This document shows positions 1-64,000 of a stretch of DNA of 64,000 bases, piece after piece (position 1 is the first letter of the stretch; the number at the start of each line of letters is the position of its first letter). The notes under the pieces are model-generated. The model ran no database searches, was not told the origin of the DNA, and saw nothing but the letters and a program-made list of their open reading frames with translations. This stretch comes from Vicinamibacterales bacterium (lineage in GTDB: Bacteria > Acidobacteriota > Vicinamibacteria > Vicinamibacterales > UBA8438): positions 5,712,454 through 5,776,453 of the forward strand of contig OZ242003.1 in NCBI GenBank assembly GCA_965204675.1. Direction: 5' to 3'. The position numbers were made by a program, and so were the translations under genes.

Positions 1-2675
1 ACCTGCCGGCGCGTGCCGCCGCCCGGCCGCTTCGGGCGGCCCTTTGCGGCCGCCGGCTTGGCCGTCGGCTGCTCCTCGACCCAGCGGCCGTCGCGGTAGA
101 CGGCGCGCCACCGGGTGGGCCGTCCGCCCTCCTCCGAGGTCACGTACTGCTCGCCCGCCTTCCGCGAGAACCGGATCACGGCGGGCCGCCCCTCGGGGTC
201 CTCGACCGGCGCGTCGAGCAGGTAGCGGAACTTGGGATCGAGCTCGTCGGCGTGCGGCTTCAGCTCCGACACCTTCGGGGCGCGCGTCTCGCGGTGGCGG
301 GGGAAGCCGCTCGCGGCCAGGAACAGGCCGGCCGCCCCGTCGCGCAGCACGTAGTGGTCGTCCACCGTCTCGCACCGCAGCTCGGGCATCGGCACCGGGT
401 CGGCCTTGGGCGGCGCCGGCTCGCCGTTCCGGAGCAGCTTGCGCGTGTTCCTGCACTCGGGGTTCGAGCAGCCGAAGAACTTGCCGAACCGCCCCGACCG
501 CAGGGGCATGTCGGCCCCGCACCGGTCGCACACGATGGTCCGCTCGGGCGCCGCGCCGGTGGCGAACGTCCCCTCCTCGATCTCGTGCCCCGCGCAGTAC
601 GGGTTCTTGCCGCAGACGTGCAGCTTGCGGCGGGCGTCGACGACGTAGCTGTCCATGGCCGTGCCGCACACCGGACAGCGGTGCTTGGCCCGCAACACCC
701 GGCTCTCGCCCTCGTCGTCGCGCTCCGCGTCGGCCGCCTCGTCGGCCGGGGTCAGGTCCATGGTCTCCTTGCAGCGCTCCTTCGGCGGCAGCCCGTATCC
801 CGAGCAACCCAGGAACACGCCGGTGCTGGCCGAGCGGATCTGCATCTTCCGGCCGCAGGCGGGGCAGAGGATCGCCGTCTCCGTCGGCGTGTTCTTCCGC
901 ATGCCCTCGGGCCGGGCCGCGGCCTCGAGCTTGCCGGAGAAATCGCGGTAGAACGTGTCGAGCACCTTGAGCCACTCGCGGTCGCCGGACGCGATCTGGT
1001 CGAGGTCCTGCTCCATGCCCGCGGTGAACGAGTAGTCGAGGAGGTCGGCGAAGCTCTCGACGAGGCGGTCGGTCACGAGCTCGCCGATCTTCTCCGCATA
1101 GAAGCGGCGCTTCTTCAGCGACACGTAGCCCCGGTCCTGGATGGTGGAGATGATCGAGGCGTAGGTCGACGGCCGCCCGATGCCGCGCTTCTCCAGCTCG
1201 CGGACGAGGCTGGCCTCGCTGTACCGCGGCGGCGGCTTGGTGAAGTGCTGCGCGGGCTCCAGCTTCGTGCAGTCGAGCCGCTCGCCCGTCTCGTAGCCGG
1301 GCACCTCGGCGAGGTCGCCCTTGCGGGACGCCGGGGGCAGCACTCTCGTGTAGCCGTCGAACCGGAGCACGCGGCCGCGGACCCGCAGCTCGAACGGGCC
1401 CGCCTCGACCGTCACCGTGGTGCTCAGGTAACGGGCCGGGGGCATCTGGCAGGCGATGAACTGGCGCCGGATCAGGTCGTAGAGGCGGCGGCCGTCGGCG
1501 TCGGCGCCGGACAGGGCCTCGGGGGGCGCCGCCACGTCCGTCGGCCGGATCGCCTCGTGCGCCTCCTGGGCCCCCGCCTTGCTGGCGTACACGTTGGGCC
1601 GCGGCGGCAGGTACTCCGACCCGTAGGCGGCGCCGATGTACTCGCGCACGCCGGTCACCGCCTCGCGCGACAGGGTCGTCGCGTCGGTGCGCATGTAGGT
1701 GATGTGACCGCCCTCGTACAGCCGCTGGGCCAGCGTCATCGTCTTCCGCACCCCGAAGCCGAGGCGGGCCGAGGCGGCCTGCTGCAGGGTCGAGGTGATG
1801 AACGGCGCCCCCGGCCGGGCCGACGTCGGCTTGTTCTCGACCCCCGCGACCGTGAACGCGACCCCGCGGAGGCGCGCGAGGGCGTCGTCCGCCTCCCGCT
1901 TGTTGCGGGGCCGGAAGGTCCCGCCGTCGGCCTTGACGACCTGGAAGCGGCAGCGGTCGCGGCCGCCGGCGCGCGTCAGGTCGGCGAAGACCTCCCAGTA
2001 CTCCTCCGGCTCGAAGGCGCGGATCTCCCGCTCGCGCTCGACCACGAGCCGGACCGCCACCGACTGCACCCGGCCCGCCGACAGCCCGCGGGCCACCTTC
2101 GTCCAGAGCAGGGGGGAGACCTCGAAGCCGACCACGCGGTCGAGGAAGCGCCGCGCCTGCTGCGCGTTCACCCGGTTCTCGTCGATGGCCTTGGGGTGCT
2201 CGAACGCTTCGCGGATGGCGTTGCGGGTGATCTCGTTGAACACCACCCGGCGGAAGCGGGCGGGGTCGCCGCCCATTTCCTGCTGGAGGTGCCAGGCGAT
2301 CGCCTCGCCCTCCCGGTCGAGGTCGGTGGCGAGATAGACGGGCGCGGTCTTGCCGGCCAGCCGCTTGAGCTCGCCGACGACCTTCTCCTTGCCCGGCAGC
2401 ACCTCGTAGGTGGCGCGCCAGCCGTGGTCCGGATCGACGCCCATGCGGCGGACGAGCTGGCGCCGCGCCTGCCGCTCGCGCTCGGCCGGGCTCGTCCGCG
2501 CCCTCGGCTTCCGCCCGCCCGGCGCGGGGCGCCGCTCCCGGGCGCCCCCCTTGCCGCCGACCGGGAGATCCCTGATGTGCCCCACGCTCGACTTGACGAG
2601 GTACTCGGGGCCCAGGTAGCGGTTGATGGTGCGGGCCTTGGCCGGCGACTCGACGATGACCAGGGATCGTGCCAT
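1..2675 (-). CDS. topA: DNA topoisomerase I (C-terminal end runs off the window start)
   Basis: Reverse-strand translation from the ATG at the complement of 2673-2675 reads [38 protein letters not shown], the canonical TopA N-terminus. Further downstream there are zinc-ribbon motifs ([15 protein letters not shown]). It is absent from the ORF track because no stop lies inside the window. Confidence 0.95.
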
Positions 2676-2761
2676 GGCTCTACTGTAACGCGACTGCAAC
2701 GCGGACTGTCGAGAGCGCCGCCGCCGCCGGCGCCCCCTTTCCCGCCCGCCGGCGGCGCCCA

Positions 2762-2919
2762 GCCCGCCGATCGTCGCCTCCGGCTCCGCTGGGCGCCCAA
2801 CCAACCCCTGCCGGGAGTCTGCACGGTTCTACGGCGCAGACTCCCGGCGCCTCAAGCCCCGCCCTCCATCGCCCGCGGCGCCGCTCGGCCCGCGACCAGC
2901 CGCTCCGGACGCTCGGGAG
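2762..2919 (-). repeat. Dispersed hairpin repeat family, about 1.7 units, filling the dprA-topA intergenic gap
   Basis: gcccgccgatcgtcgcctccggctccgctgggcgcccaaccaacccctgccgggagtctgcacggttctacggcgcagactccc is the reverse complement of the unit seen at 23481 and 45795. A second, degraded unit follows. Confidence 0.8.
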
Positions 2920-2929
2920 CAGCGGCCCC

Positions 2930-4048
2930 CTAAGTTACCATCCCGGCCCGCACGAACCGGCCGGCGCCGGCGCGGGCAATCCGCCCCCGGAGCTCCAGGT
3001 CCGTGAGCCGGGCGAGCAGCGACGCGCTGTCGAGGCCGCTGCGGGCGGCGAGGTCGTCGACGTCGTAGACCTCTCCCGCGTCCATGTGGCGCAGGACGGG
3101 GTCCGGCGCGTCACCGGATCCGGCGTCCTCCCGAGGCCCCGCCCCACCGGCCGCTCCCGCCGCACCGCCCACCGGGAGGCCCAACTCCTCGACGACGTCG
3201 TCCGCGGTCTCGACGATCCGGGCGCCGTCCTTGAGCAGGGCATGGGCCCCGCGGTTCCGGCCCGTCAGCACGTTCCCCGGCACCGCCATCACGTCGCGAC
3301 CCTGCTCGAGCGCGAGCCGGGCGGTGATCAGCGATCCGCTACGCTCGGAGGCCTCCACCACGACCACCGCCCGGGACAGGCCGCTGATGAGGCGATTGCG
3401 CAACGGGAAATAGGCCGGACGCGGGGTGGTCGCCGGTGGAAGCTCGCTCACGAGCAGGCCGCGCACGGCAATCTCGTCCGCGAGGCCCGCGTGCTCGGGC
3501 GGATACACGACGTCGACGCCGGACCCGAGCACCGCGATCGTCCGCCCGCCCGCCGCGAGCACGCCCCGATGCGCGGCGGAATCGACCCCTCGCGCCAGCC
3601 CGCTGACCACGGAGACGCCCCGCGCCGCCAGATCGGCCCCGAGGCCGCGGCTGACCTCGCAGGCATAGGCCGTCCCGGCGCGGGAGCCGACGACCGCGAC
3701 CGCGGTTGCGTTCAGGGCGGTCAGGTCGCCGCGGAGCCACAGGACCGGGGGCGGGTCCGCGATGGCGGCCAGCGGCGCCGGATACCGCGGGTCCGGCCAG
3801 GGCACGGCCTCGATACCGAAGGCCGTCGCCGCGGCCATCGCGGCCCCGGCCCGGTCGCGCGCCGCCGACAGGCGCCCGGGGCTCGCCAACCGGGGAGCGA
3901 TTCCCGCGACCACGGCAGGGAGCGCGGCATCGGGCTCGCGTCCGAGCCGGGCCGCGCCGTGCGGGTCCGAGAGCCAGCTCGCGATGGCGCGGCGACCGCG
4001 GCCGCGCCACCAGAGCATGGCCAGGGCGACCCAGTCGTCGAGCGTCAT
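2930..4048 (-). CDS. dprA: DNA processing protein DprA/Smf
   Basis: Motifs AVVGSRAGTAYACEVSRGLGADLAARGVSVVSGLARGVDSAAHRG and FPLRNRLISGLSRAVVVVEASERSGSLITA. I chose the internal ATG at 4048 (MTLDDW); the upstream part of ORF 2930..4405 is Arg-rich junk. Confidence 0.9.
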   Translation of the reverse strand: MTLDDWVALAMLWWRGRGRRAIASWLSDPHGAARLGREPDAALPAVVAGIAPRLASPGRLSAARDRAGAAMAAATAFGIEAVPWPDPRYPAPLAAIADPPPVLWLRGDLTALNATAVAVVGSRAGTAYACEVSRGLGADLAARGVSVVSGLARGVDSAAHRGVLAAGGRTIAVLGSGVDVVYPPEHAGLADEIAVRGLLVSELPPATTPRPAYFPLRNRLISGLSRAVVVVEASERSGSLITARLALEQGRDVMAVPGNVLTGRNRGAHALLKDGARIVETADDVVEELGLPVGGAAGAAGGAGPREDAGSGDAPDPVLRHMDAGEVYDVDDLAARSGLDSASLLARLTDLELRGRIARAGAGRFVRAGMVT

Positions 4049-4341
4049 CGTCCTCGCCTCCCGGGGCCGCGGTGGCGCGGCCCTGCGGATCGCGCCGCGA
4101 GCGACCCCACCGGGTAGCGCACGACGGCACCGCTGAAACAGCGTTGATCTGAGGAGACGCCCGGACGGATCCGCCCGGCGAACGGCACCCCGACCGCGTT
4201 CAACGCGCAACCGGCGTGCCCGACCTGTTCCGCAGTATACCGCGGGGCCGCCTTGCCGCGCAGGCCCCCCGCGTTTCGAGCCTCCTCCCGCCCTCAGGCT
4301 TGCGCCGACGATGGACGACTGGCTATAGTGGATTCGAGCGG

Positions 4342-4692
4342 ATGCGAACGACACTTGCCGTACTGACCCTCGTCGTAGCCTGCGGCGCAACCGCGCCCGG
4401 CGCACAGGACCGGTCGGAGGCGCAGGCGCAGGTCGATTTCGGCATCGAGGTGGCCCGGCGCGGCCTCTGGAACGAGGCCATCTTCCGCTGGGAACGCGCC
4501 GTCGACATCGATCCGACCTACGCCGAGGCCTGGAACAACCTGGCCATCGCCTTCGAGCAGCAGGGACTCCTGGACCAGGCGCGCGAGGCCTACGAGACCG
4601 CCCTCGACCTCGCTCCCGACAACCTGGCCATCGAGCAGAACTACGACCTTTTCCTGGAAGTGAGTGACCGTGTCAGCCAAAGCTCTCGCTAG
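4342..4692 (+). CDS. TPR-repeat lipoprotein
   Basis: MRTTLAVLTLVVACGA signal with a lipobox Cys, followed by TPR-like AEAWNNLAIAFEQQGLLDQAREAYETALDLAPDN. Start taken at ATG 4342 rather than the ORF-track 4216. Confidence 0.7.
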   Translation: MRTTLAVLTLVVACGATAPGAQDRSEAQAQVDFGIEVARRGLWNEAIFRWERAVDIDPTYAEAWNNLAIAFEQQGLLDQAREAYETALDLAPDNLAIEQNYDLFLEVSDRVSQSSR

Positions 4693-5458
4693 TCTCGGTT
4701 GTGTCGGGCTGCTCGCCGGGTGCACCTCGTTCTACGACGTCGCCATCGAGACGCCGCTGACGCCGAAGCTGGACATCTCGAGGTTCCAGCGGGTGCTGAT
4801 CGCCGGCTTCGTCTCCGGCGGCTCGGAGGACGTCGACGCCAACCTCGAGACGGCCCGGCTGCTCCGCAGCCAGCTCCGCCGCAACTCGGACCTGCAGGTC
4901 GTCGACGCCGACGTCCTGCCGCTGCTCGAGATCGCGGCCGATCACGGGGGCGGGCCGGAGCCGCGCGGCGACTCCGCCGAGCCGGCGGAAGGGTCCGACG
5001 ACGTCGAGCCCATCGAGGACGACGACTCGATGAGCGAAGAGGATCTGGAGAGCTACGAGACGATCTTCGCCAACATCGGGTTCTGGCGCGACCTCGGCGA
5101 GGAGTACCAGGATCCGCTCATCCTGACCGGCACCATCTACTTCTCTCCGCACGCCCGTTCGGGCATGGTGACGAACCAGCGAGAGGTCTACGACTCGTTC
5201 GGGCGCCGCCGCACCGTGCCCGTGCGCACCTATCGCGACCGCCGCGGCTTCGTCCTGAGCCCGAAGTTCATCTTCATCGACGGCTCCAACGGAACCACGC
5301 TCTACACCGAGCGCCACCGCGAGGAGATCCTCTACGACGCGTCGCAGAACACGCCCGCCCTGTCGTCCTACTTCGAGCTGATGGACCGGCTGCTGCCGTC
5401 CGTGCTCGGGGCGTTCAGCACGCAGAGCGTACGGGGAACCCGCACCCTCCTCCGCTGA
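4664..5458 (+). CDS. Hypothetical lipoprotein with an acidic linker
   Basis: N-terminal [10 protein letters not shown] lipobox and non-biased composition ([24 protein letters not shown]). GTG start at 4664 or 4670; it overlaps the upstream gene end. Confidence 0.65.
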
Positions 5459-5549
5459 CGCGGCTTTACAGGCGCGCCGGTCGCGAGTACCCTGGATCGC
5501 TGTACGAGGCGCCGAGCGCCTCCTCATACGCAACGAAAGGTCCAAGCGC

Positions 5550-5870
5550 GTGTACGCCATCATTCAGGCCTCCGGACACCAGTACAGGGTGGAGCCGGGG
5601 CAGGTTCTCGATATCGACCGGATCGGCCAGGAGCCCGGGGAGACGGTCACGTTCGACCAGGTGCTGCTGGTGGGCCGGGACGACGGCTCGGTCGCCGCCG
5701 GCAACCCCACCGTTCCCGGAGCGACGGTCACCGGGTTCGTCGACGCTCACGACCGCGGCTCGAAGATCCGGGTGTTCAGGCACAAGCGGCGCAAGGGGAT
5801 GCGGCGCACGCGCGGACATCGCGCCGACCTCACCCGGGTCCGCATCAGCGACATCTCCGATTCCGACTGA
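5550..5870 (+). CDS. rplU: 50S ribosomal protein L21
   Basis: [25 protein letters not shown]... [20 protein letters not shown] is the typical L21 sequence. Confidence 0.97.
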
Positions 5871-5877
5871 GGCAGTC

Positions 5878-6144
5878 ATGGCGCACAAGAAGGGACAAGG
5901 CAGCTCGCGAAACGGCCGTGACAGCAATGCCCAGCGTCTGGGAGTGAAGCGCTTCGACGGCAACATCGTCACCGGGGGCTCGATCCTGGTGAGGCAACGC
6001 GGACAGCGGTTCCGCCCGGGCCTCAACGTCGGCATCGGCAAGGACGACACGCTCTTCGCCAAGATCGCCGGCCGCGTGCGATTCGAGGATCACGGCGGCC
6101 GGGGACGGGCCATCAGCGTGTTGCCACTGGAGTCCGCTCCGTAG
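5878..6144 (+). CDS. rpmA: 50S ribosomal protein L27
   Basis: [61 protein letters not shown]. It is in frame inside track ORF 4699..6144, with the ATG at 5878. Confidence 0.97.
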
Positions 6145-6211
6145 GAACGGCGCGGACTCCCGCAGGGTCCGGTCGGACGCCCGGCGGAGCCGCGGGCGGC
6201 GATGGGCGGGC
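6129..6211 (+). repeat. Dispersed hairpin repeat unit overlapping the rpmA stop codon
   Basis: ggagtccgctccg-TAGgaa-cggcgcggactcc followed by cgcagggtccggtcggacgcccggcggagccgcgggcggcgatgggcgggc. The rpmA TAG (6142-6144) lies in the hairpin loop. Confidence 0.8.
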
Positions 6212-6287
6212 TCGGGGTCGGCGTCCTGCCGCCCCCCGAACGCGGGCACTAGCAGAGCGGCCGCCGCGAATCCGTACTCCTTCAGGC

Positions 6288-7514
6288 ATGTTCGTCGACG
6301 AGGTCGACATCCACGTGACCGCCGGGGACGGCGGGCACGGCTGCCTGAGCTTTCGTCGCGAGAAGTCGGCGCCCCGGGGTGGACCCGACGGCGGTGACGG
6401 CGGCGACGGCGGCTCGGTCTACCTGGTCGCCAGCCCCCACCTGAACACGCTCGTCAACTACCGTTTCCATCCGACCTACTCCGCAAAGCGCGGCGCCCAC
6501 GGCAGCGGGTCGACCCGTACGGGCCGCAACGGCCGGGACCTCCGGCTCGAGGTCCCGCCGGGCACCGTCGCGTTCGAGCACCGTGACGACGCGTTCGTGG
6601 AGCTGGCGGACCTCGTCGAGCCGGGTCAGCGCGTGATCGTGGCCCGCGGGGGCCGCGGGGGCCGCGGCAACCGGCGCTTCGTCAGCGCGACCAATCAGGC
6701 CCCGCGGCGCACCGAGCCGGGCCGGCCGGGAGAGCAGCGGCAACTCCGGCTCCAGCTCAAGCTTCTCGCCGACGTGGGGCTGGTGGGCTTCCCGAACGCC
6801 GGGAAGTCGACGCTCATCGCCCGCATCTCGGCCGCGCGGCCGAAGATCGCGGACTATCCCTTCACCACCTTGAGCCCCAACCTCGGCGTGGTCGACCTCG
6901 GCGACGACCGGAGCTTCGTGGTCGCCGACGTGCCCGGCCTGATCGCGGGCGCCCACGTCGGGCACGGCCTCGGGGACCGGTTCCTGGCGCACCTCGAGCG
7001 CACCCGCGTCCTCGTGCACCTGGTCGACGTCTCGTCGCTCAGCGGACGGGACCCGTGCGAGGACTTCGAGGTCGTCCGCCGCGAGCTGGCCTCCTTCCGC
7101 GAGGACGGTGTCGGCGTCGGGATTCGCGGACGATTGTCGGACAAGCCCCAGGTCGTCGTGGCCAACAAGGTCGACGCGCTCGACGAACCCGACCGGCTCG
7201 AACGGCTCCGCGCCCACGCGCGGCGCGGTGGAATCGACTTCCACGCGATCTCCGGGGTCACCGGAGAGGGAGTCGCCGGTCTTCTCGAGGCCGTCTGGGC
7301 CCGCTTCCGCGACTCCGACCGCGAAGCCGCGACCCGGAGCCCGCGCGGCAGCGCGGGGCGGCCTCCCGGAGGGTCGGTCGAGCGCCGGACGGAGCCGTCA
7401 GGCGACGATTGGCGGGGCAGGAGTCCGCGCCGTGGAACGGGGCGGGGCCCCGGGGAGTCGGCCGGGCGCCGGGCGGAACCGTCGGGCGACGACAGGCGGG
7501 CCAAGCCCGAATGA
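6288..7514 (+). CDS. obg: GTPase Obg/CgtA with a repeat-derived low-complexity C-terminal tail
   Basis: [46 protein letters not shown] and ANKVD motifs. The frame stays open through the repeat units to the TGA at 7512-7514, overlapping the nadD ATG. Confidence 0.95.
7336..7502 (+). repeat. Two tandem units of the dispersed hairpin repeat inside the obg 3-prime coding region
   Basis: Unit 1 is 7336-7417 (ggagcccgcgcggcagcgcggggcggcctcccggagggtcggtcgagcgccggacggagccgtcaggcgacgattggcgggg). Unit 2 is 7418-7502 (caggagtccgcgccgtggaacgggg...ggcgacgacaggcgggcc). Confidence 0.8.
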
Positions 7515-8206
7515 GCGAGACAGCCCTGCGCACCGGCATCCTGGGCGGGCGATTCGACCCCGTTCACCGCGGTCACCTCGCCGCCGCGGCGGCGGCGCGG
7601 CGGCTTCTGCACCTCGACCGCGTGCTCATGCTGCCCTCCCGGCTCTCGCCCCACCGGAAGCAACCCGCCCGGGCCGGCGACGCCGACCGGCTGGCCATGG
7701 TGGCCCTCGCCGTGCAGGACGAACCGTTCCTGGAGCCGTGCGACCTGGAGCTGAAAGCCGACGGGCCCTCCTACACCGCAACCACCCTGCGCCGGCTCCA
7801 CGAGCGCGGGCATCCCCGCACGTCCCTGTACTTCATCGTCGGGGCCGATGCCTTCGCCGACATCGCCGCCTGGCACGACTATCCGCGCCTGCTCGACGCC
7901 GCCCACTTCGTGGTCGTCTCCCGTCCGGGATACCCTGCGGCGTCGCTCGCCGATGCCCTCCCGGCGGTGCGGCCGCGCCTGCGGGTCGTCGCGAACGACA
8001 CGGAACCGCCTGCGGAAGAGACCCTCCGCGCGCCGGTCGTGTTCCTGATCGGCGGCGACACGCCGGACATCTCGTCGAGCGACATCCGCACGCGTCTGGC
8101 GAACGGAGACGCGCTGGAGGAACGCGTGCCCGCGGCGGTGGCCGCGTACATCGACCGCCGGCGGCTTTACACGCGCGAACCGCTGGCAAGAGAGTTGCAT
8201 GACTGA
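7511..8206 (+). CDS. nadD: Nicotinate-nucleotide adenylyltransferase
   Basis: [23 protein letters not shown] (the GxFxPxHxGH motif) and [10 protein letters not shown] near the C-terminus. ATG at 7511, in frame within track ORF 7055..8206. Confidence 0.9.
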
Positions 8207-8576
8207 CCACGAGGCGGCTTCGCCCGGGACGGCGGCGGAATCGCTGCCGGAACCGCTGCTCGATGCGGTCGAAGCGGCGCGAGACCGGAAGGCGGACGAC
8301 CTGCTGGTCCTCGACCTGCGCGAGTCCGACGCCTTCACCGACCATTTCCTGATCTGCTCGGGCCACAGCCCCCGGCAGGTCACCGCGATAGTCGACGGCA
8401 TACTCGCCAGGCTCAAGGCGGTCGGCGTGCGGCCTTCGAGCGTCGAGGGCTACACGGAAGCCAACTGGGTGCTGATCGACTGCTTCGACTTCATCGTCCA
8501 TGTGTTCACCCCGGACACCCGACGCTTCTACGCGCTCGAGCGGCTCTGGGGCAACGCCGTCCGCCGCGAGTTGTAG
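8199..8576 (+). CDS. rsfS: Ribosome silencing factor RsfS (iojap family)
   Basis: KADDLLVLDLRESDAFTDHFLICSGHSPRQVTAIVDGI ... WVLIDCFDFIVHVFTPDTRRFYALERLW is the typical RsfS sequence. It sits in the conserved position after nadD. Confidence 0.9.
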   Translation: MTDHEAASPGTAAESLPEPLLDAVEAARDRKADDLLVLDLRESDAFTDHFLICSGHSPRQVTAIVDGILARLKAVGVRPSSVEGYTEANWVLIDCFDFIVHVFTPDTRRFYALERLWGNAVRREL

Positions 8577-9402
8577 CCGTGCGCCGGCGGGGCCGGCGCC
8601 CCGCCCCGGGGTCGCCCGGGACACGGCGCGGGTCGCGCGCCGCCTGGCAGAGGCGGGGCGGCAGGGCCTGGACGCCCTGCTCGCGGTGCTCCTGGCCCCG
8701 GACTGCGCGGCGTGCGGGACCGTCCTCGCCGCGCCCACGCGGGGGCCGGTCTGCGCGGCGTGCTGGCGGGCCGTGCCCCGCATCACCCCGCCCGTCTGCG
8801 ACCGCTGCGGCGATCCGCTGCCCGCCGGGCAGGCCGCGGCCCCGCCGCCGGCGCGCTGCCGCCGCTGCCGGCAGCCGCACGCGCTGATAGCCCGTCGACG
8901 GGCGGCCGGGCCCTACGAGGGCATCCTCCGCCGCCTCGTGCACGCCTTCAAGTACGAGCAGCGGCACGCCCTCGCGCCTCGTCTCGGGGGGCTGATGCGG
9001 GAGTCCGGGGCGGGCATGCTGGGCGGCGTCGACTGCGTGGTGGCGGTCCCGCTGCACCCGCGGCGGCACCGGACGCGGGGCTTCAATCAGGCGGCGGAGC
9101 TGGCCGTCCAGCTCGGCCTCCCGGTCGTCGGCGCCCTGCGGCGCATCCGGGCCACCGCGCCGCAGACGGAGCTGCCGGCGAGCCGGCGGCGCGTCAACGT
9201 GCGGGGGGCCTTCGCCCCGGCCCGGCGCTTCGGGGTCCGGTCGGGCGGGGCGGCGGTCGAGGGAGCCTGCGTGCTGCTCGTCGACGACGTCACCACCACC
9301 GGGGCGACGCTCGACGCCTGCGCCCGCGTGCTGCGGCGCGCCGGGGCTCGCGAGGTGCGGGCGCTCACGCTGGCGCGAGCCGTCCACCGAGCGCGGACAT
9401 GA
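8500..9402 (+). CDS. ComF family protein (phosphoribosyltransferase-like); start uncertain
   Basis: Zinc-finger-like CAACG...CAACW...CDRCG...CRRC, then VPLHPRRHRTRGFNQAAEL and VLLVDDVTTTGATL (PRTase motif). ATG 8500 overlaps rsfS by 77 nt; a later GTG/CTG start is possible. Confidence 0.8.
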   Translation: MCSPRTPDASTRSSGSGATPSAASCSRAPAGPAPRPGVARDTARVARRLAEAGRQGLDALLAVLLAPDCAACGTVLAAPTRGPVCAACWRAVPRITPPVCDRCGDPLPAGQAAAPPPARCRRCRQPHALIARRRAAGPYEGILRRLVHAFKYEQRHALAPRLGGLMRESGAGMLGGVDCVVAVPLHPRRHRTRGFNQAAELAVQLGLPVVGALRRIRATAPQTELPASRRRVNVRGAFAPARRFGVRSGGAAVEGACVLLVDDVTTTGATLDACARVLRRAGAREVRALTLARAVHRART

Positions 9403-9955
9403 TCTCGTCCGCGACATCGGCCCTGGCGCGGCTGCCGTCCACCCGGATCCAGCCGTCGTGCTCCGCCTGGCGCAGATAGCTGGCCCGGACCCGGGTGAGG
9501 AGCGCGAGGTCGCGCTCGTAACGGTCGAGCCCGATCGACTTCCGGGTCGCGGCGAGCTCGGGGGGGATGTCGAGGAGAAACGTCACGTCGGGGGGCGGAA
9601 GAAACCGCTGCATGTCGTCGAGCCACCCGACGTCGAGGTCCTGCGCTTCGCCGTAGGCCACGCTCGAGGCGACGTACCGGTCGCAGATCACGATGATCCC
9701 CGCATCGAGCCAACGCTGCAGGTCCGCCTTGCGCTCGTAGCGGTTGGCGACGTAGAGGAGCTGCATGACGTCGGGGCCGTAGTCGCGCTCCCCCTGCAGC
9801 GCGCGGGCAATCTCCTCCCCGATGGAGGTGCCGTAGTCGGGGAAGGACTCGAGGCGCGCCCGCCGGCCGTCGGCCCGCAGCCCGTCGCGCAGGAGCTGCC
9901 CCTGCGTCTCCTTCCCCGCCTGATCGAGTCCCTCCAGCGCAATCAACATCGGCAC
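9365..9955 (-). CDS. tmk: Thymidylate kinase
   Basis: MPMLIALEGLDQAGKETQ (P-loop-like), ICDRYVASSVAYG and LDIPPELAATR motifs. Confidence 0.9.
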   Translation of the reverse strand: MPMLIALEGLDQAGKETQGQLLRDGLRADGRRARLESFPDYGTSIGEEIARALQGERDYGPDVMQLLYVANRYERKADLQRWLDAGIIVICDRYVASSVAYGEAQDLDVGWLDDMQRFLPPPDVTFLLDIPPELAATRKSIGLDRYERDLALLTRVRASYLRQAEHDGWIRVDGSRARADVADEIMSALGGRLAPA

Positions 9956-9977
9956 GTCTCCCAGCCGCCATTACGTC

Positions 9978-10218
9978 GCCCAACCGCCATCGTCGCCTGG
10001 AGCCCGACCCACCTCCAGGAGCCCACGCCGTTCCCACGGCGACTCCTGGCCCGTCAATCGTCGCCCGACGGCTCCGCCCGGCGCCCGACCGGCCCTCCAG
10101 TGAGTCTGCGCCTCCTCCGGAGGCGGCGCCGTTCCACGGCGACTCCCGGCCCGCCAATCCGCCGGTGAGTCTGCGCCTCCTCCGGAGGCGGGCGCCGTTC
10201 TACGGCACCGACTCCCGG
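9978..10218 (-). repeat. Three contiguous units of the dispersed hairpin repeat (variant with a nested palindrome), between lysA and tmk
   Basis: Units are at about 9978-10048, 10049-10148 and 10149-10218. Each starts (plus strand) with gcccNNcaatcg/gcccaaccgccatcg and ends with cggcgactccNg. Units 2 and 3 carry the extra palindrome gcgcctcctccggaggcg. The last unit contains the lysA stop. Confidence 0.8.
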
Positions 10219-11477
10219 GGCACGGGCGCCGCAACCTCCCCGGCGAGCTGCTCGTCCATCGTCTGCCGGCGGCGCACGACCCGCCAGGCCGATGCGTCGA
10301 CCATGACCTCGGCCGGCAACGGATGCCGATTGTAGTTGGACGCCATGGCGGATCCATAGGCCCCGGCGTCGAACACCGCGACCAGCTCGCCCACCGCGGG
10401 CAACGGCAGCCGCCGCTCGACCCCGAAGACGTCCGACGATTCGCAGATCGGGCCCACGACGTCGCAGGTCACCACGTCGTCCTCACGCTCCTCCACGAGG
10501 GCAATCCGGTGATACGCCCCGTAGAGGGCCGGCCGCATCAACTCGCTCATGCCGGCGTCGAGCACCACGAACCAGGTCCCGTCGGCCCGCGGCTTCACGT
10601 CGACCACCGACGCCAGCAGGACCCCCGCGGGGCCGACGATGGCGCGGCCCGGCTCGACGATCAGGGTCAACCCCGTCGGCCGGGCCGCCTCGACGAGGGC
10701 CTCCGCGTAGGCGTCGACCGGCGGCGGCTCGCCCCCCGCCTCGTCGTAGGCGATGCCCAGTCCGCCGCCGAGGTCGAGGTGCTCCAGCTTCACGCCGTCG
10801 TCGGCCAGCTCCTGCGCCAGGGCGACCACCGAGGCCGCCGCCCGCCGCAACGGCCCCAGCCCGAGCATCTGGGAGCCCACGTGGATGTGCAGCCCGGTGA
10901 AGCGCAGCCCCGCGCGGCTCGCGGCATCGCGCACGATCGCCCGCGCGTCGCCGATCGCGACCCCGAACTTGTGCCGGCTCAGGCCGGTCGAGATGTGGGG
11001 ATGGCTGTCGGCGGCGATGTCCGGATTGACGCGGAGGGCGACGCGGGCCGTCGTGCCGCGCCGCCGCGCGGCGCCCGCTATCCGCTCCAGCTCGCCCGCC
11101 GATTCGGCGTTGATGGCCTTGACCCCCAGCTCGACCGCCCGGTCGATCTCCGCCGGGGTCTTCCCCACCCCCGTGAAGACGATGTCCCCGGGGGCGAAGC
11201 CGGCCCGCAGGGCCACCTCGATCTCGCCGCCCGAGTTGGCGTCCACGAGGCCGCCGGCGGTCCGGACGACCTCGACCACCGCGAGGTTGGAGTTGGCCTT
11301 CAGCGCGTAGTGCACGGCGTGCGGCCACGGCTCGAAGCCGGCCCGGAAACGACGCACGCGCTCGCGAATGACGGCCGCGCTGTAGACGTAGACGGGCGTT
11401 CCGACCTCCGCCGCCATCGCGGCCAGCGGCACGCCGTCGCATTCCCATCCCCCGCCGCCGCGAACGAAACCCGACAT
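10200..11477 (-). CDS. lysA: Diaminopimelate decarboxylase
   Basis: HYALKANSNLAVVEVV, FTGLHIHVGSQ, LDLGGGLGIAY, EPGRAIVGPAG and VGPICESSD motifs. Start chosen at ATG 11477 (MSGFVRGGGGWECDGVPL). Confidence 0.93.
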   Translation of the reverse strand: MSGFVRGGGGWECDGVPLAAMAAEVGTPVYVYSAAVIRERVRRFRAGFEPWPHAVHYALKANSNLAVVEVVRTAGGLVDANSGGEIEVALRAGFAPGDIVFTGVGKTPAEIDRAVELGVKAINAESAGELERIAGAARRRGTTARVALRVNPDIAADSHPHISTGLSRHKFGVAIGDARAIVRDAASRAGLRFTGLHIHVGSQMLGLGPLRRAAASVVALAQELADDGVKLEHLDLGGGLGIAYDEAGGEPPPVDAYAEALVEAARPTGLTLIVEPGRAIVGPAGVLLASVVDVKPRADGTWFVVLDAGMSELMRPALYGAYHRIALVEEREDDVVTCDVVGPICESSDVFGVERRLPLPAVGELVAVFDAGAYGSAMASNYNRHPLPAEVMVDASAWRVVRRRQTMDEQLAGEVAAPVPRESVP

Positions 11478-11637
11478 CGAAGGCGCATTGTACGGCACGG
11501 GGGCGGCGGCCGCACCGGCGCCCCGCACCCGCCGCCGCGGCCGGACGCCGCCCTCCGCGGGTACGGACGCGCATTGACCGTCTCCGCCGCCGTCGCTATA
11601 CTCCGTCGATCCGCCCTCGCCGGCGTGCCAGTGACCC

Positions 11638-12264
11638 ATGCTCGTGAGCTCCGCTCCCTCCTCATCCGAATCGATCGACGAGCTCATCGAACGGTGTCTG
11701 GCGGGGGACGAGCGCGCCTGGGACCGGATAGTCACCCTGCACTGGCGCCGGGTCTTCAACGTCGCCTACAAGTTCGTGGGCCGTCACGACGTGGCCGAGG
11801 ACCTCACCCAGGAGATATTCCTCAAGATCTTCCGGGCGCTGGGCACCTTCGACCGGCGCGCCAACTTCCAGACGTGGCTCATCAGCGTCAGCCGCAACCT
11901 GTGCATCGACCACTACCGCAGCGTCCGGAAGGAGCGCGAGCTGGTGGACCGCAACGTGGACGCGGCGGACGTCTCGCCCGTCAGCCGCGAGCCGGACCCC
12001 CTCACCGCGCTGGAGCGGAGCGATCGCCGGATGCTGCTGCATCGGGCGCTGGAGCAACTGCCCGACACCCTGCGCACCGCGGTCCTCATGCGCGACATCC
12101 AGGAGCAGTCGTACCGCGAGATCGCCCAGGCGCTCGACCTCCCCGAGGGCACCGTGAAGTCACGGATCAACCGCGGCCGCCACGAGCTGGCCCGGCAGAT
12201 CCGCCGGCTGATCTCCGAGGCCGAGGCGGGGAGCACCCAGGCCGGCAGCCAGGAGCGACCATGA
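11638..12264 (+). CDS. ECF-type RNA polymerase sigma-70 family factor
   Basis: Region 2 (DVAEDLTQEIFLKIFRALGTFDRRANFQTWLISVSRNLCIDHYR) and region 4 (QSYREIAQALDLPEGTVKSRINRGRHEL). Confidence 0.9.
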   Translation: MLVSSAPSSSESIDELIERCLAGDERAWDRIVTLHWRRVFNVAYKFVGRHDVAEDLTQEIFLKIFRALGTFDRRANFQTWLISVSRNLCIDHYRSVRKERELVDRNVDAADVSPVSREPDPLTALERSDRRMLLHRALEQLPDTLRTAVLMRDIQEQSYREIAQALDLPEGTVKSRINRGRHELARQIRRLISEAEAGSTQAGSQERP

Positions 12265-12602
12265 AGCTCACCACCGAACAGAACGGCAACGTCGCCATCG
12301 TCCGCGTCGGCGAGGAGCGGCTGGTGTACCCCCTGTTGCCGACGTTCGCGGACGCGGTCACGACGATGATCGAGGGCGGCGCCCACAACGTCCTCATCGA
12401 CCTGTCGCCGGTCGTCTACGTCGACAGCGCCTCCATCGGGTGCCTGATGGATCTGTACCGAAAGTCGTCGGCAGCGGGGGGAACGCTGAAGCTGGCGAGC
12501 GTCCAGAAGCGCGTGGAGACGATGTTGACGATGACCGGAGCCCAGCACTTCATCGAGATCCACGGCGACGAGCCCGGCGCGCTCGCGGCCTTCGGGGTGT
12601 GA
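12261..12602 (+). CDS. STAS-domain anti-sigma-factor antagonist-like protein
   Basis: MKLTTEQNGNVAIVRVGEERL ... NVLIDLSPVVYVDSASIGCLMDLYRK ... TLKLASVQKRVETMLTMTG has the SpoIIAA/RsbV-like layout including the DS[AS]S serine. The ATG at 12261 overlaps the sigma stop (ATGA). Confidence 0.85.
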   Translation: MKLTTEQNGNVAIVRVGEERLVYPLLPTFADAVTTMIEGGAHNVLIDLSPVVYVDSASIGCLMDLYRKSSAAGGTLKLASVQKRVETMLTMTGAQHFIEIHGDEPGALAAFGV

Positions 12603-12603
12603 C

Positions 12604-12873
12604 ATGCGGAGTATCACGACGACCGGCGGAATTGCGCTGCCGCTCGACGGCGATCTGCTGGGGATGCTCGAAACCCTGTACAAGGAGCTGAACACGCGCT
12701 ACGCCCTCGATCGCACGTTCGAGGACACCGTGCGCGAGATCGCCCATCTGCTCGATCAGATGACCGACGAGGAGCGGCGCGCCTACCTCGCCGAGAGCCT
12801 CTTCCTCAACACCGTCACCTACGAGAACGAGCGCCTGGGCGCGTACGTGCGGAAGGTCACCGAGAACGCCTGA
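12604..12873 (+). CDS. Hypothetical 89-aa protein, third gene of the sigma/STAS operon
   Basis: Non-biased composition (MLETLYKELNTRYALDRTFEDTVREIAHLLDQMTDEERRAYLAESLF). The ATG lies 1 nt after the STAS stop. I recognise no family. Confidence 0.55.
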   Translation: MRSITTTGGIALPLDGDLLGMLETLYKELNTRYALDRTFEDTVREIAHLLDQMTDEERRAYLAESLFLNTVTYENERLGAYVRKVTENA

Positions 12874-12899
12874 CGTCAGGGGGAAGCCGGGCGGCCGGC

Positions 12900-13814
12900 T
12901 CAGCGGGTGACGAAGTCGGGGGCCTCGGCGGCGACCGCCGCCGCCGGCGTGTGCTCCAGCCCCGGCGACTCGACGATCCGCCACGCGTCCGACTCGGCCA
13001 GGATCTTCTCGGCGAAGGCGGTGTGCAGCCCGTGGCCGCCCCGGTGGGCGACGAGATGGCCGATGACGGGATGCCCCACCAGGGCGAGGTCGCCGATCGC
13101 GTCGAGAATCTTGTGGCGGACGAACTCGTCCTCGAACCGCAGCCGGCTGTTCAGGATCCCGGTATCGCCCAGAACCACCGCGTTCTCGAGCGACCCCCCG
13201 AGGGCGAGGCCCTTCCGGCGGAGCATCTCGACCTCCTTGAGGAACCCGAACGTGCGGGCCGGCGCGATCTCGTCGACGAACGACGCCTCCGTGACGGTCA
13301 GGGTGCGGGCCATGTGCCGGAGCAGCGGGTGGTCGAAGCTGATGCTGTAGGACACCTTGAAGTGATCCGACGGGTAGAGGGCGATGCGCTTGTCCCCGCT
13401 CGACAGCGACACCGGCCGGAACACCTTGAGATAGCGCCGCGGCGCGGACAGCCGCCGCAGCCCCGCCTCGTGCAGCAGGTACACGAACGAGGCGGCGCTG
13501 CCGTCCATGATCGGCACCTCCGGCTGGTCGAGGTCGACGACCACGTTGTCCACGCCGAGGCCGACCAGGGCCGCCAGCAGGTGCTCGACGGTCCGCACCG
13601 TCTCGGCGTTTCGCGACAGCCCGGTGGCGTAGTGCAGCCGGTCGACGTTGTCCACCGTCGCGGGTATCTCGATCCCGTCGAGGTCCGCGCGGCGGAAACG
13701 GATGCCGCTCCCGGCCGCGGCGGGCCGCAGCGACAACGTCACCTTCCGGCCGGAATGCAGCCCGATTCCGGTGCAGGAGACGGAACGTCGGACGGTGTGC
13801 TGAAAATCAGTCAC
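12900..13814 (-). CDS. lpxC: UDP-3-O-acyl-N-acetylglucosamine deacetylase
   Basis: SCTGIGLHSGRKVTLSLRPA, TVEHLLAAL, PIMDGSAASF, HKILDAIGDLAL and HRGGHGLH motifs. GTG start at 13814. Confidence 0.95.
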   Translation of the reverse strand: MTDFQHTVRRSVSCTGIGLHSGRKVTLSLRPAAAGSGIRFRRADLDGIEIPATVDNVDRLHYATGLSRNAETVRTVEHLLAALVGLGVDNVVVDLDQPEVPIMDGSAASFVYLLHEAGLRRLSAPRRYLKVFRPVSLSSGDKRIALYPSDHFKVSYSISFDHPLLRHMARTLTVTEASFVDEIAPARTFGFLKEVEMLRRKGLALGGSLENAVVLGDTGILNSRLRFEDEFVRHKILDAIGDLALVGHPVIGHLVAHRGGHGLHTAFAEKILAESDAWRIVESPGLEHTPAAAVAAEAPDFVTR

Positions 13815-13954
13815 GGAGCGGCGACCTCCAAGGGGGGCGGGCCGAACGACCGATCGACGACAGGGCGCCGTCCAGAGTGTCTCACTGAACCGGTTATCGG
13901 CATGTTCCGCGAGTTCATGCGCGACTCGACCCTCTTGTCACCGTAACACATCTG

Positions 13955-16804
<2,850 letters not shown>

Positions 16805-16842
16805 CGGCCGTGATCAGGTTCCAGCCCGGAGAGCGTCGCCCC

Positions 16843-16988
16843 GCCCGCCCATCGCCGCCTTCGGCTCCGCCGGGCGCCCAGCCAACCCTGGCGGGAGCCT
16901 GCCCCGTTCCACCGCGCAGACGCCCGGGGCTCCGCTCGCCGCCCAACCGACCCTGCCGGGAATCCGCACCGTTCCCGCAGACTCCCGG
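16843..16988 (-). repeat. About 1.7 units of the dispersed hairpin repeat, between the beta-propeller gene and uvrA
   Basis: gcccgcccatcgccgccttcggctccgccgggcgcccagccaaccctggcgggagcctgccccgttccaccgcgcagacgccc, followed by the truncated unit gctccgctcgccgcccaaccgaccctgccgggaatccgcaccgttcccgcagactcccgg. Confidence 0.8.
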
Positions 16989-17046
16989 TCCCGTCCCGTG
17001 CTGCCGCAGTCAGTCGCCGCCAGCGCCGCCCAAACTCTTGATGCTA

Positions 17047-18066
17047 TCACGCCGGGCCGGGCCCGGGCAGGCGCTCGAACCGGTACACGCGATCGTCGGA
17101 CGCCACCACCGCGCCCCCGTGCCGGTCGAAGGCGACCCCGACCAGACCGGGCGCCGCCACGACCTGCTCGGGCTCGTCGGCGCCCCCGACGCGGTAGAGC
17201 CCGCTCGCCCCGGCCAGCGCCTCGACGACGTGAAGGGTGCCCCGGGCGTCGAAGGCGAGACCCTGGGGCCGGCCGAACCCCCGGTGGACGGTGGTGACGG
17301 CCCCCGCCGGATCGATGCGGTACACGGCATCGCGGGTGGCCAGCGTCGGCGCCGTCACGTAGAGGTCGCCGGTGGGGGCCATGCCGAGGTGGAACGCGGC
17401 CACGCTGGGGGGCAGGGTGGCGAACGGCGACACCTCGCCCGACGGCGCGATCTTGAAGATGGTGCCGGACCGGTCGCCGACGAACAGCGTGCCGGCCTCG
17501 TCGAACGCCAGCCCGCAGGCCACTCCGAGCTCCGCCGCCAGTTGCTTGTGCTGCCCGTCGGCCTCGACCCGGAACACCGCGCCGTCGAAGCGGCTCGACA
17601 CGAACAGCCGGCCCAGGGGATCGAGGGCGAGCGAGGTCGGGTTGGTGATGCCGGTCACGAACGGCTCGCGAAAGCCGTCCCGCCGGAGCCGGAACACCGA
17701 GACCGGCGCCGACTCCCCGCGGGTCCCGCTGTAGGTCAGGAACAGGGTGCCGTCGGCGTCGATGACCGGACTGTCGACCTGGTGCACGCCGGCGGCGACC
17801 TGCGCGCCGACCTCCAGCCGGGTGGTCTCGCCCGGCGCGGTGTCGAGCCGGACGGGCAGCGAGCCGCCCCCGGTGTCGGGTGGCACCAGACAGGCGACCC
17901 GGTCCCTGCCCGCGCACACCACCTGCGCGGGACGGTCGCCGATCCACGCCTCGGGCACCCGGCGGCCGTCCCCCCCCACGCCGGGCCCGAGGACGGCGAT
18001 CCGTCCCCCGGCGACCGCCGCCGGTGGATGCACGGACGTGATTCGGGTAGCGGACGCCTGAGTCAT
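17047..18066 (-). CDS. IPT/TIG-like N-terminal domain plus NHL/SMP-30-type beta-propeller protein
   Basis: Repeated blade-like segments (DADGTLFLT, DPLGRLFVSS, DEAGTLFVGD, APTGDLYVT, DARGTLHVVE). No specific function can be assigned. Confidence 0.7.
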   Translation of the reverse strand: MTQASATRITSVHPPAAVAGGRIAVLGPGVGGDGRRVPEAWIGDRPAQVVCAGRDRVACLVPPDTGGGSLPVRLDTAPGETTRLEVGAQVAAGVHQVDSPVIDADGTLFLTYSGTRGESAPVSVFRLRRDGFREPFVTGITNPTSLALDPLGRLFVSSRFDGAVFRVEADGQHKQLAAELGVACGLAFDEAGTLFVGDRSGTIFKIAPSGEVSPFATLPPSVAAFHLGMAPTGDLYVTAPTLATRDAVYRIDPAGAVTTVHRGFGRPQGLAFDARGTLHVVEALAGASGLYRVGGADEPEQVVAAPGLVGVAFDRHGGAVVASDDRVYRFERLPGPGPA

Positions 18067-18116
18067 CTACGACGGCGGGAGCGGACGGCCGGCAGCCCGG
18101 GTGACGCCACGGGCTG

Positions 18117-18650
18117 CTACGCCGGGTCCAGCTCGACGTTCCAGTAGAGGTAGTCCCGCCAGCTCGCGGGGGTGTCGCGCAGGCCGACGGCGATGCGCAC
18201 GGTCGCGGGGCGCAACGGGCGCCGGGGCGGACGGATGACCCGCATGCCGGCCTCGGCGGGCGTGCGCCCGCCCTTCCGCCGGTTGCACGACACGCAGGAC
18301 GTGACGATGTTCTCCCAGTCCTTGCGCCCGCCGTAGCGCACCGGAACGACGTGGTCGAAGGTCAGCTCGGCGGGCGGGAACCCCCGGCCGCAGTACTGAC
18401 ACAGGTGGTCGTCGCGGGCATAGATGTTGGCGCGCGAGAACGGCACCAGGTTGAAGTGACGCTTGATGGTGATGTAGTTCAGCAACCGGATCACCGAGGG
18501 CAGCTTCACCGTCAACGAGACCGAGTGCACCTCCCGGTCGTAGACCGAGAGCACCTCGACCTTGCCCTGACACCACAGGCGCATCGCCCGCCGCCAGTCG
18601 ACGACCTTCAACGGCTCGTAGGTCGCGTTGAGCAGCAGCGTGTGCTCCAT
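18117..18650 (-). CDS. HNH endonuclease
   Basis: CQYCGRGFPPAELTFDHVVPVRYGGRKDWENIVTSCVSCNRRKG is an HNH zinc motif. Start chosen at ATG 18650 (MEHTLLLNATYEPLKV). The track start at 18719 is the TTG inside a promoter-like TTGACA. Confidence 0.85.
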   Translation of the reverse strand: MEHTLLLNATYEPLKVVDWRRAMRLWCQGKVEVLSVYDREVHSVSLTVKLPSVIRLLNYITIKRHFNLVPFSRANIYARDDHLCQYCGRGFPPAELTFDHVVPVRYGGRKDWENIVTSCVSCNRRKGGRTPAEAGMRVIRPPRRPLRPATVRIAVGLRDTPASWRDYLYWNVELDPA

Positions 18651-18689
18651 GGGTTCGGCACCGTTCCGGCTCGTCAGCCCAAAGGGTTG

Positions 18690-18719
18690 ATTGTGCCTGA
18701 ATTCGCTATTCCGTGTCAA
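18690..18719 (-). promoter_or_regulatory. Candidate sigma-70-type promoter for the HNH endonuclease gene
   Basis: The minus strand reads TTGACA (18719-18714), an 18-nt spacer, then CACAAT (18695-18690). This lies about 40 nt upstream of ATG 18650. Confidence 0.35.
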
Positions 18720-18819
18720 GCCGACGCGCCGGTCCTAAAGCCTTGCCGCGTAACGAGTTATCGCGCGGCCACGGCCTCCCTCTGTCCGCGCCGGGGACAG
18801 GCGCCGACAGTACAGGACG

Positions 18820-19332
18820 ATGCGCCGCATCGTCTGGTGTCCGCTGATTCTCGTTCTCGCCGGGTGCGCGATACGCCCCGGCGCGACGCCGCAACCGTTC
18901 CCCAGGCCCCACCTCGCCCCGGCGGACCTGCCGGCCCTCGGGGCCGGGGAGCGCCCCGCACCCGACGCGGTGACGGCCACCGCCCTCGAGTACCTGGGAG
19001 TCCCGTACCGGTGGGGCGGAAGCACCCCGCGGGGCTTCGACTGCAGCGGATTCACCTGGTACGTGTTCAGCCGCCACGGCATGGAGCTGCCGCGGGTCGC
19101 GGCCGACCAGTACCGCGTCGGCGAGCGGATCGGCCGCGACGCGGTGCGACCGGGAGACCTGCTGTTCTTCGAGACCATCTCCGAGGGGCCGTCGCACGTC
19201 GCGCTGGCCCTCGACGCCGATCGGTTCGTCCACGCGCCGGCGAGGCGGGGGAAGGTCCGGGTCGAGCGCCTGAGCTCGCACTACTGGGCGAGCCGCTTCC
19301 TCGGCGCCCGGCGCGTGCTGCGGGAAACGTGA
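18820..19332 (+). CDS. NlpC/P60 (C40) family peptidoglycan peptidase lipoprotein
   Basis: LILVLAGC lipobox, then YLGVPYRWGGSTPRGFDCSGFTWYVF (catalytic Cys) and GPSHVALAL (His). Confidence 0.9.
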   Translation: MRRIVWCPLILVLAGCAIRPGATPQPFPRPHLAPADLPALGAGERPAPDAVTATALEYLGVPYRWGGSTPRGFDCSGFTWYVFSRHGMELPRVAADQYRVGERIGRDAVRPGDLLFFETISEGPSHVALALDADRFVHAPARRGKVRVERLSSHYWASRFLGARRVLRET

Positions 19333-19422
19333 CGGAAGCTGCCTCCCCCAACGCAGAAACCGCTGATGGCGGGCTGCATCCGGGGGGTGGTCGGCAATCC
19401 TGTACCGATCACCGTCCGGCGA

Positions 19423-19557
19423 CCGCGCCGCGGAACCGCGCGGACTCCGGCGGGTCGCCTGCGACGGCCGGGCAGAGCCGACGGCGACGGCCCGGCGGGC
19501 CGGAAGCCTGCGCCGGGAGGTCCGGCGGGCCGGGAGCCTGCGCCAGGAGGCCCGGCG
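19423..19557 (+). repeat. Dispersed hairpin repeat unit plus short tandem sub-repeats in a convergent intergenic region
   Basis: cgcgccgcggaaccgcgcggactccggcgggtcgcctgcgacggccgggcagagccgacggcgacggcccggcgggc, followed by cggaagcctgcgccgggaggtccggcgggc and cgggagcctgcgccaggaggcccggcg. Confidence 0.7.
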
Positions 19558-19578
19558 TCCTCCACGTCGCGCCGCGGC

Positions 19579-20475
19579 TCAGGCGCCGGCGGGCGCGGCC
19601 GCGAACTGCTCGATCTGCCGGCGGATCTCCCGCGCCGCGTCGGGGGCGACCGGCGCCAGCGGCGGCCGGGGCCGCCCGCCGGCGTAGCCGAGCTCGTCGA
19701 GGGCCGCCTTCAACCCCGGGATGCCGTGCCTGGTGGTCAGCAGCCGGGCGAGCGGGACGACCTCCCGCTGCAGGGCGCGCGCCTCGTCGTGGCGGCCGGC
19801 CGCCACGTGCTCGTAGATCCGCACGCAGGCGTCCGGGATCGCGCACGCCAGGGCCAGGATGCCGCCGCTCGCGCCGAGCGCGAGGCTGGCATAGAACGTC
19901 GGCGCCGACCCGACGAGAACGCTGAAGCCGTCCCGGGCCACGCCGATGAGGTCGCCGACGTAGCCCAGGTCGGGGCCCGACTCCTTCAATCCCGCGATGT
20001 TCGGATGATCGACGAGCCGGGCGACCGCCTCGACCGGCAGGGTGACGCCGGTGAGGGCCGAGAAGTTGTACAGGACGACGGGCACCGGCGACGCATCGGC
20101 CACCGCCGCGTAGTGGCGCACGAACGCCTCGGTGGTGAGCTGCTTCTTGAAGTAGGACGGCGTGCGCACGAGCACGCCGTCGGCGCCGGCGTCCGCCGCC
20201 CGGCGCGCGGCGGCGATGGCCGCGCGGGTCGACTGGCGGCCGGTGCCCGCGAGCAGCAGGCGGTCGCCGGGCACCCGCCCGCGCGCCTCGTGGATCAGCC
20301 GATCCGCCTCGTCGTCGTCGACGAGCGGCGCCTCGCCGGTCGACCCGAGCACCACGAGCCCGCGCAGCGGCGTGGCCATCCAGCGATCGATGTTGGCGCG
20401 CCAGGCGTCGAGGTCGACGGCCTCGTCGTCGGTGAACGGAGTCGGTATGGGAGCGAGCACGCCGCTGATGGTCAT
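19579..20475 (-). CDS. Dihydrodipicolinate synthase/N-acetylneuraminate lyase family protein
   Basis: PIPTPFTDDEAVDLDAW, VVLGSTGEAPLV, VVLYNFSALTG and IAGLKESG (Schiff-base Lys context). The exact substrate cannot be called. Confidence 0.88.
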   Translation of the reverse strand: MTISGVLAPIPTPFTDDEAVDLDAWRANIDRWMATPLRGLVVLGSTGEAPLVDDDEADRLIHEARGRVPGDRLLLAGTGRQSTRAAIAAARRAADAGADGVLVRTPSYFKKQLTTEAFVRHYAAVADASPVPVVLYNFSALTGVTLPVEAVARLVDHPNIAGLKESGPDLGYVGDLIGVARDGFSVLVGSAPTFYASLALGASGGILALACAIPDACVRIYEHVAAGRHDEARALQREVVPLARLLTTRHGIPGLKAALDELGYAGGRPRPPLAPVAPDAAREIRRQIEQFAAAPAGA

Positions 20476-20984
20476 GGTTCGGCTCGTTGCATGAGACAGA
20501 AGACCCAGGACGAAGAGAGACGAGACTACGGTAGCGACGCGGCCCGGCGGTTGTCAAACGCGGACCGCGGCCCGGACCGCGGGCGTACAAGGCAGGACCC
20601 GGCGGCGCCGTCTCGAGACGGTTCCGGCCGGGCCGGGGGTGGGTCACGGGCGGATACGGGCCGCGGTGCCGCCGATTGACTACCGGCCGGCCACGGCGCG
20701 TGAGGCTTTGAGATGTGACGTTCGCCCGGCTCGCCGCGTCGACGCGACACCCGAGCGACGAATGCCAACTATCTATGCAAGTGCCGCGCCAGCTTCTCGA
20801 CGCGCCAGCAATAGACGCCGCAAACTACTACAAATTAAGGACTTGCAGTGATCGCACGCTGGCTGGAGACAGTGCTGCTCGTGACCGGCCCATCCTCGAA
20901 ACGGCACCACCGGTCGCCAACGATGTCGACGCCGCACCCCGACCCGTACACATTTGAGGGCAGCGACGGCGGTCCCCGCGACCG

Positions 20985-21208
20985 GCGGGCCGGGCAACGG
21001 AGAGCCGAGCCGGCGTGGCCCGTCCGAGGGCCTCTTCGGCCGCAACGGACCCGCAAGGACACGCGCCTCCTCGACCACGCGGCCTCCGATCAGGTGCGGG
21101 CCGCGGAACGGGAGAGCCGAGTCAGCGTGGCCCGTCCGAGGGCCTCTTCGGTCGCAGCGGACGCGCAAGGATGCGCGCCTCCTCGACCACGCGGCCTCCG
21201 ATCAGGTG
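20985..21208. repeat. Head-to-tail tandem duplication (2 copies of about 112 bp) of the 3-prime end of the ferredoxin-like gene
   Basis: The core of copy A (20996-21096) and the core of copy B (21107-21208) differ at about 8 positions in about 101. Both encode [12 protein letters not shown][IV]LA[RG][12 protein letters not shown] on the minus strand. Confidence 0.85.
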
Positions 21209-21550
21209 TCCCTGGATGATCCGCTCGAGAACCGCCGGGTCGCACGCGCGGTACCACGTCCCTTCCGGGTAGACGACGGCGATCGGCCCGCCTTCGCAGA
21301 CCCGCAGGCAGTTGGCCTTGGTGCGCAGCACCCCGCCCTGCTCGGACAGCCCCAGCTCGCGTAGCCGGCGCTTCAGATAGGCCCAGGCGGCGAGGCCGCG
21401 CTCGCGATCGCAGCACTTCGGATGGGTCTGGTCGGCGCAGAGCAGCACGTGCCGCTCCGCCGCGGTCACCCCGACGGCGGCGGCAGCGCGCTGCTGGCTC
21501 TCGACCGAGCCCTTGCCGGAGTCGGGAGCGTCCATCATGCGCAACTTCAT
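21122..21550 (-). CDS. Thioredoxin-like [2Fe-2S] ferredoxin family protein
   Basis: [14 protein letters not shown] ... [38 protein letters not shown] is the typical pattern of this family. Start chosen at ATG 21550 (MKLRMMD). Confidence 0.75.
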
Positions 21551-21777
21551 GCCCGGGCGAGCAGCGCGCGCGAGCCCGGCACGGCAGCGACCCGCAGGAC
21601 AGTGACGGATAAAGGGTTGCCAACCACGTTCAGGCGCGCCCCGCAGACTGCCGCCTTGCGCGCCTGACACATGGCAAGGTGGTTCTCACCGTCCTTGGCG
21701 GGGAAAAGACCGGACCCGGCGGCAACGCCGGCGGCGGCACTGGAACGAGCCGCGCGACCCGCGTAGCATAGCACGCC

Positions 21778-23328
21778 ATGAGCAAGCGCCCCACCGCCGT
21801 CCTCGACCGCGCCATGACCGTCTTCCTCGCCGCCGTCGAGCGCGGCGGCAACGCGCTGCCGCATCCCGGCACCCTGTTCGCCCTGCTCGCCGGGGTCATC
21901 GTCGTCATCTCGGCCATCGCGGCGCGGACCGGCGTCGAGGTCGTCCATCCCGGCACCGGCGAGCTGATCCGGCCGGTCAGCCTCGCCACCGTCGAGGGGC
22001 TGCACCGCATCCTCACCGAGATGGTCACCAACTTCACGAGCTTCGCGCCCCTCGGCACGGTGCTGGTGGCGATGCTGGGCATCGGGGTCCTCGAGAGCAG
22101 CGGGCTCATCGCCGCCGCCCTGCGCCTGCTCGTGCTGTCGGCGCCCAAGCGGCTCCTCACGTTCGTGCTCGTCCTCGCCGGGGTCCTCTCGAACACCGCC
22201 AGCGAGATCGGCTACGTGCTGCTCGTGCCCCTCGGCGGCATCATCTTCCTCGGCGCGGGGCGCCATCCCATGGCGGGACTCGCGGCGGCGTTCGCCGGGG
22301 TGTCCGGCGGCTACAGCGCCAACCTGCTCCTCGGCACCATCGATCCCCTGCTGGCCGGCCTCTCGGAGGAGGCGGCCCGCATCGTCGACGACGGCTACCG
22401 GGTCAACCCCGCCGCCAACTACTACTTCATGGTCGTCTCCACGTTCATCATCGCGGGGGCGGGAACCTGGGTGACCGAGCGGGTCGTCATCCCCCGGCTG
22501 GGTCCCTACGAGGGTTCGACCGAGACGCAGGAGAGCGATTCGGACGTCATGCGGGCGCTCTCCGACGTGGAGAAGCGCGGCCTCTACGCGGCCCTGGCCG
22601 CGACGGCGGTCTTCGTGCTTTTCCTGCTCTGGGGCACGGTGCCAGCCGACGGGTTCCTGCGCAACCCGGACGACGGCGGGCTGCTGCGCTCGCCCTTCCT
22701 CTCGGGCATCGTGGCGTTCATCTTCATCGGCGGCCTTCTCATCGGCGTGGCCTACGGCGTCGCGACCGGCGCGTTCCGCAACGACGCCGACGTGATGAAC
22801 GGCATGGGCAAGACGATCAGCACGCTGGGCACGTACCTCGTGCTGGTGTTCTTCGCGGCCCAGTTCGTCGCCTACTTCAACTGGACCAACCTCGGCCTGA
22901 TCATGGCCGTCAAGGGCGCGGAGTGGCTGCGCGGCTCGGGCATGGGCGGCATCCCCCTCATGCTCAGCTTCGTGGTGCTCTCGTCGATCATCAACCTGTT
23001 CATGGGCAGCGCGTCGGCCAAGTGGGCGATCATGGCCCCGGTGTTCGTCCCCATGTTCATGCTGCTCGGCTACACGCCCGAGCTGACCCAGACCGCCTAC
23101 CGCGTCGGCGACAGCACCACCAACATCATCGCCCCGATGATGTCCTACTTCGCCCTCATCGTCGCGTTCTTCGAGCGCTACGACCGGCGGTCGGGCATCG
23201 GCACGGTCGTCGCCACCATGCTCCCGTACACGCTGGCGTTCCTCGCCTGCTGGTCGGTGCTCCTGATCGTCTGGATGCTGCTCGGCCTCCCGGTGGGGCC
23301 GGGGGCGGGACTGCGGCTCGAGCCGTAG
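21778..23328 (+). CDS. abgT: AbgT family transporter (p-aminobenzoyl-glutamate transporter family)
   Basis: 516-aa polytopic membrane protein with [58 protein letters not shown] and [18 protein letters not shown]. Confidence 0.9.
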
Positions 23329-23480
23329 CCGTCTGCGCCGCAGAACGGCGCACACGCCCGGCAGCCCGTGGCGAGAGCCCCGCGCCGCACCGCGCCCGGA
23401 GGGCGCCGACAAGGGGCCGGGACGGGCCACACGCGAGTCGGCGGGGCGGACGCCTGGCGCGCGAGGGCGAGCTGAGCGGT

Positions 23481-23563
23481 CAGGAGCCTGCGCCGCGGAA
23501 CGGCGCGGACTCCCGGAGGGTCGGTTGGGCGCCAGGCGGAGCCGAAGGCGAGGATTGGCGGGC
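23481..23563 (+). repeat. Dispersed hairpin repeat unit (best-preserved copy)
   Basis: caggagcctgcgccgcggaacggcgcggactcccggagggtcggttgggcgccaggcggagccgaaggcgaggattggcgggc. It ends exactly at the stop codon of the convergent VWA gene. Confidence 0.85.
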
Positions 23564-24888
23564 TACCGCACGCCCGGCCGGCTCGAGCTGGCCCCGAAGT
23601 AGGTGTAGTGCGTGCGGTGCTGCACTTCCACGGGTCCCCGTCCCCGCACCCGCACGAGCAGCCGGCGGGTCCGGACCGTCGGCTCGGGATCGGTCAGGGC
23701 GAAGCCGAGGATGTAGAATTCGCTGGTCTCGGCGTCGATCTCGCGGAACACGTCGTCGAAGTCGTTCCGGTTGATCATGGCCCGGCCGCCGGTCTGCTCG
23801 GCGAGCGACCTCAAGCTGTTCTGGGTCGTGAAGCTCCACTCGTCGAACGAGCCCCGTCCGGTCAGGAGGAAGTCCGCGGGCCCCGGCCTCGCGGCGGCCA
23901 GACCGCGGGGGTCGACGGTGTAGAACGCGGCGTTCGCCCGGTTCGCGGCCTCGGCGAGCTCGTCGATCCGCCTCGCGAGATCCCCGTCGCCCTCCAGGCC
24001 GTCCACGTCGCCGAGCGGGGCGTCCTGCCGCAGGAGGCGCGCGATGCCCTGGTTCACCAGCCCCGGCTCCCCGCCCCCCTCGCCGTGGTATCCCCGGCGC
24101 TCCGCCAGGAACGGATTGAGGTCGTAGCCGCTGCTGAAGTAGACGACCACCTTGCGGAGGTGCTGGACCTGCTCCAGGCTCTCGACGACGTTGCGTATGG
24201 TCGTGAACGCGACCCCGGCGCGCGCCATCAGCTCGGGGGTGTACCCCCGCCTTGGCGGGAAGTTCTGGATCAGCTCGCTGGGGTCGAACCCGTCGCCGGT
24301 GATGCGCTCGGCCGTCGAGTGGAGCAGGCCGCGATCGGTGGTGACCTGGATTGCGATCGCCGACGGCCCGGTGGACACGACGGCGAACTGGTCGCCCTCT
24401 TGAATGAGGTTCTCGGCCATCTCCACGAACGCCGTGCGGGCGCGAGGCGTCAGGCCGGCCGGAATGTGCAGGTCGTCGACGAGAACCATGAAGAGTCGGC
24501 CGGTCAACTCGTCCGGCGGCCGCGGCGGCGGCGGCAGGAGCAATCCGTTCTGGGCGCGCAGACCCGGCGCGAGCTGCTCGCTGACGCGCCCGGCCTGCAC
24601 GCGCACGAGGGAGGCGACCTCGCGCACCTCGCCCTCGTCCACGACCACGAAGTCCCGGGCAATCAGGTCGTCCAGGAAGAGGCCGTCACGGTCGCGGGGA
24701 ACCACGACGAGCGTGACCAGCGTGATGCCGGACTGAAAGTCCGGCCCCGGGTCGCCGGCGCCCGGCCGGTCCGTCGGACGGAGCACCTGCGACGGGTCCT
24801 GCGCGGCCGCCGGGGCCGCCAGGGCCGCAACGAACATTGCCGCGGCCAACCCAAGAGGCGATACAACGCGGGAAGCCGATGTCGTCAT
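23563..24888 (-). CDS. VWA-domain protein (VWFA-related acidobacterial-type)
   Basis: Signal peptide, then FVVVDEGEVREV, RLFMVLVDDLHI, KVVVYFSSGYD, AAFYTVDPRGL and SEFYILGF. This architecture is typical of acidobacterial secreted VWA proteins. Start at ATG 24888. Confidence 0.85.
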   Translation of the reverse strand: MTTSASRVVSPLGLAAAMFVAALAAPAAAQDPSQVLRPTDRPGAGDPGPDFQSGITLVTLVVVPRDRDGLFLDDLIARDFVVVDEGEVREVASLVRVQAGRVSEQLAPGLRAQNGLLLPPPPRPPDELTGRLFMVLVDDLHIPAGLTPRARTAFVEMAENLIQEGDQFAVVSTGPSAIAIQVTTDRGLLHSTAERITGDGFDPSELIQNFPPRRGYTPELMARAGVAFTTIRNVVESLEQVQHLRKVVVYFSSGYDLNPFLAERRGYHGEGGGEPGLVNQGIARLLRQDAPLGDVDGLEGDGDLARRIDELAEAANRANAAFYTVDPRGLAAARPGPADFLLTGRGSFDEWSFTTQNSLRSLAEQTGGRAMINRNDFDDVFREIDAETSEFYILGFALTDPEPTVRTRRLLVRVRGRGPVEVQHRTHYTYFGASSSRPGVR

Positions 24889-24901
24889 GTCTCTCGTCCT
24901 C

Positions 24902-26827
24902 TCACTCCGCCGGCCAGGCGAGGTCTGCGCGGATCCCGGACAGGTTCCCGGCGACGCGCACGGCGGCATAGAGCCCGCCCGCCCTGAGGCTCTCGAGGTC
25001 GCGGGCCGACAGCCGCAGCCGGCCGGACGACCGGGCGCGACCGCGCCCCCCCAGCAGGTGCGCGACGGGCCCGGCGCCGCCGCCCTCGACGGCGCGATGC
25101 AGGTGGACGAACAGCACGTCCTCGTCCGCCACGCCGTACACCGAGACGGAGTAGACCAGCTCGCGGCGGGCCCGGTCGAGCTCGAACCGCCCGCGCAGGC
25201 CGGCGCCGTTCGCCTCGGCCGCGGCCTCGATGACCACCGGCGGCGGCGGCGCCACCAGGCTCGGGGTGCTGTCGGGCGGGCGGCGGTGGCCGGTCGCCTG
25301 CTCGAAGGCGTAGGCGAGGCGGATGAGGTCGGACTCGGCGAACTCGCGGCCGATCATCTCCAGGCCCACCGGCATGCCGTCGACCGCGTACCCGGCCGGA
25401 ACGGTGATGGCGGGCAGCCCCGTGATGGCGCTGAGGGCGCAGTTGCTGCCGGGCTGCGCCAGGCCCACGGGGCGGGCGGTCTGGCGAATCGTGGGGTAGA
25501 CGAGCGCGGTCAGATCGTGCTCGTCGAGGAACCGCAAGACGGCAGCCCGCGCCTCGACCCGCCGGACCAGCCGGTCGCGATAGTCGTCGGTGTCGAGGGT
25601 CTCCACCTCGAGCGACGAGCGGAGGCCGCCGTCGATGATCTCGTGGTAGAGCCCCTGCTCCACCAGCTCGGCGAGGGTGCGCACCGGGGCGCCGGGGGTC
25701 TCGGCCAGATAGGCGTCGAAGTCGCGCCTGAACTCGAGGCCGATCACCGACGCGTCCTCCAGGAACGAGCCCAGGTCGGTCTCGCCGACGTCGACGATCT
25801 CCGCCCCCGCCGCCGCCATCGCCTCCGCCCCCGCCTCGATGACGGTGCTGACCGGGCGCTCGGCGCCGCTGTCGCCCAGCAGCTCGTGCAGCACCGCGAG
25901 CCGCGCCCCCTGCAGCCCGTCGGGGTCGAGGGCGTCCCGGAACGAGGCCGGAATGCGGCCCTCGCTCCGGGCCGTCACCGGGTCGGCGGGGTCGACGCCC
26001 ACCGTGGCGTCGAGCGTGATCGCGAGATCCTCCACCGAGCGCGCGAGGGGACCGCCGATGTCCTGGGTGGTCGAGAGGGGCACGATGCCGTCGCCGCTCG
26101 CGAGCCCCCGCGTCCCCCGCAGCCCCACCAGGGCGTGATGGGCGGACGGGATGCGGATCGACCCGCAGGTGTCGCTCCCCATGCCGACGGCGCCGAAGCT
26201 CGCGGCCACCGCAGCGCCGGTGCCGCCGCTCGACCCGCCGGGGTTCCGGGTCGGGTCGTAGGGGTTGCGGGTCTGGCCGGTGAGCGAGCTGACGGTGGTG
26301 ATGCCCCGCGCCAGCTCGTGCATGTTGGTCTTGCCGAGAACGATCGCCCCCGCCTCGCGCAGCCGCCGCACCTGGGTCGAGTCGTCGGGCGGCACGGAGG
26401 TCGCGAGGGCGATGGCCCCTGCGCTCGTCGGCATGTCGCCGGTGTCGTAGTTGTCCTTCACGACGACGGGGATCCCGTGCAGCGGGCCGCGCACCTGGCC
26501 GGCCGCGCGCTCGGCGTCGAGCCGATCGGCCTCGTCGGCGGCGTTCGGGTTGATGACGACCATCGCGTTCAGCAGCGGCCCCCGCTGGTCGTAGGCGTCG
26601 ATGCGGGCCAGGTAGCCCGCCACCAGCTCGCGCGACGTCACCTCGCCGGCGTCGAGGGCCGCGGCGAGCTCGGTGATGGACCGCTCCATGACGTCGAAGG
26701 CCGCGCCGCCGGCCCGGTCTTCCACCTGACCGCACCCGGCGCCGGCGACGGTCAACAACAGGACGAACGCGATGGCGAACGCCGGGCAGCCGGACCGGCT
26801 TCGCCGCGCACCCGAGCGTACCGTCAT
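24902..26827 (-). CDS. Amidase (amidase-signature family) lipoprotein with a C-terminal CHRD-like domain
   Basis: GPLHGIPVVVKDNYDT, GKTNMHELA and NPGGSSGGTGAAVAASFGAVGMGSDTCGSIRIPS (the AS signature). The C-terminus has VLFVHLHRAVEGGGAGPVAHLL and GGLYAAVRVAGNLSGIRADL (CHRD-like). Start at ATG 26827, lipobox TVAGAGC. Confidence 0.9.
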   Translation of the reverse strand: MTVRSGARRSRSGCPAFAIAFVLLLTVAGAGCGQVEDRAGGAAFDVMERSITELAAALDAGEVTSRELVAGYLARIDAYDQRGPLLNAMVVINPNAADEADRLDAERAAGQVRGPLHGIPVVVKDNYDTGDMPTSAGAIALATSVPPDDSTQVRRLREAGAIVLGKTNMHELARGITTVSSLTGQTRNPYDPTRNPGGSSGGTGAAVAASFGAVGMGSDTCGSIRIPSAHHALVGLRGTRGLASGDGIVPLSTTQDIGGPLARSVEDLAITLDATVGVDPADPVTARSEGRIPASFRDALDPDGLQGARLAVLHELLGDSGAERPVSTVIEAGAEAMAAAGAEIVDVGETDLGSFLEDASVIGLEFRRDFDAYLAETPGAPVRTLAELVEQGLYHEIIDGGLRSSLEVETLDTDDYRDRLVRRVEARAAVLRFLDEHDLTALVYPTIRQTARPVGLAQPGSNCALSAITGLPAITVPAGYAVDGMPVGLEMIGREFAESDLIRLAYAFEQATGHRRPPDSTPSLVAPPPPVVIEAAAEANGAGLRGRFELDRARRELVYSVSVYGVADEDVLFVHLHRAVEGGGAGPVAHLLGGRGRARSSGRLRLSARDLESLRAGGLYAAVRVAGNLSGIRADLAWPAE

Positions 26828-26984
26828 CTGTCGCCTCCTTGCTTCACGATCGCGAACGGTGATGGTACACCAGACCGTCCCGCCCGCCTCGGAACCCGCG
26901 GCCGCGACGACTCGCCATTCGACCGCTCGGTTCCGCGCGCAGCGCCGTGGAACGCGGACGTCCCCCCGCAGGTACAATGGCCCG

Positions 26985-28622
26985 ATGACGACCCGCTGGA
27001 CGGCGGCAACGGCGGCGGCGATCCTCGTCGCGGCGGCGGTGGTGGCGCAGGACCCGGCGCCGGCGCCGGGCAGCGGCTCGATTCGGGCCGGCGACCTCGA
27101 GGCGGACGTCCGGTTTCTCGCCGCCGACAGCCTGCGGGGCCGGCTGACGGACACGCCCGAGAACCGGATCGCGGCCGACTTCATCGCCTCGCGCTTCGCC
27201 CGGCACGGCCTGGCCCCCGTGGGCACCGACGGCACCCACTTCCACCGGTTCGATCTGCTCACGACCGCGCTCGGCCCCGACAACGACCTGCGGGTCACGG
27301 GAGCCGGACAGCGGGACCTCGTGCTCGGCCCGGCCTTCTATCCCGACCCCGCCAGCGCCACCGCGAGCGCGGCGGGGAACGTCGTGTTCGTCGGGTTCGG
27401 CATCGACGCCCCGCCCCGCGGCCACGACGACTACCGCGAGGCGGAGCTCGCGGGCGCGGTCGCCCTGATGCTCGACCACGAGCCGGGCGAGTTCCGCCGG
27501 GACAATCCGTTCGACGACACCATGCGCGCGGAGTCGGCGCGGCTCGTGCGCAAGGTCCTGGCCGCCCAGGCCCGCGGCGCGGTCGCGGTGCTGGTGGCGC
27601 CCGACCTCCACAACCGCGGGCGCACCCGGGGCCCGGCCCGGCCGATGGGCTCGGTGTGGCCGTCGCGGCCGCCCCGCGTGCCGCGCTACGGGCTCGCGAG
27701 CTGGGTCGAGGCGGTGGACATCCCCGTCGTGCACATCTCGGGCGACCTCGCGGAGCGCATCGCGGAAGCGGCGGACCGCTCATTCGACGAGCTGACGGAA
27801 GCGGCCGAGCGGCCCGGCGGAGCGGCGGCCCTCCCGCTGGCGGGACCGCGGGTCGAGCTGACGACCTCGGTACGGCGGACGACGGTGGCCAACCGCAACG
27901 TGGTCGGGTTGATCGAAGGGGCGGACCCGGCGCTGCGGGACGAGTGGATCATCATCGGCGCCCACTACGACCACGACGGCGCGCGGGGATCCGTCATCTA
28001 CAACGGGGCCGACGACGACGCGTCGGGGGTGGCGGCGCTCATCGAGATCGCCGAGGCCTACCGCGCGGCCGCGCGCGGGGGCGACCGGCCGGGACGGTCC
28101 ATCCTGCTCGCCGCGTGGAACTCGGAGGAGCAGGGCCTGCTGGGGGCGTGGGCGTACACCGAGGCGCCGCTGCACCCGCTCGACCGGACGGTGGCGGTCG
28201 TGAACATGGACATGATCGGCCGGGACGAAGAGGTCCCGCGGATTGGCGGCATCCGGTTCCGCGGCCTCGAGCCGCAGTCGGCCGAGTCGAACCGCAACGC
28301 CGTCAACGTCCTGGGCTACAGCCGGTCGCCGGACCTGCGCCGGGCGGTCGAGCGGGCCAACCGCGCGACGGCCCTCGACGTGCGGTTCCGCTACGACGAC
28401 AGCCCCTCGAACCTGCTGCGGCGCAGCGACCAGTGGCCCTTCCTGTTCCGCGAGATCCCGGCCCTCTTCGTGCACACCGGGCTGCACCCCGACTACCACA
28501 CGGAACGGGACACGCCGGAGAAGCTGCGCTACGACAAGATGACCCGCATCGTGCGGATGGTGCACCAGTTGAGCTGGGACCTCGCCGGCGATGCGGAGCG
28601 CCCGGCCTACGTCCGGCCCTGA
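26985..28622 (+). CDS. M28 family metallopeptidase with a PA domain
   Basis: NVVGLIEGADP, IIGAHYDHDG, GADDDASGVAALIEIA, WNSEEQGLLGAWAY, NMDMIGR and HPDYHTERD. Start at ATG 26985 (MTTRWTAATAAAILVAAA signal). Confidence 0.87.
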   Translation: MTTRWTAATAAAILVAAAVVAQDPAPAPGSGSIRAGDLEADVRFLAADSLRGRLTDTPENRIAADFIASRFARHGLAPVGTDGTHFHRFDLLTTALGPDNDLRVTGAGQRDLVLGPAFYPDPASATASAAGNVVFVGFGIDAPPRGHDDYREAELAGAVALMLDHEPGEFRRDNPFDDTMRAESARLVRKVLAAQARGAVAVLVAPDLHNRGRTRGPARPMGSVWPSRPPRVPRYGLASWVEAVDIPVVHISGDLAERIAEAADRSFDELTEAAERPGGAAALPLAGPRVELTTSVRRTTVANRNVVGLIEGADPALRDEWIIIGAHYDHDGARGSVIYNGADDDASGVAALIEIAEAYRAAARGGDRPGRSILLAAWNSEEQGLLGAWAYTEAPLHPLDRTVAVVNMDMIGRDEEVPRIGGIRFRGLEPQSAESNRNAVNVLGYSRSPDLRRAVERANRATALDVRFRYDDSPSNLLRRSDQWPFLFREIPALFVHTGLHPDYHTERDTPEKLRYDKMTRIVRMVHQLSWDLAGDAERPAYVRP

Positions 28623-29224
28623 GCCTGACCCGCCGGCGAGCCGCTTCGGTCCTCGAACGTGCAGACGCGCCGCATGCTCCGTTCCAGCAGGGCCAGGTAC
28701 CGGGCGCGCGGGATCTCGACGGCGCCGAACCGCTCGAGGTGGGGCGTCACCCACTGCACGTCCAGCAGCCGGTAGCCGCGGTTGCGCAGCCGCGCCACCA
28801 GGCAGCTCAGGGCCACCTTCGAGGCGTCGGTGACCCGGTGGAACATCGACTCGCCGAAGAAGGCGCCGCGCAGGCTGACGCCGTAGAGGCCGCCGGCGAG
28901 CCGGCCGTCGGCCCACACCTCGACCGAGTGGGCGTGACCCGCCTCGTGCAGGCGGCAGTAGCTCTCGCGGATCTCCTCGTCGATCCAGGTGCCGTCGGCG
29001 TCGTCCCGCGACGCGCACGCGGTGATGACGTCGCCGAACGCCTCGTTCACGGTGCAGCGGAACCGCGCCTGACGCAGCAGCCGGGCGAGACGCCGGGAGG
29101 TGCGAAAGCGGTCGATCGGAATCACCCCGCGCCACTCGGGCGAGAACCAGCGAATCTCGCCCTCCACGGCCATCGGGAAGTAGCCGGCCCGATAGGCACC
29201 GAGGAGGGTCGCAATCGGGATCAT
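28607..29224 (-). CDS. aat: Leucyl/phenylalanyl-tRNA--protein transferase
   Basis: LLGAYRAGYFPMA, IRWFSPEWRGVIP, HSVEVWADGRLAGGLYGVSLRGAFFGESMFH and DVQWVTPHLERFGA. Confidence 0.92.
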   Translation of the reverse strand: MIPIATLLGAYRAGYFPMAVEGEIRWFSPEWRGVIPIDRFRTSRRLARLLRQARFRCTVNEAFGDVITACASRDDADGTWIDEEIRESYCRLHEAGHAHSVEVWADGRLAGGLYGVSLRGAFFGESMFHRVTDASKVALSCLVARLRNRGYRLLDVQWVTPHLERFGAVEIPRARYLALLERSMRRVCTFEDRSGSPAGQAQGRT

Positions 29225-29420
29225 GACCCGTCTTCATCGTCGTCGCGGCGTTCCGCCGCCCGTACCCCTGGTCTTACAATAGTCGAGACGCGGCCCGCCG
29301 TTTCCAGGCCTCCGTTGCGAGGTCGGACGACCGCGGGCTTCCGTTGCGACGCCGGGGACGGCCCCGGGGGCCGGGCCGACGGGCGTTCGGCGGGATGAAG
29401 ACGATACTCTCGAGGATTCG

Positions 29421-29819
29421 ATGCGGAGCAGCAGCGTCCACACGTCGGAGGCGGTCACCCGGGGCATCCGGGTCAACGTCACGTCACGATTCTCTCATCT
29501 CGAGCCGCACCAGAAGCGGTGGTTCTTCACCTACACCATCCGGATCACCAACGAGGGCCCCGAGACCGTGCAGCTCGTCAGCCGGCACTGGATCATCACC
29601 AACGGGTCGAACGAGGTGGAGCAGGTGCGGGGACCGGGCGTGGTCGGGCACCAGCCGACGCTCTCTCCGGGACAGTCGTTCGAGTACTCGTCGGGCTGCC
29701 CGCTCTCGACGCCGTTCGGGTCGATGCGCGGCACCTACCAGATGGTGACGGCGGACGGCGCGACGTTCGACGCCGAGGTCGCGGAGTTCGCGCTGACTGA
29801 GCCGTACACCGTGCACTGA
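29421..29819 (+). CDS. apaG: ApaG (DUF525) protein
   Basis: FFTYTIRITNEGPETVQLVSRHWIITNGSNEVEQVRGPGVVGHQPTLSPGQSFEYSSGCPLSTPFGSMRGTYQM. Confidence 0.9.
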   Translation: MRSSSVHTSEAVTRGIRVNVTSRFSHLEPHQKRWFFTYTIRITNEGPETVQLVSRHWIITNGSNEVEQVRGPGVVGHQPTLSPGQSFEYSSGCPLSTPFGSMRGTYQMVTADGATFDAEVAEFALTEPYTVH

Positions 29820-29904
29820 CGCCGTTCCACACCGCCGCTCCTGGCGCGCCGCGGGCTCCGGGCCAAGCCCGGTCGCCCGCGACCGAATGGTCGGCCTGAC
29901 GAGG

Positions 29905-30699
29905 TCACGGGGACATTCCACCATCGCCCTGTCGACCCTCCGACCCGACCGCCGCGAGCCGAACGCCGGCCCCTTCCAGCCGCGCCCGCACCGCCACCGC
30001 GAGGTCTCCGGCTCCCGGCGTGTCGCCATGCAGGCAGATGGTGTCGCGGCGCAGCTCGATGACCTCCCCGGTCACGGTCGCAACCTCCCCGCTCTGCACC
30101 AGGCGCAGCGCCCGCGCCGCCACCGCGGCCGGATCGGTGATCACCGCGCCCGGCTCGCGCCTCGGCACCAGCGAGCCGTCGGGACGGTAGGCGCGGTCCG
30201 CGAACACCTCGGCCGCGGTCTGCAGCCCGAGCGCGTCGCCGGCCTCGACGAGGCAGGACCCCGAGCCGCCGAACAGGATCAGCCGGGCGTCGACCGCGCG
30301 CACCGCCCGCGCTATCGCGTCGGCCAGCGGCCGGTCGCGGGCCGCCCGGTTGTACAACGCCCCGTGAGGCTTGACGTGGTTCAGCCGGGTCCCCTCGGCC
30401 GCCGCCATCCCCGCGAGGGCCCCGATCTGGTACACGACCAGGTCCTCGAGCTCCTGCAGGTCCATGGCGATGTCCCGCCGGCCGAACCCCATCAGGTCCG
30501 CGTAGCCGGGGTGCGCCCCGGGGCTGACGCCGCGGGCGACGGCGAGCCGCACGGTCCGGCGCATGACCGACGGGTCGCCGCCGTGCGACCCGCAGGCGAT
30601 ATTGGCCGACGTCACGTGCCGGAACATCCGCTCGTCGTTGCCGATGACGTAGGGGCCGAAGGACTCGCCGACGTCGGCGTTCAGGTCGATGCGCTCCAT
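29905..30699 (-). CDS. pxpA: 5-oxoprolinase subunit A (LamB/YcsF family)
   Basis: [52 protein letters not shown] and [10 protein letters not shown]. Confidence 0.9.
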
Positions 30700-30979
30700 G
30701 ACCCGAATCATACGCCGGGTTCCCCGGGCCCGCGCCAAGCGCCCCGCGGCTTCCGACCGGCGATTCCGTCACTGTCCTCGGCGACTCGTCCCGCGAACCC
30801 GCAGGCCCGCGCGGCCGGCGCCGTCGACCGCTGTCGGGCCCGATCCGCCGACCGCCCTGCGCGCCGCCCCCGGGCCGAATCGCGAGCGGAAACGATCCGG
30901 TAAGATCATGCTCTCTCGAACGCCTCGACCCGGCGTTCGCGCCAATGGACACCGCAAGACGGAAGCAGAGGACAAGCAG

Positions 30980-33148
30980 ATGACGGACCGGGTGAACGCG
31001 GGCGGCCTCCAGGTCGACAAGGCGCTGTACGACTTCATCAACGACGAGGCGCTGCCGGGCACCGGCATCGCCCCCGAGGCGTTCTGGTCCGGCTTCGACC
31101 GCCTGGTGCACGACCTCGCGCCCCGCAACCGCGAGCTCCTCGACACCCGCGACGAGCTGCAGAGGCGCATCGACGCCTGGTACCGCGAGAACCGCGACCA
31201 GCCCATCGACCTCGACGAGTACAAGGCGGTCCTCCAGGAGATCGGCTACCTCGTGCCCGAGGGCGACGACTTCTCGGCCGAGACCGCCAACCTCGACCCC
31301 GAGATCTCGACCATCGCCGGCCCCCAGCTCGTCGTCCCCGTCACCAACCCGCGCTACGCCCTGAACGCCGCCAACGCCCGTTGGGGCAGCCTGTACGACG
31401 CCCTCTACGGCACCGACGCGATTCCCGAGGACGACGGCGCGGAGCGGGGCGGGGCCTACAACAAGGTGCGCGGCGACCGCGTGATCGCCCACGTGCGCGG
31501 GTTCCTCGACGAGGCGGCCCCCCTGGCCGCTGGCAGCCACGCCGACGTCACCGCCTACGCGGTCGCGGACGGGGCCCTCGCCGCCACCCTCGAGGACGGG
31601 CGCACCACCGGCCTCGCCGACCCGTCGCGGCTCGCGGGGCACCGCGGCGACGCGGGCGCCCCGTCGTCCGTCCTGCTGAAGAACAACGACCTGCACATCG
31701 ACATCGTGATCGACCGCGCCCACCCCGTGGGCCGCGACGACAAGGCCGGCGTCAGGGACGTCGTCCTCGAGGCCGCGACGACGACGATCATGGACCTCGA
31801 GGACTCGGTCTCCACCGTCGACGCCGAGGACAAGGTGGTCGCCTACCGCAACTGGCTCGGCCTCCTGAAGGGCGACCTGACGGACCGGTTCGAGAAGGGC
31901 GGCCGCCTGGTCGACCGCGCCCTCAACGCCGACCGCACCTACACCGCGCCGGACGGGTCGGAGACGACGCTCAAGGGCACCAGCCTGATGCTCATCCGCA
32001 ACGTCGGGCACCTGATGACCAACCCCGCGATCCTCGACCGCGACGGCAACGAGGCCCCCGAGGGGCTGCTCGACGCGATGATCTCGACCGTCATCGCCGT
32101 CCACGACCTCAAGAACCGGAAGAACAGCCGGGCCGGGTCCGTCTACATCGTCAAGCCCAAGATGCACGGCCCCGAGGAGGTCGCCTTCTGCGACCGGACC
32201 CTCGCCCAGGTCGAGGACATCCTGGGGCTCGACCGCCACACCCTGAAGATCGGCATCATGGACGAGGAGCGGCGGACCACCGTCAACCTCAAGGAGTGCA
32301 TTCGGGCCGCGAAAGACCGCGTGTTCTTCATCAACACCGGGTTCCTCGACCGCACCGGCGACGAGATGCACACCGCCATGGAGTCGGGCCCGATGATCCG
32401 CAAGGCGGAGATGAAGTCGGCCCCGTGGATGACCACCTACGAGGACTACAACGTCGACGTCGGCCTCGAGTGCGGCCTGCCCGGGCACGCCCAGATCGGC
32501 AAGGGCATGTGGGCCATGCCCGACCTCATGGCAGCCATGATGAAGGCCAAGATCGGCCACCCCCAGGCGGGCGCCAACACCGCCTGGGTGCCGTCCCCCA
32601 CCGCCGCCACCCTGCACGCCACCCACTACCACCAGGTCGACGTCAACGAGCGCCAGGAGGCCCTGAAGTCGCGCCCGCGCGCCGACCTCGACCGCATCCT
32701 CACCATTCCCCGCGAGGAGTCGCCCAACTGGTCGGCGGCCGAGATCCAGCAGGAGCTCGACAACAACGCCCAGGGCATCCTCGGCTACGTCGTGCGCTGG
32801 GTCGAGCAGGGCATCGGCTGCTCGAAGGTCCCCGACATCAACAACATCGGGCTCATGGAGGACCGCGCCACCCTGCGCATCTCCAGCCAGCACATCTGCA
32901 ACTGGCTGCACCATGGCGTCTGCACCGAGGCCCAGGTGCGCGAGACCCTGCAGCGCATGGCCGCCGTCGTCGACGGCCAGAACGCCGGCGACCCCAACTA
33001 CCGTCCCATGGCCCCCGACTTCGACGCAAGCGTGGCCTTCCAGGCCGCCTGCGACCTCATCTTCAAGGGCCGCGAGCAGCCGAACGGGTATACCGAGCCG
33101 ATCCTGCACGCAAGGCGGCAGGAGGCGAAGGCGAAGTTCGGGCGGTAG
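30980..33148 (+). CDS. glcB: Malate synthase G
   Basis: 722 aa with [72 protein letters not shown] and [16 protein letters not shown] at 30980 inside track ORF 30689..33148. Confidence 0.95.
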
Positions 33149-33192
33149 GCGCGGGCGCACGGGCAGGTGAGGCGACGGCCGTCAAGGGCTGA

Positions 33193-33393
33193 CCCATTGC
33201 CGGCGCCATCGCCCGTGTGCGGCAGCGCGTGCTGGAAGGCGGGCACGACGTACCGGATACGGTCGTCCGCCGCCGCTTCCATGCCGGCTGGCGCAATTGG
33301 GGACGCACCTACAGGAACCTCGTGGACGAGTGGGCCGTCTACGACAACTCCGCACGTACTCCCGTGCTTGTGGCTGAGAAAGGCCGGTCATGA
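33193..33393 (+). pseudogene. C-terminal remnant of a zeta-toxin-like P-loop kinase (5-prime part, including the P-loop, is missing)
   Basis: The frame ending at TGA 33391-33393 reads PIAGAIARVRQRVLEGGHDVPDTVVRRRFHAGWRNWGRTYRNLVDEWAVYDNSARTPVLVAEKGRS. This matches the conserved C-terminal third of zeta-toxin-type ATPases. An in-frame stop lies at 33190-33192 and there is no start codon. Confidence 0.55.
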
Positions 33394-33923
33394 ATACGCC
33401 CGATCGAAGTACTCGCCGAGCGCCGATGCCCCGTAGCGCCGTCCTCGCGGGCGCACAAGCCGCCATGCACCGAGCGGCGCGACGCGCACACGAGCGAGCC
33501 GTGCAGACCGCAGCTCGAGACCGGACGACCGATCACGAACACGATGTCCAAGCCACGTGCGTCAACGTCACGATTCGCAACCCTACCGACCCGGACCGTG
33601 CCTGGAAAGGAACGTTCCTGGTCGACCCGGGCGCGACCGACTCGCTCGTCCCGCGCCCTCATCTAGCGGCCATCGGCCTCGGGCCGAAGGGCCATCGCGT
33701 CTACGAGCTGACGGACGGCCGCGAGCTCACCATGGAAATCACGACCGCGGACATCGAGTTCATGGGTGAGATCGGGGGCGGGACGATCCTCTTCGGCGAG
33801 GCTGACGCCGAACCTCTGCTGGGCGCAACCGCCCTGGCGTCCGCGGGGATCGAAGTCGACCCCGAGAATCACCGCCTGACCAGACGCGCCGCGGTGCGGC
33901 TCAAGGGTATCCAGCCAGTCTGA
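33390..33923 (+). CDS. Retropepsin-like (clan AA) aspartic protease domain protein with an unrelated Arg/Ala-rich N-terminal 55 aa
   Basis: VNVTIRNPTDPDRAWKGTFLVDPGATDSLVP ... EPLLGATALASAGIEVDPENHRL resembles prokaryotic retropepsin-like proteases. The ATG at 33390 overlaps the stop of the zeta remnant (ATGA). Confidence 0.6.
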   Translation: MNTPDRSTRRAPMPRSAVLAGAQAAMHRAARRAHERAVQTAARDRTTDHEHDVQATCVNVTIRNPTDPDRAWKGTFLVDPGATDSLVPRPHLAAIGLGPKGHRVYELTDGRELTMEITTADIEFMGEIGGGTILFGEADAEPLLGATALASAGIEVDPENHRLTRRAAVRLKGIQPV

Positions 33924-33979
33924 GCGGACGGCGCATGATCGAATGGACCGTCGTGTGCGCATGATGCTATTTTTGACCC

Positions 33980-34219
33980 ATGCGCCTGCACATAGCCTTG
34001 GACGCCGCGCTCGTGGAAGAGATCGACCGTCGCGCAGGTCCGCGGCGGCGAAGCGCGTTCATCGGCGAACTGATACAGCGCGGCCTCGACGACGAACGGC
34101 GCTGGGACGACATCGAAGCGGCGCTCGGCGGGTTGCCCGACAGCGGCCACGAGTGGGACGACGACCCCGCGGCGTGGGTGCGGCGACAGCGCTCCGCCGA
34201 CCCGCGTCGCACCGGTTGA
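33980..34219 (+). CDS. vapB: Ribbon-helix-helix antitoxin (VapB-type)
   Basis: MRLHIALDAALVEEIDRRAGPRRRSAFIGELIQRGL has the RHH fold pattern. Its stop is 3 nt before the PIN toxin gene. Confidence 0.75.
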   Translation: MRLHIALDAALVEEIDRRAGPRRRSAFIGELIQRGLDDERRWDDIEAALGGLPDSGHEWDDDPAAWVRRQRSADPRRTG

Positions 34220-34222
34220 CCG

Positions 34223-34615
34223 ATGGCCCGCCTGCTCCTCGACTCGACGGTGCTCATCGACGCCCTCCGCGGCCAGCCCGCCGCCGCTCGATTGGCCGCC
34301 CTGCGACGGGCCGGCACCGAGCCCTGGGCCTGCGTGATATCCGTCGAGGAGATATGGCGCGGCCTGCGACCCGCCGAGGAGACCGTCGCCCGCCGTCTGT
34401 TCAACGGCCTGCGACTGGCCCCGCTGGGGGTCGCCGAAGGAATGCGGGCCGGCGCATGGCGCCGGGAGTTCGCCCGCCGGGGGATAACCCTCCAGCAGGC
34501 CGATTGTCTGATCGCCGCGGCCGCGGCCGGGGTCAGCGCCGCACTGGCAACCGCGAACGTCGACGACTTCCCGATGGCAGAGATCAACGTTCAGCACTGG
34601 CCGACCGGCCAGTGA
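34223..34615 (+). CDS. vapC: PIN-domain ribonuclease toxin VapC
   Basis: MARLLLDSTVLIDAL (Asp 1), ISVEEIWRG (Glu), QQADCLIAAAA (Asp) and TANVDDF (Asp). Confidence 0.88.
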   Translation: MARLLLDSTVLIDALRGQPAAARLAALRRAGTEPWACVISVEEIWRGLRPAEETVARRLFNGLRLAPLGVAEGMRAGAWRREFARRGITLQQADCLIAAAAAGVSAALATANVDDFPMAEINVQHWPTGQ

Positions 34616-34667
34616 AGGCGAGAACGACGGAGATGACGCCAGCCGCCACGGTCGCAGAGTCGGGGCC

Positions 34668-35951
34668 ATGATCACCTCGCTTGAACTCGTCGACTTCAAG
34701 AACTTCGCCGACGAGAGGCTGAGCCTCGGCCCCTTCACCGTGATCGTGGGCGCGAACGCCAGCGGCAAGAGCAATATCCGCGACGCGTTCCGGTTTCTTC
34801 ACGGCATAGGCCGCGGCTACACCCTGGCCGAGATCCTGGGGGGCAGGTACGGACCAGGCGGTCAGGCCGAATGGACGTCGATTCGGGGCGCCCCCAACGA
34901 GATCGCGCGTCTGAAGCACCCCGACGGCGAAACCAGGTTTGCGCTGTCCGTCGGACTGCAGCTTGACGGCGAGGCCGTTCGGTACTTTATCGAAGTAGCA
35001 GAGGATCGCAAGAGCTCTGGTGGCTTCAAGGTATTCAACGAGGAACTCGAGGTCCAAGGCGAACAGATCTACACCAGTCGGCCGGATTCGCCCGATCCTG
35101 TAGGCGACCAGTTCGACCAAGCCCATTTGCTCCTTCGCATGGCAAAAGCGGGCAGGCAACGCAAACTTGGTGCTCGTGTCGACGTCAGACTCGATCAACC
35201 GGCCTTGACCCAAATCGGAGAGCACCATCGCGTGAGTCGCGCTCACAAGGACCACGCCAAGAGGGTCATGGACGCTTTGGCCAGCATGCGCTTTCTGGAT
35301 CTGATTCCGGATCGCATGCGACAACCCTCATTCCCGGGACAGACCATTCTGGGCGACGGTGGCGAAAATCTGCCGACCGTGCTGCGTGAAATCTGTACCG
35401 ATCCGAAGAGGCGGAAAACGCTGATCGGTTGGGTCCGCGCGCTGACGCCGATGGATGTCAGCGACTTCCAGTTTCCCGTGGACTCGATCACCGGCTTGGT
35501 CCGGCTGGTCGTGCACGAAAAAGACGGCAGAACCTGCTCCGCGTACAGCGCGTCCGATGGCACGCTACGATTTCTCGCCATGCTCGCGGCGCTTCTTGCA
35601 GACGATCCGACCGGCTTTTTTTTCTTCGAGGAAATCGACAACGGCATTCATCCCGCGCGGCAATGGCTGCTGCTGGAGTTGATCGAGAAACAAACGTCCA
35701 AGGGCGCGGTCCAGGTAGTCACCACCACCCACTCGCCGGGATTGCTGACATCGATTAACGACCGCACGTTCAGTAGCACCTCTCTCGTCTGCCGTCGCGA
35801 GGCCGCCACCGACGCCATCATCCGATCCGTGTCCGCACTGCCCAACGCGAAGAAGCTCCGAAAGACCCAGGGTCTTGACCGGCTGCTGGTCGGAGGCTGG
35901 ATGGAAGACATGATCGAGTTCACGGAGGCCGCCCGGGATACGGACACATGA
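34668..35951 (+). CDS. ABC/SMC-like AAA ATPase (AAA_15/AAA_21-type)
   Basis: Walker A GANASGKS (aa 28-35), signature-like SDGTLRFLAML (aa 296-306), Walker B FFFFEEIDNGIHP (aa 317-329) and H-loop TTTHSP (aa 352-357). GC content is visibly lower than in the backbone. Confidence 0.9.
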   Translation: MITSLELVDFKNFADERLSLGPFTVIVGANASGKSNIRDAFRFLHGIGRGYTLAEILGGRYGPGGQAEWTSIRGAPNEIARLKHPDGETRFALSVGLQLDGEAVRYFIEVAEDRKSSGGFKVFNEELEVQGEQIYTSRPDSPDPVGDQFDQAHLLLRMAKAGRQRKLGARVDVRLDQPALTQIGEHHRVSRAHKDHAKRVMDALASMRFLDLIPDRMRQPSFPGQTILGDGGENLPTVLREICTDPKRRKTLIGWVRALTPMDVSDFQFPVDSITGLVRLVVHEKDGRTCSAYSASDGTLRFLAMLAALLADDPTGFFFFEEIDNGIHPARQWLLLELIEKQTSKGAVQVVTTTHSPGLLTSINDRTFSSTSLVCRREAATDAIIRSVSALPNAKKLRKTQGLDRLLVGGWMEDMIEFTEAARDTDT

Positions 35952-36511
35952 CGGTACTCATCGTTCCGGAGGATTTTCGCAAGGACCAATTCATCCTGAA
36001 GCCGCTCTTTTCGAGACTTCTTGCATCGCTGGGTAAGCCGCACGCCACGGTGAGGGTCTGTGTGGACCCACTGCTGGGTGGGGTCGACGAAGCGCTGAAG
36101 GCGAAACGCATGGCCGACATCGTCCAGCGCTACGGCGGCAGGGTACAGGTCATCGTGCTGTGCATCGACCGCGACGGCAACACCGGGCGGCGCCAACGGC
36201 TCGATCAACTCGAAGAAACGCTCGGCGAGCGTTTTCTGGGCGCCGAGGCATGGGAGGAGGTCGAGACATGGGTCCTGGCCGGACTGAAACTTCCTGCCGA
36301 ATGGAAATGGGCGGACGTGCGGGCCGAGGTGCAGGTCAAGGAGCTGTACTTCAACGTGCTGGCGAAACAACGCGGCGTCGACGGTGGCCCCGATGGCGGG
36401 CGAAGTGAACTGGCAGGGGAAGCGGCGCGCCGCATCGACGCGGTCCGCCGGAAGTGCCCCGAGGACTTCGACGCCCTCGCCAGGCGACTCGAGGCCATCG
36501 TCCGCAACTGA
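35948..36511 (+). CDS. DUF4276/TOPRIM-like small partner protein (putative nuclease effector)
   Basis: The ATG at 35948 overlaps the ATPase stop (ATGA). Features are an N-terminal strand plus acidic VLIVPED, the central VLCIDRDGN (DxD), EEVETWVLA and the C-terminal RRKCPEDFDALARRLE. From memory these resemble the DUF4276 layout; the assignment needs an HMM search. Confidence 0.7.
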   Translation: MTVLIVPEDFRKDQFILKPLFSRLLASLGKPHATVRVCVDPLLGGVDEALKAKRMADIVQRYGGRVQVIVLCIDRDGNTGRRQRLDQLEETLGERFLGAEAWEEVETWVLAGLKLPAEWKWADVRAEVQVKELYFNVLAKQRGVDGGPDGGRSELAGEAARRIDAVRRKCPEDFDALARRLEAIVRN

Positions 36512-36608
36512 CGGGACTGCAGATGACCCCGAAGCCCCCTGGACCCCTGGCACCGCGTGATTGCCCGGCGCCCTTCCGGCCCGGGGGACGCACCGGCGTG
36601 GCCACGCG

Positions 36609-37403
36609 TCACGCCAGCAGCTCACCCCGCAGGATGGTGACCGCCTGCCCCGACAGCCGGACCCGGTCGCCGGCCACCGCGACCTTGACCACTCCACCGC
36701 GCGCCGACGCCTGCCACGCGGTGAACGCGTCGCGGCCGAGCCGGCGGCGCCAGTAGGGGCCGAGGCAGCAGTGCGCGGACCCCGTGACCGGGTCCTCGTC
36801 CACACCGGCGCGAGGGGCGAAGAAACGCGACACGAAGTCGAACCCCTCGGTCTCGCCGCGCGCGGTGACGATGACGCCGCGGACGGGCAGCCGCGCCAGT
36901 GCGCCGATGTCCGGGGCGAGCCTCCGCACCGTCGCCTCGGAATCGACCTCGACCAAGCAGTCGAAGCGGTTCCGGCCGAAGTGGACCGGCTCGGCGCCGA
37001 GCGCCTCGGCGAGCCCCTCGGGCACCGGCGCCGGCCGGGCCGGCTCCGCCGGGAAGTCCATCTCGATCCAGTCGCCGCGGCGCTCCGCCGACAGCCGGCC
37101 CGAGCGGGTGTGGAAGACGGCGGGAGCGGCCGGCGCGAGGTGTCGGTCCTCCCAGAGGACATGGGCGGCGGCCAGCGTCGCATGGCCGCACAGGTCCACC
37201 TCGACGGTCGGGGTGAACCACCGCAGGTCGTACCCGCCCGACTCGCGGCCCAGCAGGAACGCCGTCTCCGACAGGTTCATCTCGCGCGCGACCCGCTGCA
37301 TCCACGCCGCCTCCGCCGGCCGCGGCAGCACGCAGACGGCGGCCGGATTCCCGCCGAAGGGTTCGCAGGTGAAGGCGTCGACCTGGATGATCCTCAAGCT
37401 CAT
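36609..37403 (-). CDS. PhzF family isomerase
   Basis: MSLRIIQVDAFTCEPFGGNPAAVC, EMNLSETAFL, RWFTPTVEVDLCGHATLAAAHVL and EDPVTGSAHCCLGPYW. Confidence 0.9.
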   Translation of the reverse strand: MSLRIIQVDAFTCEPFGGNPAAVCVLPRPAEAAWMQRVAREMNLSETAFLLGRESGGYDLRWFTPTVEVDLCGHATLAAAHVLWEDRHLAPAAPAVFHTRSGRLSAERRGDWIEMDFPAEPARPAPVPEGLAEALGAEPVHFGRNRFDCLVEVDSEATVRRLAPDIGALARLPVRGVIVTARGETEGFDFVSRFFAPRAGVDEDPVTGSAHCCLGPYWRRRLGRDAFTAWQASARGGVVKVAVAGDRVRLSGQAVTILRGELLA

Positions 37404-37432
37404 GCTTTGACCACCTTCATAATGGAACGACC

Positions 37433-37801
37433 ATGAATAAGAGCAACTTCGCGCTGAGACTTCAGCCCGCGTTGCTGGAGGAGGTACGGAAGCTCGCCAA
37501 GGCGGAGGGCGTGGCGGTGAACCAGTTGATCAACGTCGCTGTCGCCGAGAAGCTGTCCGCGCTTCGAACCGAGCAGTACTTCACCGAGCGCGCGGCCCGA
37601 GGCGACATCCCGGCGGCACGTCGCATCCTCGCGCGGGCCGGCGTCGGTCAGCCTCCCGTGCCGGGCGAAGTGCCGCAGGCCCCGCCGTCAGAGCAGTGTC
37701 GGGTCGGGATGGACCGCATCACCCCGCCGCATCCTCGATCACGAACTCCGCCCCCTTCTCCGCGATCATCACCGTGGGCGCGTTGGTGTTGCCCGACGTG
37801 A
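37433..37801 (+). CDS. HicB/Arc-type ribbon-helix-helix antitoxin-like protein (orphan); 3-prime end probably over-extended
   Basis: [70 protein letters not shown] matches the RHH antitoxin family pattern. The last 35 aa or so run antisense into the GMC gene and are Pro/Arg-rich. Confidence 0.65.
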
Positions 37802-39317
37802 TGCGCGGCATGACCGAGGCGTCGATGACCCGCAGGCCGGCGACGCCGTGCACCGCGAGCCGGTCGTCGACGACGGCGAGAGGGTCGCGCCCCATCTTGC
37901 ACGTGCCGACCGGGTGGAAGATCGTCGTGCCGAGATCGCGTGCGGCGGCGGCGAGCGCCTCGTCGCTCTCAACGGCGGGGCCGGGCTTCCACTCCTCCGG
38001 CTCGAACCGGGCCAGGGCGTTGGCGGCCATGATGCGCCGCGTGAACCGCAGGCCGGCCACCGCGACCCGGAGGTCCTCGTCGGTGGACAGGTAGTTGAGG
38101 GTGATGGCCGGGGCCTGGAGCGGGTCCGGGGCCTTGATGCGGACGTGCCCGCGGCTGGTGGGCTGGAGGTTGGCGACCGACGGCGTGATCGCGTTGAACT
38201 CGTGCAGCGGGTCGCCGAACTTGTCGAGCGACAGCGGCTGCACGTGCCACTCCATGTTCGCCGACGCGCGGGACGGGTCGCTTCGGGCGAACGCCCCGAG
38301 CTGCGAGGGAGGCATCGTCAGCGGGCCCGTCTTGAACAGCAGGTACTCCAGCCCCATCGCCGCCTTGCCGAACAGCGAGTTCACCCGCAGGTTCAGGGTG
38401 ACGGTGTTCTTCACCTTGTAGATGGTGCGGATCTGCAGATGGTCGTGCAGGTTCTCGCCCACCCCGGCCAGGTCGTGGACGACGTCGATGCCGTGCGCCT
38501 GGAGCAGCGCTCCCGGACCGATGCCCGAGAGCTGCAGGATCTGCGGCGAGCCGATGGCCCCCGCGGCCAGGATGACCTCGCGCCGCGCCTCGAGCCGCTC
38601 GCCCCCCGGCAGCTCGACCCCCGTCGCGCGCGGGCCGACGTCGCCCGACTCGACCGCGATGCGCCGCACCTGCGCGCCGGTCCGGACGGTCAGGTTGGGC
38701 CGATGCATGACCGGCCGCAGGTACGCCTTCGTCCCGCTCCAGCGCCGGCCGGCGCGCTGGTTCATCTGGAAGTAGGCGTTGCCGAAGTTGTCGCCCCGGT
38801 TGAACTCGGCGATCTTGGGAATGCCGCACTCCTCGGCCGCGTCGCGCCACGCGTCGAGGATCTCCCAGCTCACCCGGCGCTCCTCGACCCGCATCTCGCC
38901 GCCGACCCCGTGGCACTCGTCGGCGCCGTGCTGGTAGTCCTCCGACCGCATGAACACCGGCAGCACGTCGTCCCAGCCCCAGCCGCGGTTGCCGAGCGAC
39001 GCCCAGTGGTCGTAGTCGCTCCGCTGCCCCCGCATGTAGATCATCGCGTTAATCGAGGAGCAACCGCCGAGGACGCGGCCGCGCGCGTACAGGATGGTCC
39101 GGCCGTTCAGGCCGGGGTCGGGCTCGATGCGGTAGCACCAGTCGGTGCGGGGGTTGCCGATGGTGTAGAGGTAGCCGACGGGGATGTCGATCCAGAAGTA
39201 GTCGTCCTTGCCCCCCGCCTCGAGCAGCAGCACGCTGGCGCCGGGGTCGGCCGACAGCCGGTTGGCGAGCACGCAGCCGGCGGTGCCCGCGCCGACGATG
39301 ACGTAGTCGTGAGTCAC
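37719..39317 (-). CDS. GMC family oxidoreductase (choline-dehydrogenase-like flavoprotein)
   Basis: [22 protein letters not shown] (FAD GxGxxG), [27 protein letters not shown] and [17 protein letters not shown]. Confidence 0.93.
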
Positions 39318-39328
39318 GCGGGGATCCT

Positions 39329-39435
39329 ACACGAGCGGATCCGGCAGCCGGCCTGTCACGACGTCCCCGGCACCCGCGTAGACCCCCGCACAACCAGCCC
39401 CACACGAGCGGATCCGGCAGCCGACCTGTCACGAC
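39329..39435. repeat. Two 34-bp direct repeats (1 mismatch) 73 bp apart, just upstream of the GMC oxidoreductase start
   Basis: acacgagcggatccggcagccggcctgtcacgac at 39329-39362 and acacgagcggatccggcagccgacctgtcacgac at 39402-39435. Confidence 0.85.
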
Positions 39436-39722
39436 AGACTTCGGCGACCGAACGCCCGCGCCACCATGGACATCCGCGAGTTCGCCGATGATGTTCCGGT
39501 CGGCATGCGGGGTCTGCCGGCCGGCGGGCGAGACTCGGCGGAACAGGCGGTTCGGGAGGCTGTCGCCCCGTGGGTTCCGGGCGGGTTGGCGCAACGCGTC
39601 GACACACCAGGGTAGCCGTCACGTCCCGGCTGGAGCCGGTGGCGCCTTCCGTCCGATGGTGGACGGGAATCCGCAGCGCGGATCCCCCGTCCGACCCGAT
39701 CATCAGAGCGTCGTCGAGGCGG

Positions 39723-40709
39723 TCACTGCTGCGTGGCCGCCGCCTCCGCGTCCTCGGCCCGGCCCGCCCGCAGGCTGTTCTCGAGCCCGTAGTTGCCCTC
39801 GTGGCAGGCGTACTCGAAGAGCTGGTACGTCGTGTCCCGGTTCAGGGGCATGGCGACGGTCCACGGCGAGGTGAACACGGTGTTGTCGTCGACGGTCACC
39901 TCGTAGGTGATGGTGTCGTCGCCGTTCCGCGTGAACCGCTCGACCACCCGCAGGTTCTCGCTCTGGGGAATGCCGCGCACGCCCCGGGTCGCGATGTTGG
40001 TGCCGATGGTGCCCTGGTCGTTGTAGTTGGTGGTCTCCACGACCAGGGTGTCGCCCTCCCAGCGCCCGCGCGCGTCGCCGTTCCACTGGCGGATGCTGTC
40101 GGGCAGGTGGGGGCTGCCGTCCACGGGGATGATGCGGGCCTCGTGGATCATCTCGTAGAAGAGCACCACGTGGCCGGGGATCTGCAGGATCTGGTAGCCC
40201 GCCCCGTAGCCCGGCGGGAAGATGCCCCCCGGCACGCCGCGGGTGATGCAGCGCTCCCACGGGGTGTGGTTCAGCCACGAGTCGGTGAGGTTGATCAGGT
40301 TGTAGTCGCGGATGGCCCGGGCCTCGTCCCGCACCGGGAGCCGGCCGTTGGGCGGGTCGACGATCATCGACCGGCGCCGCTGGTTCCGCAGGGCGTCACC
40401 GGGACCGTCGCCCCAAGGCCCCTGCGGGGGACGCGCCCGGTCCTCGACCGACTGGGGCATCGCCGGCATCCGCTGAGGCTGGTTGCTGCCGGGGAACCAC
40501 GCGGCCAGCGGGGCCAGCCGCTCGATGTCGGCCTCGTCGGGGGCCTCGAACGGGGTGGAGTCGAAGTTGGTCCACACGCCCTGGATGTCGGGCTGGCCGT
40601 CCGGCGTCCGCGGGCCGGTGTAGTGCTGCGCCCCCGCCGGCGCGGCGCCGAGGGCGACGATCGCGGCCAGGACCGCCGCGGCGCAGGCTGTGCGACATGC
40701 CGTGCTCAT
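39723..40709 (-). CDS. Secreted conserved hypothetical protein (ACHEGNY-motif family), paralog 1
   Basis: Signal peptide MSTACRTACAAAVLAAIVALGAAPAGA. Blocks IVDPPNGRLP, RIIPVDG, GRWEGDTLVVETTN, RVVERFTR and FEYACHEGNYGL are shared with the gene at 60020..61015. Confidence 0.8.
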   Translation of the reverse strand: MSTACRTACAAAVLAAIVALGAAPAGAQHYTGPRTPDGQPDIQGVWTNFDSTPFEAPDEADIERLAPLAAWFPGSNQPQRMPAMPQSVEDRARPPQGPWGDGPGDALRNQRRRSMIVDPPNGRLPVRDEARAIRDYNLINLTDSWLNHTPWERCITRGVPGGIFPPGYGAGYQILQIPGHVVLFYEMIHEARIIPVDGSPHLPDSIRQWNGDARGRWEGDTLVVETTNYNDQGTIGTNIATRGVRGIPQSENLRVVERFTRNGDDTITYEVTVDDNTVFTSPWTVAMPLNRDTTYQLFEYACHEGNYGLENSLRAGRAEDAEAAATQQ

Positions 40710-40926
40710 CAGAGAACTCTCCTTCCATCGGCGACGCGGGCTCGCCGTGCGCGCCGACTCCCTATGGTACGCACTCCGCCCGCGAGAGCCAACCTTCGAA
40801 GACGTGCCCCGCGGGACGCGAGGCGCCAAGGCACGACCGCGAGCCGACCCGGTGCGACGCGAAGCTCCAGGACGGGCGTGCTAGACTCGTATTACGGTTT
40901 GCGGATCGATACTCGGCAACGTCATC

Positions 40927-41136
40927 ATGGACCAGGTGAAAATCTCCCCGAAGTTCCAGGTGGTCATTCCCAAGGCCGTGCGGGAATCCCTCGGCCTCAA
41001 GGCCGGCCAGCGACTCCAGGTCGTGCAGTACAGGAACCGCATCGAGCTCGTGCCGTTGCGGGACATCCGCGAGATGCGAGGCTGGCTCGCCGGCATCGAT
41101 ACGCGCGTCGAGCGTGAGCCGGACCGCCCGCTGTGA
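40927..41136 (+). CDS. AbrB/MazE/SpoVT-family antitoxin
   Basis: MDQVKISPKFQVVIPKAVRESLGLKAGQRLQVVQYRNRIELVP has the SpoVT-AbrB swapped-hairpin pattern. It lies directly upstream of a PIN gene. Confidence 0.85.
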   Translation: MDQVKISPKFQVVIPKAVRESLGLKAGQRLQVVQYRNRIELVPLRDIREMRGWLAGIDTRVEREPDRPL

Positions 41137-41145
41137 ACCCGGCCG

Positions 41146-41538
41146 ATGGACGGGTTGCACGTCATCGACTCCTCCGGCTGGCTGGAGTACCTCACCGATG
41201 GCCCCAATGCCCGCCACTTCGCGGCGCCGCTCGCCGATCCGAGTCGGCTCCTGGTCCCCACGATCAGTCTCTACGAGGTCTTCCGGGTCGTCCTCCGCGA
41301 ACGGGGAGAGGACGATGCGGTCCAGGCGGCCGCATTGATGCGCCGGGGACGGGAGATCGCCCTGTCTCAGGCGCTGGCCCTGGAGGCGGCGTGGCTCGCG
41401 CACGAGCGCGGCCTCGCGATGGGCGACGCCATCATCCTGGCGACCGCACGAGCCAACCGTGCGACGCTGTGGACCCAGGACGCCGACTTCGAGGGCGTCT
41501 CCGGCGTACGGTACTACGCGAAGGCGGCTGCACCCTGA
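41146..41538 (+). CDS. vapC: PIN-domain toxin VapC (second copy)
   Basis: LHVIDSSGWLEYL (Asp), ISLYEVFRV (Glu), MGDAIILATA (Asp) and LWTQDADF (Asp). Confidence 0.88.
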   Translation: MDGLHVIDSSGWLEYLTDGPNARHFAAPLADPSRLLVPTISLYEVFRVVLRERGEDDAVQAAALMRRGREIALSQALALEAAWLAHERGLAMGDAIILATARANRATLWTQDADFEGVSGVRYYAKAAAP

Positions 41539-41616
41539 GACCCGCCGAGGTCTCATGCCCGATAAACGGTGCCAGCCGGTGGGCCGTAATACACTCCACG
41601 GGTTGATGTACGACTG

Positions 41617-44097
41617 ATGGTATCGGAAGCGGCCCCCGCACCGGACCGAATCAGGGTGCCGTGCCGCCACGACGCCACCGACAGGCCGCCGAACCGGGAC
41701 GCCCCCGGCCAGCGGCGGGAGAACACGTTCTTGACTGGCACCCTCCTCCGGCGTTTCGGCGTTCCGACCTGCACCGCGGTCCTCGGTCTGTGGTGGCTGC
41801 TCTCGCCCGCGCCCGCCGCGGCGCAGTCCGGGCCGCAGTCCGCCGGCCTGCGCGTCATCGAGTCTCGCGAGCTGACCCCGGCGGGGTTCCCGCTGGTCCG
41901 CGCCCTCGGCGTCGAGGGTTCGCCGGCGGTGGACGGCGACGTCCTGGGCGACCCCGCCTACGCGGACGCCATGGTCGCCACCGGGTTCGTGCAGAGCCGG
42001 CCCTTCGAGGGCCGGCTCGCCTCGGAGCGCACCGAGGTGCGCATCGTCTACGACGCCGACACCATCTACTTCGGGGTGGTCTGCTACACCGACGACCCGG
42101 GCACGATCATCGTCGCCGACAGCCGCCGCGACTCCGAGCTCACCGAGACCGACAGCTTCCGGGTCATCCTCGACACCTATCTGGACGGTCAGAACGGGTT
42201 CGTCTTCGGCACCAACCCCGCCGGCATCGAGTACGACGCGCAGCTCACCAACGAGGGGCAGGGCAGCGGCCGCTTCGGGGGCGGGGGCAGCGGGCGCCCC
42301 AGCAACAGCCGGCAGCAGCGCGGCTCGGGCGGCGGCCTCAACGTCAACTGGGACGGCGCGTGGGAGGTCGTCAGCCGCGTGAGCGACGTCGGGTGGACGG
42401 CGGAGATCGCCATTCCGTTCCGGACCCTCCGCTACCCGGCCGCCGAGGTCCAGACCTGGGGCGTGAACTTCCAGCGGAACATCCGCTACAACAACGAGCA
42501 GGTCTACTGGTCGCCCCTGCCGCGCCAGTTCAACCTCAACCGCCTCTCGCTGGCCGGCGAGCTGCAGGGCATCGCGGTGCCGCCTCAGCGCAACCTGCAG
42601 CTCACGCCCTATCTCCTCGGCTCGACCCTGCACCGCACCGAGACCCGCAGCAACTTCAACACCGGCGACCTGGGGGCCGACCTGAAGTACAGCATCACCC
42701 CCAGCATGACCCTCGACCTGACCGCCAACACCGACTTCGCCCAGGTCGAGGTGGACGACGAGCAGGTCAACCTCGACCGCTTCACGCTGTTCTTCCCCGA
42801 GAAGCGGCCCTTCTTCCTCGAGAACGCGGGCCTGTTCTCGGTCGGCCAGTCGGGCGCGGTCGACGTGTTCTTCAGCCGGCGCATCGGGCTCGGCGAGAAC
42901 GGCGAGCAAATTCCGATCATCGGCGGGGGGCGCCTGTCGGGCAAGGTCGGCAACAACACCAACATCGGACTGCTCAACATGCAGACCGCGTCGGTCGGCG
43001 AGCTGGGCGACGAGGGCGCGGCCCCGGGCCAGAACTTCACCGTCGCCCGCGTGCGGCAGGACCTCGCCAACCGCTCCAACGTCGGCGCCATGGTCGTCAC
43101 CCGGAACGGGACCGGCGATCTCGCGGTGGGGGACGACGGCAACCAGACCGTCGCCGTCGACGGGCGCTGGGGCATCGGGGAGGGCGGGACGGTGAGCGGA
43201 TTCCTGGCCGACAGCGGGTCCGTGGACGATCTGGTCTCGGCCGGGCCCGGCGGCTCGCACGCTCTCGGGCTCAGCGCCCAGCACCAGTCCGAGCGCGCCC
43301 GCCTCAGCCTCGGCTTCACCGAGGTCTCGCCCGACTTCAACCCGGAGGTCGGCTTCCTCGCCCGCCGGAGCTACCGGCGCATGAACGGCAGCGTGTTCAC
43401 GACGTGGCGCCCCGAGAACCTCGGGGGGATCCACGAGCTGCGGCCCCACGTCTCGCACTACACGATCTTCGACTTCGGCACCGGCTGGCAGGAGACGCAG
43501 TTCACGCACATCGACAACCACATCGAGTGGCGCAACGGCTACGAGGTCCACACCGGCGTGAACGTCACCCGGGAGGGCGTGTTCGAGCCGTTCGAGATCT
43601 TCCCCGGCGTCATCGTCCCGCCGGGCAAGTACGACCACAGCGAAGCCCAGATCGCCGGCAACACGAACCTCGGCGCCCCGATCAGCTTCAACGTCAACAG
43701 CATCGTCGGCGGGCTGTTCGGGGGCGACCGCGTGACGATCACGCCGTCGATCGCGGCCCGCGCCGGCGAGACGTTCAACGCGATGCTGGAGTGGAGCTAC
43801 AACGCCCTGCGGCTCCCCGGCGGCGACTTCACCACCAACCTCATCCGCCTGCGCACGTCGTACTCGTTCAACACCCGGATGTTCTTCCAGGCCCTCGTCC
43901 AGTACAACGACCGCGCCGACCTGTGGTCGTCGAACCTCCGGTTCGGCCTGCTGTCGGACGCCAACACCGGGTTGTTCATCGTCTACAACGACGTCCAGGG
44001 CCTCGGCCGGGGGCTGGACGGCCGCCAGTACATCCCCCCCGGCGCGGGGCGGACGATCACCGTCAAGTACAGCTACCTGTTCGACCTGCTGCGGTGA
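41617..44097 (+). CDS. CBM9-like / DUF5916 family outer-membrane-type protein
   Basis: DSFRVILDTYLDGQNGFVFGTNPAGIEYD, WDGAWEVVSRVSDVGWTAEIAIPFRTLRY and DFAQVEVDDEQVNLDRFTLFFPEKRPFFLEN. The signal peptide begins about aa 40, so an alternative TTG start at 41731 is plausible. Confidence 0.8.
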   Translation: MVSEAAPAPDRIRVPCRHDATDRPPNRDAPGQRRENTFLTGTLLRRFGVPTCTAVLGLWWLLSPAPAAAQSGPQSAGLRVIESRELTPAGFPLVRALGVEGSPAVDGDVLGDPAYADAMVATGFVQSRPFEGRLASERTEVRIVYDADTIYFGVVCYTDDPGTIIVADSRRDSELTETDSFRVILDTYLDGQNGFVFGTNPAGIEYDAQLTNEGQGSGRFGGGGSGRPSNSRQQRGSGGGLNVNWDGAWEVVSRVSDVGWTAEIAIPFRTLRYPAAEVQTWGVNFQRNIRYNNEQVYWSPLPRQFNLNRLSLAGELQGIAVPPQRNLQLTPYLLGSTLHRTETRSNFNTGDLGADLKYSITPSMTLDLTANTDFAQVEVDDEQVNLDRFTLFFPEKRPFFLENAGLFSVGQSGAVDVFFSRRIGLGENGEQIPIIGGGRLSGKVGNNTNIGLLNMQTASVGELGDEGAAPGQNFTVARVRQDLANRSNVGAMVVTRNGTGDLAVGDDGNQTVAVDGRWGIGEGGTVSGFLADSGSVDDLVSAGPGGSHALGLSAQHQSERARLSLGFTEVSPDFNPEVGFLARRSYRRMNGSVFTTWRPENLGGIHELRPHVSHYTIFDFGTGWQETQFTHIDNHIEWRNGYEVHTGVNVTREGVFEPFEIFPGVIVPPGKYDHSEAQIAGNTNLGAPISFNVNSIVGGLFGGDRVTITPSIAARAGETFNAMLEWSYNALRLPGGDFTTNLIRLRTSYSFNTRMFFQALVQYNDRADLWSSNLRFGLLSDANTGLFIVYNDVQGLGRGLDGRQYIPPGAGRTITVKYSYLFDLLR

Positions 44098-44282
44098 CGG
44101 TGCGCCGGCGGCTACGGCCACCGCCGCGGCCACGCCCTCCTCTCGGCATGAAGCCCGCCACGAGTCGAGAACGGACCGCCGCCTCTTCGGGGTCCGGTCA
44201 ACTCGTGTGGCGCTATAATCCGACTCCGGTGGCGCTCCCGGTGCGCGCCTCGACGGCCGCGCCGCTCCAGGCCCATGCACAG

Positions 44283-45638
44283 ATGACCATGCGATCCGTC
44301 CCGGCCGTCATCCTGCTCACCGTGCTCGCAGCCAGTTGCGGCGGGGGCGCTCCCGATCCCGTCAGCACCGTCGTCGCCTACCAGGGGGCCACGCTGATCA
44401 CCGGAGACGGCGGCCCGCCCATCGGGGGCGGGGTGCTGGTGGTCGACGACGGGCGCATCGTCGCCGCGGGCCGGGCCGCCAGCGTGCCGGTTCCCGAGGA
44501 CGCCACCGTGGTCGACCTCGCCGGCAAGACGGTCATGCCCGCGCTCGTCGACCTGCACGGGCACGTCGGGTTCCAGCAGGGCCTGAGCTACGACTACGCG
44601 AACTACACCCGCGAGAACCTGCTCGACCAGCTCCACCGTTACGCGTACCACGGCGTCGGCACCATCGTCTCGATGGGGACCGACCCCGGCGAGCTGGCGT
44701 TCGGGATCCGGGCCGAGCAGGAGGCGGGCACGCTGGGCGGGGCCCGGCTGCACACCGCGTTCCGCGGCATCGCGCGGCCGAACGCGGGGCCGGGGGCCGC
44801 GACCATGCGGCCGACTGCGTTCGGGGTGTCCACGCCCGACGAGGCGCGCGCCGTCGTCGAGGAGATCGCGGCCACCCGCGCCGACTTCGTCAAGATCTGG
44901 GTCGACGACCGGGGCGGCTCGGTCGAGAAGCTCACCCCCGACCTCTACGAACCGATCATCGCGGTCGCGCACGAGCGCGGCCTGCGGGTCATCGCCCACG
45001 TCTACTACCTCGACGACGCCCGCGCCCTCGTCGACGCGGGGGCCGACGGGTTCGCCCACCTGCCGCGCGACCTCGAGATGGACGACGAACTGGTGGCCGC
45101 CATCGTCGAGAACGACGTGTTCGCCATGCCGAACCTGAGCATCTCGGAACGGGGCCGGCACGTCGAGCCGCCGGCCTGGGTCGAGCACCCGCTGCTGCTC
45201 GAGTCGGTGGCCGGCGACGTCCTGGCGCGCATCCGCTCGTCGTTCGAGAACCGCACGCCCGAGGCGGCGGCGCGGGCGGCCGAGTCCTGGGCGGCGATGC
45301 AGTCCAGCCTGAAGAAGCTGGCCGACGCCGGCGCGCGCCTCGTCCTCGGCGCCGACACCGGCGTGCAGGACCACGTGCCGGGCTTCATGGAGCACCGCGA
45401 GCTCGAGCTGTTCGTCGAGGCGGGCATCTCGCCGGCCGACGCCATCCGCATCGCCACGAGCGCGTCGGCCGAGGTGCTCGGCGCCGACACCGGCCTGCTG
45501 GAGGCGGGGCGCCGCGCCGACTTCGTGGTGCTCGACGCCAACCCGATGTTCGGCATCGCGAACACCCGGCAGATAGCGGACGTCTACCTGAACGGAGAAG
45601 CGGTCGACCGGGACGCGCTCAGGGCCGGCTGGCGGTAG
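44283..45638 (+). CDS. Amidohydrolase family lipoprotein (imidazolonepropionase-like metal hydrolase)
   Basis: LTVLAASCGG lipobox, GKTVMPALVDLHGHVG (HxH metal motif), VIAHVYYLDDA and LVLGADTG. ATG at 44283 inside track ORF 41661..45638. Confidence 0.88.
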   Translation: MTMRSVPAVILLTVLAASCGGGAPDPVSTVVAYQGATLITGDGGPPIGGGVLVVDDGRIVAAGRAASVPVPEDATVVDLAGKTVMPALVDLHGHVGFQQGLSYDYANYTRENLLDQLHRYAYHGVGTIVSMGTDPGELAFGIRAEQEAGTLGGARLHTAFRGIARPNAGPGAATMRPTAFGVSTPDEARAVVEEIAATRADFVKIWVDDRGGSVEKLTPDLYEPIIAVAHERGLRVIAHVYYLDDARALVDAGADGFAHLPRDLEMDDELVAAIVENDVFAMPNLSISERGRHVEPPAWVEHPLLLESVAGDVLARIRSSFENRTPEAAARAAESWAAMQSSLKKLADAGARLVLGADTGVQDHVPGFMEHRELELFVEAGISPADAIRIATSASAEVLGADTGLLEAGRRADFVVLDANPMFGIANTRQIADVYLNGEAVDRDALRAGWR

Positions 45639-45794
45639 CGCCTCAGGCGCCCGCGCCGTCGACCCGTGCAGACACCGCGGGCGGTTCGGGCGTCGGCGCC
45701 GGCCGAGCCGGAAGGCGCTTGCCGGGACGGGACGGTGCAGACCGGCGACGGATCGGTGGGAGGGTACGGCGCCGCCGGACGGCGATGCCCGGAT

Positions 45795-45878
45795 CAGAAG
45801 TCTGCGCCGTAGAACCGCGCGGACTCCCGGACGGTTGGTCAGGCGCCAAGCGGAGCCGAAGGCGACGATTGGCGGGCC
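45795..45878 (+). repeat. Dispersed hairpin repeat unit
   Basis: cagaagtctgcgccgtagaaccgcgcggactcccggacggttggtcaggcgccaagcggagccgaaggcgacgattggcgggcc. More degraded related sequence lies at about 45670-45790. Confidence 0.85.
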
Positions 45879-45892
45879 AGGGAGAAGCGTCC

Positions 45893-48469
45893 ATGCGACG
45901 AACCTTGTACGTCGGCGTTCTCGCCTCGATGGTCGCCGCGGGCGCAATCGACGCGCACGCCCAGGCCGGCCGCTACCCGGCGTCGCGCCACGGCGGGAAC
46001 TACATGCACAACTTCTACTTCCCGCCGGCGCCGAGCTCGACCCCGTGGGCGCCGAGCTGGGCGCCGGACGGCGCGTCGATCGCGGTGGCGATGAGCGGGT
46101 CCATCTGGCGGGTGGACCCCGGCACCGGGGTCGCCGAGGAGCTGACCTACAGCCCCGACGCCTACCACTCGTCGCCCGACTGGTCGCCCGACGGCCGGTG
46201 GATCGTCTACACCGCCGACCACGACGGCGACCGCGTGCAGCTCGAGCTGCTGGAGGTCGCGACCGGCGAGACCCGGGCCCTGACCGACGACGGCCACGTC
46301 TACGCGGACCCGACCTTCTCGCCCGACGGCGCCCGCATCGCCTACGTCTCGACCCGCCCCAACGGCTACTTCAACGTCGCGGTGCGGCCGGTCGAGGACG
46401 GCCGGTGGGCGGGCGACGAGATGCCGATCACGAGCGACCACGCCTATCCCGCCAACCGGCTCTACTTCGGGCCGTGGGACATGCACCTGACCCCGGCGTG
46501 GCTGCCCGCGAGCCCCGACAGCACCGACAGCGACGAGCTGCTGCTGGTCTCGAACCGCGACATCCCCCTCGGCTCGGGCAACGTTCTCCGCGTGCCCGCC
46601 GCCCCCGGCGGCATCGTCGACGCGGTGACGGTGCTGCGCGAGCAGACCCTGTACCGCACGCGGCCCGACATCGCGAGCGACGGCCGGCGCTTCGTCTACT
46701 CGTCCACGCGGGGGGCGGCCGACCAGTTCAACAACCTCTACGTGCAACCGACGACGGGGGGCGAGCCCTACAAGCTGACGTTCTTCGAGCACGACGCCTT
46801 CCACCCCCGCTGGTCGCCCGACGACGAGTGGATCGCGTTCGTCACCAACGAGGGCGGCCTGCCCCGACTGGCGCTGCTGGAGACCCACGGGGGCGCCCTG
46901 CGCACGGTCGAGATCACCGAGCGGCGGTGGCGGCGTCCCATGGGCACCCTGTCGGTCGGCACCAGCACCGCGGACACCGGCGAGACCACCGGCTCGCGGG
47001 TCCACCTGACCGCGTCGGACGGGAAGTTCTACGCTCCCGCCGACGCCTACGCGCGGCTGAGCGCGCGCGGCGATCACGTCTTCCACCACACCGGCGCGTT
47101 CACCGTCGAGGTGCCGGCGGGGCCGGTGGAGCTGACCGTGGTGAAGGGCTTCGAGTTCCACCCCGCCATGGCGACGGCCGAGGTCGCGGCGGGCGGGACG
47201 ACCGAGCTGACGGTCGAGCTCGAGCGGATGACGGACATGGCCGCGGCCGGCTGGGTCAGCGCCTCGACCCACGTGCACGGGAACTACGGCGGCAACCTCC
47301 ACAACTCGCTCGAGAACCTCGTCATGATGTCGGAGGCGGAAGATCAGGACATCGTCCTCCACCAGGTCGCCAACAAGGACAACCGCATCCTCGACTACCA
47401 GTGGTTCGAGCCCGGCGGCGGCGCCCACTCGGCGTCCACGCCGGAGCACCCGGTGGTCGTGGGCCAGGAGTACCGCCCGCCGTTCTACGGCCACGTCTTC
47501 ATGTTCGGGATGCGCGACCACCTGATCTCGCCGTTCACGATGGGCTACGAGGGCACCGCCATCGAGAGCCTCTACCCCAGCAACACCGACATGTTCCGGA
47601 AGGCGAAGGCGCAGGGGGCCACCGTCGGCTACGTGCACGCGTTCACGGGCGAGAGCGACCCCCTCGACGGCAACCTCGGCGGCGGCAAGGGGTTCATCGT
47701 CGACGCCGCCCTCGGCACCACCGACGCGGTGGAGTGGTCGGACGCGGCGCGGTCCGGCTTCTTCCCCCTCTACGCGGTGTGGAGCAACGGCCTGCGCATC
47801 GCCGCCACCGGGGGCGAGGACTCCATCAGCAACCTGCACCGTTCGAAGCTGGTGGGGTCGGTGCGGACCTACGTGCACACCGGGCCGCGCGGCCTCGACG
47901 TCGACGCGTGGTTCGAGGAGCTGCGGGCGGGGCGCGCGTTCGTCTCGTCGGGGCCGCTGCTCGAGCTGACCGTCGACGGCCGGATGCCGGGCGAAGAGGT
48001 GACCCTGCCGGCCGGCGGGGGCGAGGTCCGGATTGCCGGGCGCGTGCAGTCCGTCACTGCCCTGGACCGGGTGTTCCTGGTGTGCAACGGCGAGGCCGTG
48101 CAGGAGGTGCCGCTCGGCGTCGACGGCCGGTCGGCCGCGTTCACCGTGGGCCGCCGCGTGACCGCGAGCGGCTGGTGCCACCTGCGGGCCGAGGGCGCCC
48201 CCGCCGACCGGTTCCCCATGGACGTGACCTACGTGCAGGCGTTCACCAACCCGGTGTGGCTGCTCGCCGGCGACGAGCCGATCCGGGACGCGGCGGCGGC
48301 CGACTACGCCCTGCGCTGGATCGACCGGCTGCAGCAGATGGCGGACGAGTGGCCCGGCTGGCGGGCCGAGCGGGAACGCGCCCACGTCTTCGCCCAGTTC
48401 GACGAGGCGCGCGAGGTCTACCGCGGGTTCGCGCGCGAGAGCACTGGTGCCGCGGCCTCGCGGCCGTAA
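45893..48469 (+). CDS. TolB-like PD40 beta-propeller fused to a CehA/McbA-type (PHP-like) metallohydrolase domain
   Basis: PD40 repeats (SWAPDGASIAV, DWSPDGRWIVYT, TFSPDGARIAYVS, RWSPDDEWIAFV), then ASTHVHGNYGG, GYVHAF and ATGGEDS. ATG at 45893 inside track ORF 44336..48469. Confidence 0.85.
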   Translation: MRRTLYVGVLASMVAAGAIDAHAQAGRYPASRHGGNYMHNFYFPPAPSSTPWAPSWAPDGASIAVAMSGSIWRVDPGTGVAEELTYSPDAYHSSPDWSPDGRWIVYTADHDGDRVQLELLEVATGETRALTDDGHVYADPTFSPDGARIAYVSTRPNGYFNVAVRPVEDGRWAGDEMPITSDHAYPANRLYFGPWDMHLTPAWLPASPDSTDSDELLLVSNRDIPLGSGNVLRVPAAPGGIVDAVTVLREQTLYRTRPDIASDGRRFVYSSTRGAADQFNNLYVQPTTGGEPYKLTFFEHDAFHPRWSPDDEWIAFVTNEGGLPRLALLETHGGALRTVEITERRWRRPMGTLSVGTSTADTGETTGSRVHLTASDGKFYAPADAYARLSARGDHVFHHTGAFTVEVPAGPVELTVVKGFEFHPAMATAEVAAGGTTELTVELERMTDMAAAGWVSASTHVHGNYGGNLHNSLENLVMMSEAEDQDIVLHQVANKDNRILDYQWFEPGGGAHSASTPEHPVVVGQEYRPPFYGHVFMFGMRDHLISPFTMGYEGTAIESLYPSNTDMFRKAKAQGATVGYVHAFTGESDPLDGNLGGGKGFIVDAALGTTDAVEWSDAARSGFFPLYAVWSNGLRIAATGGEDSISNLHRSKLVGSVRTYVHTGPRGLDVDAWFEELRAGRAFVSSGPLLELTVDGRMPGEEVTLPAGGGEVRIAGRVQSVTALDRVFLVCNGEAVQEVPLGVDGRSAAFTVGRRVTASGWCHLRAEGAPADRFPMDVTYVQAFTNPVWLLAGDEPIRDAAAADYALRWIDRLQQMADEWPGWRAERERAHVFAQFDEAREVYRGFARESTGAAASRP

Positions 48470-48582
48470 GGACTCGGACGCATCCGCGTTGCCGTGCGCC
48501 AGGCGCGCCAGGGCAACGAGAGGACGGGCCGCGCCTCGGTGAAGTCGGCGAGCGATCGCGGTCCTGACAGGAGGCACTCCCC

Positions 48583-50277
48583 ATCGAAGTCTTCGGCGAC
48601 ACCCACGGTCTGAAGGCCAGCCAGACGCGCCAGCTCGAGCGCCTGTTCCGGCGCCGGGTCCCCGCGGACCGGCTCGTCACCCAGGAGCTCGCCCGGCAGC
48701 TCACCGAGGTCAGCCACGAGATCCGTCGTCAGGTCGGCGTGCTCCTCGACCGCCGCGGGCTCGTCCAGCACGTCATGGTGGGCGACGCCCACTCCATCGC
48801 CCTGCCCGACTGGGGCCGCCTGCGCGCCGGCCGGGGACGCCTGCGCGGCCTGCGCTGCGTCCACACCCACCTCGCGGGCGAGGGGCTGACGCGGGACGAC
48901 CGGACCGACCTGCTGCTGCTGCGCCTCGACGCGATGGTCACGGTGGGCATGGACCACGAGGGCCTGCCCGCGCTCGCCCACGCCGCCGCCCTCCGGCCCG
49001 CCGGCGATCGCGAACCGGGGGACCGCGACGCGGGCATCGAGCGTCTCGACCCACAGCCCCCGGCCCTGATCGACTTCGACTTCCAGGCGTGGATCCGCGA
49101 GCGCGAGGCGGCCCTCGCGCGCGACACCGGCGCACAGCGGGTCGGCGACCGCGAGCGCGCCATCCTCGTGTCGGTCACCGCCGGACGCGGCGCCCGCGAG
49201 CTGCAGGTCCACGTCGACGAGCTGCGCGAGCTGGCCCGCTCGGCCGGCGTCGACATCGTCGACGTGGTGACCCAGAACCGGCCCCGCGTCGACCCCAAGA
49301 CCGTGCTCGGCTCGGGCAAGCTCGACGACCTCGTCATCCGCGCCTTCCAGGACGACGCCGACCTCGTCATCGTCGACCAGAACCTGACCCCCACCCAGGC
49401 CCGCAACCTCGGCGAGCGCATGGAGCTGCGGGTGATCGACCGCACCCAGCTCATCCTCGACATCTTCGCGCAGCACGCGACCACCCGCGACGGCAAGCTG
49501 CAGGTCGAGCTGGCCCAGCTCAAGTACCTGCTGCCACGGCTCGCGCAGCGCGCCGAGGTCTCGCTGTCGCGCCTCGCGGGCGGCATCGGGGGGCGGGGGC
49601 CGGGTGAGACCAAGCTCGAGGTGGACCGCCGGCGCACCCGCGACCGCGTGACCCGGCTCGAACGCGAGCTGAAGAAGCTCGCCCGGCAGCGCGGGAACCG
49701 GCGGCAGCGGCGAGGACGCCGCGGAGCCCCGGTCCTCTCCATCGTCGGCTACACCAACGCCGGCAAGAGCACCCTGCTGCGGTCCCTCACCCGCACCGAG
49801 GTGCACGTGGCCGACCAGATGTTCGCCACCCTCGACCCCACCTCGCGCCGCCTGCGCTTCCCTCGCGAGCGCGAGGTCATCATCACCGACACGGTGGGGT
49901 TCATCCGCGACCTCCCCGCGGACCTCGTCACCGCCTTCCGCGCCACCCTCGAGGAGCTGGCCGACGCCTCGCTGCTCCTCCACGTGGTCGACGCCGCCAC
50001 GCCCGACTGCGAGCGTCGCATCGAGGCCGTCCGCCGCGTGCTGCGCGACATCGACGTCGAGGCGCCGGAGCTGCTGGTCTTCAACCAGATCGACCGGATG
50101 GCCGACGGCGAGGGCGAGGCGCTGGCGCGCCTGCACGATGGGGTCGCGGTGTCGGCCCTCCGCCGCACCGGCCTGCGGGGGCTGCTCGAGCGGGCCGAAC
50201 GGATGCTCTGGACGGAGGACCACGCTCGTCCCGACCGGCCGGACGGCCTCATCGGACTCACGGGGATTTCCGGCTAG
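48583..50277 (+). CDS. hflX: GTPase HflX, long form with a conserved N-terminal extension; start codon non-canonical or uncertain
   Basis: [17 protein letters not shown] and FNQID G-motifs. The frame upstream of the track start (GTG 48739) reads [59 protein letters not shown]. This matches the N-terminus of long HflX proteins as I recall it from Geobacter-type sequences. Confidence 0.88.
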
Positions 50278-50340
50278 AATTAGGCGTCCCGGCCGCGGGG
50301 CGGCCGGACGTTCCGCTGACTATTTCCAGGAGGACTTGCC

Positions 50341-52296
50341 GTGTCCCAGGCTGACGGATTCGACGCGTTGCTGCAGGAAGACCGGGTATTCGAGCCGCCG
50401 GCCGAGTTCGCGGCGCAGGCCAACGCCAACGACCCCGGCATCTACGAGGAGGCCGACCGCGACCACGAGGGGTTCTGGGCGAAGTTCGCCAGCGAGCTCG
50501 AGTGGAGCCGCCCGTGGGACACCGTCTGCGAGTGGACCCCGCCCACCGTCAAGTGGTTCCTCGGCGGGCAGATCAACGCCAGCGTGAACTGCGTCGACCG
50601 GCACGTCCGCACCGCCCGGCGCAACAAGGCCGCCCTCATCTGGGAGGGCGAGCCCGGCGACCGCCGCACCCTCACCTACTGGGACCTCTACCAGGACGTG
50701 AACCGCTTCGCGAACGCCCTGCGCGACCTCGGGGTCGAGAAGGGCGACCGGGTCGCGGTGTACCTGCCGATGACCCCGGAGCTGCCCATCACCCTGCTCG
50801 CGTGCGCCCGCATCGGGGCCGTGCACAGCGTCGTGTTCGCGGGGTTCAGCGCCGAGTCGCTGCGCGACCGCATCAACGACATGCAGGCCAAGGTGGTGGT
50901 GACCGGCGACGGCGGCTACCGCCGCGGCGGGGTCATCCCCCTCAAGCAGATCACCGACGACGCCCTCGACGGCGCCCCCAGCGTCGAGTCGGTGGTGGTG
51001 ATGCACCGCGAGGGGCTAGACGCCGACATCGACATGCAGGACGGCCGCGACCACTGGTACCACGACCTGATGGCGAAGGCGGCGCCGCGCTGCGACCCGC
51101 AGCCCATGGACTCGGAAGACCTGCTCTTCACCCTCTACACGTCGGGCACCACCGGCAAGCCCAAGGGCATCGCCCACGCCACCGGCGGCTACCTCGTCGG
51201 TACCTACGCCACCTCGAAGTGGGTCTTCGACCTCAAGGAAGAGGACGTCTTCTTCTGCACCGCCGACATCGGCTGGGTGACCGGCCACAGCTACCTCGTC
51301 TACGGACCGCTCGCCAACGGGGCGACCTGCGTCATGTACGAGGGCGCCCCCGACACCCCGCACCGGGGCCGGTTCTGGGAGATGGTCGAGCGCTACGGGG
51401 TCACCGTGTTCTACACCGCCCCGACCGCCATCCGCGCGTTCATGAAGTGGGGGACGGACATCCCCGCGAAGTTCGACATGTCGACCCTGCGGCTGCTCGG
51501 CACCGTGGGCGAGCCCATCAACCCCGAGGCGTGGATGTGGTACCACGCCAACATCGGCGGCACCCGCGTCCCCATCGTCGACACGTGGTGGCAGACCGAG
51601 ACCGGCGCCATCTGCGTCGCCCCCCTGCCCGGCCTCGTCGCCCTGAAGCCGGGCTCGGCCACCCGCCCCTTCCCCGGCATCAAGCCGATGGTCGTGAACG
51701 AGCAGGGCGAGGAGGTGAAGGTGGGCGGCGGCTACCTCGTCATGAAGCGCCCCTGGCCGTCGATGCTGCGCACCATCTACGGCGACCACGAGCGCTACGT
51801 GAAGACCTACTTCGGGCGCTGGGGGCACGACGTGTACGTGACCGGCGACGGCGCCAAGATCGACGACGACGGCTACCTGTGGCTGCTCGGCCGCGTCGAC
51901 GACGTGCTCAACGTCTCGGGCCACCGCGTCGGCACCATGGAGGTCGAGAGCGCGCTGGTCGACCACCCCGACGTGGCCGAGGCCGCGGTCGTCGGCAAGC
52001 CCCACGAGATCAAGGGCCAGGGCATCGCCGCGTTCGTCACCCTGAAGGAGGGCGTGACTCCGCACGACGGCACCATCGGCGTCCTGAAGCAGCACGTGGT
52101 GACCAAGATCGGCGCCATCGCCCGGCCTGACGAGATCGTGCTCGCGGCCGACCTCCCGAAGACCCGGTCGGGCAAGATCATGCGCCGGCTCCTGCGCGAC
52201 GTCGCCGAGGGCAAGGCGCTGGGCGACGTCACGACCCTCGCCGACCCCACGGTGGTGGCGAAGCTGCGCGACCAGTACGCCGACAAGGAGGGGTAG
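50341..52296 (+). CDS. acs: Acetyl-CoA synthetase
   Basis: 651 aa with [59 protein letters not shown] and [15 protein letters not shown] start with AGGAGG 7 nt upstream. Confidence 0.97.
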
Positions 52297-52304
52297 GCGG
52301 GGTC

Positions 52305-52553
52305 ATGACGATTGGCGAAATCGAGTCCGAGGCGCTGCGACTGAACCCGCCGGATCGGGCCAGGCTCGCGGAGAGGCTTCTGGACAGTCTGGAAACGCTC
52401 TCCGACGAGGAGAACGCCCGGCTGTGGGCCGACGAAGCAGAACGACGAGATCGGGCCTGGGACACGAACGGCGATGCCGGCCGCGCCGCGTCGGAGGTGT
52501 TCCGTGACGCCCGTGGCGATCCAGTTAAAGCCGCGCGACCGATGCGCCGATAA
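52305..52553 (+). CDS. Putative addiction-module antitoxin component (Unstab_antitox-like), no intact partner toxin
   Basis: IESEALRLNPPDRARLAERLLDSLETLSDEENARLWADEAERRDRAW fits the addiction module component family pattern. Confidence 0.72.
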   Translation: MTIGEIESEALRLNPPDRARLAERLLDSLETLSDEENARLWADEAERRDRAWDTNGDAGRAASEVFRDARGDPVKAARPMRR

Positions 52554-52589
52554 GCGGGGCAGCACCCAGCCGCGACAGCGGCAAACCTC

Positions 52590-53756
52590 CTACGGGGAGA
52601 CCCCGGCGGGGGCGGGAATCCCCCGCCGGGTCACTAGGTAGGCGGCGAAGGTGCCCAGCCAGTGGCCGCCCTCGTAGTGCTCGCCGGTGACCGAGGCGAG
52701 GCCGGCGTCGCGGTGGCGCGCGGCGGCGTCGAGCAGCGCGGGGCGGCGCACGTCGCCCGCGGGCAGCGCGGCCGAGATTCCCTCCAGCATCCACGCCCGG
52801 CTCAGGTTCAGGCCGTCGAGGTGCACCAGCTTGCCGTCGCCGGCATCGGTGACCACCGCCGGCTCGAGCCAGCCCGCCCCGTCGCCGTCGGTCGGAATTC
52901 CCGGCAGGAACTCGCCCAGCCACGCCGCGAAACGGTCCGTCTCGAGCACGCGGCGCAGCAGGTCGGCCTCGGCGAGGCACGGCGACAGGAAGTCGTGCCC
53001 GGACGGCTCGTAGGCGAGGGGACAGCCCCGGTCGCCGAGGTAGTAGTCGGCGATGCGGGCTTCCAGCAGATCGAGCATGCCGGTGTCGCTCGCCCGCAGC
53101 GCCCAGTCGTGGATCAGCCCGAAGGCGAACGCGGTCTGGGAATGCTCGCCGACGCGGATGGGATGGGTCAGCCTCGGCAGCCACGACCTGATCTGCGCCG
53201 ACGCGATGAACTCGAGGGGCTCCAGCGCGGCGCGCCACCGCCGCGCCGCCGGGTCGTCCCACTCGCGCAGCTCGGCCGCGAGCTGCAGCAGCCACGCCGA
53301 TCCGTACGGCCGCTCGAAGCCGGCCCGCCCCGGCCCCTGGAAGTAGCGCACCTCGGCCGCGACGTTCTCCACCGTCAGGCTGCGGTCTAGCGCGGCGCGG
53401 GCCGCCGGCGCGAAGTCGGCGTCGGGATAGAGCCGCGCCAGACGGGCGAGCAGCCAGTGCCCGTGCACCGCCGAGTGCCAGTCGAAGCACCCGAAGAACG
53501 CCGGCGTCAGCTCGCGGGGCGGGCGCACGTCGCCGTCGCCGTTCAGGACGTGGGCGATCTTGTTGGGGTACTCGCGGTGCACGCACTCGAGGGCCAGCCG
53601 TGCGAACCGCTCCACCACCGGCGCGCCGGCCGGTTCCGGTTGCGAGGCGCCGGCCGGCCCGGCGACGACCCCGAGCAGCGCCGCTCCCGCTCCGAGGACC
53701 CACCGCGATCCACCACGACCCCGCCGCCCGCCTGAACACGCAGTCATTCGAGACAT
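52590..53756 (-). CDS. DUF2891 domain-containing secreted protein
   Basis: FFGCFDWHSAVHGHWLLARL, FERPYGSAWLLQLAAEL, GEHSQTAFAFGL and HLDGLNLSRAWML. I recognise these as the DUF2891 family pattern. Confidence 0.83.
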   Translation of the reverse strand: MSRMTACSGGRRGRGGSRWVLGAGAALLGVVAGPAGASQPEPAGAPVVERFARLALECVHREYPNKIAHVLNGDGDVRPPRELTPAFFGCFDWHSAVHGHWLLARLARLYPDADFAPAARAALDRSLTVENVAAEVRYFQGPGRAGFERPYGSAWLLQLAAELREWDDPAARRWRAALEPLEFIASAQIRSWLPRLTHPIRVGEHSQTAFAFGLIHDWALRASDTGMLDLLEARIADYYLGDRGCPLAYEPSGHDFLSPCLAEADLLRRVLETDRFAAWLGEFLPGIPTDGDGAGWLEPAVVTDAGDGKLVHLDGLNLSRAWMLEGISAALPAGDVRRPALLDAAARHRDAGLASVTGEHYEGGHWLGTFAAYLVTRRGIPAPAGVSP

Positions 53757-54109
53757 GCCGCACAGGGTAACGGATCAGCCGCCTGCCCGAACACCGAAAC
53801 CCGCGTTCCGGGCGCACGACACCTTGTGAGGCGACGGCCGCCGGCCCTGTCGGCCGCTCGATTCACGGGAGCGGGCCGGCGTTCGCGAGCACGTCGCCGT
53901 GGGGCTTCGGCGCTCGCACACGCGGCTCTGCGTGCCGCTTGCTTGGCGGCGCGCCACTCTCTTGTCGCGCACCCCTGGGTTCCCGCCCGATCGAAGCCGG
54001 CCCGCGGAGGCCCGCACGGCGCGCCAGCGACCGTTACACCACCGGGCCCGCCGACCCGCGCTCGTGGGGCCGCGGCCCGCCGGGCGCCCGGCCGGCGTAT
54101 ACTGCGCGC

Positions 54110-54532
54110 ATGCAGAGGTTGCGACACGCCCTGACGACCGGAGGCTTCGGCCTCGCCCTGCTCTGGGCCACCGCTACGCATGCCCAGGCCGGCGACGCGC
54201 TCTACGTCTGCGCCGACCCCGACGCCACCCGCACCATCGACATCGGCGCCACCATCTGCGACGCGGCGCCCACCGGCACCCTGACCGAGCGCCTCGAGCC
54301 CGACAACCTCCAGCTCCGCGAGGGCGCCCTCGTCACCGAAGTGTCCCCCGGCGGCATCGCCCAGGTGGCGGGGCTCCAGGCCGGGGACGTCATCTACCGG
54401 GTGGGCGGCGTCGACGTCGAGGACAACGTCGAGGCCACCGCCCGCCTCAGCCTGCTGGTCGAGAGCGCCGACACCGTGGTCAACTTCCTCCGCCGGGGAC
54501 GGCCGTACCTCGTCAGGATCCGCAGGCCCTGA
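54110..54532 (+). CDS. Secreted PDZ-domain protein
   Basis: Signal MQRLRHALTTGGFGLALLWATATHAQA, then GALVTEVSPGGIAQVAGLQAGDVIYRVGGVDV (PDZ). ATG at 54110 inside track ORF 53939..54532. Confidence 0.7.
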   Translation: MQRLRHALTTGGFGLALLWATATHAQAGDALYVCADPDATRTIDIGATICDAAPTGTLTERLEPDNLQLREGALVTEVSPGGIAQVAGLQAGDVIYRVGGVDVEDNVEATARLSLLVESADTVVNFLRRGRPYLVRIRRP

Positions 54533-54609
54533 CGTGGGCGGGGGCGGCCAAGCGTTCACTGACGAGGCGGTTGCGACACCGAGCACGGCATGGTACATTT
54601 CCAACACGC

Positions 54610-54780
54610 ATGGAGTTGACAACCCTCGTTCTCTCTCTGGTCGGCGCCGTGACGGGCCTGATCAATATGGTGGTCATCCTCGCCGTGAACGGCAAGCTCG
54701 ACCGCCTCACCGGACGCGTGGACTCCCTCGAACACGGCCACAACGCGCACGTCAACAGCCCCGCCCTGCACGCGCGGTAG
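54610..54780 (+). CDS. Hypothetical small membrane protein (56 aa)
   Basis: MELTTLVLSLVGAVTGLINMVVILAVNGKLDRLTGRVDSLEHGHNAHV has one TM helix plus a coiled tail and non-biased composition. It is in frame inside the spurious track ORF 53899..54780. Confidence 0.4.
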   Translation: MELTTLVLSLVGAVTGLINMVVILAVNGKLDRLTGRVDSLEHGHNAHVNSPALHAR

Positions 54781-54918
54781 CACGACCGGCCGACCGTCGG
54801 GAGCTGGTTGGCGCGAAGCTCCCGCGACGCTCCCCGTGGCCACCCTCGGCTCCAGAAAACCGCCTGCCGACGAGCCGCCCGTCCGCCCCACGGCGACCCG
54901 CCGTCGTAGGATAGTCGG

Positions 54919-56046
54919 ATGACCTGGATCCGGCTGCCGGCGGCCACGTTGCTCGCCCTGCTGCCGGCGGCGGCCGACGGCCATCCCCTGACGTTCACCG
55001 ACACCACCGTCGTGCTGCAGCGGGACGGGACGTTCCGGGCCGACCTGGTGGTCGACCTCGACGCGCTGGCCCTGGGGGCGCCGCAGAGCGCCGACGACGC
55101 CGAGCTGGCCGCGGCCGTGCGCGCCCTCTCGCCGGCCGAGCTCGACGAGGCGCTCGGCCGGCTGCGCCGGCTCTTCGAACGCCGGGTCCGGCTGCGCTTC
55201 GACGGCGAGCCGGCGCCCTTCGAGGTGTCGTTCCCGGACCACGGCACGCCGGAAGCGACCGAGTCGGAGATCCCGACGGTGCTTGGGCTGACGGCCAGAC
55301 TGACCGGGGCGGTACCGGCGGACGCGGCCGAGCTGGAGTTCTTCGCTTCACGCGCGTTCGCCGAGGTGAACCTGACCATCCGGGACGAGCGGCGGGGCGT
55401 GACGAGCCAGGCCCTGCTCGAGCGCGGCGCCCGTAGCGACCCCTTCCCGCTGTCGGGCCCCGCCGCCCCCGCCAGCGCATGGTCGACGGCCGGCCGCTAC
55501 GTGCGGCTCGGCTTCGTCCACATCCTCCCCCGCGGGCTCGACCACATCCTGTTCGTGCTCGGCCTGTTCCTGCTCGGCGCGCGGCTCGGCCCCCTCGTCT
55601 GGCAGGTGAGCGCGTTCACCGTCGCCCACGCGGTGACGCTGTCCCTCGCCGTCTTCGACGTGGTGTCGCTGCCCCCGCGCGTGGTCGAGCCGCTCATCGC
55701 GCTCTCCATCGTCTACGTGGCGGTCGAGAACATCCTCACCGAGCGGCTCACCCCGTGGCGCCCGGCCACCGTGTTCCTGTTCGGCCTGCTGCACGGACTG
55801 GGGTTCGCCGGGGTCCTGCGCGAGCTGGGGCTCCCGGCGGACGAGCGCTGGCTCGGCCTCCTGACCTTCAACGCGGGCATCGAGGTGGGCCAGCTCGCGG
55901 TCATCGGCCTCGCGTTCGCCGCCGTGGGCTGGTGCCGGCGCCGCCCCTGGTACCGACGCCGGGTGGCGATACCGGCCTCCGCCCTCATCGCCGCCGTCGG
56001 GCTGCTGTGGACGGTTGAGCGGGCCTTGGGCGCAGGCAGTCCGTGA
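54919..56046 (+). CDS. HupE/UreJ family membrane protein with an N-terminal periplasmic domain
   Basis: The C-terminal half has GFVHILPRGLDHILFVLGLFLLG, AFTVAHAVTLSLA, FGLLHGLGFAG and NAGIEVGQL. Confidence 0.85.
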   Translation: MTWIRLPAATLLALLPAAADGHPLTFTDTTVVLQRDGTFRADLVVDLDALALGAPQSADDAELAAAVRALSPAELDEALGRLRRLFERRVRLRFDGEPAPFEVSFPDHGTPEATESEIPTVLGLTARLTGAVPADAAELEFFASRAFAEVNLTIRDERRGVTSQALLERGARSDPFPLSGPAAPASAWSTAGRYVRLGFVHILPRGLDHILFVLGLFLLGARLGPLVWQVSAFTVAHAVTLSLAVFDVVSLPPRVVEPLIALSIVYVAVENILTERLTPWRPATVFLFGLLHGLGFAGVLRELGLPADERWLGLLTFNAGIEVGQLAVIGLAFAAVGWCRRRPWYRRRVAIPASALIAAVGLLWTVERALGAGSP

Positions 56047-56108
56047 GGGGCTCTGCGGCGCGCGTCTTCGTCCCCACTCGATTCGACAGCCAGACCATCA
56101 CCCCTTGC

Positions 56109-56156
56109 CGGAACGCTCGGGACCACCGGAACCACTCGGAACCGCTCGGAACCACT
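56109..56156. repeat. Five tandem copies of a 9-10 bp motif (cggaaccNct)
   Basis: cggaacgct cgggaccac cggaaccact cggaaccgct cggaaccact, in the intergenic region upstream of the PQQ-propeller operon. Confidence 0.7.
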
Positions 56157-56259
56157 GAAGCGCCCTGAACGCTGTAGTATGATTTCTTGTTTCAGAACGC
56201 CATCGAACGGCTCGATTCGACGAGCCATGAGTTCGATGCTTCAGCGAGGGTTGACGGGA

Positions 56260-58476
56260 ATGAACACGGCAGCACACGGCACGGCGCGGAGGGTGGCCGC
56301 GGCGCTCGTGGCCGGATTGCTGGCGGGCCTGCTGGCCGGCCCGGCCGCGGCGAACGACTGGCCGAGCTGGCGCGGGCGCGCCCAGACCGGCGCCTCGGAC
56401 GTGACCGGGCTCGTCTCGAGCTGGTCGCCCGACGGCGAGAACCTCATCTGGTACGACCGCTGGGTCGGGCGCTCGACCCCCGCCGTCTTCGACGGGCGGG
56501 TCTGCGCCAACGGACGCACCGGCGACGGGGTGGACGAGCAGGAGGTCGTGGCCTGCTGGAACGCCGAGACCGGGGAGAAGCTCTGGCAGCACAACTACAA
56601 CGTGCTGAACACGACGGTGCCCTTCAACCGGGTGGGCTGGGGCAGCGTGACCGGCGACCCCGAGACCGGATACCTCTACGCCATGAACATCGACGGCCAC
56701 CTGAACGCGTTCGACCGCGACGGGGCCGTCGTGTGGAGCTGGCGCCTCGCCGAGGAGCTCGGCCGGGCCTCGGGCTACGGCGGGCGCACGTCGACCCCGC
56801 TCGTCGACGAGGACCAGCTCCTGCTGAGCATCATCGGCACCGGCTGGGGCAACCTCGGGGGCCCGCCCCGCCACCGCTACTTCGGCTTCGACAAGATGAC
56901 CGGGGAGGTCCGCTGGCACTCCACCCCGGGCGGCAACGTCGCCGACATGAACACGCAGTCGGTGGGCGTGATCGGGGTCGTGAACGGCCAGCGCCTGTGG
57001 ATCGACGGCAACGCCGACGGGCACATCTACGCCCTGAACGCCCGCACCGGCGGCAAGGTGTGGCAGTACCAGTTGAGCAAGCGCGGCATCAACGTCTCGC
57101 CGGTGCTCGCCGGCGACACGGTGTACGCGGCCCACAGCGAGGAGAACGTCGACTCGGGCATCATGGGCCGGGTGGTGGCGATAGACGCCACCGGCGAGGG
57201 CGACGTCACCGCCACCCACGAGCGCTGGCGCGCCGACGAGCTCGCGGTCGGGTTCTCGTCGCCCCTCATCCACGACGGGCGGCTCTACGTCATCGACAAC
57301 TCCGCGAACCTGTTCGCCCTCGACGCCGCGACCGGCGCCGTCGCGTGGGAGCAGAGCGTCGGCACCGTCGGCAAGGCGTCGCCGGTGTGGGCCGACGGCA
57401 AGCTCTTCGTCACCGAGACCAACGGCAACGTCACCATCCTCGAGCCGGGACCGGACGGGGCGACCGAGCTCGACCACGACGAGCTGGCGGTCGAGGACGG
57501 CCGCTACGCCGAGATCTACGGGTCGTTCGCGGTGGGCTACGGGCGGCTCTACGTGACCGCCGAATCCGGCATCTACGCCATCGGCGACCCCGACGCGCCG
57601 TTCGCCATGGCACCGGGGACCGCGCCCGAGGAACCGGCCGAGAACGCCCCCATGGACGCCGCGGCCAGCCTGCAGGTGGTGCCGGCGGAGGTCATCGCGT
57701 CGGCCGGCGACACCGTCGAGTTCCGCGTGCGCGCCTACGACGAGAACGGCCGGTTCATCGGGGCCCGCGACGCGTCCTGGTCGGTCGACGGCCTCGCCGG
57801 GGCCGGCATCTCGCCGGAGGGCGTCCTCGCCACCGACGCCCGCGCCTCGAACCAGGCGGGCACGGTCACCGCCAGCGTGGGCGAGCTCAGCGCGGTGGCC
57901 CAGGTGCGCGCCTACGCCCCCCTGCCGTGGTCCGAGAACTTCGAGAGCGGACGCCCGCCGTACTGGATCGGCGGCGGCGCCAGCCTTGCGGTCGAGGAGC
58001 TCGACGGCGACCAGGTGTTCCGCAAGGGCGCCTCGCGCACCGGCATCCACCGCCACGCCACCTACCTCGGCCCCACCGACATGTCCGGCTACACGGTGCA
58101 GGCCGACGTCAGGGCGTCGCAGTGGCGCCGGCGGCGGCCCGACATCGGGCTCATCAACAGCGGCTACACGATGGACCTGCAGGGCAACCGGCGGAAGATC
58201 CAGATCCAGTCGTGGGCGGCCGAGCTGCGCATCCGCGAGGAGGTCGACTTCGACTGGGAGGCGGAGACCTGGTACCGCCTGAAGCTCCGGGTCGACGTGG
58301 ACGGCGACCGCGGGCTGGTGCGCGGCAAGGTCTGGCCCCGCGACGAGCCCGAGCCGGCCGAGTGGACTATCACGGCCGAGGATCCGATGCCCAACCGCAA
58401 CGGCAGCCCCGGCATCATCGGCTACTCGCCGATCGACATCTACTTCGACAACGTCAGCGTGATGGAGAACCAATGA
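56260..58476 (+). CDS. PQQ-like beta-propeller repeat protein with C-terminal Ig-like and LamG/DUF1080-like domains
   Basis: NDWPSWRGRAQTGAS, GEKLWQH, GGKVWQY and TGAVAWE propeller repeats. The C-terminus has SENFESGRPPYW ... WYRLKLRVDVDGDRGLVRGKVW ... IYFDNVSV. The start is one of ATG 56179/56227/56260; the signal peptide follows 56260. Confidence 0.85.
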   Translation: MNTAAHGTARRVAAALVAGLLAGLLAGPAAANDWPSWRGRAQTGASDVTGLVSSWSPDGENLIWYDRWVGRSTPAVFDGRVCANGRTGDGVDEQEVVACWNAETGEKLWQHNYNVLNTTVPFNRVGWGSVTGDPETGYLYAMNIDGHLNAFDRDGAVVWSWRLAEELGRASGYGGRTSTPLVDEDQLLLSIIGTGWGNLGGPPRHRYFGFDKMTGEVRWHSTPGGNVADMNTQSVGVIGVVNGQRLWIDGNADGHIYALNARTGGKVWQYQLSKRGINVSPVLAGDTVYAAHSEENVDSGIMGRVVAIDATGEGDVTATHERWRADELAVGFSSPLIHDGRLYVIDNSANLFALDAATGAVAWEQSVGTVGKASPVWADGKLFVTETNGNVTILEPGPDGATELDHDELAVEDGRYAEIYGSFAVGYGRLYVTAESGIYAIGDPDAPFAMAPGTAPEEPAENAPMDAAASLQVVPAEVIASAGDTVEFRVRAYDENGRFIGARDASWSVDGLAGAGISPEGVLATDARASNQAGTVTASVGELSAVAQVRAYAPLPWSENFESGRPPYWIGGGASLAVEELDGDQVFRKGASRTGIHRHATYLGPTDMSGYTVQADVRASQWRRRRPDIGLINSGYTMDLQGNRRKIQIQSWAAELRIREEVDFDWEAETWYRLKLRVDVDGDRGLVRGKVWPRDEPEPAEWTITAEDPMPNRNGSPGIIGYSPIDIYFDNVSVMENQ

Positions 58477-59933
58477 CTCGACACGGTGCAACCTGTCTAC
58501 TGCTGGCCGCCTTCGTCGCGGCGGTCGCGGCCCCGGCCGCGGCCCAGAACGAGGTGGCGATGTTCGGGAACACGCCGTCGCGCAACATGGTGTCCGACGA
58601 GACCGGCGTCCCCGAGACCTGGGACCCCCGGTCGGGCGAGAACATCCTGTGGACCCAGCCGGTGGGCTCGCAGGCCTACGGCGGCCCCGTCGTGGCCAAC
58701 GGCAAGGTCTACGTGGGCACCAACAACGAAGGGGTCCGGAACCCCGCCTACCAGGGCGACATGGGCGTGGTGATGGCGTTCGACGCCGCGACCGGCGAGT
58801 TCGTCTGGCAGATGGTGCACGAGAAGCTGTCGGCGGGCCGGGTCAACGACTGGCCGCTGCAGGGGGTCTGCTCGACCGCGTTCGTCGACGGCGACCGCGT
58901 CTGGTACGTCTCGAACCAGGCCCACGTCATCTGCCTCGACGCCAACGGGCTCGCCAACGGCAACGACGGGCCGTTCACCGACGAGCCGGGCACCGACCCC
59001 ACCGACGGCGACATCATCTGGTCGTACGACATGATCGGCGAGCTCGACGTGTTTCCCCACAACCTCGCCACCGGATCGCCGCTCGTCATCGGCGACGTCC
59101 TCTTCACGGTGACGAGCAACGGCGTCGACGAGGGCCACGTCAACATCCCCTCGCCGTTCTCGCCCCACGTCATCGCCCTCGACAAGAACACCGGCGAGCT
59201 GCTGTGGGAGAACACCGACGTCGGCGAGGGAGTGCTGCACGGAAGCTGGACCAACCCCGCCTACGGGGTCATCCAGGGGCGCGCGCAGCTCATCGTCGCC
59301 GGGGGCGACGGCATCGTCTACAGCCTCGACCCCGACACCGGCGAGCAGCTCTGGCAGTTCGACTGCAACCCGCCGGACTCGGAGTGGATTCTCGGCGGGC
59401 GCGGCACCCGCAACAACATCCTCGCGACCCCGGTGATCTGGGAGGACAAGGTCTACGTGGGGGTCGGCCAGGACCCCGAGCACGGCGAGGCCCCCGGCCA
59501 CTTCTACGTCATCGACGCCACCGGATCAGGCGACGTCACCGACACCCACAAGGTGTGGAGCCGCGACGGCGAGGACTTCTACCGCACCATGTCGACGGCG
59601 GCCATCGCCGACGGCGTCCTCTACATCTCGAGCCTCTCGGGCTTCCTTCACGCGCTCGACCCGAACACGGGCGAGTACCACTGGACCTACGACACCTTCG
59701 CGGCCGTCTGGGGCTCGCCGTTCGTGGTCGACGGGAAGGTGTACCTGGGCGACGAGGACGGCGACATCGCGGTGCTGCGGGCGGGCACCGAGATGGAGCT
59801 GCTGGCCGAGGTCAACATGGGCGCCTCGGTCTACAGCACCCCGGTGGTGCGCGACGGCGTCATGTACCTGCTGACCCGCAACCGGCTGTGGGCGGTGCAG
59901 GCGGGCGCGCAGTCGGAGCCGCTGGGGAACTGA
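58473..59933 (+). CDS. PQQ-like beta-propeller repeat protein
   Basis: Signal MTRHGATCLLLAAFVAAVAAPAAA and repeats GEFVWQM, GDIIWSY, GELLWEN, GEQLWQF and GEYHWTY. The ATG at 58473 overlaps the upstream stop (ATGA). Confidence 0.88.
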   Translation: MTRHGATCLLLAAFVAAVAAPAAAQNEVAMFGNTPSRNMVSDETGVPETWDPRSGENILWTQPVGSQAYGGPVVANGKVYVGTNNEGVRNPAYQGDMGVVMAFDAATGEFVWQMVHEKLSAGRVNDWPLQGVCSTAFVDGDRVWYVSNQAHVICLDANGLANGNDGPFTDEPGTDPTDGDIIWSYDMIGELDVFPHNLATGSPLVIGDVLFTVTSNGVDEGHVNIPSPFSPHVIALDKNTGELLWENTDVGEGVLHGSWTNPAYGVIQGRAQLIVAGGDGIVYSLDPDTGEQLWQFDCNPPDSEWILGGRGTRNNILATPVIWEDKVYVGVGQDPEHGEAPGHFYVIDATGSGDVTDTHKVWSRDGEDFYRTMSTAAIADGVLYISSLSGFLHALDPNTGEYHWTYDTFAAVWGSPFVVDGKVYLGDEDGDIAVLRAGTEMELLAEVNMGASVYSTPVVRDGVMYLLTRNRLWAVQAGAQSEPLGN

Positions 59934-60019
59934 GCCCGGGGCGGATACCGGCGGGAAAGAACGACGGGCGCCCTGCCGCGGCCGACTCGGCGGCGACAGG
60001 GCGCCCGACTTGCGTACGG

Positions 60020-61015
60020 CTAGTCCTGTTGCTGCTGCTCCGCCGCGGCCCGCGCCTCCTCGGCGCGCGCGCCGGCGAGGATGTTGAACAGGCCGTAGTT
60101 CCCCTCGTGGCAGGCGTGCTCGAAGAGCGGCCCGCGCGACCTCTTCATGGGCATGTCGGCCGTCCAGGGACGGGCCCAGGTCGCCGGGTCCTCCACCGTG
60201 AACGTGTACAGGATGTCGTCGTCGGCCACCCGCGTGAACCGCTCGACCACGCGCATCCGGTCGCTGGACCCGCGGAACGGGTTCTTGCCGTTGATGTTGG
60301 TGGTCTCGACGACGAGCGTGTCGCCCTCCCACCGGCCCCGCGGCACCCCCATCCACTGCCGGGTCGCCTCCGGCGCCTGGGGACGGTCGTCGAGGGGGAT
60401 GATGCGCACGTTGTGAAGCTGCTCGAGCAGGATCATCACGTGGTCGCGGTTCTGCACGATGTGGAAGTTGGCGTTGTAGCCCGCGTTCAGCATGGGCGGC
60501 CCGGCGCTGCCGGTGATGATGCAGCGGGCGCCCAGCGGCAGGTTCTCGGCCCGGTCGTACTGGCCGCCCCTCGCCTCCCGCGCCGCCCGGCGTTCGGCGG
60601 CGCGCCGCCGCCCCTCGGCCGTCACCGGCGGGAGCCGCCCGTCCGGGGGGTCGACGATCAGCGACGTGCGCAGGTTCGACGTCATCGTGGACTGGCTGCG
60701 GTCGAGCCCGAACTGCGTGAAGTCGTAGTGCACGTCGGGAATCGTGCCCGGCGTGGTCAGCGACGACTCCCGGCCCGCCCTCCCCTGCCAGATGGCCGCC
60801 GCCTCCTCCTCGGTGTAGAACGCCTTGTCCACGTCCCGAGGCCGTTCCAGCGGCGTATAGGTCTGGTTCGTCCAGAACCCCTGGAGGTCGGGGTGGCCGT
60901 ACTCGGTGCGCGGGGCGACGTAGTCGCCCTGGGCGGCGGCCGGGCCGGCGGAGCACACGACGACCGCCGCGGCGGCGGCCAGGACGCCGATCGAGACGAG
61001 GGATTGTCGAGTCAC
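60020..61015 (-). CDS. Secreted conserved hypothetical protein (ACHEGNY-motif family), paralog 2
   Basis: GTG start at 61015 with AAGGAG 7 nt upstream. Signal VTRQSLVSIGVLAAAAAVVVCSAGPAAA; blocks IVDPPDGRLP, RIIPLDD, GRWEGDTLVVETTN, RVVERFTR and FEHACHEGNYGL. Confidence 0.8.
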   Translation of the reverse strand: MTRQSLVSIGVLAAAAAVVVCSAGPAAAQGDYVAPRTEYGHPDLQGFWTNQTYTPLERPRDVDKAFYTEEEAAAIWQGRAGRESSLTTPGTIPDVHYDFTQFGLDRSQSTMTSNLRTSLIVDPPDGRLPPVTAEGRRRAAERRAAREARGGQYDRAENLPLGARCIITGSAGPPMLNAGYNANFHIVQNRDHVMILLEQLHNVRIIPLDDRPQAPEATRQWMGVPRGRWEGDTLVVETTNINGKNPFRGSSDRMRVVERFTRVADDDILYTFTVEDPATWARPWTADMPMKRSRGPLFEHACHEGNYGLFNILAGARAEEARAAAEQQQQD

Positions 61016-61493
61016 GTGACGTCTCCTTGTCACCGCGTGAGGGGGCCGGCGGTCCCGCCCCCGGTGCACGATCACGACGGTTATACCAGATCGCGGACGG
61101 CGCGGCGCGCGCGACTCCGCGCGGCCGGTTCGGTGACCCTGCGATTCTCCGGCGTACCTGGGCGTGGCAGAGCCCCCCCGGTCCACAACAGCACGCTGAC
61201 CGCGTCTCACACAAGGAACCGTCGCTTGCATGTGCGAAGCCTGTGGGAGGGGCCCTCCCCTACGGGACGCCAGGAGCCTGCGCCGCGGAGCGCTCTCGGG
61301 CCAAGTCGGATCCTGCATGAAGGGGTTGGAATGCTCCCAATCCCTTCATGTTGGGGTGAGAATCTCCTGCGGCGCAGACTCCTGCCAATGTCCTGAACGG
61401 TGTGGTTCGCGGAACGTTCTTGCGCGTCACTTATCCTGTGTTTACAGACATTTACCGCGATTCAGAGCCTTCACGAACTTTACTGCCGGGACA

Positions 61494-63311
61494 CTAGTCC
61501 CGGGCCACGGGCACGAGCTCCGTCTCCCGGCGCTCCCCGTCGCGCATGAAGACGACGGCGGCCGGCTCGTCGGCCTTGAGCAGGTCGAGCGCCCCCATGT
61601 AGTCGTAGATGTTGCCCACGGTGACCCCGGCCATCCCGACGATGATGTCGCCCGCCTCGAGACCGGCCCGCGCGGCCGGGCCTCCGGCCATGACCCCCGA
61701 CAGGCGCAGACCCTCGATCTCGGCCCCGTAGTCGGGGATGGTGCCGGTGGTGATGCGGGTCATCGCCCGCCCCGGCTGCGCGGTCCGCTCGACCGCCACG
61801 AAGTCCGGGGGCGCGGGCTCGTCGACGAGGCGCGCCGCGACCGCTGCGCCGTAGCGGGCGGTCCGCTCGAGGTCGGGGAAGTTGATGGTGTCGGTGTCGT
61901 CGCTCGGGCGGTGATAGTCGGGGTGGCTGCCGGTAAACAGGGCCAGGCTCGGCACGTCGGCCTCGATGAAGCTGATCGAGTCGGTCGGCAGGTAGGGGTC
62001 GGTGACCCGCTGGAGATCGAACCCGAACGCGCCGTTGACCTCGTCGACCAGGCCCGGCCACACGCTGCTGCTGCCGAGCCCCTGCGCGGTCAGGGCGTTG
62101 TCGCGCATGCGCCCGACCATGTCGAAGTTGACGTAGGCGGCGACCTCGTCCATCGGCAGCGGTCCGTTCCTCGCGAACTCGGCCGAGCCCAGCAGGCCGA
62201 TCTCCTCGCCCGACCAGAAGGCCAGCACGACACCGCGCGCGCGCTCCCGGCCGGCCAGCTCGGCCCCCGCCGCGAGCACCGCGGCGACCCCCGACGCGTT
62301 GTCGTCGGCCCCGTTGTGCACCTCGCCGGCCGCGTCGGCCCCGGCCAGCGAGCCGCTCTCGCCGCGCCCGAGGTGGTCGTAGTGGGCGCCCAGCGCGACG
62401 TAGGGCTCGTCGTGCGGCTCCGCCGCCGTCGGCGGCAGATAGCCGACGACGTTGTAGCCGGTCCGCCGCTCTCGGCTCACGCGTGCGTCGACGGTCACCT
62501 CGACCGGAATCTCGAAGCCGGCCACGTGGGGGTTCCCGTCGTCGATCTCCCGCTGCGCGTCCTCCAGGGTCCGGTCCGCCACCCGCTCGAACAGCGCCTC
62601 GGCCACCTCGCCGGTCACGCTGACGGCGGCGATGCCGGAGTCGGCGACCGCCGCGTCCGCGGTCATCCGCACCAGCCGGCCCGCCCCCGGCGACCGGGGA
62701 CCGGTCACCACCAGCATGCCCAGCGCCCCCCGCTGGCGCAGCGCCGCCGCCTTGAAGCGGAGGTCCGAGTAACGCGAGAAGAGCGCCCGCAGGTCGCTCT
62801 CGCTGTCCTCGGGGAAGTACCGCAGCACCAGCACGACCTTGTCGGCGACGTCGAGGGTCGCGAAGCTGTCGTAGCTGAACCCGTCGGTCTCCGGTATCAC
62901 CAGCCCGTAGCCCGCGAACACCAGCGGCCCGCTGGCCGTCGTCGACTCCGAGAACGAGAGCCCGCGCACCGCGTCGGCGAAGTCCCGGCTCTGTCCGTCC
63001 GCGGTCTCGATCGTCAAGGTGCTTCCACCGTCGCGGGCCGAGCCGGTGTACTCGAACGGCAGGCGGTAGTCGCCGACCCCCGGCAGCGGCCCCGCTCCTA
63101 TCGCTTCCAGCTCGGCGATGATATGGTCGGCGGCCTTCCGGATGCCTTCGCTCCCCGTGAACCGCCCCTCCAGCTCGTCCGAGGCCAGGTACTCGACGTT
63201 GACCCGGATCGACGACGGCTCCCCGTCCGTCCCCGACTGGGCGTACGCCCCGCCCGACGCGAGGACCAACACCGCGAGCCCCACACCGACGACTGTTGCT
63301 ACCTTGGTCAT
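61494..63311 (-). CDS. M28 family metallopeptidase with a PA domain and a C-terminal PDZ domain
   Basis: NVVGYLPP, LGAHYDHLG, GADDNASGVAAVLAAG, WSGEEIGLLGSAEF, NFDMVGR and HPDYHRPSD. The C-terminus has GLRLSGVMAGGPAARAGLEAGDIIVGMAG (PDZ). Start at ATG 63311. Confidence 0.88.
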   Translation of the reverse strand: MTKVATVVGVGLAVLVLASGGAYAQSGTDGEPSSIRVNVEYLASDELEGRFTGSEGIRKAADHIIAELEAIGAGPLPGVGDYRLPFEYTGSARDGGSTLTIETADGQSRDFADAVRGLSFSESTTASGPLVFAGYGLVIPETDGFSYDSFATLDVADKVVLVLRYFPEDSESDLRALFSRYSDLRFKAAALRQRGALGMLVVTGPRSPGAGRLVRMTADAAVADSGIAAVSVTGEVAEALFERVADRTLEDAQREIDDGNPHVAGFEIPVEVTVDARVSRERRTGYNVVGYLPPTAAEPHDEPYVALGAHYDHLGRGESGSLAGADAAGEVHNGADDNASGVAAVLAAGAELAGRERARGVVLAFWSGEEIGLLGSAEFARNGPLPMDEVAAYVNFDMVGRMRDNALTAQGLGSSSVWPGLVDEVNGAFGFDLQRVTDPYLPTDSISFIEADVPSLALFTGSHPDYHRPSDDTDTINFPDLERTARYGAAVAARLVDEPAPPDFVAVERTAQPGRAMTRITTGTIPDYGAEIEGLRLSGVMAGGPAARAGLEAGDIIVGMAGVTVGNIYDYMGALDLLKADEPAAVVFMRDGERRETELVPVARD

Positions 63312-63640
63312 CTGTCCACTCTGCTCCATCCGCTGCCACGGACGCACGCCGACAGGCTCCACGCTTGCCCCGGCACAGACCCGGATCGTAGCGCGGCGAC
63401 GACTGGCTGCACAAGGCAGCCCGGCCGGTCCGCACGGACCGGCGACCGCCTCAGGCGATGCGGTCCCGACCGCGGGACCTCAGGGACGAGGATCCGAGCC
63501 GGGCGTCGGCGGCGCGCTCCCGTCGGGCGGCATGCTCCCGTCGGGAATGCGAAGACGCGGCTTCCGCACCGCCCGCCCCGCATTGTCCGGGCCTTCCCAC
63601 CGTGGTAGAGTCGGCCGAAACAGGCACAACGGGACGCTCC

Positions 63641-64000
63641 ATGAGGGCTGGACTCCTTGCGGCGGGCTGCGTGGCGGTGTTCGCGGCGAGCGCCTCGGGG
63701 CAGGCGACCGCCCCGGGGGCGTCCGCCACCGCCATGTCCGCGGCGGACGCGCGGGCGCTGCTCGACGAGTACTGCGTTCGCTGCCACAACCAGCGGTCGG
63801 CGATCGGGCGCGACACCGGCGTCATGTGGGACGTCGTCGACTTGGCCCGCGTCGCCGACCACGCCGAGGTCATCGAGCGGGGCGTGCGGCGGCTGCGGGC
63901 CGGCATGATGCCGCCGGCGGGCTCGCCGCGCCCGGACCCCGAGACCTATACCACGCTGACCGAGTGGCTCGAGTCCGAGCTCGACCGCCACGCGGTGCGC
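63641..64000 (+). CDS. DUF1587/DUF1592-type protein with an N-terminal CxxCH cytochrome-c-like motif (partial, continues past the window end)
   Basis: MRAGLLAAGCVAVFAASASG signal, LLDEYCVRCHNQRS, VIERGVRRLRAGMMPPAGSPRPDPETYTTLTEWLESELD. The frame is open to position 64000. Confidence 0.75.
   Translation, partial: MRAGLLAAGCVAVFAASASGQATAPGASATAMSAADARALLDEYCVRCHNQRSAIGRDTGVMWDVVDLARVADHAEVIERGVRRLRAGMMPPAGSPRPDPETYTTLTEWLESELDRHAVR

Follow-up and report, generated by a model that had tools for sequence, protein, structure and literature searches.

A REP-like family of hairpin-bearing 84-base repeats in the Vicinamibacterales, bounded by YAG

The 84-base repeat found in the 64-kb stretch of DNA analysed here (the window) is real and represents a previously undescribed family of hairpin-bearing small mobile repeats, order-wide in the Vicinamibacterales, which are soil bacteria. 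In the best reading of the data the family resembles REP elements in behaviour; a new type of RNA gene is not the favoured reading, and a function of the units at the RNA level is possible. The repeat is likely to be a non-autonomous REP-like mobile element that targets (C)YAG in a strand-specific way, is amplified locally in tandem and would have its antisense insertions selected against.

Occurrence and anatomy of the units

Units in the window were detected by nhmmer and by a covariance model (CM) run with filters off. The related units of the original prediction are present at eight clear loci and, as split fragments, at a ninth (Table 1), and Pfam confirms the flanking genes as DprA, L27, Obg, DAP-decarboxylase type, SGL propeller, NlpC/P60, AbgT and amidohydrolase. 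A 24-base pattern from the tail has five matches in the window versus none in 100 shuffles.

Table 1. Repeat units in the window, with strand, detection scores and adjoining genes
Feature	Position	Strand	Detection	Setting
Full unit	2756-2849	-	CM 87.4 bits; nhmmer E = 2e-15	3' of dprA (2930-4048, -), 5' of next minus-strand gene
Degenerate partial unit, tentative	2851-2919	-	weak CM match, 17.1 bits, E = 0.22	between dprA stop (2930) and full unit
Full unit	6124-6217	+	CM 69.6 bits	overlaps rpmA 3' end
Two tandem units	7331-7507	+	CM: 7331-7423, 63 bits; 7435-7507, 30 bits	inside obg frame (6288-7514)
Locus 4, three tandem variant units	9964-10220	-	CM: 10043-10111, 43.5 bits; 10143-10220, 25.1 bits	
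Locus 4, third unit	9974-10048	-	nhmmer only, E = 4e-4	
Two tandem units	16837-16990	-	CM: 16837-16929, 65 bits; 16932-16990, 24 bits	3' of SGL-propeller gene (17047-17979, -)
Diverged unit	19413-19506	+	CM 28.2 bits	convergent spacer 3' of NlpC/P60 gene
Degenerate first unit	23326-23477	+	weak CM match 23323-23378, 20.4 bits	
Full unit	23478-23569	+	CM 88 bits	
Degraded unit	45643-45726	+	nhmmer E = 0.11	begins 5 nt past amidohydrolase TAG stop (45636-45638)
Full unit	45792-45883	+	CM 91.3 bits	
Locus 9, P1-only relic	61270-61385	-	weak nhmmer matches	3' of M28 peptidase gene

A unit of 83/84 nt consists, in this order, of a 5' (C)YAG tag, a P1 hairpin of 13-17 bp, a G-rich linker, a P2 stem and a 3' (C)YAG. 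P2 encloses P3, a 3-bp hairpin, and P2/P3 form a structured tail. The consensus and the description of a hairpin followed by a tail, as first proposed, were right, with the addition that the stem can be extended to 17 bp. The 5' end is [C/G][C/T][A/G]GGAGTC and the 3' end is GGGC[T/C/G]AG(G); the tag has the profile [C 68% / G 23%][C 60% / T 38%][A 70% / G 23%]G, CTAG and CCAG being commonest and GTAG a minority. The tail is more conserved than the hairpin and is near-invariant across at least 23 species, and some genomes have tail copies that lack P1 (L002, L003).

In two of the three units at locus 4 the 3' arm of P1 contains an additional palindrome of 17 nt (CGCCTCCGGAGGAGGCG). Past the unit 3' of the NlpC/P60 gene come two collapsed junction repeats of 30 nt each, the whole feature spanning 19413-19557 (+). 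At locus 9 the arms CAGGAGTCTGCGCCGC and GCGGCGCAGGCTCCTGG are split by a 74-nt insert of lower GC content with its own inverted repeat, and there is no tail. The 3' flank of the full unit at 45792-45883, CCAGGGAG, sits 9 nt 5' of an ATG that is probably the start of the next gene, which the gene caller placed at 45929.

In the genome collection the tail pattern matches at least 114 stretches; apart from about two matches due to chance, these come from Vicinamibacterales/Vicinamibacteria, and the first 80 loci alone represent about 23 species-level assemblies. The family is present in the genomes of at least 23 species of Vicinamibacterales (Acidobacteriota), at about one cluster per 8-17 kb. 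Units are absent from viral contigs and from 80 orthologous obg loci of more distant relatives. The Rfam search suggested with the original prediction left the family unmatched, with no matches at gathering score across the 64-kb window and chance-level matches (E at least 1.7) in a permissive scan of one unit.

The unit has no terminal inverted repeats and is not, therefore, a classical IS-derived MITE; its 5' end (CTAGGAGTCTGCGCC) and the reverse complement of its 3' end (CTAGCCCGCCAATCG) have just the CTAG tag in common. A classical MITE mobilised by a DDE transposase, such as one of IS5/IS1031 or IS630 type, with the flanking TAG/CTAG as target-site duplication, would explain the direct (C)YAG repeats that flank the unit and the TAG at empty sites, and IS5-group elements do duplicate YTAR/CTAG. 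YAG at both ends is explained equally well by insertion, 3' of a YAG, of an element whose own end is YAG. Along with the lack of terminal inverted repeats, the strand-asymmetric pairing described below and the absence of a transposase nearby make such a MITE extremely unlikely.

The structures of the unit fold only on the top strand, the one in sense with the adjoining gene. Covariation supports the stems: 93% of cells are paired, and 99 are changed on both sides versus 38.9 in shuffles (none of 500 shuffles reaches the observed value). Pair 69-93, for example, is AU in 48 cases, CG in 45 and GU in 30, and a variant tail with a swapped P2 helix (GGTGAGCG...CGCTCTCC) is present in four genomes. 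On the sense strand there are 253 G-U pairs versus 87 A-C pairs, and the consensus fold has -53.4 kcal/mol in sense versus -44.6 in antisense.

These features would suit an RNA element of the 3' UTR that is selected by the host. Such an element might terminate transcription in a non-canonical way, block 3'-to-5' exonucleases or be bound by an RNA-binding protein or RNase; having spread through the genome, it would have kept its sense orientation since it is functional in the transcript. Pairing specific to the sense strand with an excess of G-U, the strong gene-sense polarity, the near-invariance of the tail across at least 23 species and the fact that genomes about 90% identical in their flanks share about half of the sites all favour it, as does the stabilisation of upstream mRNA by REPs, known from E. 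coli. The conservation of the tail above the hairpin and the tail-only copies fit a host-selected function equally well. Against it, no unit has a canonical terminator of hairpin and U-run, P1 being followed by CAGGGTTGGTTGGG instead, and a terminator scan of positions 1-20000 (six loci) flags none. The lack of an Rfam match counts against it too, as does the finding that 80 relatives lack units at the corresponding housekeeping loci, rpmA and obg. P1 moreover begins on the stop codon, so that a terminating ribosome would unfold it. These points, and the varying presence, number, orientation and siting of copies described below, make a host-selected element of this kind rather unlikely.

Orientation and stop codons

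Six loci of the window lie in co-directional spacers, all six in sense; two are convergent, where a unit is automatically sense to one gene, and none is divergent. The original prediction that units are always 3' of a gene and always in sense holds within the window; in related loci about 9-18% of co-directional units are antisense and 7-9% of clusters are divergent. In 900 kb of related loci, co-directional spacers have 49 sense and 5 antisense units (p = 4e-10), a strong polarity though one with exceptions. Clusters are distributed as 100 co-directional, 37 convergent and 14 divergent, against background spacers of 401, 104 and 100, so that divergent spacers are depleted yet do contain them. 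Some copies also lie within reading frames or at ribosome-binding sites; together with those in divergent spacers, these argue against the host-selected RNA element.

Where the genes of a same-locus pair face opposite ways, the elements are likewise opposed in 13 of 15 pairs. Polarity tracks the adjoining gene and is not set by replication direction or by the locus. Clusters without an abutting stop codon retain the sense bias (49 versus 12), so target choice alone is insufficient and selection or some other mechanism is needed.

Units commonly supply the stop codon of their neighbor. Among genes whose stop lies within 25 nt of a unit the stop is TAG in 65 of 77, versus 129 of 370 genes far from units (odds ratio 10, p = 1e-15). 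The stop is often the 5' boundary TAG, the in-frame TAG of the P1 loop, or the 3' CTAG on the other strand (17-19 clusters). Stop positions cluster at model positions 0 and 15 (the loop), which are in the same frame as each other.

The window contains examples of each. The L27 (rpmA) frame enters the hairpin by five codons and ends at the loop TAG (6142-6144), while rpmA orthologues without a unit terminate in ISV(I/L)P(I/V)E and a stop; the lysA-type gene uses the loop TAG of the first locus 4 unit as its stop (10200-10202). The abgT stop is the 5' boundary TAG (23326-23328) of a degenerate unit with a P1 relic (GTCTGCGCCG-CAGAA-CGGCGCA), and the 3' boundary CTA (23563-23565) of the next unit serves as TAG stop for the convergent gene on the minus strand (23563-24837), so that the two units occupy the entire spacer. 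The units within obg encode about 58 C-terminal residues, rich in Arg and Gly; the boundary and loop TAGs fail to stop this frame because it is +1 relative to theirs, and its terminal TGA shares bases with the ATG that opens the next gene, which is cytidylyltransferase-like (possibly nadD).

Turnover, arrays and a proposed mechanism

Genomes with flanks 86-97% identical differ in the presence, copy number and even orientation of units, copies evidently being gained and lost between them. Six orthologous sites are shared, the same two units as at 16837-16990 being found at the L061 site, and six others hold units in only one of the two genomes compared; at one TAG stop the unit points one way in one genome and the opposite way in another. 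This turnover at orthologous sites, the ends that coincide with TAG stops and the lack of a canonical terminator leave the original prediction unsupported insofar as it set RNA function against a mobile element. The prediction is upheld in part, by the polarity, covariation, G-U excess and lack of terminal inverted repeats.

At several empty sites a bare TAG stop or the ribosome-binding site AGGAG is seen. Examples, with a slash at the junction, are GGA-TAG/CCGGAG (L032; filled counterpart L025), GCGC-TAG/CGCGA (L043; filled counterpart L060, with TAG at every junction) and ACC-AG/GAGCGGACATG (L085; filled counterpart L008). TAG is present at two of five empty sites. The empty allele lacks YAG at two of five clean polymorphic sites (window 13971 versus L061, and L021 versus L084), so that targeting is not strict or these alleles are secondary deletions.

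Arrays are head-to-tail and contain 1-5 units, with a period of 83 as often as 84 (range 78-86). Private variants common to the units of one array indicate local duplication. Single units make up 124 of the 165 clusters, and seven clusters are of mixed orientation. Mycobacterial interspersed repetitive units (MIRUs), at about 40 loci, are reportedly head-to-tail units of 40-100 bp between operon genes, oriented like the genes, with frames that overlap the neighboring stop and start codons; no MIRU is known to bear a tagged hairpin or target stop codons. The present units are likewise tandem and gene-co-oriented, with the overlap of stop and start found only at obg; unlike in MIRUs, hundreds of single copies lie dispersed and show insertion polymorphism, and the sequences are unrelated. 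A MIRU-like minisatellite, generated purely by replication slippage in operons and kept as its frames couple translation of neighboring genes, would explain the arrays with private variants, the orientation and the obg frame, which crosses two units to end in ATGA. Its improbability, which we consider great, follows from the predominance of single units dispersed at unrelated loci, the varying period, by which frame is not conserved, the stop codons within the canonical frame and the clean filled and empty sites; slippage is unable to make new loci or opposite orientations at one site.

For the REP-like element some steps are visible in the data and others are proposed. New copies are found directly 3' of a top-strand YAG, most commonly the TAG stop of a gene and sometimes the AG within a ribosome-binding site AGGAG, with YAG then at both ends of the insert. 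The element therefore often provides or replaces the stop through its boundary TAG, the in-frame back-up TAG of the P1 loop or, for a convergent gene, the palindromic 3' CTAG, and arrays grow by local head-to-tail duplication. Siting 3' of genes and sense polarity may both derive from the target signals, because TAG stops and AGGAG are strand-specific marks of gene boundaries, and purifying selection would then purge promoter and antisense insertions. Antisense transcripts would carry a C-rich, G-poor tail that could serve as a Rho loading site within operons. Mobilisation would most likely depend on a single-strand-specific HUH/Y1 nuclease (RAYT or TnpA-REP-like) acting in trans, which would also account for the strong conservation of sequence across species. 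A crude HUH/Y-motif search over 1.3 Mb of sequence, a size at which about 0.4 REPtrons are expected, found no transposase. By analogy with REPs, the sense hairpins, once in the transcript, probably have a secondary role as structures of its 3' end.

Relationship to known repeats

The units share with the ends of IS200/IS605 elements and with PATEs, which are miniature derivatives of these, the absence of terminal inverted repeats, strand-specific hairpins and insertion directly 3' of a short specific sequence, and as in IS200/IS605 the right end closes in a similar short sequence. Unlike IS200/IS605, whose orientation follows replication (lagging-strand template), the units follow the adjoining gene, and no tnpA or tnpB was found in a crude motif search of 1.3 Mb. 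Hairpin repeats that go with class 3 TnpA-Y1 nucleases are found in Acidobacteria and Planctomycetes and reach high copy numbers, about 600 in the acidobacterium Solibacter; their foot is CnGA (Quentin et al. 2018, PMC6006769). High copy number is common to those repeats and the present family, whose tag is YAG.

GTAG-tagged REP repeats and REPIN/BIME elements owe their mobility to Y1 nucleases of the RAYT (TnpA-REP) type (Di Nocera et al. 2013, PMC3733652; Ton-Hoang et al. 2012, PMC3333891). Like REPs, the units are tagged GC-rich hairpins in hundreds of extragenic copies, lie mostly in unidirectional and convergent spacers by gene 3' ends with termini that give TAG stops and occasional in-frame intragenic copies, and show clustering, tandem reiteration, single-strand folding and a lineage-specific sequence conserved across related species. 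They differ in their length (83/84 nt versus 20-40 nt for REPs), in the joining of the hairpin to an unrelated structured tail that is even more conserved, and in that no RAYT gene is linked to the family. Instead of the inverted doublets of REPINs and BIMEs, copies are head-to-tail with an 83/84-nt period and strong gene-sense polarity, and the tag is mostly CTAG/CCAG rather than the GTAG of GTAG REPs.

GTAG REPs are located in unidirectional and convergent spacers near 3' ends, donate TAG stops and occur within reading frames (PMC3733652). With siting at gene ends and donation of TAG in common with these repeats, the Vicinamibacterales family belongs to a recognised kind of element; the new point is that (C)YAG bounds the repeat unit at both sides.

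Structure and distribution of the repeat

The repeat unit has a period of mostly 83 or 84 nt. The consensus was taken from alignment A2, which holds 139 full units. Its 5' part reads C-[T/C]-A-G-GAGTCTGCGCCG-TAGAA-CGG[C/T]GC[G/A]GACTC-CT[G/A]G and is followed, after the hairpin P1, by CAGGGTTGGTTGG and then by GCGCC-N-AGCGGAGCCG-NA-GGCGACGAT-N'-GGCGGGC-[T/C]AG. The structural model has three helices: P1, of up to 17 bp including the tag, P2 (CGCCNA/TN'GGCG) and P3 (GCC/GGC). In a minor tail variant from four genomes P2 is swapped for another helix, GGTGAGCG/CGCTCTCC.

RNAalifold applied to a MAFFT alignment missed P1 because of gap placement; the structure was specified by hand and its pairs were counted. 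In this structure 93% of cells are paired, against 34-41% in slid controls, and both sides have changed in 99 cells, whereas shuffles give 38.9 and none of 500 attains 99. Pair 69-93 is AU in 48 units, CG in 45 and GU in 30. Compensatory changes, by which the original prediction proposed to judge the stem, thus exceed the shuffles, but much of the signal is inherited within subfamilies, which makes it supporting evidence and not proof. There are 253 G-U against 87 A-C pairs, and the consensus folds better in the sense than in the antisense orientation, by 9 kcal/mol, which indicates that the structures form on one strand only, whether in RNA or in single-stranded DNA. The unit ends carry no terminal inverted repeats of the kind found in an IS-derived MITE. 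A coding repeat was rejected, since a period of 83 is as frequent as one of 84 and the main frame carries TAGs.

The tail is more strongly conserved than the hairpin, and it may be an independent module. Copies of the tail alone, joined to unrelated 5' sequence, occur in two of the related loci of about 8 kb from other genomes (L002 and L003), and in L002 a different outer stem, GGCGCT...AGCGCC, encloses them. An otherwise canonical unit in L014 has GTTCTAC in place of GTAGAAC in the P1 loop, which looks like a loop flip within the palindrome. Units of three different genomes carry a 17-nt palindrome, CGCCTCC-GGA-GGAGGCG, within the 3' arm of P1, and the orthologous unit in L050 is without it. 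The palindrome represents a second, tiny insertion or else the product of a template switch that turns P1 into a three-way junction.

A 24-base tail pattern matched at least 114 stretches in a single scan of a collection of species-representative genomes. The matches listed come, about two chance matches aside, from MAGs of Vicinamibacterales/Vicinamibacteria, with about 23 species-level assemblies among the first 80 loci alone. The sole alphaproteobacterial locus (L044) contains no unit and matches the pattern by chance. An iterated nhmmer search of 900 kb of loci and the window recovered 222 units in 165-175 clusters; 124 of 165 clusters are single units and the remainder are head-to-tail arrays of 2-5 units. 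We estimate several hundred clusters per genome, a figure that extends the observed density of about one cluster per 8-17 kb and does not come from whole-genome counts. None of 80 orthologous obg loci from metagenomes (Obg 49-70% identical) has a unit, and these loci were used solely as empty-site outgroups. The tail pattern is missing from 2.9 million viral contigs, and phage was rejected as a vector on this ground.

The original prediction did not recognize the family. Rfam has no match to the whole window at the gathering score, and permissive Rfam scans of one unit and of positions 20480-21800 gave chance matches only. The family appears to be undescribed, as it has no Rfam family and a full-text literature search on intergenic repeats in Vicinamibacter brought up only a paper with an unrelated title.

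Units and other features of the window

The window has a G+C content of 71.7%. Loci 1-8 of the original prediction were recovered by a direct-repeat search, by a profile HMM seeded with four units, and by a covariance model run with filters off. The flanking genes it named were upheld by a codon-usage gene map and Pfam. On that map six loci lie in co-directional spacers, all in sense, two lie in convergent spacers and none in a divergent one. At its ninth locus, described as fragments, two P1 arms were found and the tail is absent. The tail pattern has five matches in the window and none in 100 shuffles.

Features of the window and of related loci. Positions without a locus name refer to the window, and L numbers denote related loci of about 8 kb. 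Bit scores are from the covariance model. The slash in empty alleles marks the position occupied by the unit in the filled allele.
Feature	Location	Strand	Detail
Unit	2756-2849	-	strongest, 63-91 bits
Unit	6124-6217	+	strongest, 63-91 bits
Unit	7331-7423	+	strongest, 63-91 bits
Unit	16837-16929	-	strongest, 63-91 bits
Unit	23478-23569	+	strongest, 63-91 bits
Unit	45792-45883	+	strongest, 63-91 bits
Unit	7435-7507		weaker tandem partner
Unit	16932-16990		weaker tandem partner
Unit	19413-19506		weaker tandem partner
Three variant units	9964-10220	-
Degraded copy	45643-45726
Hairpin arms, ninth locus	61385-61370 and 61295-61279	-	74-nt lower-GC insert between arms
Insert in P1 loop	61296-61369	-	74 nt
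17-nt palindrome	10043-10220	-
17-nt palindrome	L046:6637-6734
17-nt palindrome	L066, near 377	-
Tail-only copy	L002:1577-1626
Tail-only copy	L002:7866-7914
Tail-only copy	L003:4512-4557
Inverted P1 loop	L014:3622-3702
abgT stop, TAG	23326-23328		boundary of degenerate first unit
Stop of convergent gene	23563-23565		3' boundary of second unit
rpmA stop	6142-6144		P1 loop TAG
lysA-type gene stop	10200-10202		P1 loop TAG
Amidohydrolase TAG			5 nt before degraded unit
Empty allele	L032		GGA-TAG/CCGGAG; filled, L025
Empty allele	L043		GCGC-TAG/CGCGA; filled, L060 (TAG-unit-TAG-unit-TAG)
Empty allele	L085		ACC-AG/GAGCGGACATG, ribosome-binding site; filled, L008
Empty allele	L021		CACC/GAGCATG; filled, L084
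Two direct repeats	20999-21208		98 nt each
Site of relative's insertion	50273		L114:6299-7112
Stretch without confident gene call	33150-36600		about 3.4 kb
Paralogous gene	39723-40709	-
Paralogous gene	60020-61015	-

The insert at the ninth locus has an inverted repeat of its own (CATGAAGGGATTGG...CCAACCCCTTCATG) and could be another small element, one with the hairpin loop as its target. A motif, GTTCCGCGAACCAC, is shared upstream of the units at this locus and in L046/L050; it was rejected as a marker of orthologous loci.

Several other features were recorded in the window, in which no tRNA or tmRNA was found. The two 98-nt direct repeats are 93% identical and 112 nt apart. They sit in a stretch of about 1.2 kb without a confident gene upstream of abgT, and a permissive Rfam scan around them found nothing meaningful. 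Between the gene for an HflX-like GTPase and its neighbor, an 813-nt insertion is present in a relative whose flanks are about 95% identical, and is missing from the window; by eye, it looks like a vapBC-type pair of a putative PIN-domain toxin and a small antitoxin. The stretch in which the codon-usage model calls no confident gene may be foreign or non-coding DNA; G+C is 0.59 at positions 35000-36000 against 0.72 overall. The paralogous genes, about 72-75% identical in DNA and 20.3 kb apart, fall in direct-repeat families D2, D11 and D18.

Stop codons, turnover and orientation

The profile of cluster ends is conserved from [C/G][C/T][A/G]G to GGGC[T/C/G]AG(G), which places (C)YAG on both sides of the unit. 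The upstream sense frame ends within 30 nt of the unit in 72 clusters, and its stop is TAG in 60 of the 72. These TAGs lie either on the boundary (unit position 0) or in the P1 loop (position 15), and the two positions share a frame. A second, independent scoring found 45 sense genes that end at the 5' end of the unit and 19 opposite-strand genes that end at the palindromic 3' CTAG. TAG is the stop of 65 of 77 genes that end at most 25 nt from a unit, against 129 of 370 genes for which the nearest unit is over 150 nt away (odds ratio 10, p = 1e-15). The latter share, 35% in L001-L114, seems high at about 72% G+C; many TAG stops may be remnants of units that have since decayed. All variants of the association between units and stops are represented in the window. 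The obg frame runs in +1 through two units, gaining about 58 residues, and terminates in an ATGA that overlaps the start of the next gene. L27 of relatives without the unit ends five residues earlier.

All-against-all BLAST of the loci with units masked yielded 14 orthologous pairs. Where the flanks are at least 86% identical, both genomes are filled at six sites, and at another six one genome is filled and the other empty. At one TAG stop, a single sense unit in L068 corresponds to three to four antisense units in L107. In the filled L025 allele the 5' boundary is CGG and the 3' boundary CAG, and the frame now stops at the loop TAG. Window position 13971 is empty, lacks YAG and has a reading frame two codons longer; L061 (OZ253457.1), which is 97% identical to the window across 7.7 kb, has a unit plus 75 nt there. 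The difference reflects an insertion that was not targeted, or else a deletion between 7-nt repeats. Private variants are common to the units of one array, which indicates local duplication. Units that differ by one base, near 7384 in L023 and near 1602 in L027 (both OZ251506.1), share the 3' flank GCTATAATGCCGTATG, which includes a TATAAT box; they could be two copies of a larger repeat, or the loci may overlap at the same site.

With all gene calls, 78-82 clusters in co-directional spacers are sense and 15-18 antisense, while 33-37 clusters are convergent and 13-14 divergent. This differs from the background of 401 co-directional, 104 convergent and 100 divergent spacers (chi-square p = 0.002). 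When only confident genes within 500 nt are counted, 49 clusters are sense and 5 antisense, while 11 lie in convergent and 5 in divergent spacers (p = 4e-10). The original prediction that units are always sense and never divergent therefore holds as a strong tendency, but antisense and divergent clusters exist. Four of the five confident antisense cases abut the 3' CTAG.

Where genes are opposed within one 8-kb locus, the elements are likewise opposed in 13 of 15 pairs, which rules out an orientation coupled to replication and indicates that orientation follows the gene. Clusters with no stop at their ends show the bias too (49 sense versus 12 antisense), and there it needs either selection or decayed upstream units that hide the original abutment. 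The tail is 48% G in sense and hence 48% C in an antisense transcript. Such a C-rich tail would resemble a Rho loading site and is a plausible selective cost of the antisense orientation.

A probable REP-like mobile element

GTAG-tagged REP repeats occur as hundreds of extragenic copies of a tagged hairpin, clustered, in unidirectional and convergent spacers adjoining the 3' ends of genes, where they donate TAG stops; occasional copies are intragenic (PMC3733652). The units share with them the extragenic tagged hairpin, the 3'-end spacers, TAG donation, intragenic copies and clustering. Acidobacteria are known to have Y1 nucleases that go with atypical hairpins in high copy number (PMC6006769). 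On these precedents we read the family as a REP-like element mobilized in trans. It belongs with the REP-type repeats, as a variant of them, and does not constitute a new class of RNA gene. No transposase and no RAYT or class 3 Y1 motif was found in the 1.3 Mb of sequence searched. The family is unusual in four ways: the composite, asymmetric unit, the head-to-tail arrays, the 9:1 gene-sense polarity and the systematic supply of stop codons.

The element would insert 3' of YAG on its top strand. Since gene boundaries are marked in a strand-specific way by TAG stops and by AGGAG ribosome-binding sites, targeting alone would place units 3' of a gene and in sense; antisense copies would arise where the stop context allows.

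The original prediction took the strand bias as a sign of function at the RNA level. The polarity is real, but a scan of positions 1-20000, which hold six of the loci, flagged no unit as a canonical (intrinsic) terminator, that role was rejected, and a REP-like mobile element is preferred. The units may still have a host function, as the tail is conserved beyond the hairpin and occurs without P1. We consider it unlikely that the units are more than passengers, be it as a transcription-coupled single-strand transposon or as a domesticated gene-end cassette. The transposon would use the exposed non-template strand for insertion 3' of a TAG stop, which would explain a polarity that follows the gene and not replication. 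The cassette would combine a stop codon, a back-up stop and a protein-recognized RNA tail, with which Vicinamibacterales would define or regulate mRNA 3' ends genome-wide; the near-invariant tail, also found without the hairpin, would be the putative binding site of a conserved protein.

This is a first described family of repeats for the Vicinamibacterales, an abundant and little-studied group of soil Acidobacteriota. It bears on annotation: the repeat provides many stop codons and encodes some C-termini (in the window, the final 5 residues of L27 and about 58 residues of Obg), and intergenic spacers can be units throughout. Differences in presence and copy number between close genomes could serve as strain markers. 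The asymmetry of the unit allows its orientation to be scored and sets it apart from the symmetric REPINs. Together with a 9:1 gene-sense bias that tracks transcription and not replication, this makes the family a good system for separating target choice from selection in the placement of REP-type repeats.

Follow-up and report, generated by a model that had tools for sequence, protein, structure and literature searches.

A two-hairpin repeat of Vicinamibacterales lies at TAG stop codons and forms the ends of unrelated genes

We analysed a 64-kb stretch of DNA from a Vicinamibacterales bacterium (referred to below as the window), in which two housekeeping genes, rpmA and lysA, end inside copies of the same palindromic repeat. 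The repeat is probably a mobile element of the REP/MITE type, with a preference for (C)TAG sites and the extreme ends of genes and with a TAG in its hairpin loop that can act as a ready-made stop codon. We describe the repeat and its copies in the window, compare the affected genes with those of close and distant relatives, survey the position of stop codons relative to the repeat in a wider sample of genomes, and discuss how the repeat may have come to lie where it does.

Results

The repeat unit is non-coding, 83-84 nt long and made up of two different hairpins, both of which are present in the fold of the consensus sequence. The first part of the consensus reads (C)[T/C]AG-GAGTCTGCGCCG-T[A/G]GAA-CGGCGCAGACTC-CTGG and comprises hairpin 1, (C)TAG-GAGTCTGCGCCG-T[A/G]GAA-CGGCGCAGACTC-CTG; after CTGG, the consensus continues as AGGGTTGGTTGGGCGCCNAGCGGAGCCG(N2-3)GGCGACGATTGGCGGGC-[T/C]AG. 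In the consensus fold, hairpin 1 has a stem of 16 bp and a loop of 3-5 nt, and the flanking TAG forms the foot of the stem by pairing with CTG (U-G, A-U and G-C). Hairpin 2 (GGGCGCC..GCGGAGCCG..GGCGACGATTGGCGGGC) is weaker than hairpin 1. The hairpin-2 pair 61-84 covaries (CG in 7, AU in 6 and GU in 4 cases), and G-T wobbles outnumber A-C mismatches on the repeat strand as given. Pair-by-pair covariation in hairpin 1 barely exceeds the prediction from column composition, and thus carries little information on selection for that stem. Read from the consensus, the repeat has no terminal inverted repeats, its ends GGAGTCTGCGCC... and ...GATTGGCGGGC not being inverted copies of each other. No T-run was seen 3' of hairpin 1 in the window copies.

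The loop of hairpin 1 contains a TAG that shares the frame of the flanking TAG and is located 15 nt (five codons) 3' of it; in units of 84 nt, the TAG of the 3' flank is in frame with both. The frame with the loop stop reads GAG TCN GCG CCG (E-S-A-P), followed by the loop TAG. The repeat is open in its other frames, and a length of 84 nt preserves the frame. A preliminary description of this DNA had taken GAGTCNGNNCCG as the 5' arm of the hairpin and TAG as the first three loop bases. GAGTCNGNNCCG is indeed the 5' arm of hairpin 1, but in predicted folds the T of the TAG pairs with the loop-closing A, leaving AGA or AGGA as the unpaired loop.

An nhmmer profile built from four seeds and run on the window, which has a GC content of 70-75%, finds 10-13 copies of the repeat. 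The sequence GAGTCNGNNCCGTAG occurs seven times in the window with at most one mismatch, compared with an expectation of 0.63, and none of 100 shuffled sequences reached seven. The window gave no matches in a tRNA scan or against Rfam with gathering thresholds. The copies at rpmA, obg and lysA are described with these genes below. The others include an intergenic copy between dprA and topA at 2763-2846 (minus strand), which is missing in strains L001 and L006, and a full intergenic copy at 45794-45876 (plus strand). Both have CCGTAGAAC loops, in agreement with the TAGAA loops that had been reported for non-coding copies. Two tandem copies lie in the spacer upstream of uvrA (16844-16988, minus strand), and a weak or degenerate copy (19415-19489, plus strand; E = 8e-4) lies in a convergent intergenic region. 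A full copy at 23480-23562 (plus strand) has its 3' end, GGCGGG, directly against the TAG stop of a convergent gene (23563-24969, minus strand), which appears as CTA at 23563-23565 on the plus strand. A weak copy at 45643-45717 lies 5 nt past a TAG stop at 45636-45638.

The rpmA gene (5878-6144, plus strand) encodes ribosomal protein L27 of 88 residues, identified as Pfam Ribosomal_L27 in the strain loci. A full repeat copy (6127-6210, plus strand; hairpin 1 at approximately 6129-6161, hairpin 2 at approximately 6165-6210) overlaps the end of rpmA and the sequence downstream of it. Translation confirms the earlier reading of the gene end as CTG GAG TCC GCT CCG TAG (LESAP-stop). Nucleotides 6130-6144, which contain the last codons and the stop, overlap hairpin 1, with the loop TAG at 6142-6144 serving as the stop. 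The remainder of the rpmA-obg spacer (6211-6287, plus strand) contains a putative degenerate remnant resembling hairpin 1, GGGGTCGGCGTCC...GAACGCGGGCAC, followed by GAATCCGTACTCCTTCAGGC, which in alignment resembles the native 15-nt spacer GAGTCCTGATTCC...CAGGC of sister species.

An exact look-up of L27 yielded ten loci in metagenome assemblies; they are syntenic with the window, share 94-99% identity with it over 16 kb and in some cases are on contigs of 6.7-7.3 Mb. L27 variants of 143-144 residues also occur as fused or extended reading frames. The rpmA and lysA copies of the repeat are found in all 11 strains. Eight of the sequences have one copy in the rpmA-obg spacer, and L001, L010 and L007 have a second, which is nested directly after the loop TAG in L001 and L010 (GCTCCCTAG|GAGTCTGCGCCG...) and in tandem in L007.

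Four sister species, whose LysA is 86-89% identical to that of the window, contain the repeat family elsewhere in their genomes and have no repeat after rpmA, where approximately 15 nt separate the rpmA stop from the ATG of obg. Their rpmA ends in CTC GAG TCC TGA, ATC GAG TCC TGA or CTC GAA TCC TGA, giving an L27 that ends in ...P[L/I]ES. More distant repeat-free relatives have L27 ending in PLES-TGA (GAG AGC TGA), PLE-TAG or IPPEA-TAA. Compared with the sister species, rpmA of the window has gained GCT CCG TAG and lost the old TGA. The E-S-x-P C-terminus of L27, which had been regarded as encoded by the repeat, is only partly so: given the GAG TCC of the repeat-free sisters, the E and S are native residues or at the least match them, and only A-P and the stop are new. 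The junction falls within the six nucleotides GAGTCC that are common to the native gene end and the start of the element, which may speak for recombination or microhomology in place of transposition. The element may have inserted immediately upstream of the native GAGTCC, or the gene may have been fused to it by a subsequent deletion between two copies of GAGTCC.

The lysA gene (10200-11477, minus strand; 425 residues) ends, as stated in the preliminary description, in CGG GAG TCG GTG CCG TAG (RESVP-stop) with the stop at 10200-10202; nucleotides 10200-10214, which hold GAG TCG GTG CCG and the TAG, form the 5' arm and the loop of hairpin 1. This hairpin belongs to an array of three copies between lysA and tmk (9989-10215, minus strand), composed of a partial copy at 10146-10215 and further copies at 10050-10146 and 9989-10048. 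In copies 1 and 2 the 3' arm contains an additional small palindrome, GCCTCCGGAGGAGGC. GGGAG is present on both sides of the array. All relatives with LysA sequences at most 77% identical to that of the window end in ...RRRQTIDDQLACEE (...QLACEE or LA[CG]EE), and the stop is TGA in L136, the repeat-free relative examined as DNA. In L138, which is a repeat-bearing genome, lysA overlaps the start of tmk (GAG AGC CGA TGT TGA). The clade of LysA sequences at least 84% identical to that of the window has assorted tails after QLAGE, and the tails ECAP and ECAP-RE[S/R]AP differ by 15 nt. The window LysA has a ten-residue extra tail, AAPVPRESVP, and so ends in ...PVPRESVP. Given that native LysA ends in ...LA[CG]EE or overlaps tmk, the tail of approximately ten residues is new, and this tail and the three-copy array are insertions into the last codons of lysA.

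As the native stops of rpmA and lysA are TGA, the element would have struck both genes in or beside their last codons and not at a TAG stop. An alternative origin of the two tails, in which a TAG stop was hit by the element and then lost, is ruled out by the native TGA stops of the sister species.

Strains that are 94-99% identical differ in the presence or copy number of the repeat at topA, uvrA and obg, and in copy number at rpmA. The 3' end of topA is a clean empty/filled pair. Five strains have the empty site GCC TAG|CTGGTGG, and L004 and L007 have the filled site GCC TAG|GAG[T/C]C...GGCGGG| at the same TAG, which shows that the TAG stop is older than the insertion. The insertion site has no homology to the element beyond TAG.

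The obg gene of the window (6288-7514, plus strand; 408 residues) runs through two in-frame copies of the repeat, at 7334-7415 and 7418-7500 (both plus strand), approximately 12 nt before its native stop. L004 has an empty site, ...GCG AAC AG|G CCC GAA TGA, and an Obg protein of 354 residues. The other strains have CAG|GAGCC...GGGC|CAA GCCC, and their Obg proteins are 378 and 388 residues long with one copy and 408 residues long with two. Whether obg has none, one or two copies of approximately 84 nt, its reading frame is preserved and its Pfam domains remain intact. The tolerance of obg for two copies is explained by the repeat being open in its other frames.

The uvrA gene has the native end LFAS-TGA in the sister species and in L007. 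In L001 it ends in ...GCG CCG TAG|GAGTC, with a new copy nested after the loop TAG, and in L004 it ends in ...CCG TCG GAG TCC GCG CCG TAG, a step of five residues relative to L001. The comparison of L001 with L004 supports for uvrA the loss of a TAG stop that does not hold for rpmA and lysA. In the window, uvrA ends in ...REPAPHA-TGA and contains CGG GAG CCC GCG CCG (R-E-P-A-P; 13964-13978, minus strand), which we read as a leftover of the repeat 5' arm. The polymorphic sites at uvrA and between dprA and topA are not clean empty/filled pairs, being complicated by other indels. A comparison of L27 and LysA with repeat-free orthologues had been proposed in the preliminary description; such orthologues have different C-termini and TGA stops.

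To survey the repeat more widely, species-representative genomes were scanned with a pattern for hairpin 2, which avoids bias on hairpin 1 and the 5' flank. The pattern identified at least 112 loci, and among the matches listed all were from metagenome-assembled genomes of Vicinamibacterales or Vicinamibacteria, representing approximately 25 species. The 263 hits contain 207 independent copies after removal of opposite-strand palindrome duplicates and with the ten strain loci left out. These copies form 168 arrays in 1.1 Mb of sampled sequence: 138 are solitary, 22 are doublets, seven are triplets and one is a quadruplet. As the loci were fetched by repeat pattern, the counts are not genome-wide frequencies. 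Genes were called with our own GC3-based filter of open reading frames, the starts of which are unreliable, and the stop positions alone were used.

Stop codons coincide with the repeat at three exact registers. The stop of the upstream gene on the same strand abuts the 5' end of the repeat (GAGTC) in 31 of 151 arrays and is always TAG. The stop is at the loop triplet in 17 arrays (TAG in 15, TAA and TGA in one each). The TAG of a convergent gene abuts the 3' end (GGCGGG) in 19 of 157 arrays. Every other stop offset between -60 and +100 occurs at most three times in the 168 arrays. Altogether, 67 stops lie at the three registers, and contact with a stop at one or other of them is seen in 61 of the 168 arrays; in six cases the array occupies precisely the whole interval between two convergent stops. 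TAG accounts for approximately 41% of the stops in the sampled loci, a count made before the duplicate hits were removed.

The genes carrying repeat-linked stops are real and unrelated. According to Pfam, those ending at the loop include genes for a HIT hydrolase, a hybrid histidine kinase, an acyl-CoA dehydrogenase, uridine kinase, a PQQ dehydrogenase, DapF, a DAG kinase, a PSD-domain protein and a PIN protein, and the protein tails include ...WESAP, RESAP, QESAP, QEPAP and QESTP (x-E-S/P-A-P). Genes with stops at the repeat boundaries include those for OEP, cytochrome c, MFS, DUF1552, M1 peptidase, Trp/Tyr-tRNA synthetase, XdhC and WD40 proteins. The preliminary description had called for a survey of genes that stop at the loop TAG, considering that a lack of further examples would point to chance; the 17 arrays in the sampled loci are such examples. 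Its suggestion of an element that settles at gene ends and carries a stop of its own is supported by these examples, by the polymorphism among strains and by the different ends of repeat-free orthologues. The suggestion needs amending in two respects: in the commonest arrangement the gene's own TAG abuts the element, the loop TAG providing another stop in frame 15 nt further along, and in L27 the E-S is native.

The coincidence of two genes in a GC-rich genome ending alike beside palindromes by mere chance could be entertained as long as the original finding consisted of two cases only. With 67 stops at three exact registers in 168 arrays, and a motif count that is reached in none of 100 shuffles, we regard chance as excluded.

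Over all copies, the left flank has the logo C(0.75)-C/T(0.61/0.32)-A(0.72)-G(0.95)|GAGTC, the base before [T/C]AG being C in 75% and G in 18% of copies. On the right, GGCGGGC is followed by [T/C/G]-A-G-G. The triplet before GAGTC is CAG in 67 cases, TAG in 53, CGG in 28 and TGG in six; the loop triplet is TAG in 89 cases, TGG in 47, CGG in 12 and CAG in 10. The flank and loop triplets are transition derivatives of TAG, and AT-to-GC decay wherever TAG is not needed as a stop would yield the triplets observed. New copies sit immediately 3' of TAG in the rpmA spacer, topA and uvrA. The empty sites of topA and obg, which are the only two clean sites, have TAG and CAG, respectively, at the junction, and their right-hand junctions are imperfect.

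A crude regular-expression motif scan of all six frames of 1.15 Mb, which is a weak test, found no RAYT-like Y1 transposase. Genes flanked by inverted copies of the repeat encode LRR and TAtT proteins, a methyltransferase and an IS630-type transposase. In L028, an IS630-type insertion sequence is located inside CTAG at a repeat boundary, with a duplication of TA. We rejected its transposase as the mobiliser of the repeat, as the inverted-repeat ends of the insertion sequence (GTGTCCTGTCCC) bear no relation to those of the repeat; the insertion sequence is simply a second user of this CTAG.

Discussion

The repeat would be a mobile element of the REP/MITE kind that belongs to one clade of marine or host-associated Vicinamibacterales. 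Its preferred insertion sites would be (C)TAG-like, and a duplication of 2-4 bp probably accompanies insertion. In a genome of 72% GC such sites would mostly be amber stops, where an insertion does no harm, and copies would accumulate exactly at gene ends, on either side of the repeat. Translation could come to enter the 5' arm (E-S-A-P) and end at the loop TAG by two routes: through loss of the flanking TAG, or through arrival of the element, by insertion or recombination, within the last codons of a gene. Copies in a dispensable tail, such as that of obg, would add an extra peptide. A palindromic (C)TAG-like target combined with a short duplication would explain why stops are found at either end of the repeat, why tandem arrays form and why the element hits its own loop. 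The registers of stops and repeat, the strain polymorphism with its empty and filled sites at topA and obg, and the native C-termini of L27, LysA and UvrA are observations; we infer transposition as the process of spread, as well as the size of the duplication, the enzyme and the order in which events took place at rpmA and at lysA.

A more specific mechanism is that the element homes to amber stops by a hairpin-guided process that does not need terminal inverted repeats, with a Y1/HUH or other enzyme recognising (C)TAG beside the stem; this is a tentative proposal, and we would not expect it to be correct in its full form. If it were true, stop codons and the element's own loop would be a safe harbour for insertion, and the in-frame TAG of the loop would act as an inbuilt safeguard, keeping read-through to five residues. 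The repeat would then be the first described miniature element that targets stop codons, and a systematic source of x-ESAP tails on housekeeping proteins.

The preliminary description also considered that selection may keep the hairpin at the stop, and such a hairpin could protect the 3' end of the mRNA, end transcription between genes, or slow termination and ribosome release, the last of these being reported for E. coli REPs at most 15 nt from a stop. The orientation of the repeat follows the upstream gene in 124 arrays versus 52, and in 81 versus 24 of those between genes of the same direction (both counts predate the removal of approximately 25 duplicate hits). The excess of G-T wobbles over A-C mismatches on the top strand is what RNA folding of that strand would lead one to expect. 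All 11 strains have the copies at rpmA and lysA, and an effect of REPs on translation near stops has a precedent among the work cited in PMC12306157. However, copies at the stops of topA, uvrA and obg vary among strains that are 94-99% identical, and the sister species, which have the repeat family, lack a copy after rpmA. Stops are found at both orientations of the repeat (31 arrays at the 5' end versus 19 at the 3' end), hairpin 1 is not followed by a T-run, and a ribosome halted at the loop TAG has necessarily melted the stem already. The strain polymorphism in particular speaks against selection as the main cause, and we consider it unlikely in that role; an effect of the hairpin may exist as a side effect.

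We regard it as quite unlikely that the repeat was spread and reshaped mainly by recombination, slippage or gene conversion at short identities without any transposase, the coincidences with stops being rearrangements that were tolerated. Such events are suggested by the 6-nt identity GAGTCC at the rpmA junction, the GGGAG on both sides of the lysA array, the 15-nt unit by which LysA tails differ, the tandem arrays and the variable copy number, together with our failure to find a transposase (motif scan of 1.15 Mb) or a terminal inverted repeat. On the other hand, approximately 138 of the 168 arrays are solitary and are dispersed over numerous loci in approximately 25 species, with sharp ends and CYAG on both flanks, and the clean insertion at the topA TAG shares nothing with the element beyond TAG. 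Recombination alone makes no new dispersed copies. A mobile element with a preference for (C)TAG sites remains our favoured explanation.

Repeats that supply stop codons are known in kind. The ends of GTAG REPs frequently furnish the TAG stop of a flanking ORF (Di Nocera et al. 2013, PMC3733652), as do the ends of the present repeat, in 31 arrays at the 5' end and, for convergent genes, in 19 at the 3' end. Like the GTAG REP/RAYT system, the repeat consists of high-copy, GC-rich hairpins that are mostly downstream of genes, between ORFs of the same direction or convergent ORFs (PMC3733652). Both have a TAG-bearing tetranucleotide beside the stem and G-T pairs in the stems. Hairpin 1 corresponds to the short (20-40 bp) high-copy palindrome that characterises GTAG REPs, whereas the complete unit described here is 83-84 nt long and includes a second hairpin. 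GTAG REPs have an unpaired GTAG at one end, whereas the Vicinamibacterales repeat has CTAG/CYAG on both flanks and a base-paired TAG. It further differs from GTAG REPs in that a second in-frame TAG, in the loop, is also used as a stop, giving rise to the shared x-ESAP tail. Genomes with REP/RAYT systems have a RAYT (Y1/HUH transposase) gene flanked by the REPs; no RAYT was seen in the 1.15-Mb motif scan, itself a weak test.

The repeat is short and non-coding, as are MITEs of the IS630/Tc1-mariner type, which target TA within CTAG, and its CTAG-like flanks are compatible with a TA or CTAG duplication. It differs from IS630/Tc1-mariner or IS5-type MITEs by the absence of terminal inverted repeats, and the only insertion sequence seen, that in L028, has unrelated ends.

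PATEs, which are derived from IS200/IS605, have two different subterminal hairpins, no inverted repeats, and a short conserved motif that is found at the right end as well as on the 5' side of the left hairpin. They form head-to-tail arrays and nest into their own motif, and they insert 3' of a fixed tetra- or pentanucleotide, without duplication and in one orientation relative to the target. The repeat shares with PATEs the different hairpins at its ends, the absence of inverted repeats, the conserved short motifs, the arrays and the self-nesting. It differs in having stops abutting both of its ends, and no Y1 transposase was seen in the 1.15-Mb motif scan. New copies are found directly 3' of TAG, but the 19 convergent-gene stops at the 3' end fit a duplication or a palindromic target better than the PATE type of insertion in one orientation.

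Two other known systems resemble individual copies. Rickettsia palindromic elements, as cited in PMC3733652, are in-frame palindromic insertions that add a peptide to protein genes, and the two obg copies are likewise in-frame intragenic insertions that leave the ORF otherwise intact. Unlike these elements, most copies of the present repeat are at or just past a stop and not internal, and the sequence family and host phylum are different. E. coli REPs located at most 15 nt from a stop have been shown experimentally to reduce translation (ref. 17, as cited in PMC12306157). They have in common with the repeat a stable hairpin right at the stop of the upstream gene. E. coli REPs are extragenic, whereas in the present repeat the stop lies within the stem or directly against it. 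We found no description of this repeat family in Vicinamibacterales in the literature. The differences from the known cases are the family itself, the two-hairpin unit, the CTAG-like sequence on both flanks and the second, in-frame TAG in the loop.

The repeat is a selfish sequence that rewrites the C-termini and stops of essential genes within a species, as seen in L27, LysA, UvrA, Obg and TopA, and it has parted gene pairs that once overlapped, such as lysA-tmk and rpmA-obg. Annotation and phylogenomics of these metagenome-assembled genomes should take into account that variable protein ends, fused or extended ORFs and TAG usage are partly products of the element. If the preference for (C)TAG is true, the repeat would be a natural system for studying how the choice of target confines mobile DNA to harmless sites, and also whether a hairpin placed on a stop codon affects termination.

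Repeat-derived protein tails

The obg open reading frame (window 6288-7514) contains two copies of the repeat, at 7334-7415 and 7418-7500, both of which lie in frame, and translation continues through them. Together they provide the C-terminal tail of the window Obg protein, approximately 55 residues rich in arginine, glycine and proline. The length of Obg differs between strains, being 354, 378, 388 or 408 residues. The tail of uvrA (window 13955-13999, minus strand) holds a remnant of the repeat 5' arm, and we read this part of the tail as left over from a repeat copy. UvrA ends in LFAS in the sister species, and in LFAQGPAP or LFAPELAPSESAP in other strains.

Two L27 homologues from other assemblies, P0001 and P0047, are 143-144 residues long. 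They match the window L27 exactly as far as ...PLES or ...GRAI, and then follow another frame across the repeat and the spacer. These long variants are probably frameshifts or assembly errors within the repeat. In a repeat-free relative (locus L127, GCA_035461425.1, positions 2750-2790), rpmA ends CTC GAG TAG, followed by TGGCGTGACTCC. A short GAGT/ACTC complementarity at this gene end resembles the outer stem of hairpin 1, and could be either a coincidence or an old remnant.

Stop codons at the repeat 3' end

At window 23480-23565, a repeat copy is directly bordered on its 3' side by the TAG that terminates the convergent gene at 23563-24969 (minus strand). This is a general register, found in 19 arrays. 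TAG terminates 14 of the 43 open reading frames in the window, and 265 of the 649 (~41%) called in the survey loci L011-L122, a sample biased towards repeat-containing loci. Approximately 18% of the TAG stops, with the same sampling bias, are associated with the element.

Variant copies and other duplications

The first two copies of the lysA array (window 10150-10200 and 10090-10125, minus strand) carry an extra small palindrome, GCCTCCGGAGGAGGC, within the 3' arm of hairpin 1, which is predicted to fold into a branched structure. A hairpin-1-like motif, GAGTCTGCGCCGCAG, lies at 61367-61381 (minus strand) in the spacer between the genes at 60020-61318 and 61494-63362, and was missed by the profile search of the window. 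The former gene and that at 39723-40829 (both minus strand) look like paralogues; stretches of 70-200 nt are 72-75% identical between 39726-40213 and 60032-60483, some 20.3 kb apart. The window also contains a 98-nt direct repeat unrelated to the hairpin repeat, the two copies of which (20999-21096 and 21111-21208) are 93% identical and spaced 112 nt start to start.

An insertion sequence at a repeat boundary

Survey locus L028 (OZ220728.1) contains an IS630-type insertion sequence at 3085-4275, with DDE_3 and HTH domains and the ends GTGTCCTGTCCC.../...GGGACAGGACAC. It has inserted, with duplication of TA, into the CTAG that forms the 5' boundary of one repeat copy, and it lies between two repeat copies arranged head to head.
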